Origin: Nemertoderma westbladi
Taxonomy: Eukaryota; Animalia; Xenacoelomorpha
Length of the DNA stretch: 49,943 bases
Reading direction: 5' to 3'
Assembly: GCA_032718475.1 (NCBI GenBank)
Contig: JAUCBJ010006734.1
Coordinates: forward strand, 1-49,943
The position numbers and the translations under genes are program-made. Below the pieces are notes generated by a model. The model did no database searches. It saw nothing but the letters and a program-made list of their open reading frames with translations, and was not told the origin of the DNA. How positions within the stretch are numbered: position 1 is the first letter of the stretch; each line of letters opens with the position of its first letter. Below, piece after piece: positions 1 to 49,943 of the stretch.

Positions 1-624
1 CGATAAAATTTATAAAATCATGCATAAAGAGGATATTGACAATTAAAGAATTACTATTAAATAACATCCCAGATCTGTATGCATGAGAATTGCCCTAATT
101 CTACCGCTAGTTTTCCATAATGTCACCATGGCAACACCCACGCTAGAATTAGAAGCAAGTTAAAGGAACAATAAAAGGCTTGCCCCATTGCGTAGCATAA
201 GAGTATACATAGCGCACTATTAGTATCCAAGGATACATAGTAATAACGTGACATTCTGGAAGACACTGACTAACGGACAAATGGCATGCATGCATGTGTG
301 TAGTAAGTAATGATTGTATGGAATTTGTGCGTTTATAGGTGAATGTTACTACTAAAGTGTGTTTACAGTAGCTAATCGCAATTGTAAAATAGCCCTAACT
401 CTACCGAGATAACCTCAAGTGGATTCAAGCTTTTGGGACGGACAGTGGTGGGACTTGTGCCGGTTATCGTTGTCGTGCTATTGCTACATGTTGGCGTAAA
501 CACTGCGACAGCGGTACATCGGCGCTGAGAAACCCACTGTCCGGGGGCAAAGCCTAGTAGGCAGTGACGCCCGCTTGCCTAAAATATTAACTCATATTGA
601 TATTAATAAACTCAGATAACAGAT

Positions 625-2090
625 ATGACGGAATTGATAGAAGATGACCTTGGTATTAGAGAGCGATATACTCTACCTTTACAAGCGTTTGTGGATAGCT
701 TGATACGCGGTGAAGCCGATCCGACTATTACGGAGGACGATGGTCGTTTATTTATCGATTAACGATATCGAACCGCCGATGTCCCAAGAGCAACTTACGC
801 GTGAATTGGACTATCGAAAATTAACCGCTCGCTATACGCATCGTAATGGTACGTATATGGACTTCTTAACTACCGGCCATCCTACCGATTTACATGATAC
901 GGACGATGTAGACACCGAAAGGGAAATGGTTCTATTTAAATATCATACCCAGCGGCGTCGTAACGATAAACCGAGAATAGATCACGAAAATTCTATTCGT
1001 AACAGACTGGGAAGACGAACCAATATGTCTGGAATCTGAAGAGATTCAGCCTATCGCGCTCGGAACAACGACAACGATTACATCCTAGAATGGTATCAAG
1101 GTCCACAGTGTCTCACTGCGTACGATTATCGCCATGCCAACTATGTTTCTCGGCAACGTTGTCGGTTATGCGCATCGAGAGACCATGTTACGCCCATGGA
1201 CACAAACGTCCGCTGTTCCTATTTCCACGAACAACCGGCGATGGAAATTTATTGCGCGTATTGCAGATTTAATAATTTGCATATTTTTGCGGTTTGCCCT
1301 CAATTTATGACTCAATGTCATCATTGTCAACTAAAGGGACACGCCAGTTTCGATTGCCCTTTTTAATCGCGATTTGGAAAGCGTAGATGAAATGATCACA
1401 CTACGTTACATTAGAGCTTGGGAAGCGAACGCTGATTTACATCGTGACTCACGTCATCGCTATTATCCCGGACGCGCCTACGAAGGAGTTTATGCGTTCC
1501 ATCCATATTTGTTTGCCTCCGTCGAGCAGAAATCGCGCCTATCAAGTTATGAACTGTTGAAGCGCGTTGGAGAATGTATTTCAACCAAATACGTACGTAA
1601 ATTCCTCAGGAGCATTAATCCGAGTGACATCCAGTCTTACAACTTAATAAACTTTATCCGTCAAGACCCTGCCTATGGAGACTTATTTGTCAACTCACAC
1701 CCTGAGTTACAAGAAGTATATCGACGGCCTTACGAGTATCGAGCCCGCGAACGCGAGTTAGAAAGAACCATTAAACCAAGGAAGTTTCTAACGGCCTATG
1801 GTCCACCCACGGCCCTCGTTCAGACCACTCGTAAAGGACCCGTAAGAGCGGCTGTCTTGAAACGAGCTCTCAAAGCCGTTAGACCCCTCTCCCCGGACGT
1901 TGATGTCCATCAACCCGGTACTTCGACCGGCGGATATACCGATCGCAATCCCATACCTTCTGATGCAATCATATTGCACCCTTCACCCCGGAGTTATAGC
2001 CCTCCTAGTAAAGTGGCTCGCCCCAAAGAGAAAAGGACTCTTGCTAGCTTCAAAAAACTGCGTAAACGCCGTCCGCGCAAGAAAGACTAA
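625..2090 (+). pseudogene. 3' accessory ORF of copy 0 (about 480 aa reconstructed): unknown N-terminal domain, three Cys/His zinc-knuckle-like motifs, basic C-terminal tail
   Basis: ATG 625 (MTELIEDDLGIRE, matches MSELIEDDLGIRE at 25660); frameshift near 750; TGA 1037-1039; same frame continues CRLCASRDH...C, CAYCRFNNLHIFAVC, CHHCQLKGHASFDC; T-run frameshift near 1361 into ORF 1374-2090 ending KKLRKRRPRKKD. Confidence 0.65.
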
Positions 2091-2168
2091 CTGTTTAGAG
2101 TATTTTTGTATTTTAGAAACTGTGATTTTGTATATTTTATAGACTTAAATCCCATTTTCTGGGAGCGG

Positions 2169-3993
2169 TGTAAAAGCTTTTGTGGGATAACTGATACGTT
2201 TGCCTTTGCTGGCCAGTTCCCCCCCCGGCGCTGGAATACTCTAAAAAAGGTTTTCTAACTGTATATATATTCCCCTCGCCCGCAAGGTACCTTTACAGGT
2301 GTTTTAACGGACATAAAAATCATTCTGCTATATACGTGTTTTAGCGGACATGGTAAGACAAAAACTTGTAATGCACAAACCACCTTTCACAGCTTAGCCG
2401 TGATGATTCATATTACGACATCTAGCAGCTGGTTGCTGACATGGAAACGGCCATTGGCCGCGTGGTTCTTTGTTTGGCTTGGGCCAATCAGGGCGGTTTT
2501 TCCTGTCGACGTGTAGCTTTCCTGCCGATCATAAGGAGAGTGTTCTGTCTTACTGAGAGAGAGAGAGTTGTTACTTTTGTTGTTATTGCTGTCTAAGCCA
2601 GAAACACCGGCATTTTGGATGGATACTGCTGTACCGTAAACTGCTTGAATTATCGAAAGTATAAACTGTTACCGAATCGAACTAACCTGACTTAAATCAC
2701 TCACTAACTCATTAATCATATTGTTTGTACTGTTATTTTACCGTCAGTTATTAATTGTAAATATTTGTTGATGGAAATATCGCTATTTGGATAATACGGA
2801 TAAATCACCCAATTCCCAATTTTCTTGATAACACTACAGGTTAGAGAGACCGGCTATACATAACAATTGCGATTTATATTAATGTGGTGTGTATTGAATC
2901 CAATGTTATTTAGCAGACCCTACGTGAGTCAATTACTGCTCTCTTTATGTGTGATCAAATATACTGACTGTCGGCAGAATAGTGTGTATGATTGTGATTG
3001 GTAACAAAGTATTTCCTAAAGAATACGTTTTATACTTTAATCATAAGCAGTATCGTTGCGTTTAGTATAAGTCTTAGTTCTGTTTAAATAGATAAAGCGC
3101 CACGTCCTAAAGGAACTGTTAATATTTCCCGAAAGCCAATAATATCTGTCAGAGATTAATTATTAACGATCTATCGAATAATACATTAGGTATACACTGC
3201 AACCTTACACTGTAATAATACAATTCAAGCATCCGAATTCAGTCTCCCGGGTGTAGATCCATCGGGTGAATGATCGCGCATGGGCTGACTTCGGCTAATG
3301 TTTTGCGTATTAGCATAAATTATTGTCGTATGCTAAAGTGGTTTTAATTAACGAAAAGACATATAAATTTTGGCAGGTTAAACTGCTAAAGGTCTTCGAA
3401 AGCGCGAACAATACACTACAGGTTAGAGAGACCGGCTATACATAACAATTGCGATTTATATTAATGTGGTGTGTATTGAATCCAATGTTATTTAGCAGAC
3501 CCTACGTGAGTCAATTGCTGCTCTCTTTATGTGTGATCAAATATACTGACTGTCGGCAGAATAGTGTGCATGATTGTGATTGGTAACAAAGTATTTCCTA
3601 AAGAATACGCTTTATGCTTCAATCATAAGCAGTATCGTTGCGTTTTAGTATAAGTCTTAGTTCTGTTTAAATAGATAGAGCGCCACGTCCTAAAGGAACT
3701 GTTAATATTTCCCGAAAGCCAATAATACCTGTCAGAGATTAATTATTAACTAAATATCGAATAATACAGTAGGTATACACTGCAACCTTACACTGCAATA
3801 ATAAAATTTAAGCATCCGAATTCAGTCTCCCGGGTGTAGATCCATCGGGTGAATGATCGCGCATGGGCTGACTTCGGCTAATGTTTTGTGTATTAGCATA
3901 AATTGTTGTCGTATGCTAAAGGTGTTTTAATTAACTAAAAGACATATAAATTTTGGCAGGTTAAACTGCTAAAGGTCTTCAAAAGCGCGAACA
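2169..3993 (+). repeat. 3' LTR of copy 0, with a tandem duplication of its 3' ~583 bp (about 2828-3410 / 3411-3993)
   Basis: Starts TGTAAAAGC after GGGAGCGG; terminal GCGCGAACA occurs at both 3410 and 3993; homologous to 27097-28585 and 42456-43702. Confidence 0.85.
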
Positions 3994-4210
3994 GAGTTTG
4001 AGCGGAGGAGCGCGAACTGCAGCCGCCTCCTAACTCCCCCGAGAACGCAGGCTAGGCCGCGTTCCCACATCCCCTGCCGCCGAGCCACTAGGGTCTCAGC
4101 GAGGTGGCTGGTGAAGATATCAGTCTCCTTGCACCACACCTCATCGGTGATTCCGACAAGGGGGGTGAAGGAGAACCTTCTATCTTCGCACACCGCGCTG
4201 TAGTGCACAT
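3994..4210 (-). pseudogene. C-terminal fragment of a CRE/REL-endonuclease-type non-LTR retrotransposon protein
   Basis: HYSAVCEDRRFSFTPLV...WCKETDIFTSHLAETL...RRRLQFALLRSN resembles the F.PLV...G....EA..F...LA...R.RLSFALLR end of REL-type LINE ORFs (recognised by eye). Confidence 0.6.
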
Positions 4211-4261
4211 TGGTGAAAATTGGTGGAGAAATATCCTTTTTCATTAAAAAATTAATCTCAT

Positions 4262-4645
4262 TCAATTCAATTCTTCAAGGCCAGTGTCCTTTAAGATGCG
4301 TCTCAAGAAAGTCATGGGCTGTCCACCTCCACCATGCTTATTCACTCCATGAGGCTGCCAAAGTACAAGATTATGCACTGGCTGGTCCTCACGGCGAAAG
4401 CAATGTCCTGCAAAGCGGAGGCGATTTTGTTCTAGTTTCAAGCTTGGGGGAACCAATGAGACACCTCCAATGTTAAATAGTGTCTGGTTGGAGATGTGTG
4501 CATTGTACTTGACACAATGAACCCGGCGTAGCATTCTTGTGAATGTGCCATCCAGAGATTTGGTGTCCTCAGCAGTTAGAGCCCAGCATGGACTCCCATA
4601 GAGGAGTACTGGAACTACTGCTGCTCTAAATAATCGGACCTTATA
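4262..4645 (-). pseudogene. RTE-type LINE ORF2 fragment, region C-terminal to the RT core
   Basis: KVRLFRAAVVPVLLYGSPCWALT...LDGTFTRMLRR...HISNQTL...RLRFAGHCFR...LVLWQP is typical of RTE-clade C-termini; truncated by the satellite. Confidence 0.85.
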
Positions 4646-7288
4646 CATATACATCCAATACGTGTGTAAGCCTATACCTTATACATCCAATACGTGTGTA
4701 AGCTTATACCTTATACATCCAATACGTGTGTAAGCTTATACCTTATACATATACATCCAATACGTGTGTAAGCCTATACCTTATACATCCAATACGTGTG
4801 TAAGCTTATACCTTATACATCCAATACGTGTGTAAGCTTATACCTTATACATCCAATACGTGTGTAAGCTTATACCTTATACATCCAATACGTGTGTCTA
4901 AGCTTATACCTAATATATCCAATACGTGTGTAAGCTTATACCTTATACACCCAATACGTGTCTAAGCTTATACCTTAATATATCCAATACGTGTGTAAGT
5001 CTATACCTTATACATCCAATACGTGTGTAAGCTTATACCTTATACACCCAATACGCGTGTCTAAGCTTATACCTAATATATCCAATACGTGTGTAAGCTT
5101 ATACCTTATACACCCAATACGTGTCTAAGCTTATACCTAATATATCCAATACGTGTGTAAGTCTATACCTTATACATCCAATACGTGTGTAAGCCTATAC
5201 CTTATACATCCAATACGTGTGTAAGCCTATACCTTATACATCCAATACGTGTGTAAGCTTATACCTTATACATCCAATACGTGTGTAAGCTTATACCTTA
5301 TACATCCAATACGTGTGTAAGCTTATACCTTATACACCCAATACGCGTGTCTAAGCTTATACCTAATATATCCAATACGTGTGTAAGCTTATACCTTATA
5401 CACCCAATACGTGTCTAAGCTTATACCTAATATATCCAATACGTGTGTAAGTCTATACCTTATACATCCAATACGTGTGTAAGCCTATACCTTATACATC
5501 CAATACGTGTGTAAGCCTATACCTTATACATCCAATACGTGTGTAAGCTTATACCTTATACATCCAATACGTGTGTAAGCCTATACCTTATACATCCAAT
5601 ACGTGTGTAAGCTTATACCTTATATATCCAATACGTGTGTAAGCTTATACCTTATACATCCAATACGCGTGTGTAAGCCTATACCTTATACATCCAATAC
5701 GTGTGTAAGCTTATACCTTATACATCCAATACGCGTGTGTAAGCCTATACCTTATACATCCAATACGTGTGTAAGCTTATACCTTATACATCCAATACGT
5801 GTGTAAGCTTATACCTTATACATCCAATACGCGTGTGTAAGCCTATACCTTATACATCCAATACGTGTGTAAGCTTATACCTTATACATCCAATACGTGT
5901 GTAAGCTTATACCTTATACATCCAATACGTGTGTAAGCTTATACCTTATACATCCAATACGTGTGTAAGCCTATACCTTATACATCCAATACGTGTGTAA
6001 GCTTATACCTTATACATCCAATACGCGTGTGTAAGCCTATACCTTATACATCCAATACGTGTGTGTTTGCTTATACCTTATACACCCAATACGTGTGTAA
6101 GCCTATACCTTATACATCCAATACGTGTGTAAGCTTATACCTTACACATCCAATACGCGTGTGTAAGCCTATACCTTATACATCCAATACGTGTGTAAGC
6201 TTATACCTTATACACCCAATACGCGTGTCTAAGCTTATACCTAATATATCCAATACGTGTGTAAGCCTATACCTTATACATCCAATACGTGTGTAAGCTT
6301 ATACCTTACACATCCAATACGCGTGTGTAAGCCTATACCTTATACATCCAATACGTGTGTAAGCTTATACCTTATACACCCAATACGCGTGTCTAAGCTT
6401 ATACCTAATATATCCAATACGTGTGTAAGCTTATACCTTATACATCCAATACGTGTGTTTGCTTATACCTTATACACCCAATACGCGTGTGTAAGCCTAT
6501 ACCTTATACATCCAATACGTGTGTAAGCTTATACCTTACACATCCAATACGCGTGTGTAAGCTTATACCTTATACATCCAATACGTGTGTAAGCTTATAC
6601 CTTACACATCCAATCCGCGTGTGTAAGCCTATACCTTATACATCCAATACGTGTGTAAGCTTATACCTTATACACCCAATACGCGTGTCTAAGCTTATAC
6701 CTAATATATCCAATACGTGTGTAAGCCTATACCTTATACATCCAATACGCGTGTGTAAGCTTATACCTTACACATCCAATACGCGTGTGTAAGCTTATAC
6801 CTTACACATCCAATCCGCGTGTGTAAGCCTATACCTTATACATCCAATACGTGTGTGTAAGCTTATACTCTATACATACATCCAATACGTGTGTAAGCTT
6901 ATACCTTACACATCCAATACGCGTGTGTAAGCTTATACCTTATACATCCAATACGTGTGTAAGCTTATACCTTACACATCCAATCCGCGTGTGTAAGCCT
7001 ATACCTTATACATCCAATACGTGTGTAAGCTTATACCTTATACACCCAATACGCGTGTCTAAGCTTATACCTAATATATCCAATACGTGTGTAAGCCTAT
7101 ACCTTATACATCCAATACGTGTGTAAGCTTATACCTTACACATCCAATACGCGTGTGTAAGCTTATACTTTATACATCCAATACGCGTGTGTAAGCTTAT
7201 ACCTTATACATCCAATACGTGTGTGTAAGCTTATACTTTATACATACATCCAATACGTGTGTAAGCTTATACCTTATATATCCAATAC
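4638..7288. repeat. Satellite/minisatellite, 32-bp unit ATACGTGTGTAAGCTTATACCTTATACATCCA with 34-bp variants, about 80 copies
   Basis: Directly visible tandem array with recurring variant blocks; explains the spurious CKPIPYTSNTCVSLYLIHPIRV ORFs. Confidence 0.97.
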
Positions 7289-7905
7289 TATTATATATAA
7301 TACGAAAATGAGATACCAGTACATGGAATTAGCGGGAACATTTGAAATATATTATTCTTAAACTTTAAATGCGTTTTTATCTCGGAATTGTATTTTTCAC
7401 ATTCAAAATACTACTACTCGGCCATTTCAAGTTCCAATTTTCGAAATATTTTTGCTTGATTTCTTTTCGGGTTTTGATCAAAAGTTGTCTGTTAGAATTT
7501 TGAATTGTACCATATTAATTTTTTGAAATTAGTTAATATCTATTATATATTAATTAATATTAGTTGATAATATTTAAAAAATATTTAAGACCTAAATAAA
7601 AAATGTAACCGATAAGTTTTATGGAGCGGAGGATGCTGATTCAGAAAAGCAGGTCTCGAAAATTTTCGCCCAAAATTGTGAGACTAGTTGTGTTTTTAGT
7701 GAAATTAACAATTTCGCTGGTGGCCGCTAGAGGGCGACGTAAATTTGAAAATTTTTTATTTGAACCCAATCTTTGGCCATGTTAATCCCCCAAAAGGTAT
7801 AAAATATACGAAACTACCCACAACCAGAAATTATAGCCATTTGCAAAATTAAATTATTAATTTGATCAAATTTGGTCAAAGAAAAAGAACCCGGAATGTT
7901 ACTAG
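7281..7905 (+). mobile_element. Possible non-autonomous Helitron-like element
   Basis: Begins A|TCCAATACTATTATATATAATACG (Helitron-like 5' TC end) and ends ...CCCGGAATGTTACTAG; 3' hairpin is weak and the next base is A rather than T. Confidence 0.35.
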
Positions 7906-8062
7906 ATAAATTCGATTCAATCGAAATTAATATAATAAAACAATATTATTCATAACAATATTCCACAATGGTTACTGATTATAATAAAAATACCAACACA
8001 GAGATTAATTATTATCCCGACAATATCCAGTAGATATAATATTATATTAACATAACTAATTA

Positions 8063-9820
8063 TCACGTCCCTTCAATTGATTTAACACGAAGTACAACGG
8101 GAACCGAAGTACAAGGCAACATACCTAACTCCGTAATAACCATGGTAACGAACTCTGGCGGCGTTATATCGTAACTAAGGTTAAGTAACGTCAGATTCTT
8201 ACCCTCGTTCAGGGTTGTTGCTAAGCGACCGCCAGTAGGATCCCCGTGACCCGTGACTACAAGTTCTAACGGGTCACCAAGTTCATTGACCACAATGGAG
8301 TCGGTTTGAACGCGTTCGCAGAACTTATGAGTCTCACAGCAGACGAGCACAGGGACTCCCCGGGCGTGCGCAACCATAGCAACTAATGCGGTACCCACGC
8401 GACCCATAACCCGTCCGTTAGCGAGTAGAGCGTGAGCACCCAGCAGCACCTTGCGGACACAACCCCGCTCAAGAACGTAAGGTAACGCGTTGAGTAGGGC
8501 GTAGGTACAAGGAACACCGTGTTGAGTTAATCTGGTCAGCATGATCCTGCCTTCCAGGCGGGGTCTACCATCGATAATGACGACAGAGAAACGAGTCTGT
8601 TTGAAACTATCAATGAGAACCTTGAAGACGATAGACGAGAAACCATAGACCAGGATGACGTCATCCTTACCTATCTTATTAGCTGCAAACAATGAAATGG
8701 CTTGACCAGCTAGTACGACTCTTTCCTTTAGGTAATCTTCGATGCATTTCAGTATATCGGATTTTGCTTTGTGGTCGGGAGTTTTCTCTGGAGTTGCGTT
8801 GATGTATCGCTTAATGTGCTTAACAGCGTTTCGCATCGATACAGCTAGAGGGCGACATCGTTCGAGGTAGGCGACGTTGGCGTTTAAGTTGTCCTCCAAG
8901 TCGCGCGGGAGTTCTTTGTCGGCCGGGGTCGTGTAGTCTCGGACCAGGTGGGTGAGGGCCCCGAGGAGGGCGACACAACGGGAGTTGGAGCCGAGAATGG
9001 TGGCGGACGCATACCGAAGGCCCAGACGGAGCACCTCAGGGTGCACGGTACCGCCACCAGGGTGCACCTGCACGGTACCGCCACCAGGGTGCACCGTACC
9101 GCCACCAGGGTGCACGGTACCGCCACAGGGGTGTAACGGTAGGGTACCGCTATTCATTCGGCCGTCATATTGGGGTAAATGACCAAATAATGATGGTTTC
9201 CTTACAGTTTTCCCCACTATCTGCCTGCCTTTCCCCGATTCAACCTGCCCCCATTTCCTTTCCAGCACTCGGTCACCCCCCTGTACCACCTCTCCCTGCC
9301 CTATATTCCTGTCATTCACTCCAGTTCGTCCCCTATTCGCATCCTGCACACCCACATTAACCTTCATCCCTTTCGCTCCATTTTTGCTCCCCTGTGAGAG
9401 TTTAGCGGCTCTTTGGTTTTCCTGCTTGGCACGCCGTTCCGCTTTATTTAATTTGCTTGACTTATTATCTACGGAAACTTCCCCAATAGTATTTTTACTT
9501 CCTTCCACTTGTTTATTACCCACCCCTACCCCTATACTAACGGTACATTTTTCCACAGCTTTAAGTCCACCAGTTGTTTCACTACCATCGGAAGTGGTGG
9601 AATTTGACCCTTTGGTTTTGACGGATGATAAACCTTTATTCTCTATCGTCGGAACTACTACCGGTACTAGGTTTGTTGTTCCCTGTCCTGAGGAAATCTG
9701 TTGAGTTTGAGACGGTTTTTGTTTGTCAGCTTTCCTTGCCTTACGCAACGCCTTCTTTTCAGCTTGAGATAGTTTCTGACCCATGGCCTTTTCTGCTTCT
9801 ATTTGGTTACCGGTATCCAT
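8063..9820 (-). CDS. EIF2B4: Translation initiation factor eIF2B subunit delta, intronless, about 585 aa from first ATG (MDTGNQ)
   Basis: KAERRAKQE, LFGHLPQY, VHPEVLRLGL, GSNSRC, CRPLAVSMRNA, DGRPRLEG, LGAHALLANG.VMGRVGTA, PVLVCCETHKFCERVQTDSIVVNELGDP, YDITPPEFVTMVITELGMLPCTSVPVVLRVK are diagnostic eIF2B-delta motifs; frame uninterrupted. Confidence 0.95.
   Translation of the reverse strand: MDTGNQIEAEKAMGQKLSQAEKKALRKARKADKQKPSQTQQISSGQGTTNLVPVVVPTIENKGLSSVKTKGSNSTTSDGSETTGGLKAVEKCTVSIGVGVGNKQVEGSKNTIGEVSVDNKSSKLNKAERRAKQENQRAAKLSQGSKNGAKGMKVNVGVQDANRGRTGVNDRNIGQGEVVQGGDRVLERKWGQVESGKGRQIVGKTVRKPSLFGHLPQYDGRMNSGTLPLHPCGGTVHPGGGTVHPGGGTVQVHPGGGTVHPEVLRLGLRYASATILGSNSRCVALLGALTHLVRDYTTPADKELPRDLEDNLNANVAYLERCRPLAVSMRNAVKHIKRYINATPEKTPDHKAKSDILKCIEDYLKERVVLAGQAISLFAANKIGKDDVILVYGFSSIVFKVLIDSFKQTRFSVVIIDGRPRLEGRIMLTRLTQHGVPCTYALLNALPYVLERGCVRKVLLGAHALLANGRVMGRVGTALVAMVAHARGVPVLVCCETHKFCERVQTDSIVVNELGDPLELVVTGHGDPTGGRLATTLNEGKNLTLLNLSYDITPPEFVTMVITELGMLPCTSVPVVLRVKSIEGT
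9038..9133 (-). repeat. In-frame 21-bp tandem repeat in EIF2B4 encoding about 4 copies of HPGGGTV
   Basis: Repeated GGGTGCACGGTACCGCCACCA on + strand; protein LHPCGGTVHPGGGTVHPGGGTVQVHPGGGTVHPEV. Confidence 0.9.
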
Positions 9821-9927
9821 TGTGTTCCCGATAATACCGGTAGGCCTACCGGTACTGTAGTTTAAATTTAGATACAGTACCCTACACAAGTCATAGAGAC
9901 AGCCTCAACAGATCAGCAGATCTGTCA

Positions 9928-9937
9928 CAGCCAATCA
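9928..9937 (+). promoter_or_regulatory. CCAAT (NF-Y-type) box upstream of EIF2B4
   Basis: CAGCCAATCA about 110 bp upstream of the ATG; motif match only. Confidence 0.4.
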
Positions 9938-10041
9938 AATACTCATCATATGGCTGTCTAAACTAATCCTGTAATCTGCCAAACAAGAAGGAAAGTTAGG
10001 CTGTTAGGTAACCTAACCTGACAGCGGTAGGTGCTAAAATG

Positions 10042-10263
10042 CACAACGAGCAACAATGACCAACAACGAGCAACAATGAGCAACAACGAGCATCACTGAG
10101 CAATAATAAAGTACAACAACGAGTAACAATGAGCAACAATGAGCAACAGCGAGTAACAATGAGCAACAACGAACAACAATGAGCAACAACGAGCAACAAC
10201 AAGCAATAATAAAGTACAACAACGAGCAACAATGAGCAACAATGAGCAACAACGAGCAACGAC
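10042..10263. repeat. 10-bp tandem repeat GAGCAACAAY
   Basis: Visible array; source of the spurious LLLVVAHCCS ORFs. Confidence 0.9.
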
Positions 10264-10519
10264 GAGGTGTCGAGGATTAGCGCGTACTGGTCCAAGACAC
10301 CGAAACGCAAACATATTTTTCACAAATTAATTATTTTTGCCTCAGTCATACCCCTTTCACGGCGACAAAACTGTCATATATTTTCTTATAGAATATAGGC
10401 TTAACTATTGTGCAGTTTATTAACGGTATCATTTAGTGTATGGCGGGTAGGCTTAGTGTTAGGGTTGCGACACATACCTGTATGTTTAGCATGTATTTAT
10501 ATTTGTTTGGTTTTGTTGT

Positions 10520-11089
10520 TGTTAGCGTATTCAATTCCACTAACCACCCCACAAAGTTGGCTTTAAGCAATATTGGGAGTACAAGGTTGATTACCAATCA
10601 ACCTTGTATCACCCCAATAAGCGGGGCGACAAACCCCAAAGGGACACACACAGCGCACAGCGGGGGTCAGAGGTTACACCTCCGGGAGGGAGAGAGTGAT
10701 AGCAGCAGGGGGAAACACTCCCAGAGAGATGGGAGGGTGAGAAATGAGTTATTAGCCAATGGGGGAAGGCATCCACTGAGTAACGTAATACGGCCAACCA
10801 GTGCAATATATATTACCATTTTATTGTATCATTCGTTCACTTTAGTAAGTCAGCTAGTTAGGGCAGTACGGTAACTCTTAGCACCGTCCACTGCCACCAT
10901 CATTCACTTTACTTTATATGCTATACCATCTGACTGTGCTTGTACTTTATCCATCTTACCATTTATATTATATACCTATCGGACGATTAACAACATCAGA
11001 ACTCTTAAACAATCCTTTCACATATACACGGCGGGGACGCGTAGCTAAGACAACCGGATAAACCAGGATCCTCGGTGGATCCCGTCACA
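10520..11089 (+). repeat. 5' LTR of outer Pao element
   Basis: About 6 substitutions and 2 indels versus 40416-40979 by eye; TATA-like ATATATATT near 10806. Confidence 0.96.
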
Positions 11090-11098
11090 GTGCTAAGA
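11090..11098 (+). other. Non-tRNA primer-binding position of outer element, complementary to LTR 10876-10884
   Basis: GTGCTAAGA is the reverse complement of TCTTAGCAC; no TGG. Confidence 0.65.
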
Positions 11099-11748
11099 AC
11101 CAGTCAGCTGCCCGATACCGAGTGATAAGATTCCAAGCTACCTCAAACTGTAACTGCCAGCCACCGACAAAGAAGATGAGTCGAGAAGGAGAAATGACAC
11201 CGCCGCGACGCGACGGCACCGACCCACGACGGCGGAGCCGTCGACCAGGGACGACCCGTTTGCGGATGTAGCAAGCTATTTTTCTCCGCAATATACCGAG
11301 TAGGTATTTTAGCGGACATAACAAGCGATTTTGCCCGCTATGTCTGCATGTGTGCTTTAGCGGACATAAAAAGCCATTTTTCTCCGCAATAAGCTCAAAT
11401 ACTCTAAACATCGGAACTCAGATGACGACATCTATCAGCTGTGTCCACGTGTAACTTTTTCTTTGTTCTTTGTTCGTTCTTTGTTCGGTCGACCAATCAG
11501 AGCGGTTTTCACTCTGTGTTGGACATTATATACAGAAACTCACGCAATTCAGTCAGTATGTATTTTCCCTAAGCCTAGAACACCGGCTGTGGAATTATTC
11601 TGTGTTTTAGACTTTAGCCAAACATTAGTAGGCTTTGATCATAGAAATGTATAACTGTTATCAAACCAAACTGGCATACAGCCCATATCATACCATACAT
11701 ACCTTTCACCGCATTATTTTACTGCTATTTACTGTCGGTTACTAATTA

Positions 11749-13934
11749 CAGTCCCAATCCCAATAAACATTAACTTGGTCGTTTTGGCGGCCAAAATGAC
11801 CAAAATCACCAAAAAAAATGTAGTGTATTCCTATGGGCTACTTGGTCGTTTTGGCGAAGCGATTTAACTCGAATCAGCTCAATCCAGACAGTCTGTCTCC
11901 TTGGCCATCCATTTGGTGGATCTGACTAAATGTCGGCTCGCTTTCATTTTTATTATTGACAGATTGTTAACTTACCCGGCGCTGAGCCTTGCAGTACTGG
12001 AGTCCGCCCACTGAGGCATTAATAGAGTACACAGTCTTATAAAAGGAGTTGAATGGAGTATTAAAGGGGGAGTATGTATAATAATCTGAACGTCCCGAAA
12101 TTAATTTATGGACGTCCCGAAATTAATCTATCAACCAATGAGAATCGTAATGAAATAACTAATTAATGGACGTCCGGGATGGGATGTTAATTTCGGAAAT
12201 TAATTTCAATAATATTTTTTTTTATAATAAAAATTATTTTTAATATTTTTTTACAATGTATAATTCGCGGACACTGCGGGGTGACTACAAAACAAAGACC
12301 CAATTATAAAGACCTGCATAATCTTGTTACATGTATTAATTTTCGTTAATTGTTTTGAATCCCCCGTCACGCCTCTGTAACTTGCTCCTTTACTAACCTG
12401 CTCCTTTAAATAGCAATGGTACATAACGCTCATTGTGACCTGTACAAAACAAAGAGGTAAAGTCGCGTTACGTCCCAAAGAGCGTTAGGTTCCAAAGAGC
12501 TTTATTTCCCATTGCCAGAGAGCGTGAGGTCGCATTGCGGAACAATTGGGGAACCAAAACAATAAACGAAAGTTAACACATGTGTTTTGTATTTGTACAG
12601 GTCTTTATTATTTGGGTCGTTGGTCTTTGTTTTGTAGTCACCCGACACTGTGGTGTTGCGTGGGGGCCACCAATCCACCCACCCGCACTCAACTCCCAAC
12701 TTCCTGGACACTAGGATACTGAGTGAAAGGGTCTGAAACTACTACAGGAACTCCATGACATACTATGGGCTAGCGACTAGGGACTGGCGCCCTTGAACAT
12801 GTAAACTGTAGTACCTACTGTACCACCTACCTTAAAGTGACCTGTGGGACCAGCCCATATTAGTGAGGTCGGCATTTCTCTTTATCCTGCCGCTCTCTTT
12901 GTATTACAATAGCATACAGCTAACCAATGGCAATGGTCTACCCCCAGTGCGGGAAAGACAAGCTGGCTTCCATTGAAATGAATAGGGGAAGGATAATATG
13001 GTGTGTTCGTGTTCCCAACCTAATGTCTGTCGTCTTGGCTCAGCTAAGCTTAAACAGAGCCACAGCCTACAATAGAGCTTTACCTAAATACACTTCCAGT
13101 GAGCCAAGCAGTAGTGGCGGGTTAGCTCCAAAATGCCCATGTAGGATTTCTTCGAAAAAGGACCAATTGGTTGAGTTACGAGTTACAGTGAAAAAGTATT
13201 CATGATTAGATTTTGCTTTGAACAGGAGAAACAGTCAACAAAAATCCAATAAATGCTCCTCTGTTCAGTTCTGTTCTGAGTAACCTTGACACATAATTTT
13301 GTTTGACATAAAAAAAAGTTGCAATATATTTTGAATCGAATGTTGTAACAACTTTTAAAATTACTGAATAAAAACAGGAAATAAAATACTAAAAAAATAA
13401 AAAAGAATACTAATTATTTGTATGCTATATAACTGAAAAAATGGATTTCGACCAAATAGCGCTCGATTCTCTGGTGTTCAGCAGGTTCAAAGTCCCCTGT
13501 TTCTATGGGTATTATTATTATTATTATTATGGGCAGTATTGCAATATATTTTCCCTAGGAAATAATATTTTTATTTTGTTAACTATATATTCGAGTCGGC
13601 GTGAAATACGCCGTGAAATAAAGTAAACTCAATGATGGAATAAGGGGTATTATATAACATGGCATGATTTAAAGTAACAACAGTATACGGAACTGTCCCG
13701 GGGGGGGGGGGGGGGGGGGGGGAGGGTTTGTGAGGGAATGTCCGGAAATCGAAGCCTTTTTCTATCTGCCAACATCCTGGGCTTTACTTACACTCAGCCT
13801 CTATTCACTGGCTGTGATTGACAAGCCAACTTGCCTCAGAAGTTCCTTTCATGAATGCCGCAATTTATATTTGGCCATTTTGGTCGTTTTGGCCGCCAAA
13901 ATGACCAAGTTAATGTTTATTGGGATTGGGACTG
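11749..13934. mobile_element. Non-autonomous Tc1/mariner-pogo-type DNA transposon
   Basis: About 58-bp TIR CAGTCCCAATCCCAATAAACATTAACTTGGTC.../...GACCAAGTTAATGTTTATTGGGATTGGGACTG; TA duplication; empty site ACTAAT-TA-TATCAG near 27935-27948. Confidence 0.92.
12279..12643. mobile_element. MULE/Mutator-like MITE nested in the TA transposon
   Basis: Perfect 22-bp TIR GGGTGACTACAAAACAAAGACC with longer degenerate inverted arms; 9-bp TSD GACACTGCG/GACACTGTG (one CpG transition). Confidence 0.8.
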
Positions 13935-14579
13935 TATATCAGTTGATAGAATATTGTTATATTTGGAGAATATCGATAAATAATCAGAAAACCCCAATCT
14001 TCTTGATATACTGAAGGTTAGAGAGACCGGTTACATATAACAATTGCGACTTACATTAAAGTGGTTTTGGAGTGAATTTAATGCTATTTCATAGGCCCTA
14101 CAGGTGTCAGTTGCTGTTCTCTTTATATGTGACTAAAATTAGTGAAGGTCGGCAGATCGGTGTGCAGTATTGTGCGGTAGTGTGCATGAGTGTGATAGAT
14201 AACAAAGCATCTCCTAAAGAATGCGCTTTATACGTGAATCAATAGCCATCCTGTTGTGCTTAGTGTAAGTCATAACTCTGTTTACATACTTAGAGCGCCA
14301 CGTCCTAAAGGAACTGTTAATATTTTCCGAAAGTGAATAATATTTGTCAGAGATTATATATTAACGATCAATCGAATAATACAGTAGGCCTACACCGCAA
14401 TAAGGTCAGAGCATCCGAATCCAGTCTCCCGGGTATATCCAGCGGGTGAATGGTCGCGCATAGGCTGGCTTCGGCTAATGTAGTGTATCCAATACTCGTC
14501 ATAGGCTAAAGTCGATTTATAACCTAGAAGACACCTAAATTTGGCAGGTTAAACTGCTAAAGGTCTGAAAGCGCGAACA

Positions 14580-14591
14580 ATAACAGTTATA
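14580..14591 (+). other. Non-tRNA primer-binding position of copy A, complementary to LTR 11650-11661
   Basis: ATAACAGTTATA is the reverse complement of TATAACTGTTAT. Confidence 0.7.
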
Positions 14592-14912
14592 ACTTCTGTA
14601 TTGCAACGTAGGCAATAAAGCTGAAGTACCGGTCGACCGGTAACCAGTAGGCCTGACTACCTAACCACCCGGACCGGTACTTACAGCAGTACAGGTACAG
14701 CAGTATTATTCGATTTTGATAATTATATACCGGTAGGTCTTAATATTTAATTGGGGACGCCTGGTTTTTATTGGGGTTTTACTTAGGCTTATTTCTGTCA
14801 GTTTTATTTATTTGTAAGTTGATATTGAGCAGAAGGCGTGTAAGCCTGCTCAGATTGTACAGATAATTTGTAGGCTGGACTGTTGTCTGACTGTTGTTAA
14901 GTCTGAAGGGAT

Positions 14913-16845
14913 CAGCTGCGTAGCCAGGAATTTCCCACGGTAGGGTCCCAGACCCCAAATTGTAAATCATATTTATAGTAGTTGTGGGTGTGGGGGAAGA
15001 GCCCCCCCCCCCCCAGCGTAGTCCAGGTGTGATTGTTTGGAATTTTAACAAAATGCCCGCCACACGTGATGTGTAATGTTTAGTAGGGTACGCAGCAAAC
15101 TTCGCCCGCAGACAATCTTCTCCCGCGAGCAACCATCGCCAACTAAACAATTATTGTTTTGGTTAGAAAAAGCCGTTTCTGTAACCTGCTCCTTACCTTA
15201 AATTGGTAACAACATCGTTTATTGTTTTGGTTAGAAGAAGCCGTCTCTGTAACCAGCTCCTTTCCCTTAATAGGTAACTAAAATGGTTACTAACACAAAT
15301 CTTATTGGGCGAAGGTTGTTCGTGGTGGAAGATTGCCTTGCGGGCGAAGGTTTTCCCCAGGGTGAAGTGTGGACGTGGGCGAATATTGGACGCGGGTGAA
15401 GGTTGTACTCGGGCGAAGGTTGCACCCAACCTGTAGCCTGTAGTACAGTAGTCGGTATACTACTCATTCTGAGTAATGCGCACCAGTACATGTTCATTCC
15501 CCCAGCCAGTAAAGTCACATACAAGTTTACATACGGTCATTTAATTTGGCTTAATTGGAAAGATTAAAAATAATACTTTAATTATAACAGAAAGTTTTTA
15601 TGTTTCAAGAAACTGCTATTCGCGTGTCATTTATCCCCCTGTCATTTAGCTTTAAATCATTAACATAATAATAGTTATACGGCATAGCAACTGGTCTGGT
15701 CGTCATGCTGTCATGGCTTTTCAGTAAATTTAATAATATTTCTATTAAGAACAGTTAACAGAGAACAGAACATTCTTAAAAACTAGTACTATAGGCCCTA
15801 CTACATGTATAAAAACATGTATTGATAACATAAAAGTATTGCAAAATGACAGTAGGCAAATTTCAATTCATGTCATTTAAATTAAGGGACGTAAAATTTA
15901 AATGTGCTTCCGTTTTTTAAATACCTTATTTACAAATCGGCAATTTCCATTTAGTTAAATGTCGCTTCGTGAAACAATCCCCCACCCCACACCATGGTAT
16001 ATTATTTTATAAACTGCCACATTTTGAAATTGAACTAATTATGGTACCGGTCAGCCGGTACATTATTAAATACACTTTTTTGATTTATTGAAAGTAAAAA
16101 AAAAAACGTTTTTTTGTTAAAAAAAATTAATGTTCTAATTAATTACATTTCAAAGTAATTTTCATGATATTAATAATATTATTGAATTAAAATAGCCACC
16201 CACCGACCCACCCCACAGGTTATTTAGTTGTGACTCGGCAAGACAAGCTACGCAATATCCAATCACATTGGTCAGTGTACCCAGAAAAAATTACATAATT
16301 AATTATATTACATCAGAGTCAGAGTGCCTATCTTATTTATGCTATCTTTCATTGGTATATGGGCGCCCCCCTGCAGTGGTCAATTGGGCTCTATTTCATT
16401 GCTTTACATTACAGACTATTAAACTGGTTGAGAGATTATATGATATATAGGCCTAAGTAATAAGCTGGGTTTCTAAGAACAGTGTATGATATTATGATGC
16501 CTTATCATGGGGGGGGGGGGGGGGGGGGCTGAGGGAATTATTGGCAGTATGGCTGGAGGCCTGGCTCCAACACTTTGATGGGATATATGGTCTCCTTTCT
16601 ACTACTTATTTTCTTTGGCAACCTGCCTGGGATATTGTGGATTGTATCTGGTCTGGGGTCGGGCTCCTTTCCAAAGCAACTTCAACTTCGAATATTTTCT
16701 AATATTCGGTTTATTGCACTTGTCATTATAATTTTTTTAATTTAATGGAACTTGACGATGTCAAAATGCTCTCAGAGTTAGTGTAAGTTGGAATCTCCAT
16801 GGTAGGGTCCCGGGACCCTGGGACCCTACCCTCGCTATGCTAGTG
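14913..16845. mobile_element. Non-autonomous hAT-like DNA transposon in the leader of copy A
   Basis: Perfect 8-bp TSD GAAGGGAT (14905-14912, 16846-16853); imperfect TIR CAGCTGCGTAGC/GCTATGCTAGTG; subterminal GGTAGGGTCCC at both ends; absent from the homologous site in copy B (near 44066). Confidence 0.88.
15087..15431. mobile_element. Degenerate MITE-like insert with GGGCGAAG subrepeats
   Basis: Left arm has CTTCGCCC-type units, right arm has GGGCGAAGG units about every 16 bp; GGT...ACC ends; TSD unclear. Confidence 0.5.
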
Positions 16846-16853
16846 GAAGGGAT

Positions 16854-17390
16854 TGCAGTGTGTGTAGAGTGTATGTCCGATAAAGTACTAGTTAGGAAAG
16901 TGGGTGGCATCCAGTGCTGTAAGGTAAATCCCCCTGAAAGAATAAGTCGTACTACTCGGTTAGAACGCATACTAACTAACCATTTCGGAGTCTGCATATA
17001 CTGTGGTTTATTTAGGCTTGATAGTAGTCTGCCAGCGTTTAGTCTGTATTTTTGTTTGTGTAGTCTGTACGGGTACCGTAATATTTGTTATTCAGATAAT
17101 TTGTAGGCTGGATTTTTGTCTGGCTGTTGTTGGGTCTGAAGAGATTGTGGTGTGTGTAGAGTGTATGTCCGATAAAGTACTAGTTAGGAAAGTGGGTGGC
17201 ATCCAGTGCTGTAAGGTAAATCCCCCTGAAAGAATACGTCGTACTACTCGGTTAGAACGCATACTAACTAACCATTTCGGAGTCTGCATATACTGTAATT
17301 TGTTTAGGCTTGATAGTAGTCTGCCAGCATTTGGTTTGTATTTTGTTTGTGTAGTCTGTGCGGGTAGCGTAATATTTATTATTCAGAGTT
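16854..17390 (+). repeat. About 292-bp tandem duplication in the element leader (also in copy B, about 44025-44600)
   Basis: GTGTGTGTAGAGTGTATGTCCGATAAAG...CATTTCGGAGTCTGCATATAC occurs twice. Confidence 0.85.
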
Positions 17391-18332
17391 TATGCGATTA
17401 TTCGCAACATTCATACCCCCAAGTTTATTCCTACAGTAATTGTGCTTGTTATACATACCGTTATAGTTAAATTAACCCCGGTACTACATCAGGGCTGTTT
17501 GGCGTAGGTAAAGACTGGAGATTTTATGCTTTGGTCACTCTGGCAGATACCGTGGTTCTTTTAGCTGTACAAGTATTTTTAACTGCTGATTATTTATTGT
17601 ATAAGTACTTGTACCTAATTTAGGGTTTAGTGTACAGTGCTTTCCGAAGGTAATTAGTGTGTAGGCAGTATATTTGTGTTGTAAAGTGGTTAATAGGCAC
17701 GTTGGCTCTGGTAGGCCGCGGTAATTAACTTCTAGGTAGGAACACTCCGTGATACATAACGTAGTACTTATAGCGATACGGCTATAAGTCGTCAGACGGT
17801 GGTATTTTTCCTATCTGGACAACGTAGTATATTTACTACTGCTTTGTTATTTTCAAATACCGTAGTATCCTGTCTGTTTGTAATAACCAGATATTCTAAC
17901 CCTTTGTTAGGCTGGTTTGTAGACTTCTTGTAAAATTACCCTAAAAATTCGTACGTGTAATTTTTGTGTTTATTTAGAGATTGTAATCTCACCCCGAATT
18001 GTACGTAATTTGTAGTATTAAGTAACTTAGGCAAATTAGAATTATTTGTTTTAGTGTCCAACAAGTAGCACTTCACTGAGAGCGTACAGCTTCTGTGCAG
18101 TGACTCTTTCCCAGAAATAATAACATTTATTTCAAATATTGACAAAAACCCATTAAACGGGTATATATATTATAAATCAACTCAAACCGATTTATAAAAT
18201 AGTAGGCCTGTCACACAACAATTAGGTCTTAATATCAGTTGGACTACTGCTTAAATAACGGTAATAAGGTAAAGTAAAGTAACCAAGTAACCCCTAAAAT
18301 TCAGAAATTCAATTATTCTAAAATAATTGACA

Positions 18333-18830
18333 TACCGGTATTTACAATAGGCTTATTATATTTATTTCTATAAATTTGCGCTGAAATTATATACCGGTAT
18401 TCTGTAATTAATTCTAGTCTGTAATTATACTTATATATACTATAAGTGTAAGCTGTATACCAGTATTCATGATAGGCTTATTATATATTTATATATTTGA
18501 GCTGAAATTATATACCGGTATTCTGTAATTAATTCTAGTCTGTAATTATACTTATATATACTATAAGTGTAAGCTGTATACCGGTATTCACGATAGGCTT
18601 ATTATATATTTATATATTTGCGCTGAAATTATATACCGGTATTCTGTAATTAATTCTAGTCTGTAATTATACTTATATATACTATAAGTGTAAGCTGTAT
18701 ACCGGTATTCACGATAGGCTTATTATATATTTATATATTTGCGCTGAAATTATATACCGGTATTCTGTGACAAACCTAGTCTGTAATAATACTTATATAT
18801 ACTATAAGTATATACCGGTACTCTAATATA
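18333..18830. repeat. 121-bp AT-rich tandem repeat (about 4 units) just upstream of gag in copy A
   Basis: ATAGGCTTATTATAT recurs near 18347, 18472, 18593 and 18714; about 2 units in copy B (45535-45780). Confidence 0.9.
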
Positions 18831-18957
18831 TTGTATATATATCACATTACATAAAGTAACGATATCGGTAATTAATTACTAGGCTAACAGTGATACTGAA
18901 TTACTAGACTAGCTTTAACTGTAATATAGCAGTAGGCATTCAACTGTACAAACAAAC

Positions 18958-21900
18958 ATGTCTGACACAAAGCAAAACCTGTCGGACAGTCTCCTAGATA
19001 CAACCATCTGTGACCCAGGTAGGAGTGTGGAACGTGTGAGACCGAAGTTCAACTCACCTCCTACTGTAAGAAAGATCATCCCTCCAGTAGTAGTATCAGA
19101 CCCTAGGCTAGTCCAACACCGTAGGTCTATCATAGGCACTCGAGCTCAAGTCAAGCGAGACCAAGAAGCAGCTGTTGAACAGCAGCAACACTCGAGCCGA
19201 GAACTTATTTCTCAGCAGCCCGACAGCTCCAGTAGTGCGGATACTGTAGAGCTGACACCCGAGCGCGGAGCTAAGATGGCAAATGCGGTTTATTCAGATC
19301 CCCTTCTCATCCTTCCTGCAGCCGTACTCACTAGGGTATTGATTGCGGTGGAGGAACACCAAATTGATTGGGCGAGAAGTAAGCGATCGACCAAGGATAG
19401 TTATGCGGGATACACAAGGGAGGAACTGAAGTCTATTGTCGAGTCGCAATGGAACTTCCCCGGACCCGGACTCCCGTTTGACTTATCGGAAGCTGCCTGG
19501 GAAGACATACACAGGATGGGAGTGACAAAAGACACCAGTGATCCAGCTGTATGGAAGAGGTCGGCAGCAGGATACGTACAGGGATTCTTCAGCTCTTTGG
19601 AGCGATTAGAGGAACAACTGTTTCGACAACCCCAAGGACCTCAAGAGTAGGGAGAGCTGCTTTATCAAGTTTGAGAAAGAATTCTAAGAATCAGACTAAT
19701 CCTATCGGCCTTTGAGGAAGCTTCGAAAAGAAGACAAGACACGTCGTTGCAAGTTGCTGTAAAGACTTGGTTCCAGCTGGTGAGTCTCCAGGTTCAAGGA
19801 ACGGCCCAGTGGAAATCTCGGCTGGCTGAGCGCTCGACCCATGGAGAATCAACAGATGCTACCTTTTCCCAAGTGGAAAGTGAAGCGACAGCAGAGAAAC
19901 CGCATGAGAGGGACGCTATTGACATCTATCTGTCAGACTATCAACGATTTCTAGGTGATGAAGAGTTGAGGAGACGGCTGGCTGGACTTCGCCCCAATAG
20001 TGAAGGAGCCAAGTTTGTGCTGGACGCAATAGATGCGGAAATGTTAGCTGCGAACCAAGCTAAATTTGATGAAAGCATCCGCATCGCTAAGGTTCAAGAA
20101 GAACAAGTAAAGAAAAAACGTTAGAAGACAGAAAGACAGCAGCAGCGGCAGCGGCAGAGGCAGAAGCGGAAAGAAAGGCAGCAGAAGTGGAAAAGAAAGC
20201 GGCAATGGCAGCGGCAGAAGCGGAAAGAAAGGCGGTAGAAGAGGAAAGAAAAGTGGCAGCGGCAGAGGCAGAAGCGGAAAGAAAAGCGGCCGAAGTGGAA
20301 AGAAAAGCGGCAGTGGCAGCGGCAGAAGTGGAAAGAAAAGCGGCAGAAGCAGAAAGAAAAGCGCCAGTGGCAGAAGCAGAACGGAGGGCATCTGAAGAGA
20401 CAACCCAACTAGAGTTGGAAAATCTTCAAGAGAGGCAAGACAACTTCAATAAACAGATAACAGCCAGTCGGATGCAGCTGATAAGTCGATCCACCCCCAA
20501 GCGACAGGGCTTTACATCATCGGATGAAGGCGATACAACAGATCCAGAAGGCGGAGGAAATAGATCTCGTCTCAGCAGGCGTAGAAGAATGCCCCACCGT
20601 CAGAAATTGCCTGATTTGCCCCCAGCTGTTAGAAGGCAACTAGCTAGCACAGACTTAGGTAGTACAGAACCCACAGACCAAATTATTCAAATAGAAAGAC
20701 TCCCTACTATAGTAGATGAGCCTGAAATAATTAGGCCTGTTCTCGAAGCCACCCCTTCGGTGATAGAGACACCTGTACTCCCAGAACCTACCTCTAAATT
20801 CCCTTTGCACAGTACTAAACTACCTGTGCCCAGTAGGACTGTTCCCGAGTCCGAACCCGTCCTGGACGCCGAGCGAGATATCAAGAACTTATCGCCCGTC
20901 GTCTCTCGCTCGCCTGCTACTACGTTGGCGACTCCCGCTTCGGCGGTCGAGTGGGTAGCTGAGGGACGACGGGAGATGGGTCTCCTGCTCAGGCAGTTGA
21001 GGGAACACCGTAAGTGCTCCTCTCAGCAGGTCCGGGAGATGGAAGGAACTGTTCAGCAGTTCAAGGGCACAGTAAGGGAAAGTAGGTTAGAGTTGCAAGA
21101 AGTGCAGCAGAGTATCGCGTTAGAACGCGATAAATTAGTAAATACCCAAAGGGGTATACCACCACCCCCGGTAACAATGTGTCAACCTGTTAGGTCTGAA
21201 GTATTTCATGCGCAAGGTGTGGAGCCTACATGCATCTATACTGCTACTGAAGTGGAAACTCCTATAGTAAACCCTATTAAGGGTAATTATAAACCTGTTG
21301 ACAATGATATTCCATATAGACTTGATAATAATCCGAGAAATTTATATACCGATAACTCGATATTAAATAATACGATGGCCCAAGAAAGTTTTACGCGTCA
21401 AATGGCTAGAACCGAAGCCCGTCAAGCGGTAAAGGTGGGAGAGATCGTCAAGTTCAATGGAGATGAGATGAAATGGTTACCTTTTAATGAATATTACAAA
21501 GATAACATACAGAACTCTGTGCTATCTAACGGAGAGAAACTTAGATTCCTCATCGAGTGCTTGGAAGGATCTCCCAAGTTAATGGCGTTAAAGTTTATTG
21601 GACATCCAGATGGATTAAGACAAGTTTGGGATACCCTAAACATCAGGTATGGTAATAGGAATAACATAGCTAGGTATTTGTATGCAAAATTGGTAGCGCC
21701 CCGAAAGTTCATTAGCAGCGGGATTATAGAGTTTTCCGATGAGATTCAGGAGATCTGTAGACAATTAGATTGGCTAGGTAAGTCTCATGAATATCAGAGT
21801 TCTATGGTTATTGGAGCCGTGGCCTCTACTTTACCAAAGGGTGGAGTAGGTACACGCTGGGATAAGAAAGTGTTATATATGATGGAACAACAACGACGAG

Positions 21901-24023
21901 ACCCTACCATGGCTGATCTCATGTCATTCTTAGATGGAGAAGTAAAATTACAGCTCCTAAAGCAGTCCAGAGAGAAGACACCGGAAAACAAGGTAAGTGA
22001 GAAACCCGTTTCTAGGAGAAAGGTAACACCAGTGTGTTATACCGACGACGGCGAAAGCCAGGCTTCTCAAGAAGAGGACAGCGGGAAAGACACTGAAAGA
22101 TCTTATTATGTCAACAAAACGCCTAAAGACGTAAGTAAATTCAAGTCTCGAACCAATGACAGGAGAGAACAGGTAAGAAAAACTCCTCCTACGTCTCCTA
22201 AGAGAATTCATGTAAGAAAGCCCGAAGAAAGAACGAGTGTGCACAACGTTACTCAAAATAAGGTAAGTAACATCAAACCGAAATGTGCGCTGTGTGACGG
22301 GCCCCACCGTTTGAATGTGTGTGATGAATTCCTAAAGAAATCATTAAAGGATAGACGGGAAGTCATGTGGGATAAGCGGTTGTGTTATAATTGCCTCAGA
22401 CAAGGACACCAACGGCGAACCTGTTACTCCGACGCAAGGTGTGCAAAGTGCGGCGCAAAACATCATATCTTGTTGCACACTGAATTCGAACGAAACAGCC
22501 CGAGTCAGGTAAGTGAGTCCGAACTACATGTCCAATTCAGTGATGTGAACGACACTGACCAAAGTTCTGAGATGGAAGGATTCTATACGGACGAATTCTC
22601 CGACGAAAACGAATCCTGTTACCTGATAAATACCGCAGTGTATCGAGCACTTACGTATGAAAAGGACACCGACAGCGAGCTCCCCCTAACTACTTCTGAC
22701 CGACAACCATCTTGGAAAGCACCAACTTCCAATGTAGGAATCCGAGAATTTCCCGTAGTGCAGTTGAGGGTCCACGGACCTGAAAGGAGTTATATAGTGA
22801 ACGCCCTCCTTGACTCCGGTAGCACAGGAACATTCATCGACAAAGAACTAGCCGAAGACATCTTTGCTGGACAACCCAAGTTCCGAACTAAGTTAAACAT
22901 GTCAGGAATTATGCAGGTTTGGAAATCTACAGTAATAGCAGATTATTATGTAGGTGCGTTGTCCACCCCCCAGGATGAACTAGGAGAACACAGTATAAGG
23001 TCAGTAAAAATGGTGGCGATAAAGAACTTCGCTACCAGCCAAGTAGAACCTTATAACTGGGATGAGGACGATTTCACCCAGCAGCTTAAGATACCTAGAT
23101 TCAACACAGACTACCCTGGAGTGCAAATACTCATCGGCCAAAATGCGCATGAGGCGCTTGAGACATTGGAGAAACGGCCTGCTCAACCGCAACCACTACA
23201 AGCCTATGCGGGAAGAACTAGAGTAGGTTGGTACTTTACTGGCCCTTCCCGTAGAACTCTCATGGAAAGGTTACCCAAAGAACGGGTATACCAAGTAAGT
23301 GAATGGGAAGCGGAGAGCAGTGAGGTGGACGACCCAACTGAGGGAACACCATACTCCTCAGATAATGACGATATTAACTCCAATGTAGATCAATGGAGAC
23401 ATTGCCCCGAGACGATTAATCTAGCCGACATCGCTTCCAGAGGAGCAACTCCTCAAGAACTGACAGATACTCCAGACTGGTTAGGTGGACCCGACTTCCT
23501 AAGTAAAGAAGATGAATGGCCTCCCCATCTTACCACGGCTGAGATTAGACAAGCCAAGGGAGCGGAGAAAGTCAAACCTAAAACCCGGACGAGTAAATCA
23601 AGGTTATTTAAACCCGTGATAGATCTGTCTGTACTACACATTGCCAGGGACGACGCTGTGGATCTAAACTCCCCCACCGCGAACCGATCTGTTGTGGAGA
23701 TCAGAGAGAGAGACTGGAGATCTGGAACACCAGACGTCTCGCCGGGACTCTCACCTCTCCTGCCGGGAGCGATGGACCACTATAGATCCTGGAATCGGCT
23801 TTGTAAGGCCGTCGTGTATTTGAAGCGATGTTTCTATCGTCACTATTCCAGGACGAAGAGGAAACCTGGAATTGTATTCGAAACACAACAACTCAATCGC
23901 CCAGTTGGTCGTTTATGTTTACTGGAAAGAGACCGAGAACTGTCCGGAAACTATGGAAGGCAAGATACTCTTCCCACGACCACCTCCCTAATCCAACAAA
24001 CATCTAGGGACTCCCCAACGTAA
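18958..24023 (+). pseudogene. Pao-type Gag-protease polyprotein of copy A (about 1690 aa reconstructed), lacking RT, RNase H core and integrase
   Basis: KFNGDEMKWLPF...EKLRFLIECLEG (Pao Gag core); triple Cys/His cluster CALCDGPH/CYNCLRQGH/CAKCGAKHHILLH; protease ALLDSGS; TAG at 19648 (CAG in copy B) and 1-nt deletion near 20121 relative to B. Confidence 0.9.
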
Positions 24024-24577
24024 CAGCGTCTGGAGTGGGTGTGTGACTATATTATTTTATATTTGTTTTTATTATTTTATATTTATGTATGTATTATTAT
24101 GTAATTTTATTATAATCGTTTTCTTTAATTTTATTTAGTAGAATGTTATTTTAGCGATTATTTAGTAGATTAGTGCAATATATATTCGCGTTTATTACTT
24201 AATTACTTATATATTATATATTTAGTGCGACGGCGAGAAATAATTCTTTTTCTCTTTCCTTACTGTCCGTATTACATTATAAATACGTGACTACAGTAAG
24301 ATGAAATATCCGTACTTATTAAAGTACAATAAAGCTCCTACTATATTCAAGTATTATTGGTAAGTAGAGTATTAGGAATGCAAAGTTCAGATCCTCGTGT
24401 CTCGGCTAAACCAAGCTCTGGGTAGACCTTGGAAACGACTTGCCTCTTCTCACTGACATTGCTTCTTGCGATATTGCTCTCATACCGTATATTAAATAAT
24501 ACATATAGTAGCGTGATGTCCCTTTAACAGTAGCGTAAAACGCAAAATAAATCTGTTAAACCTTTTGACCATCTGTA

Positions 24578-24855
24578 ATTCTAGTCGATTAAGATATCGC
24601 GGCACCCACCGATATACTTGAAAGACAAAATTCTAGAATCAGTGGTTAACGTCCCCAGACAAGTTCTGGAATAAACTGGTGCCCATCCTAAATATTAACT
24701 AGTAATATTTATAAAATCTGTCAAATTTTAGATCCTTTAAAATTCTAGTCTATTAAGATATCGTAGCACTTACCGATACTCTTAAAAAGACAAATTTCCT
24801 AGAATCAAGGATCCCAGTCCCCAGACATGCTCTGGAATAAAATTGTGTCTATTTA
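24578..24855 (+). repeat. Diverged ~163-bp direct duplication in the 3' spacer of copy A
   Basis: AATTCTAGTC.ATTAAGATATCG...GTCCCCAGACA...TCTGGAATAAA at 24578 and 24741. Confidence 0.75.
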
Positions 24856-25659
24856 ATATTAAATAATAAAATTTACGGGAATAAATTTAAATTCATCTTT
24901 TAATGAATTTGATAAATTGTCATTTTTATACAATTTATAACATTCCCAAAATTCCATAAATGAATAGATCATGGGAGCGGAGATTCACCCTATTAAGTGT
25001 ATTAGTGTGCGAGAATCTCCAATATATAGTCAATAGCCGATAAAATTCATAAAATCATGTATAAAGGGGATATTGACAATTAAAGAATTACTATTAAATA
25101 GCATCCCAAATCTGTATGCATGAGAATTACCCTAATTCTACTGCTAGCTTTCCATAATGTCACCATGGCAACAACCACGCTAGAATTAGAAGTGAGTTAA
25201 GAGAACAAAAAAGGCTTGCCCCATTGAATAGCATAAGGAATAAAATAGCACGCTGCTAGTATCCAAGGATACATAATAATAACGTGGCATTCTGGAAGGC
25301 ACTGACTAACGGACAAATGGCCCGAATGTGTGCGATTTGTGACAGTTGTGTGGAATTTGTGCGTTTATAGGTGAATGTTACTACTAAAGTGTGTTTACAG
25401 TAGCGAGTCGCAATTGTGAAAGTAGCCCTAACTCTCCAGTAAGAACCTGAAGTAAATCTAAGCCTTTGGGACGGATGGTGGAGTGACTCGCGCTGGTTGT
25501 TGTGGTCGTTGTGCAGCTACGACGTTGGCGATAGGCACATCAGCGAAAGTACACCAGCGCTGAGGATCTTGCGCTGTCCGGGGGCCGAGAGGGGTAGGCA
25601 GCGACGCCCGCTAGCCTAATTATAACTAATTATAATATTGATAAACTCATATAGCAGCT

Positions 25660-27018
25660 ATGAGTGAGTTGATAGAAGATGATCTTGGTATCAGGGAGAA
25701 ATATAATCTACCGTTGCAAGCGTTTGTTGATAGATTGATACGCAGCGACGCTAGTCCAACTACTACGGAGGACGATTGTCGTTATATCGAACCGCCGATG
25801 TCCCAGGAGCAACTTACGCGTGAATTGGACTATCGAAAATTCACTGCTCGCTATACGCATCGTAATGGTACGCATATGGACTTCTTAACTACTGGTCATC
25901 CTATCGATTTACACGATACGGACGATGTCGACACCGAAAGGGAAATGGTACTGTTTAAATATCCTACCCAGCGGAGTCGGAACGATAAACTGAAAATCGA
26001 ATGCGAAAATTCTATTCGAAATCGACTCGAAAGAGAAGACGTTAAAGAACCGGATAAACGCAGTAACTCCAACGTATATTTGGAATTCTTGAGAGAAACA
26101 TTGTAAAACCGAATAAATATCACCCGCGTTTCCCCTACAAGACGTGCGTCTTTGGTATTATTGCGATGAATGCCCAAGACCCAACCAACAAACGGAAAGA
26201 CATAAAAATCCGCGGAGACGTTGCTTTAAACACGGTTTTACTCGCTATATTTACAGGAGTTTCGAGCGAAACTTGTTCGATGTATCACCTACGCTCGCTC
26301 GACTCAAACGATCCTTAAATAAACCTATGATCAGAGTTCCGGAATACTCGGTCAGACCTCCTCACTCCCTAGTGAGACCTCAGACTCTTGATCCTAATAG
26401 TATCACGGATCCTCCTGAACTGTACTCATTGTTCAAAGATTTAGTGTTACCCGAACAATTAGTCGGTGGCACTCCGGTTGAGGGCTCCCTAGATATTCGC
26501 CCATCTTACCTAGCCGGATTGGGACGCGGACATCTAATATCGTCATTCAACCGTATCATCGTCCCAGTTTAACCCGATACAACCTGTCACCGAGGCGGAG
26601 GAGAGAGTTGTACGAGACGCGTTGGACACTAATCTTCAAAAGAGCGGAAAATGAACCTACAATTGTTTATAGAAACGTAAATTGCAGCAGCAAGTCCAAG
26701 CGGTAAACGAATTAACTTTATCTCAGTTCGATCAGGAAATCCAGAATCTCTAAGAAAATATCGAACTTGGACGACCCTATTCTCTGCAAGAATTTTGGAC
26801 GAACGCATCCAACGATAAGCGGAGGAAAATCAGCTCGAGGAGAAGCATATCGAAATGGACGAGACATCGACCGTAACCCTAAACCTTCTGATGCAATTGT
26901 ATTGCACCCTTCACCCAGGAATTACAGCCCTCCTAGTAAAGTGGCTCGCCCCAAAGAGAAAAGGACTCTTGCTAGCCTCAAAAAACTGCGTAAACGCCGT
27001 CCGCGCAAGAAAAACTAA
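25660..27018 (+). pseudogene. 3' accessory ORF of copy A (fragmented)
   Basis: First ~125 codons and last ~48 codons are homologous to 625-2090; middle differs and has stops; contains YYCDEC...H...C. Confidence 0.6.
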
Positions 27019-27096
27019 CTGTTTAGAGTATTTTTATATTTTAGAAACTGTGATTTTTTATATTTTATAGAATTAAATCCCATTTTCTGGGAGCGG

Positions 27097-28585
27097 TGTA
27101 AAAGCTTTTGCGGATGTAACAAGCTATTTTTCTCCGCAATATACCGAGTAGGTATTTTAGCGGACATAACAAGCGATTTTGCCCGCTATGTCTGCATGTG
27201 TGCTTTAGCGGACATAAAAAGCCATTTTTCTCCGCAATAAGCTCAAATACTCTAAACATCGGAACTCAGATGACGACATCTATCAGCTATGTCCACGTAT
27301 AACTTTTTCTTTGTTCTTTGTTCGTTCTTTGTTCGGTCGACCAATCAGAGCGGTTTTCACTCTGTGTTGGACATTGTATACAGAAACTCACGTAATTCAG
27401 TCAGTGTGTATTTTCCCTAAGCCTAGAACACCGGCTGTGGAATATTCTGTGTTTTAGACTTTAGCCAAACATTAGTAGGCTTTGATCATAGAAATGTATA
27501 ACTGTTATCAAACCAAACTGGCATACAGCCCATATCATACCATACATACCTTTCACCGCATTATTTTACTGCTATTTACTGTCGGTTACTAATTACAGTC
27601 CCAATCCCAATAAACATTAACTTGGTCGTTTTGGCGGCCAAAATGACCAAAATCACCAAAAAAAATGTAGTGTATTCCTATGGGCTACTTGGTCGTTTTG
27701 GCGAAGCGATTTAACTCGAATCAGCTCAATCCAGACAGTCTGTCTCCTTGGCCATCCATTTGGTGGATCTGACTAAATGTCGGCTCGCTTTCATTTTTAT
27801 TATTGACAGATTGTTAACTTACCCGGCGCTGAGCCTTGCAGTACTGGAGTCATACCATACATACCATACCATACATGGATATCATACCATACATACCTTT
27901 CACCGCATTATTTTACTGCTATTTACTGTCAGTTACTAATTATATCAGTTGATAGAATATTGTTATATTTGGAGAATATCGATAAATAATCAGAAAACCC
28001 CAATCTTCTTGATATACTGAAGGTTAGAGAGACCGGTTACATATAACAATTGCGACTTACATTAAAGTGGTTTTGGAGTGAATTTAATGCTATTTCATAG
28101 GCCCTACAGGTGTCAGTTGCTGTTCTCTTTATATGTGACTAAAATTAGTGAAGGTCGGCAGATCGGTGTGCAGTATTGTGCGGTAGTGTGCATGAGTGTG
28201 ATAGATAACAAAGCATCTCCTAAAGAATGCGCTTTATACGTGAATCAATAGCCATCCTGTTGTGCTTAGTGTAAGTCATAACTCTGTTTACATACTTAGA
28301 GCGCCACGTCCTAAAGGAACTGTTAATATTTCCCGAAAGTGAATAATATTTGTCAGAGATTATATATTAACGATCAATCGAATAATACAGTAGGCCTATA
28401 CCGCAATAAGGTCAGAGCATCCAAATCCAGTCTCCCGGGTATATCCAGCGGGTGAATGGTCGCGCATAGGCTGGCTTCGGCTAATGTAGTGTATCCAATA
28501 CTCGTCATAGGCTAAAGTCGATTTATAACCTAGAAGACACCTAAATTTGGCAGGTTAAACTGCTAAAGGTCTGAAAGCGCGAACA
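27097..28585 (+). repeat. 3' LTR of copy A, with a patch carrying the left 256 bp of the TA transposon (27596-27851)
   Basis: TGTAAAAGC...GCGCGAACA after GGGAGCGG; 27596-27851 appears identical to 11749-12004. Confidence 0.92.
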
Positions 28586-28590
28586 ACCTG

Positions 28591-30960
28591 GGAACCCAAA
28601 CGAGAAGGGGCCGTCTACAACGAGAGGACGAGTCGGGAGAAGAGAGGGACGAGTCGACACACGACGGCAGTCGACGTGCTGATGTCGCCGGCCAGCCACA
28701 GGCCGAGGGCGACGGACGGCCCACCGGAACGGCGACGGTGGGGCCGCCGGTACGACGCTGGACACGGAGGGATAGAGGAGACGTCGGCGACGAGGACGTC
28801 GGGGTTAACGACCGGCTCCGACGGGCCTACAATGCGACCCGAAAGATTCTGAGAGAAGCCAAAGGAGGGGCCAAGATAGATCAGGTGAAGTTAGAGAAGC
28901 GGCTAGGTGAGTCGAACAAACATTTTGATTACTTAGTGCGCTTTGGGCAGGGAGAACTAGCCGATGAGAGAGCGAGAGGGGTTGCCAGCGAACTGTTTGA
29001 ACTATGGGAATGTAGGGGTATGGAGCCTAGTGTAGTGTACGTAGGGCCATACTTGGTCGATGCCCGGGGAATAAAATTAGTGGGTTGGAGGGGACCGCAG
29101 GAGGGCGAATCCGAGGTTAACCCCGAGGATTCGGTCTCGTCGGTTGGAGAAAGTTCTGGGAGGCGGGGGAAAGTTAGTAGGACGGGAAGGCAGAGGGAGT
29201 CCGTCGTAACCGATAAGTCTGCTACATCCTCCGCAAAAGAAAGACGGGCGCGCGAAATAGATCTGGCGTGCCAACTCGATCTGGCGGCGCTAGACCAGAG
29301 AGAGTTAGAGAGACAGCTAGAGGAAGGGAGTGCGTTGCTAGAGAAGGAAAAAGAGCTGGTTAGAGAGAACAGAGAGAGGGCCGAGAAAGTCGCGAGAAGC
29401 TTTAGGGAGTGCGAGGAAATAGGGAGGATGGAAAGGAAGGAGCAAGAAGAGCACGAGGCGGCGAGTGAGAGTGAACGTAAGGAGCGCGAGGTGAGGGCGG
29501 AGAGTGAATGTAAGGAGCGCGAGGTGAGAGCGGATAATGAGCGAAGAGAGCGCGAGGCGAGACGACTTAAGAGGGTTGCGAGAGAGGCGGAATTAGCCGA
29601 TCAGAGTGCGCTGGAGCATCTGGAGAGAGAGGCAAAGGGGAAGCGTGTGCGGGATGATTTGCATGCCCGCCTAAGGGGGCTTATTCAATATCAAGCCAAA
29701 CAGAAGTGCCGACTGGAACTGGCGCAGATGGGGCTGTCAGAGAGCGAGGCGGGCTCGAGCATTTACGAGGAGCCGGGAGCTAGGGAAATGTTTATTAATA
29801 CCCCACTTACAGGGACTGCACGACAGACCCAGGACTGGTGTGACCATATGGGTGGGGGGGGGGGGGGTAATAATAATACAGTAGATAACGTTAATATTAA
29901 TAGTACCGTATTGGATAACTCTAACCAAACTTTTGTTGCAGGAAATATTTTACCTAGTAGTAGTAATTTAAATTTAAATACAAATAATTCAAATAATCCG
30001 AATAGTCCTAATTCAAATAATCTAAATCTGAATTTACAAAATAATTCAAATAATATAATTACGCAAAATAATTCAAATAATATAATTACGCAAAATAATT
30101 CAAATAATATAATTACGCAAAATAATTCAAATAATCTTATTTCGAACGAACAAAATAATCCCGTTTCTAATTTAGGCGTGCAAAATAATTTAATTGATTT
30201 GGAGGATTTAATCGATTTAACAGATAATGCTGGTAATGGTGCTATTAATATGAACGTGCCGGATGTGCATAGCCCGGTAAACGAGGGCCTGGTAGGCCAC
30301 GTAGTTAGTAGACAGGAAGTGGCGGGGTTGAGTCAACCCGATGAGGGCCTGGTAGGCCACGTAGTTAGTAGGCAGGAAGTGGTGGGGTTGAGTCAACCCG
30401 ATGAGGGCCTGGTAGGCCACGCAGTTAGTAGGCAGGAAGGGGAGGGCCTGGTAGGCCACACAGTAGTAGAGGGAGAGGCGGGGGTGAATAGACCCAGCCG
30501 CAGTAGGGTTAGTGTGTTGACTAGAGAGGGATGTAGAAACGAAGTGAGAGATAGTGAAGTGATAGGTGGCGAGTGGGGGGGGGCTACAGGAGCTCCACAA
30601 CGAGAGATTAGCGGCGAGCGGGGGGGGGGGGGGGCTACAGGAGCCCCACAACGAGAGATTAGCGGCGAGCGGGGGGGGGGGGGCAAAGAGTGACCCACAA
30701 GCGTCGGCGGATAATGCGCAGGGCGAATTAGGTGAACCGCAGCACCCGGCGATGGAGAATAATAGGGGGATTGCGAGTATCCCCAGCGGCGTGCGACCGA
30801 GCAGAGAGAGACAGGTTGACGTCGCGAGAGGGCGAGCGACGTGACGTTGAGCCCGATCAGAAGAGGGAAGAAGAACAGTGGAGTTTAACCGGGAGGTCGA
30901 CGAGAGATCTCACGAGCGGGAATACTGCACTGTAGAGAGAAGAAGAGAAGAGAGTAGGTG
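28591..30960 (+). pseudogene. Outer element Gag N-terminal region, first copy (charged coiled-coil, then Asn-rich low complexity)
   Basis: Open frame 28591-30693; homologous to about 30961-32880. Confidence 0.7.
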
Positions 30961-33560
30961 AGCCAGTCTAGACTCTACGATAGACTAGGTGAGTCTAATG
31001 AACACTTCCTATACTTAGTCCATTTCGGACAGGGAGAACTAGCGAAAGAGAGGGCAAGGGGGGTCGCCACGGAACTCACAGAATTGTGGTGATCCGGGGT
31101 GATGGAGGCCAGATTGGTGTACATAGGGCCTTATCTGGTAGATGCGCAGGGAATTAAGTTAGTGGGATGGGCGCGACCGTATGACGGCGAATCCGAGATT
31201 AACCCCGATGATTCGGTGTCATCGGTTAGAACAAACCGGAGTAAGCGGGGGAAAGTTAGTAGGACAGAGAGTGACCGACAAGTCCGCTACATCCTCCGCA
31301 AAAGCAAGAAGGGTGTTGGAGATAGATCTGGCGTGTCAACTAGACATGGTGGCGCTAGACCAGAAAGAATTAGAGAGGCAGTTGGATGAGGGAACTGCGT
31401 TATTAGAGAAAGAGAGGGAATTGGAGAGAGAAAATAAAGAGAGGGCTGAGAGGGTCGCGAGAAACTTTAGAGAGTGTGAGGAGATAGAAATAAGGGAAGG
31501 AAAGGAGCGTGAGGCGAGAGAGACGAACGAGCGTAAAGAGCGAGAGGCGAGGGAGACGAACGAGCGTAAAGAACGAGAGGCGAACGAGCGTAGAGGGCTT
31601 GAGGCGAGGCGGCTTGAGAGGATTGCGAGAGAGGCAGAGTTCGCCGACCAAAGTTTGCGAGAGGATAGAGAGAGAGAGAACGGGAAAGCGTGTGCAGGAC
31701 GATATGCATGCCCGGTTGAGGGGGCTTATGCAGTATCAGGCCAAGCAAAAGCGCCGATTAGAACTGGCGCAGATGGGGCTATCAGAGAGTGAGGAAGTAA
31801 GCGAGGAGCCGGAAGTAATGGAAACGTTTGTTAATACCCCACTTACAGGGACTGGACGACAGACCCAAGACTGGTGTAACCATACGGGTGGGGGGGGGGG
31901 GGGTAATAATAATACGCTAGAAGACGTTAATATTAATAGTACCGTAGTAGATAACCCTAATCAAACTTTCATTGCAGGAAATAATATTTTACCCGATAAT
32001 AGTAATTTAAATCCGAACGATGCTAATTTAAATGTAGGAAATAATTCAAATAATAATCTAGATTCGAATATACAAAGTAATTCAAATAATTTAAACTTAA
32101 ATACGCAAAATAATCTAAATAATAATTTCAATTCAAACAAACAAAATAATCCCGATTCTAATTCAAATATACAGAATAATTTAAATAATAATCCGAATTC
32201 AGCACAGAATAATTCTAATAATTTAAATAATTTAGAAAATAATATTAATAATGGTGCTATTGATATAAACGCGGCAGATGTAGGTGGCCTGGCCAACGAG
32301 AGCCTGGTAGGCCACATAGTTAATATGCAGGGAGTAACGGGGGTGAGAGACTCTGACGGGAGCCTGGTAGGCCACGTAGTTAATACGCAGGGAGTGGTGG
32401 GGTTGAGTCAACCCGATGGGAGCCTGCGATGCAATGCAGTGATAGAGGGAGAGGCGGGGGTGAATAGACACAGCCGCAGTAGAGATAGTGCATCGACTAG
32501 AGGGGGGTGTAGAAGCGAAGCGAGAGGTAGTGAAGTGATAGGTGGCGAGCGGGGGGGGCTGCAGGAGCCCCACAACGAAAGATTAGCGGCGAGAGGGGGG
32601 GGGGGCAGAGAGTGTCCCATAGGCGTCGACAGATAATGCGCGGGGCGAATTAGGTGAACCGCAGCACCCGGCGATGGAGAATAGTAGGGGGATTACGAAT
32701 ATCCCCAGCGGCGTGCGACCGGGTAGAGAGAGAGAGAGGTTGGCATCGCGAGAGGGTGAGCGACGAGACGTCGAGCCCAGTCAGAAGAGGGAAGAAGAAC
32801 AGTGGAGTTTAACCGGGAGGTCGACGAGAGATCTCACGAGCAGGGACGCTACACTGCAGAGAGAAGAAGAGAAGAGAGTAGAAGAAGTGTCGTTGCGAGC
32901 GACAGGAGAGCGAGGACAGATAGCGAGCCGTCGGTAGTAGAGATGGAGTTGGAGAGTCGATGGGGTCGAACTCCGGGAGATTGCCGTCGTCCTGGAGAGA
33001 CGCGACCTGGCGAGGTGTACTATACTCCGAGAGAGGGGTACAGGAGGTACCGATACGAGGACGAGAACAGGAGAGGGGATCGAAGGGAAACTTCCCAAGG
33101 GGATATAGCTGCCGATCGAGGATACGGTAGTCGCAGGGAGGACTTCTTGGATTATTCGAGAAGGTTAAACTTCGGTCCGGAGGGACACATACAGACTGCA
33201 GGACATACTGTAGGCCTTACTGCACATACTATAGGCCATGCCGGGAGAGATAATGTAGGCGATAGGGTAGCGCGGACGATGGGATTAAACCCGGAGGTCG
33301 CGGAGTACATACCGGTAGGTAGGCCAGAAATGGATAGGCCTATACCGGTACCAGCACAACAGTATGACTATAGCATGCAAGGAAATAACATATATCCAGG
33401 GGAAGGGAGAGTTATTGCGGATAGGTGTATGGGCCCAAATATATTAACATCAACCCCAGTACCAAACATACTGGTGGGGGGGGGGGGGCAGGGTGACATT
33501 CCCCCATCATAATATCAACAATATACTCAAACAGGAATAAGAACATCGAACCCCCTGGAT
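30961..33560 (+). pseudogene. Outer element Gag N-terminal region, second diverged copy, leading to the Gag core
   Basis: YIGPYLVDAQGIKLVGW, EIDLACQLDMVALDQKELERQL, LRGLMQYQAKQK, NTPLTGT.RQTQDWC repeat the first copy; several frameshifts. Confidence 0.7.
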
Positions 33561-33739
33561 AAGAACAGATCTTGCGACATGGAAATATGGAGGGGGCCGT
33601 TACCCCTAATGATATACCCGACGCAAAGGAGGGCAACAGACAGGACGGGTGGACCGCACCCAACGGGAGAATCTGTACAGCATCCATAGAACCCATTGGA
33701 AGCACAGGCGATGGGAATGGCTACATTAATCGATGCACT

Positions 33740-36700
33740 GAAGACCAGAATCGAGTTACCACCTGTAGAACCATTTGAATTCGATGGAAGTAGGCCGGAA
33801 GAATACCTGCAATTTCAGTGCATGTACAGCAATGAGATATTGACTAAGTCCTGACGCCGGCGGAGTGCCTAAAATATCTACATGTGTATACAGGAGGCCC
33901 AGCGTAAGACATCATGAGGCAGTATCAGGGCATCGAGGGTGGCTTCATGACAGCATGGCGGGCACTAGACAGGGAATACGGGCACCCGGCCAAGATCATC
34001 CGGCAGACCCTGAGGGGTATAACATCGGGTGGCCTACAGGATAACCCCGTTAGCATAAAGACGTTTGCGAACAAAGTCGAGAAGGCACTAATCGTGTTGA
34101 AGACGCTAGACGCGCCATACGAACTCAATGCATCTAATAACATCACCACGATAGCGCAGGCACTGCCGATCTGGCTGCGCAATAAGTGGAGAAAAATCGC
34201 TTTCTCCACCCAGGAGAAGAAGGGTGCGGAACCGGGCCTAGAGGAAATGTCGAACTTCCTCAACTACGAAGCAGAGTTAATCACAGACCCAGTCTATAGC
34301 GAGGATAGTCTGGGGAAGGGGCCAAAGACCGAATATAACAGGCCGAAACCAGAACACAACACGGCAAACGCATTGCCAAAGCTCAGACAGTCGCTGCCGT
34401 ACGCAGCAACGCAGGGGACTGCTAGTCCACAAGTAGCCGGGGGTAAGACCACATCATGGAGCGGACAGAGGAAAAATAACAACACAAATAAACACAACCC
34501 TAACACGCCCAGTAGGCCGAACCCAACTAATAAGAACAGTAGGGACTTAGGTACGAATGCAAGTGCGATATGCAGCGCACTGTATAAGGATGGCTATAAC
34601 CCAAAGAACAAATGCCAATTACATACAAATGCACTTCATCAGACCATGAACTGCAGGTATTGGCAAGCACTACCCAGGGAAGATCAGGTAGAATACGCGA
34701 GGAGATATGAAGTTTGTTCTCGATGTGTGATGGGTGGACACAGAGCCGACCAATGCGAAGAAACACCAATTAAGTTCGGTCAGGGCAAAGGGCAGACGAT
34801 GGCAACGAGCACCGTAGGGGCAAAGAAAAGAGGAACGGTACTACTCGGGGTAGTACCAGTGCGAATGATTGAGGAAGGCAATCGATCAGTGACCACACTG
34901 ATGCTGGTCGACAGTGGAGCAGCCTTCACCTTAGTTGAGAATTGGGTGGCCGAAGAGATAGGAGTGAGAATGAGGCCAAGTAGAATGGCGGTAACAACCA
35001 TCTCCAGCAAAGACGAAATCCTGGAGATGAGGACCATGCGGGATAGCAGCGATAGCACCGGGATGCGACTATGGGGCGACCATCGACCCCATCCAGGTGA
35101 TAGAGTCGATAAATATCAACGCCAGGCGGCCAACCAACATCGAGGTCGAACAATATAAATTCCTGGACAGTATTGATTTCTCAATCCCAGAGGTGGACGT
35201 TAGGAAGGTATCCATCATAGTAGGAATGGACTGCCCGACAGCCGAGAATGCGAACGGTCTTTGGCGAAGACAGGCAGTGTGACCTGGTGGCGATTTTAAC
35301 ACCATTCGGGTGGACGTTGAGCAGCCCAATTAAGAGCAAGATACCATTTAGGATGTCAGAGACATCAGGGTGCATGTTCGCGGGAACTATGCGAGAGATG
35401 GGAGATGAGAGAGCGGAGGAGCAGCTCAGGAGACTGCTGAAGCAGGATTTTGAGGGATTAAAAGAGACCGGGGTCGGAACCTCGGTAGAAGATAAACAGG
35501 CTCTACAGTGCGTAAAGGAGTCGATAAGATGCGATGAGGGGCGGTATACCATAGGGATGGTATTGAAGCTACCGAAGCTACCGCTACCCGACAATAGAGG
35601 AATGGTACTCACGAGGCTTCGTAAGTTGAAGCAGACCCTAAAACAGAGCCCCGAAAAGAATGAGTACATTCATAAAACGATCAGGAAGTATGTCGAGAAA
35701 GGATGGGCCGTGGAGTTACCAGTCGACGAACCAAACACGGACAGGACCTATTACCTATTACCTGCCACTCCACGTGGCTCTAGACCCGAAGAAAGGTAAA
35801 CTGCAGATTGTAGTTGACGCATCGGCTAAAACCAACGGCAAATGCCTAAACGATTATCTGCTGGAGGGTCCCAATATCTACAGCTCAGGGATCGAGGTCC
35901 TACTCAGATTCAGGAATGGGAAACACGCCTTCACCTGCGACATCGAAGGCATGTTCAACCAAGTCCGTGTAAGGGAAGAGGATAGCGACAGCCAACGCTT
36001 CTTATGGTACAACGGCGACGAGGAACCGTCGACAATACCGATGTACAAGATGGTAGTACAGAATATGGGAGCCAAGTCATCTTCGTTTATGACGACTGTG
36101 GCCGTAAGAGACACAGTAGAGGGAAAGGAGAATAAATATAGCGCCAAAGCCGTCGATATGATTCGACGCGGCTTCTATGTAGACGACGGAATGGAGTCTG
36201 GCAACACGGTTAAGGAACTACTGGATACAGGGCGCGAGGTTCGCGACATCCTTAAAGGATCCGGCTTTAACCTAACCAAGTTCCAATCCAGTTTGGAAGA
36301 ATTTATTAAAGCCATAGAGGATAGGAGGCCAGAATCGACCATGGATAACCCCACGACAGCCAAGGGGCAGGACATGGCAAACAAAAGGGTGGAGTCCCAA
36401 CAGAAGGCATTAGGGATCGTGTGGAACCGAGAGACAGATGAACTGAAGTACCAGTTGAGCCAGGAGGGCGCAGACATCCACACAAAGAGGGGCTATGTGT
36501 CGTACATAGCAAGGATATACGATCCCCTAGGCCTAGCATCCCCATTACTAGTCACGGGGAAACAGATACTCAAGAAAGTATACAAACTCAAGGAGGATTG
36601 GGACACAGAGGTCCCGGAAGAGATCAGCAAGCCATGGAGTAAGTGGACAGAGAGTTTAGAGCAGATGGGAACATACAGTATGCCATGCGTATATTTCCCG

Positions 36701-38820
36701 GATGGAGACATGACGAATCTGGATCTGCACATGTTCTCCGATGCGTCATTAGAGGCATACGGAGCGGCACTCTAGTTAGTACAACGAGAGGGGGCTCACA
36801 AGCCCAGACTCACGTTCAGCAAGGCGAAGTCGACGCCACCAGATTCAGCATCGGTTCCGAAACTCGAGTTAACAGCTGTGAGGTTAGGAGTTAGGGCCAC
36901 AGCCTACTTAATGGACGCCATTCCCAACATAGTGGAGACACACTACTGGATGGATTCCATGGTAGTGCTTGGTTGGCTACATAACAAAAGGACAAGATAC
37001 CCTATATTCATCGCAAATAGGGTAAACGAAATAAGGGCAACTACAGAATTTGAAAGGTGGCACTACTGCCCAACGGACGAGAACCCAGCGGACTTGTTAT
37101 CGAGGGGCGTGGCACGCCACACTTTCTTGAAGAAGGAAGTATTGTGGCAGCATGGGCCGCAATTTCTGAACGATAAGACAGCCTGGCCGCCGATGAGAAA
37201 GGTGGACCCGGGCTCAGGAGAAGTAACATTAGAGGAAGAGGAAGGAGATTCAGAGGGTGAAGAGATATACAGCCAGATGGTGAGGGAGATAAGGGACGTG
37301 CAACAAAAACCGGAAGAACAGTGCGATAACCCAACGGACAAACTCCTTAGCTACAGCTCTAGTTGGTACAAGACCAAGAAGTTAGTGGCGTACTGGAGAG
37401 CCTTCGGGAATTTCCTCAAGGGAGTCGGAAAAGACATAAAAATTAGAACAACCAACGATCTGGAGGGAGCGGCCAAGGCAGTCATCCGCTACCAACAGAG
37501 GAAGAACTACGGCGACGAGGTGGAATGCGTCGGTAAACAATAGCATCTCTGACGGGACAGTGAGCTGATCGCGCTGTCACCACAACTCAATGATGACAGG
37601 ATCCTAGTAATGAACTCTAGGGTATTGAACAACAACAGTATTGTCATCCCACCAAAGCCCATCATCATCCCTAATGGATCGCCGATAGTCCACCAGATTA
37701 TCTGGGACTCCCATAAGTCGATATTGCACGGGGGCACCAACCGGACCCTCACGGAGATACGAAGGAACTTTTGGGTCAAACAGTTGAGAAAGAAGGTAAA
37801 GGCGGTAGTGGGGCAGTGCCAGACCTGCCGACGAGCTAAGAAGGAGCGAGCTATACAGGAGATGGCGCCACTACCGGCCAGTAGGGTGAGACAACACGAC
37901 CCGCCATTTACGCATTGCGGTGTGGATATGTTCGGGCCGATAAAGATTAAGGTGATGCGACACACGGAGAAACGCTACGGTATTATCTTCGTGTGCAACA
38001 ACACGCGGGCGGTAGGGATAGAACTCGCCCAAGATGCAACCGCATCAGCATTCATTAATGCTCTAGAAAGGTTCAGAGACCGCAAAGGTGGGACGATCGC
38101 AGTAATATATTCTGACAACGGAACCAACTTTGTGGGGGCGGAGAACGAGATGGCAGAGGCCTTGGATATCCTGGAAGGGGAGGAAGTCAGGGCAGCCATG
38201 AGAAGACGACAGGTGAAGTGTGAGAGGAGGACGCCGTATGCTCCGCATACTCTAGGATGCGTCGAGAGACTCGTGGGTAGTTCAAAGCATCTGATGACAA
38301 AGTTGATGAACACCCACATGGTTACAGAGGACGTACTAAGAATGGTATTAGCAAAGTGTGAGGGTATCATTAATAGCAGACCGCTATATCCAGAAAATGA
38401 TGACCCTGAGTCATTAGATGTGCTGACGCCCAGTCATTTTCTAATGGAAAGGCCAGCGACCATCGACATGCGGGGTGTAGACCCAGACGACATACACTCC
38501 CGCCAGAGTTGGAAAGTCGCTAAGGCGATAAGCGCAGAGTATTGGAGGAGGTGGGTCGAGGAATATCTACCCACGCTTCATAGGAGGAGCAAATGGAGAA
38601 ATACAAACAGAGAGTTAAAGGAGGGTGATCTGGTGATCGTCACGGACGATACCATCATCAACAACCAGTGTGGTTGGCGAGGGTTGTGGGCACTCACTCC
38701 GATGAGGACGGAAGAGTCCGATCGGTAGAAGTGCGGATAGGTGGCAAGATAGGAGCGAAAGATAGGAAGACCTACAGGAGGGCTGTAGGGAAGTGCTGCC
38801 TGTTAGAGGGAGCACCTTAG
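33740..38820 (+). pseudogene. BEL/Pao Gag core-protease-RT-RNase H-integrase, with multiple frameshifts and stops
   Basis: EPFEFDG; AWRALDREYG; CSRCVMGGH; MLVDSGA; VVDASAK...CLNDYLLEGP, DIEGMFNQV, FYVDD; YDPLG; LHMFSDAS; WMDSMVVLGW; WHYCPTDENPADLLSRG; LHGG...CQTC, GVDMFGP, SDNGTNF, ERLV; LTPSHFL, WRRWVEEYL; stop at 38820. Confidence 0.96.
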
Positions 38821-38954
38821 TTGAGTAGAGTTTAGTCGTCCAAGTATTGGAGTGAGGGGGGTGGGATCGAGGGCGAGACGCCCTTCCCACACACAAAAAT
38901 TAAAATAAAAAAAAAAGAATAGTACATAATAGGCACGCAGTAAGTAGGCAGATA

Positions 38955-39460
38955 GAAGTTAGTAGTAAGAGGGTACTTAGTACCGCTAGTTAGTTAGTAG
39001 TAGGAGGGTACGTAGTATCGCTAGTTAGTTAAGTAGTAGGAGGGTACGTAGTACCGCTAGTTAGTTAAGTTAGAAGTTAGTAAGAGGGTACGTAGTACCG
39101 ATAGTTGGGAGAGTTAGAAGTTAGTAAGAGGGTACATAGTACCGATAGTTGGGAGAGTTAGAGGTTAGTAAGAGGGTACGTAGTACCGGTTAGTAGGAGT
39201 TAGAGGTTAGTAAGAGGGTACGTAGTACCGGTTAGTAAGAGTTAGTGGAGTTGGAAGTTAGTAAGAGGGTACGTAGTACCGATCAGTAAGAGTAGTAGTT
39301 AGTTGTAGAGCTAGTTAGTAAGAGTGTACGTAGTACTGGTTAGTAAGAGTAGTAGTTAGTTGTAGAGCTAGTTAGTAAGAGGGTACGTAGTACCGGTTAG
39401 TAAGAGTAGTAGTTAGTTGTAGAACTAGTTAGTAAGAGGGTACGTAGAGTACCGTTAGTA
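38955..39460. repeat. Tandem repeats (about 33-53 bp, core TAGTAAGAGGGTACGTAGTACCG) in the 3' UTR of the outer element
   Basis: About 12 visible copies of the core. Confidence 0.9.
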
Positions 39461-40415
39461 GCAAGAATTAGTGGTAGGAGGATATATATGTATAAGATAT
39501 AGTATATAGTAAGAGACTAGAGAGCACAATATACCATAGAAGTAGTAGCCAGAAAGATAGATAGGGCAATAGCACAAAACAAAATAAAAATCAAGAATAT
39601 TAGGATCACCTCCGAACTACAGAAAAGCCTTCAAGATGGTAGACCACCTGGGGCTGAAGGGCGAGTTGGTGTAATACAACAGCCGGCATCTAGTAGACAG
39701 GGAGGTGGATACACATATCACGTGGGAGAAGTTGGAAGCGGATAGATTTGGGGAGAAGCGTCTGGAAGAAGTCGCCAGGGGAGAAAGGCCGAGAGAGAAT
39801 GAGGCGCATTATGTAGACGAACATATAATATAATATATGATAATAGCCTTATAATAATTATATAAGTAACTCGCATATATATATTATAAAGTACGTACCG
39901 TAGTCAAGCACAACCTTTTCCAATTAGCTACTGGGACTGGGGATTAATTGACTAGGGCGACAGGACGGGACTTGGACGGCTCCCACCAACATGAGCGCTC
40001 ATGTGTGGGGCACGATGAGTGTGTGAGGGACGAAAGCGAGAATGGGAATCGGGGGGAGAATGGAGAGGAGATTTTTTGACAGGATGAGGGACAGTGAGAG
40101 GAGTGCAGTTTGAGTGTGGGGGGGGGGAGGAGTAAGAGTTGGAGCGGTTGAGAAGTTGGAGTAAGGGATAGAGCGGAGTTAGAGTGGCGAGAGTGTTGGG
40201 GAAACAAAAATCGTGTGGGAGAAAGTCACGATCGGCCCGACACGGGACGCCAGGAAAACGGGGTAGCGATATCATACCCATAGGGAGCGGCCTGGAAAGC
40301 CAGCTCCGGAAAAAATAATTCCACCCCACACCCGATGGTAGATCGGGATCCAGCGGAATTGTAGCGCACTATAGGTGGATGCTATCTTCTCACCGGGAAG
40401 ATAGCATGGGGGGAG

Positions 40416-40979
40416 TGTTAGCGTATTCAATTCCACTAACCACCCCACAAAGTTGGCTTTAAGCAATATTGGGAGTACAAAGTTGATTACCAATCAACCT
40501 TGTATCACCCCAATAAGCGGGGCGACAAACCCCAAAGGGACACACACAGCGGGGGTCAGAGGTTACACCTCCGGGAGGGAGAGAGTGATAGCAGCAGGGG
40601 GAAACACTCCCAGAGAGATGGGAGGGTGAGAAATGAGTTATTAGCCAATGGGGGGAAGGCATCCACTGAGTAACGTAATACGGCCAACCAGTGCAATATA
40701 TATTACCATTTTATTGTATCATTCATTCACTTTAGTAAGTCAGCTAGTGAGGGCAGTACGGTAACTCTTAGCACCGTCCACTACCACCATCATTCACTTT
40801 ACTTTATATGCTATACCATCTGACTGTGCTTGTACTTTATCCATCTTACCATTTATATTATATACCTATCGGACGATTAACAACATTAGAACTCTTAAAC
40901 AATCCTTTCACATATACACGGCGGGGACGCGTAGCTAAGACAACCGGATAAACCGGGATCCTCGGTGGATCCCGTCACA
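40416..40979 (+). repeat. 3' LTR of outer Pao element
   Basis: Matches 10520-11089; preceded by PPT, followed by TSD GTTGT. Confidence 0.96.
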
Positions 40980-42455
40980 GTTGTTCTTCGATGACCCTAG
41001 GGGTCGAGAAGTATATTTTGGGCTAAATGTCCTGATTCTATATTTTTTATTGGGGGTGTAAGACTCCTGTTCTTCCTTTAATTTAATTTATATATACATA
41101 CCAACCCCCTGTCAGTCAGTATGTCGTTAACATCAATTATCATCTTATGTCAATAAGCCTTTATGTTATATCCATTAATTGAACTTTATTTACATGTATT
41201 ATTATTGATATTCTGTCGTTAAACTCAATTTGTTGTCTTCTTTGCTTAATATATCGCCGATATTACGGAATCAAGAAAGTTTTACACGCAGCACAACAGG
41301 CGGGTTACTATAATTAAGTATCAGTGATAATCTGGACAATTGTATCAGATTTGTGTGTTGTCATACCTCTGACTTTTACTAAATAATAAATATATGGCGA
41401 TATTTCAGACCATTATTATAAGCAAAGCTCTTATTATTAGTTACATCACGATTGAGAGTTGTCACAAATTGAGTACTGTAGTGATATCAATATAATTAGA
41501 CCAAAGACTTGTCACAATACGTTTCCTCTAAAGGAAAACACAATCACCAGACTTGAGTTCTTACAGAATTAATTAGTCAGTCATTTGCTTGTTATACTGT
41601 GTTGCCACACCCTCCAGGTATAGTATCTCAGTCAAATACAATAGATAATCAAATACCGTATCGAACTAAATAAATCATAGAGAAAATCAATACATGAGAA
41701 GGAAAAGGGTAACTTAAATCGATCCAGTGTGCGGATCTTCGTTGAAGGTATACTAGCGCCATTCCACCCATTGAATCAGACCAGCAATATAAAGCCTATC
41801 TGCATGTGATTTCGGTACAGCCGGTAAAGAGTCAAAATATACGAAATTGAGATTGAAGGAACATATTTTTATAAAATGCGCTAACATTCATAGTATAGAA
41901 CTTAAATTCACGTTCTGAGTGAAATTCAATAATCTTCGCATTATCCAAGTCCTATTTGTCGGTAGTTCTAATTAAACAATGTGGCGCATTTTGTTCTAGA
42001 ACAATTATTATTTGTTCTAGAACAAACAAACAAAAAAACTAGCTAATTTGTTAGCTAATTCTAATTTTTTATTCTATGTTATCTTTGTATCACATATTTA
42101 ATAAAAATCACTAGCTACAATGAAAATTAGTAGTTGTTAGTACTGTAATTGTTTTTAACACATACTAATCAAATAAACACCACAAAATAACATTTTTTTA
42201 ATGTTCTAGAACAAAAAACATTTGTTCAAGAACAAAATTAATAAAAAAAATGAATAGACAATATGTTCTAAAACATTTAAAAAAAGTAACAAAAACTAGC
42301 TAGTATAAAAAATGATGAGGGTGATGGTTGTGCACAAAACACACTACTACAACTGTAAGACCTGTTCAATCACAATTAAAACAGTTCAACTTAGTTTTCC
42401 GTCATCAGTTAGACCCTTTCAGCAATCTTCGAGTCGTTGGTCATTGATAGAGTGG

Positions 42456-43702
42456 TGTAAAAGCCTTTGCTGAATTGCCCCGTTATTTTTATTATCTTTT
42501 ACATTAAAATACTCTGTAGTTGATTTAATAAGTGTAAGAGACCGTATTATTGCTGTATCGGTGTTTTTAGAGGATCTAAGACCTATTTCCTCCGTATGTG
42601 TACTGTGAAAGGCATATTTTATGATTCTATGGCAATTCGTGACGCAAAGGGGTGATAGCTACTCTTGAACAGTAGTTACTATGACTACGGTTAACAGCTG
42701 ACATTCATACGTGTTGATTTCCTTTGTTCTACGGCGTCTCTCAGTTCAGTCAGCCAATTAGAGCGTTTTTGTGGCTCCTTGTACAGAAAATTTCCGAGAA
42801 ATGACGCAATGCCTATGTGCAGTGTTTACATTCAGTCCTGAGCCAAAGAAAGAACGGCTTGGAAGTATTTTGTGCTTTACTGTTTTTTAGTCTTACACTA
42901 GTAGGTTTAATTATAAAGGGCATATATCCTTTAACTAACGACTACCTGACTCATGGAATCACCTGCTGACTGATCATACATACTGACTGCTGAAACATTG
43001 CAAACTCGTAACAATCAGTGTTCAGTTGTTGTTTTATACTGCTATTTACTGTCAGTTCTTCATAATATGGTTGATGAATTATTATATTTGGAATAACGAT
43101 AAATAACCCCGCAACCCAATATTCTTGATATACCGAAGGTAAGAGAGAAAGGTTACCAATAACGATTGTGACTTATGTTAAAGTGGTTTGAAGTGAATCT
43201 AATGTTATTTGATAGACCCTACATGAGTCAGCCTGTGTTCCTTTTATATGTGACTAAAATCAGTGAAGATTGGCAGATTAGTGTGCAGTATTGTGCAGCA
43301 TTGTGTATGAGCGAGTCTGTTAAAGAAGCAATTCCTAAAGAATGCGCCATATATGTGAATTATAATTAAGCCATATTGTTGTGAGTAGTTTAAGTCATAA
43401 CTCTGTTTATATAGATAAAGCGCCACGTCCTAAAGGAACTGTTAATATTACCGAAGGTGAATAATATTGTCAGAGATTATATAATACTGTCAGTCGAATA
43501 ATACATTAGGCTTACATAGCAATAAAAATTAAACCGTCGAACCCAATCTCCCGGGAATATCCAGCGGGTGAATGGTCGCGCACGGATTGGTTTCGACTAG
43601 TGTAGTGAATCAAATACTTATCATAGACTAAAAACAGATTTAATATCTAGAAGACATCTTAATTTGGTGGGTTAAACTGCCAAAGGTCTGAAAGCGCGAA
43701 CA
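42456..43702 (+). repeat. 5' LTR of copy B
   Basis: TGTAAAAGCC...GCGCGAACA; 3' half clearly homologous to LTRs of copies 0 and A, 5' part strongly diverged. Confidence 0.85.
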
Positions 43703-43713
43703 TTAAAGGATAT
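43703..43713 (+). other. Non-tRNA primer-binding position of copy B, complementary to LTR 42924-42934
   Basis: TTAAAGGATAT is the reverse complement of ATATCCTTTAA. Confidence 0.7.
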
Positions 43714-45913
43714 TGCTTCTTTGTTGCAGTAAGCAATAAAGTTGAAAGTACCGGTCAACTGGTACATCTGTAGGTCAGTAGGCCCAACTGCCAGAACCGG
43801 TACCAGTAGGCCTGACTACCTAACCACTCGGACCGGTACCTACAGCAGTACAGGTACAGCAGTATTATTCGATTTTGATAGTTGTATACCGGTAGGTCTT
43901 AGTACTTAATCAGGGAACGGCCGCCCTGATTTTTTATTGAGATTTTACTTATTTCTGTCAAGTTTTATTTATTTGTAGGCCAGTATTGAACAGAAGGCGT
44001 GTAAGCCTGATCAGATTGTACAGACGATTTGTAGGCTGAGCTGTTGTCTGATTGCTGTTAAGTCCGAACGAATTGCAGTGTGTGTAGAGCACTTGTCCGA
44101 TTAAGTACGGTTAGGAAGTAGGGGCAGCCAATGCGGTAAGGTAAACCCCCAACTAAAGAATAAGTCGCACTACTGGGTTAGAGCGCATACTCCCTAATCA
44201 TTTCGGAGTCTGCATGTCCTGTGGTTTATTTAGGCTTGAGAGTAGTCTGCCATCGTTTAGTCTGTACTTTGTTTGTGTAAGTCTGTACGGGTAGCGTATA
44301 ATTTTATTTAAATAATTTGTAGGCTGGATAGTTGTCTGGCTGTTATTAAGTCTGAACGGATTGCCGCGTGTGTAGATCATCTGTCCGATTAAGTACGATT
44401 AGGCAGTAGGGGCAGCGAAGCTGTAAGGTAAACCCCCAACTAAAGAATAAGTCGCACTACTGGGTTAGAGCGCATACTCCCTAATCATTTCGGAGTCTGC
44501 ATATACCGTAGTTTGTTTAGGCTTGATAGTAGTCTGTCAGTGTTCTGTCTGTATTTTGTTTGAGTAGTTTGTACGCGTAGCGTAATATTTATTATTCAGA
44601 GTTTATGCGATTATTCGCAACATTCAAGTCCCCAAGTTTGTTCCTACAGTAATTGTGTTTGTTATACATACCGCTATAGTTAAATTAACCTCGGTACTAC
44701 ACGGGCTGCTTGGCGTAGGTAAAGACTGGTGATTTTGTGCATCGGTCACTCCAGCAGATGCCGTGGTTCTTTTAGCTGTTCAAGTATATTTAATTACTGA
44801 TTATCTGTTGTACAAGTACTCGTACCTAATTTAGGGTTTAGTGTACAGTGCTTTCCGAGAATAATTAGTGTAGGCATTATATTTGTGTTGTAAAGTGGTT
44901 GATAGGCACATTCGATTAGCTCTATTAACTTCTAGGTAGGAACACTCCGTGATACATAACGTAGAACCTATAGCGACACGGCTATAGGTCGTCAGGCGGT
45001 GGTATTTTCCTATCTAGACAACGCAGTGTATTTACTACTACTTATTATTTCAAATACCGTAGTACCCTGTCCGCTGTAATAATCAGTTTTCTAACCCTTT
45101 GTTAGGCTGGTTTGTAGACTTCTTGTAAAATTACCCTAAAAATTCGTATTTGTGTTTTTGTAAAATTTTGTGTTTAGTTAGAGATTGTAATCTCAACCCA
45201 AATTGTACGTAATTTGTAGTATTAAGTAACTTAGGTAAATTAGTATTATTTGTTTTAGTGTCCTGTACGTAACACTTCACTGAAAGCGCACCGCTTTGTG
45301 TAGTGATTACTCCCCAGAAATAATAACATTTATTTCAAACATTGACAAAACCCATTAAAAACGGGTATATATATATTATAAATCAAATCTAACGATTTAT
45401 AAATCGTAGGCCTACCATACAACCATTAGGCCTCAATATCAGTTGGATTACTGCTCAAATAACGGTAATAAAGTAAGTAAAGTAACAAAGTAACCCTAAA
45501 GTAACAGAAATTCAATTATTTGAAATAATTGATATACCGGTATTTATGATAGGCCTATTATCTTTATTTCTATAAATCTAGGCTGAAATTATACCGGTAC
45601 TTGTAATTAATTCTATTTCAGAATTATATATCCTACAAACTGTAAGCTGTATACCGGTATTCCGATAGGCCTATTATATATTTATATATTTGTGCTAAAA
45701 TTATACCGGTATTCTGTGATAAACCTAGTCTGTAATAATACTTATATAGTTATATATACTATAAGTATACCGGTATTCTAATATATTATATATATATCAC
45801 GCTACACTGAGTAGCAGTAACGGTAATTAATTACTAGGCTAGCAGTTCATACTGAGTTACTAGACTTACTCAGACTGTAATACAGCAGTAGACATTCAAC
45901 GGTATACATAGTC

Positions 45914-48900
45914 ATGTCTGATACTAAGCAGAACCTGTCAGACAGTTTATTAGATGTAACTATCTGCGACTCAGATAGAGACGTACAAACATCTGGTCGT
46001 AAATCCAGTTCACCTCCCACTGTGAGGAAGGTCATCCCTCCAGTAGTAATAACAGAACCTAGGCTGGTCCAACATCGTAGGTCTATCATAGGCACTCGAG
46101 CTCAGGTCAAGCGGGACCAAAAGGCAGCGGAACAGCAACAACCCGCTAGTCAAGAACTTATTCCTCAGCGGCCCAGCAGCTCCAGTAGTGAGGATACTGT
46201 AGAGCTGACACCCGAGAGCGGAGCAGAGATGACGGATGCGGTTTATACGGATCCCCTTCTCATCCTTCCTGCAGCCGTGCTCGCTGGGTTATTGATCGCA
46301 GTGGAAGAACACCAGATCGATTGGGCGAGAAGTCAACGGTCAACTAGAGATAACTACGCGGGATACACTAGTGAAGAACTGAAGTCTATTGTCGAGTCGC
46401 AATGGAACTTCCCCGGACCCGGACTCCCGTTTGATTTATCAGAAGCTGCCTGGGAAGACATACACCGGATGGGAGTAGCCAAGGAAACCATTGATCCAGC
46501 TGTATGGAAGAGGTCCGCAGCCGGATACGCACAGGGATTCTTCAGCTCTATGGAGCGAGTAGAGAGACAACTGTTTCAACAACCTCAAGGACCTCAAGAG
46601 CAGGGATCGCTGCTTTATCAAGTTAGAGAAAGAGTTCTGCGGATTAGGCTAATCTTATCCGCCTTTGAGGAGGCTTCTAAAAGAAAACAAGACACGTCGT
46701 TGCAAGTTGCCGTAAAGACTTGGTTTCAACCGGTGAGTCGCCAGGTTCAAGGAGCAGCTCAGTGGAAAGCTCAGTTGGAGGAGCGCTCAACCCATGGAGA
46801 ATCAACAGACGCTACTTTTTCCCAAGTGGAAAGTGAAGCGACGGCAGAGAAACCGCATAAGAGGGATGCCATTGACATCTATCTGTCAGACTATCAGCGT
46901 TTCGTAGGTGATGAAGAGTTGCGGAGAAGACTAGATGGGCTTAGCCCTAATAGTGAAGGAGCCCAGCGTGTGTTGGATGCAATTGATGTAGATAGGTTAG
47001 CGGCGAACCAAGCTAAATTCGATGAACAACTCCGCATCGCTAGAGAACAAGAAGAACAAGTAAGAAAAAAACGTATAGAAGACAGAAAGATAGCAGCAGT
47101 GGCAGAGGCGGAAAGAAAAGCGACCTTGGCAGAAGCAGCGGCAGAGGCAAAGGCGGCAGCAGCAGAAGCAGAGGCAAAGGCAACAAAAGCAGCAGCAGAA
47201 GCAGAGGCAAAGGCAACAGCGGCAGCAGCAGAAGCAGAGGCAAAGGCAACAGCGGCAGCAGCAGAAGCAAAGGCAGAGGCAAAAGCGGCAGCGGCAGAGG
47301 TAAAAGCGGCAGCGGTGGCGGAAGCAGAACGGAGAGCATCTGAAGAGGCAACCCAACTAGAGTTGGAAAATCTTCAAGAGAGGCAAGACAACTTCAATAA
47401 ACAGTTAACAGCTAGTAATATGCAGATGATGAGTCGATCTACTCCCAAAAGACAGGGATATACATCATCGGAGGAAGGCGATACCACCGATACTGAAGGC
47501 AAAGGAAATAGATCTCGTCTAAGCAGACGTAAAAGAACATTCCACCGTCAGAAATTGCCTGATTTGCCTCCAGCTGTTAGAAGGCAACTAAATAACACCA
47601 ACTTAGGTAGTACAGAGCCCACAGACCAAATAATTAAAATAGAAAGACTCCCTACTATAGTAGATGAGCCTGAAATAAGTAGGCCTGTTCTTGAAATCAC
47701 CCCTTCGGTGATAGACATACCTGTGCTCCATGAGACTACCTATAAATTCCCTCTACATAGCACTAAGCTACCTGTGCCCCGTAGAACTGCCCGAGAGACA
47801 GTTCAGGTCCTGGACCCCGAGCGAAATATTCCGAATTTGTCGCCCGTTGTCCCTTGTCTGCCCGCTACGACGTTGGCGGATCCCGTTTCGGCGGTTGATT
47901 GGGTAGACGAGAGACGGCGGGGGATGGATATTCTCCTCGGAGAGATGAAGGAGAATCAGATACGCTCCTCCCAACAGGTCCGAGAGTTGGAAGGGACTGT
48001 CCAACATTTAAAGGGAACAGTGAGGGAAAGCAAGTTAGAGTTGCAAGAAGTGCAGCAAAATATCGCGCTAGAGCGCGATAAATTAGTAAATTTACAAAAG
48101 GGTATACCACCACCCTCTGTAACAATGTGTCAACCTGTTAGGTCTGAAGTATTGCATGCGCAAGGTGTGGAGCCTACACGCATATATACTGCTAGCGAAG
48201 TAGAAACTCCTATAGTGAACCCTATTAAGGGTAATTATAGACCTGTTGATAATGATATTCCCTATAGAACTGATCATAATCCGAGAAATTTATATACCGA
48301 TAACTCGATATTAAATAGCACGATGGCCCAAGAAAGTTTTACGCGTCAAATGGCTAGAACCGAAGCCCAGCAAGCGGTAAAGGTTGGAGAGATCGTCAAG
48401 TTCAATGGAGATGAGATGAAATGGTTACCTTTTAATGAATATTACAAAGATAACATACAGAACTCTGTACTATCTAATGGAGAAAAACTTAGATACCTCA
48501 TCGAGTGCTTGGAAGGATCTCCCAAGTTAATGGCGTTAAAGTTTATTGGACATCCAGACGGATTAAGACAAGTTTGGGATACACTAAACATCAGGTATGG
48601 TAATAGGAATAATATCGCTGGGTACTTGTATGCCAAGTTAGTAGCGCCCCGAAAGTTTATTAGTAGCGGAATTATCGAGTTTTCCGATGAGATCCAGGAG
48701 ATCTGCAGACAATTAGACTGGCTAGGTAAGTCTCATGAGTATCAGAACACTATGGTTATTAGAGCAGTGGCTTCTACTTTACCTAAAGGTGGAGTAGGTA
48801 CACGCTGGGATAAGAAAGTGTTATATATGATGGAACAACAACGACGAGACCCTACCATGACTGATCTCATGTCATTCTTAGATAGAGAAGTGAAATTACA

Positions 48901-49943
48901 GCTCCTAAGGCAGTCCAGAGAGAAGACATTGGAAAACAAGGTAAGTGAGAAACCCGTTTCTAGGAGAAGGGTAACACCAGTATGTTATACCGACGACGGT
49001 GAAAGCCAAACTTCTCAAGGAGAGGACAGCGGGAAAGACACTGACAGATCTTATGTCAATAAAATGCCTAAAGATCAGGTAAGTAAATCCAAGTCTCGAC
49101 CCAATGACAGAAGGGAACCGGTACAAAAAACCCCTCCTATGTCTCCTAAAAGAATTCAGGTGAGAAAGCCCGAGGAAAGAACAAGTGTGCACCACACAGC
49201 ACATGTTAAAGTAAGTAACATCAAGCCCAAATGTGTGCTGTGCGACGGGCCCCACCGTTTAAATGCGTGTGATAAATTCCTGAGGAAATCACTAAAGGAT
49301 AGACGTGAAGTCATGTGGGATAAGCGGTTGTGTTATAATTGTCTCAGACGAGGACACCAACGGCGAACCTGTAACTCCGACGCAAGGTGTGCGAAGTGCG
49401 GCGCAAAACATCATATCTTGTTGCACACGGAATTCGAGCGAAACAGCCCGAGTCAGGTAAGTGAGTCCGAACTACATGTCCAATTCAGTGATGTGAACGA
49501 CACTGATCAATCTGAGATGGAAGGATTCTATACGGACGAGTTCTCCGACCAAAACGAATCCTGTTACCTAATAAACACCACCGCAGTGTATCGAGCACTC
49601 GTGTATGAAAAAGACACAGACAGCGACCTCACCCTAACTACTTCAGATCAACAACCATCTTGGAAAGCGCCAACTTCCAATATAGGAATCCGAGAATTTC
49701 CTGTAGTCCAGTTACGGGTCCACGGACCTCAGAAGAGCTATATAGTGAACGCCCTCCTGGACTCCGGTAGCACAGGAACATTCATCGATAAAGAGCTAGC
49801 CGAAGTCATCTTTGCTGGACAACCCAAGTTCCGAACCAAGCTAAACATGTCAGGAATCATGCAAGTTTGGAAATCTACAATAACAGCTGATTATTATGTA
49901 GGCGCGTTGTCCACCCCACAAGACGAACTAGGAGAACATAGCA
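45914..49943 (+). CDS. Apparently intact Pao-type Gag-protease ORF of copy B (more than 1340 codons, no stop in window)
   Basis: ATG 45914 (MSDTKQNLSDSLLD); same frame at 48323 (MAQESF) and 49751 (ALLDSGS); missing from the ORF track, consistent with running off the end. Confidence 0.88.
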   Translation, partial: MSDTKQNLSDSLLDVTICDSDRDVQTSGRKSSSPPTVRKVIPPVVITEPRLVQHRRSIIGTRAQVKRDQKAAEQQQPASQELIPQRPSSSSSEDTVELTPESGAEMTDAVYTDPLLILPAAVLAGLLIAVEEHQIDWARSQRSTRDNYAGYTSEELKSIVESQWNFPGPGLPFDLSEAAWEDIHRMGVAKETIDPAVWKRSAAGYAQGFFSSMERVERQLFQQPQGPQEQGSLLYQVRERVLRIRLILSAFEEASKRKQDTSLQVAVKTWFQPVSRQVQGAAQWKAQLEERSTHGESTDATFSQVESEATAEKPHKRDAIDIYLSDYQRFVGDEELRRRLDGLSPNSEGAQRVLDAIDVDRLAANQAKFDEQLRIAREQEEQVRKKRIEDRKIAAVAEAERKATLAEAAAEAKAAAAEAEAKATKAAAEAEAKATAAAAEAEAKATAAAAEAKAEAKAAAAEVKAAAVAEAERRASEEATQLELENLQERQDNFNKQLTASNMQMMSRSTPKRQGYTSSEEGDTTDTEGKGNRSRLSRRKRTFHRQKLPDLPPAVRRQLNNTNLGSTEPTDQIIKIERLPTIVDEPEISRPVLEITPSVIDIPVLHETTYKFPLHSTKLPVPRRTARETVQVLDPERNIPNLSPVVPCLPATTLADPVSAVDWVDERRRGMDILLGEMKENQIRSSQQVRELEGTVQHLKGTVRESKLELQEVQQNIALERDKLVNLQKGIPPPSVTMCQPVRSEVLHAQGVEPTRIYTASEVETPIVNPIKGNYRPVDNDIPYRTDHNPRNLYTDNSILNSTMAQESFTRQMARTEAQQAVKVGEIVKFNGDEMKWLPFNEYYKDNIQNSVLSNGEKLRYLIECLEGSPKLMALKFIGHPDGLRQVWDTLNIRYGNRNNIAGYLYAKLVAPRKFISSGIIEFSDEIQEICRQLDWLGKSHEYQNTMVIRAVASTLPKGGVGTRWDKKVLYMMEQQRRDPTMTDLMSFLDREVKLQLLRQSREKTLENKVSEKPVSRRRVTPVCYTDDGESQTSQGEDSGKDTDRSYVNKMPKDQVSKSKSRPNDRREPVQKTPPMSPKRIQVRKPEERTSVHHTAHVKVSNIKPKCVLCDGPHRLNACDKFLRKSLKDRREVMWDKRLCYNCLRRGHQRRTCNSDARCAKCGAKHHILLHTEFERNSPSQVSESELHVQFSDVNDTDQSEMEGFYTDEFSDQNESCYLINTTAVYRALVYEKDTDSDLTLTTSDQQPSWKAPTSNIGIREFPVVQLRVHGPQKSYIVNALLDSGSTGTFIDKELAEVIFAGQPKFRTKLNMSGIMQVWKSTITADYYVGALSTPQDELGEHS

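Follow-up and report, generated by a model that had tools for sequence, protein, structure and literature searches.

Analysis of a 49,943-nt stretch of Nemertoderma westbladi DNA (contig JAUCBJ010006734.1; the whole stretch is hereafter called the window) revealed three BEL/Pao elements with a 5' LTR, termed the outer element, copy A and copy B, and in each of them the nucleotides directly behind this LTR are complementary to a site within the LTR itself. The best reading of this arrangement, and one that we consider probable, is tRNA-independent self-priming of reverse transcription in cis. The broader proposition that the primer is encoded by the LTR, by whatever route it arrives at the PBS, can be held with greater confidence.

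Identity and boundaries of the elements

By their protein domains the elements belong to BEL/Pao, and they depart from the description of that family at the PBS. Pfam matches in the frames of the outer element comprise DUF1759, Asp protease, RVT_1 (below cut-off), Peptidase_A17, Integrase_H2C2 and DUF5641, with profile scores of 2e-26 for PF05380, 1e-13 for PF18701 and a weak 0.004 for PF03564; the last of these profiles scores ~1e-11 in copies A and B. Furthermore, the outer element presents the gag-PR-RT-RH-IN order between two LTRs, together with a polypurine tract and a target duplication. The BEL/Pao identity assigned in a preliminary description of this DNA is thus upheld by Peptidase_A17, DUF1759, DUF5641 and the domain order. 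No chromodomain was found in the frames scanned with Pfam, the domains being of the Pao type and not those of a Ty3/gypsy chromovirus. The outer RT piece shares at most 42% identity with any relative among those listed, and in a quick tree lacking an outgroup from outside BEL it falls on a long branch among BEL RTs, with no subclade assignment. Copy A retains its LTRs, gag and protease, while tblastn finds RT and integrase to be absent and a short remnant of the RNase H region to be all that is left of that part.

The ends of the outer LTR were set by the match between its 5' and 3' LTRs and by the target duplication on either flank (10515-10519 and 40980-40984), and those of copy A by the same kind of match and the flanking duplication ACCCG/ACCTG. 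BLAST finds no similarity between the outer LTR and the LTRs of A, B and copy 0, in agreement with the earlier remark that no similarity was visible, yet their PBS:LTR layout is the same. The insertion in the 5' LTR of copy A, which we take to be Tc1/mariner-like, also has empty-site copies, as seen from contigs that skip 11747-13937. The positions of all features are collected in Table 1.

Table 1. Features of the BEL/Pao elements in the window, with positions counted from its first nucleotide.
Feature	Position	Strand	Remarks
Copy 0 3' LTR	2169..3410	+	site 2660-2672; H2 formed by 2640-2666 with 3028-3051
Outer BEL/Pao 5' LTR (TG...CA)	10520..11089	+	matches 3' LTR at 557/563 aligned nt; target duplication GTTGT
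Outer putative core promoter	10756..10845	+	CCAAT 10756, TATATA 10807, Inr-like 10839; predicted by motif scan
Outer candidate primer 3' end TCTTAGCAC	10876..10884	+	extension partners 10861-10872
Outer LTR-internal competing partner of site region	11030..11057	+	-37.8 kcal/mol; 11030-11036 also pairs with LTR end
Outer PBS position	11090..11113	+	9-nt core 11090-11098, extension reaching 11113
Copy A 5' LTR	11259..14579	+	lacks first 10 nt present in other LTRs; contains 2.2-kb insertion
Copy A H2 5' strand	11629..11655	+	pairs with 14226-14249; -14.0 kcal/mol; 1/568 other U5 windows equal
Copy A candidate primer 3' end TATAACTGTTAT	11650..11661	+	pairs with 14580..14591
Insertion inside copy A 5' LTR	11749..13935	.	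67-bp terminal inverted repeats, TA flanks
Copy A H2 3' strand, downstream LTR	14226..14249	+	
H4, partner of last 10 nt of LTR	14450..14460	+	nearly the same in A, B and copy 0; best-ranking window in each, -12.1 kcal/mol
Copy A PBS position ATAACAGTTATA	14580..14591	+	12-nt perfect complement of own LTR site
Copy A gag-protease frames, two pieces	18925..24023	+	DUF1759; tblastn
Copy A polypurine tract 27089-27096 and 3' LTR 27097-28585	27089..28585	+	
Outer gag end, protease, RT, RNase H, integrase	33908..38728	+	several reading-frame pieces; Pfam domains, tblastn
Outer polypurine tract 40408-40415 and 3' LTR 40416-40979	40408..40979	+	
Copy B 5' LTR	42456..43702	+	
Copy B H2 5' strand	42902..42928	+	pairs with 43347-43374; -21.7 kcal/mol; 0/557 other windows equal
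Copy B candidate primer 3' end ATATCCTTTAA	42924..42934	+	pairs with 43703..43713
Copy B H2 3' strand	43347..43374	+	
Copy B PBS position TTAAAGGATAT	43703..43713	+	11-nt perfect complement of own LTR site
Copy B gag frame	45881..49942	+	continues past window end

Complementarity and covariation of PBS and LTR site

The first 12 (A), 11 (B) and 9 (outer) nucleotides after the terminal CA are the exact reverse complement of a site in the same LTR, and the pairings first proposed for the three elements proved correct in both length and position. The outer site is also present in the 3' LTR, at 40766. When offsets from -6 to +40 relative to the LTR end were scanned, the longest perfect LTR complement lay at offset 0 in copy A (12 nt) and in the outer element (9 nt); in copy B, offset 0 (11 nt) was tied with offset +9. 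One position further inward from the core, C stands opposite A in copies A and B, a mismatch that a reading of the sequence shows for the outer element likewise. Complements of 12, 11 and 9 nt (A, B and outer, respectively) are reached at 8, 12 and 85 of 30,000 internal start points, and in 0, 6 and 13 of 5,000 Markov LTRs. The copy A core is nearly palindromic.

None of the 5' LTRs had been noted to be followed by TGG, and in all three elements TGG proved absent from the first 40 nt after the 5' LTR; all tRNA ends in the metazoan list examined terminate in CCA. Since TGG is lacking, none of the three 5' LTRs is followed by an 18-nt PBS of the ICTV type, which would match the 3' end of tRNA-Arg or tRNA-Gly. 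The window itself contains no tRNA genes.

The sites of copies A and B align without gaps and differ at four of 11 positions. All four changes are compensated in the PBS, each copy maintaining 11 of 11 Watson-Crick pairs, and this confirms the covariation put forward in the preliminary description; the probability of such complete compensation is ~3.7e-5 under independence. Cross pairs between A and B fail, at -0.5 and +0.6 kcal/mol versus -11.4 and -10.8 kcal/mol for the cognate pairs. Unlike the compensated sites, the LTR end next to the PBS is identical between A and B at 37 of 40 positions. The core covariation depends on a single pair of copies.

Past the core, pairing is above chance in the outer element only, being matched there by 1 of 1,000 internal 20-mers, and it is at chance level in B (89) and A (394). 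Of the additional pairs described previously, those of the outer element thus exceed chance and the ~10 pairs after the bulge in copy B do not. In some contigs, an A-type PBS is preceded by a different LTR end, a pattern that common ancestry and a common external primer would each produce. Among the contigs aligned over 14562-14632 (80, 113, 178 and 0 per run), single contigs carry 2-8 letter differences. Contig depth shows a step at 14591/14592, which probably reflects a minimum length and was left out of the analysis.

Helices around the site and the position of the candidate primer

In A, B and copy 0, the part of R just 5' of the site pairs with a segment of U5 to form a helix, H2, which covaries across the three copies. 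In all three, the best partner is the copy's own partner, and H2 also forms without its overlap with the core; in copy 0 it scores -15.8 kcal/mol, a value equalled by none of 592 other windows. The covariation of H2 suggests that the transcript reaches upstream of the site, and the primer would then be internal rather than 5'-terminal. Together, promoter motifs and H2 would place the site inside R, tens of nucleotides below the start: ~46 nt in the outer element and ~100 nt in A and B.

The TATATA of copy A (11527) is altered in the copy's own 3' LTR, where position 11528 is G, and this G is also found in most of the contig depth in three of four runs. The TATA guess of the preliminary description is consequently weak for A and B, and its primer length of 105-110 nt is soft. 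The TATAAA of copy B (42912) was rejected as the TATA box of the family, A and copy 0 being without it at the aligned columns.

The best LTR partner of the LTR end scores -12.1 kcal/mol in all four LTRs tested; H4 provides no covariation because its paired letters are invariant. A leader:U5 duplex, H3, was discarded as a conserved feature, ranking top in B and missing at the aligned place in A (-3.2). Rfam gave no matches. In the outer element, the site region has a competing LTR-internal helix (Table 1) that none of 1,160 internal 45-mers equals (best -35.4) and that is stronger than the site:PBS pairing (-30.4 kcal/mol). In whole-leader folds, the core has a pair probability of 0.00-0.01 in the outer element and of 0.00-0.12 in B, and imposing the core pairing costs 0.5-3 kcal/mol.

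Proposed self-priming, its alternatives and known systems

In the mechanism that we propose, the LTR site would pair in the folded RNA with the 9-12 nt that follow the 5' LTR directly; a cut predicted just 3' of the site would then release the 5' fragment, which would serve as primer for the minus strand, starting at the first base of U5. By analogy with Tf1, cutting would fall to the RNase H of RT, which the RT-less copy A would receive in trans, and plus-strand synthesis would copy the primer into a new PBS; such copying would account for site and PBS changing together without wobble pairs. Over the long U5, this fold may be kept in place, or gated, by H2 and the LTR-end stem. It is quite possible, though we offer this wider scheme only tentatively, that an animal BEL/Pao lineage independently evolved tRNA-free priming by a long capped fragment (~45-110 nt) cut inside R, with a long-range R:U5 helix setting or gating the primer, a PBS rewritten from the primer in each cycle, an architecture unlike the 11-nt primer of Tf1, and large RT-less families supported in trans. 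Against self-priming in cis speak the core not being favoured in global folds, the stronger competing helix of the outer element and the chance-level extension in A and B; the ICTV description of belpaovirids as tRNA-primed was likewise counted against self-priming, as were the lack of H3 at the aligned place in A, the single pair of copies behind the core covariation, the weak TATA guess for A and B, and the contigs in which another LTR end precedes the A-type PBS.

An alternative that we regard as unlikely takes the pairing as genuine but gives it a structural role, as an RNA switch for packaging, dimerisation or PBS masking, and leaves priming to some host RNA, for instance a tRNA half. The competing LTR partners of the site in both families, the unfavoured core and the A-type PBS behind a different LTR end would all suit this alternative, as would the 8 nt that the outer site shares with one unclassified entry among the metazoan tRNA ends examined, and copia lineages do have half-tRNA priming. 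However, a host primer would have to change from A to B with the LTR site tracking all four positions by Watson-Crick pairs only; in two LTRs that are unrelated, moreover, the first base of the duplex falls precisely on the LTR boundary, and TGG is absent. Somewhat less likely still is an LTR-encoded primer that is supplied not by a cis fold of the 5' end but by a separate molecule or the 3' copy of R (solo-LTR RNAs, short promoter-proximal transcripts or a cut 3' genome end). Register and covariation are explained equally well by this route, the site is present in both LTRs and the cis fold is not thermodynamically dominant, but H2 and the stem at the LTR end point to RNA that is organised in cis around the PBS, and the Tf1 precedent acts in cis.

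Chance or a DNA-level accident, for instance a small inverted duplication without a role in RNA, is very improbable and already largely refuted: matches of just 9-12 nt and the nearly palindromic core of copy A are compatible with it, but the null rates, the four compensated positions and the identical layout in an unrelated LTR are not what it would lead one to expect. A primer spanning a splice junction was also rejected for this locus, the best GT-AG junctions complementing 7, 7 and 8 nt versus 9, 12 and 11 nt unspliced (outer, A and B; in copy A the search covered the LTR part 5' of the insertion). Ten metagenome loci with the 18-nt LTR-end pattern were attributed to chance, six giving short BLAST matches to the window around the pattern only and four giving none. 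In scans of viral contigs, none of 2 and none of 34 candidates held up, and the one BEL locus of the genome-contig scan (L011) was unusable since it has no LTR pair.

Self-priming as proposed here resembles that of Tf1, Tf2, Tj1, Tosmo and the Tf1/sushi group of Ty3/gypsy, where a PBS directly after the LTR CA complements the element's own R over ~11 nt and no tRNA is involved; the present elements are of another superfamily, and would work like Tf1 without being members of its group. Tf1 primes in cis with the first 11 nt of its RNA, within a 'pretzel' of three duplexes around the PBS, one flanking duplex being at the LTR end (10.1101/2022.12.06.519325), and the copied PBS is retained in Tf1 cDNA (PMC11042837). 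The LTR-end duplex has a counterpart here, as the top match in all four LTRs. Unlike the 5'-terminal primer of Tf1, the site seems to be located within R and to be preceded by paired sequence (H2, outer extension), and A and B do not share the complete set of three pretzel duplexes. The C. elegans BEL-like element Cer7 is also said to provide its own primer, reportedly a tRNA-like RNA specified by another part of the element and not a segment of R.

Belpaoviridae, in the ICTV description, are primed by host tRNA through an 18-nt PBS for tRNA-Arg or tRNA-Gly (PMC8742986). The elements of the window share with them domain content and order, LTRs, polypurine tract and 5-bp target duplication, and differ in having no such PBS. 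Self-priming has been predicted for plant Tcn1 (gypsy) and TAR/Houba/Osr-1 (copia) on the rule that 10 nt or more of complement begin within 0-5 nt of the LTR end (PMC6317226); by this rule A and B qualify and the 9-nt core of the outer element just misses. Those elements are from plants and other superfamilies, and the part of that report used here describes neither a position in R nor a second helix. Self-priming is not described for BEL/Pao in the literature searched, and the preliminary description knew of no such case either; besides the Tf1/sushi group that it names, Tcn1 and the copia elements are predicted self-primers. The novelty therefore resides in the occurrence in BEL/Pao and in the probably internal primer.

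If true, self-priming would reach a third LTR superfamily, contrary to the tRNA-primed belpaovirids of the ICTV, and would bear on whether hairpin or self-priming preceded tRNA priming (a question raised in PMC3601003). Were the primer internal, the cutting of an RNA duplex would not be tied to the capped end, and annotation based on the PBS would miss such elements. tRNA fragments act against tRNA-primed elements through the PBS, and self-primed elements would be without the site that these fragments use. The predicted cut positions (10884, 11661 and 42934) are directly testable by RNA-end mapping. Finally, ATAAC starts the PBS of both Tf1 (PMC11042837) and copy A, probably by chance, as the B and outer PBS do not start in this way.

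Complementarity at the LTR boundary and its covariation

The sequences that follow the 5' LTRs of the outer element, copy A and copy B, counted from the first nucleotide after the terminal CA (the PBS), are exact reverse complements of a segment of their own LTR (the site) in 3/3 cases, as the preliminary description had claimed. The lack of TGG, likewise reported there, extends over the first 40 nt, and the tRNA 3' 12-mers in the metazoan list examined all end in CCA. Across offsets from -6 to +40, the longest LTR complement begins at the first base after the CA in copy A and the outer element; in copy B, offset 0 shares the maximum with offset +9 (11 nt each). The observed length was reached from 8 (A), 12 (B) and 85 (outer) of 30,000 internal start points each, and by 0, 6 and 13 of 5,000 Markov LTRs each. 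On its LTR side the duplex is bounded by a C-A mismatch, in A and B and, by reading of the sequence, also in the outer element. The complementarity is a real and statistically strong feature.

Between A and B, the site can be aligned gap-free and shows four changes in 11 positions; each is matched by a change in the PBS that restores the Watson-Crick pair, which bears out the covariation first described (probability ~3.7e-5 if independent). Because the last 40 nt of the LTR (37/40 identical) and the following leader (34/43) are much more alike between A and B than the PBS (7/11), the PBS tracks the distant site. The outer LTR, first described as having no visible similarity to the LTR family of copies A, B and 0, indeed gave no BLAST match to it. 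Contigs crossing the LTR end into an A-type PBS numbered 80, 113 and 178 in three of the sequencing runs compared with the window and 0 in run X4. Among loose contig ends, an A-type core leads into a B-like leader, and the start of an A-type PBS comes after a different LTR end; no usable further element emerged when contigs of viral, metagenome and genome origin were scanned.

Features of the window discussed in the text
Feature	Position	LTR site	PBS	Remarks
Outer element	10520-40979	10876-10884	11090-11098	LTRs identical at 557/563 aligned positions; GTTGT target duplication and G-rich polypurine tract
Copy A	11259-28585	11650-11661	14580-14591	Nested in outer leader; flanks ACCCG/ACCTG
Copy B	start 42456	42924-42934	43703-43713	Leaves window within gag
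Copy 0	2169-3410			Only 3' end and 3' LTR visible
Insertion in copy A 5' LTR	11749-13935
Invariant U5 block	14294-14322			29 nt
Shared 3' region	24023-27096 (A), 1-2168 (0)			Short frames; 82% over 1 kb
Altered segment, copy A 3' LTR	27851-27942			First ~260 nt only of the 5'-LTR insertion, then short slipped repeats and 64-bp duplication
Tandem second copy of copy-0 U5	3411-3993			One base missing at joint
Tandem array	4640-7288			Unit roughly 65 bp
eIF2B-delta-like frame	8063-9904 (-)			613 aa, no introns

Further pairing, folding and the promoter

Additional pairs beyond the core had been put forward for the outer element and copy B; they exceed chance in the former only (matched by 1/1,000 internal 20-mers and 20/1,000 shuffles), the corresponding counts being 89 and 130 in B, and 394 and 435 in A. 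A further helix, H2, joins the ~25 nt immediately upstream of the site to a segment far down the LTR. Discovered by a fold of B and a duplex scan, it was next looked for at the corresponding alignment columns of A and copy 0; the energies are -21.7 kcal/mol in B (0/557 other windows as good), -14.0 in A (1/568; 4/569 in its 3' LTR) and -15.8 in copy 0 (0/592), with its own 3' strand as the best partner of the 5' strand in 3/3. It shares 4-5 nt with the far end of the core and, without this overlap, still forms (-12.2, -16.5 and -9.6 kcal/mol across the three copies); together, H2 and the core would make a pseudoknot. For H2 to act in RNA, the transcript would have to begin 20 nt or more upstream of the site, and the primer would then not be the first 11 nt; the significant extension in the outer element likewise points to a transcript upstream of the site. 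Copies A, B and 0 have an invariant block in their U5 regions, which are otherwise 70-81% alike.

Whole-leader folding covered the outer element and B, A being excluded because of its insertion. In contiguous leader folds (three start points each) the core pair probability was 0.00-0.01 and 0.00-0.12, respectively. A fold in which the core is imposed loses only 0.5-3 kcal/mol, which makes the core an almost equal alternative rather than the predicted ground state. The outer site has a rival partner within the LTR at 11030-11057 (-37.8 kcal/mol), unmatched by internal 45-mers (0/1,160 as good, best -35.4); one part of this helix stacks beside the forced core and another competes with it. For the final 10 nt of the LTR, the best partner within the LTR reaches -12.1 kcal/mol in 4/4 LTRs tested, with no variation of the paired letters among A, B and copy 0. 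A leader:U5 helix of B was dropped as a conserved element, since A does not form it at the corresponding position.

The TATA box guessed for A and B did not hold up: the TATATA of copy A has a G at 11528 in its own 3' LTR (as does the greater part of the contig depth in runs X1-X3, not X4), and B and copy 0 lack a TATA there. The putative outer promoter is better formed (CCAAT 10756, TATATA 10807, Inr-like 10839). Splice-donor-like motifs, GTAAG (10845, outer) and GTATG (11556, copy A), lie a few nt past the guessed initiators; B and copy 0 have no such motif there. GATAAA, a possible poly(A) signal, occurs in 4/4 LTRs (11057, 13975, 43098, 2799), with the A, B and copy-0 positions aligned to one another; AATAAA at 43521 is an alternative candidate in B.

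Proposed priming and its relation to described systems

As far as can be judged from sequence, the feature works like Tf1 self-priming. The site would be transcribed and pair with the PBS, the RNA would be cut at the 3' end of the site, and the 5' fragment would prime at the first base of U5. The nuclease is supposed by analogy with Tf1, in which RNase H reportedly has a role in cleaving the self-primer. The PBS would be rewritten from the LTR site by copying of the primer, as in Tf1 cDNA, which would explain the four clean compensations without wobble pairs.

We consider such self-priming in cis fairly probable. Coincidence, set against the length counts and the compensations, is highly improbable. 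The pairing could instead be structural, with priming by a host primer; this appears unlikely, the low core pair probabilities standing on one side and the missing TGG on the other. A primer encoded by the LTR but acting in trans, or derived from the 3' R, would draw on the same complementarity and seems more doubtful still. A splice-made primer was rejected, as its best junction complements (7, 7 and 8 nt in outer, A and B, the search in A covering the LTR portion upstream of its insertion) are shorter than the unspliced ones.

A self-encoded primer has also been proposed for Cer7. Published work describes self-priming for Tf1/sushi and predicts it for Tcn1 and the copia elements TAR, Houba and Osr-1 (PMC6317226, PMC4600332, 10.1101/2022.12.06.519325). 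In the Tf2 model the self-primer is cleaved by RT (PMC5341516), and the copied PBS is retained in about half of Tf1 cDNA (PMC11042837). Whereas Tf1 uses the first 11 nt of its transcript, the primer here is probably internal and accompanied by an extra long-range helix. Belpaovirids have an 18-nt tRNA-Arg/Gly PBS according to the ICTV (PMC8742986). A BEL/Pao survey (PMC3118150) has 0 whole-word matches to primer, PBS or tRNA, and BEL self-priming was not found in the accessible portions of PMC3601003, PMC13524379, PMC8220671, PMC5443660 and PMC5445492. Titles and abstract openings found by literature search held none for BEL/Pao, an earlier note in Repbase Reports or subscription journals being possible.

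The elements and their surroundings

Four BEL/Pao pieces lie in the window, and the elements with the post-LTR complementarity are BEL/Pao by their predicted protein. The outer pol is spread over several frames with Peptidase_A17, Integrase_H2C2 and DUF5641 domains (Pfam); its RT piece shares at most 42% identity with the best 150 listed representatives and is long-branched within the BEL RTs of a quick tree (107 rows, no outgroup). Copy A encodes gag and protease, and tblastn with four BEL polyproteins and the outer frames found no RT or integrase in it. The contig depth of its U5 is thousands of times that at 13226-13539 in runs X1-X3, which fits a large family, the depth ratio being no copy number. 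The 3' region shared by A and copy 0 may hold an accessory gene; its copy-0 frame 1335-2090 has no Pfam match. The altered segment of the copy A 3' LTR looks like an aborted repair templated by the 5' LTR.

The tandem U5 of copy 0 begins at an ATAACA of its LTR (2828), a match to the opening 6 nt of the A-type PBS. Integrase-independent insertion of Tf1 occurs at PBS-like sites (PMC11042837), a post hoc and weak likeness to this joint. The eIF2B-delta-like frame has its best match (48%) in a Branchiostoma protein, the top matches listed being animal, which marks the host as an animal lacking a close relative among them. Finally, L011, a marine Planctomycetia MAG contig and probably eukaryotic contamination, encodes a long-frame BEL polyprotein at 2966-8794.
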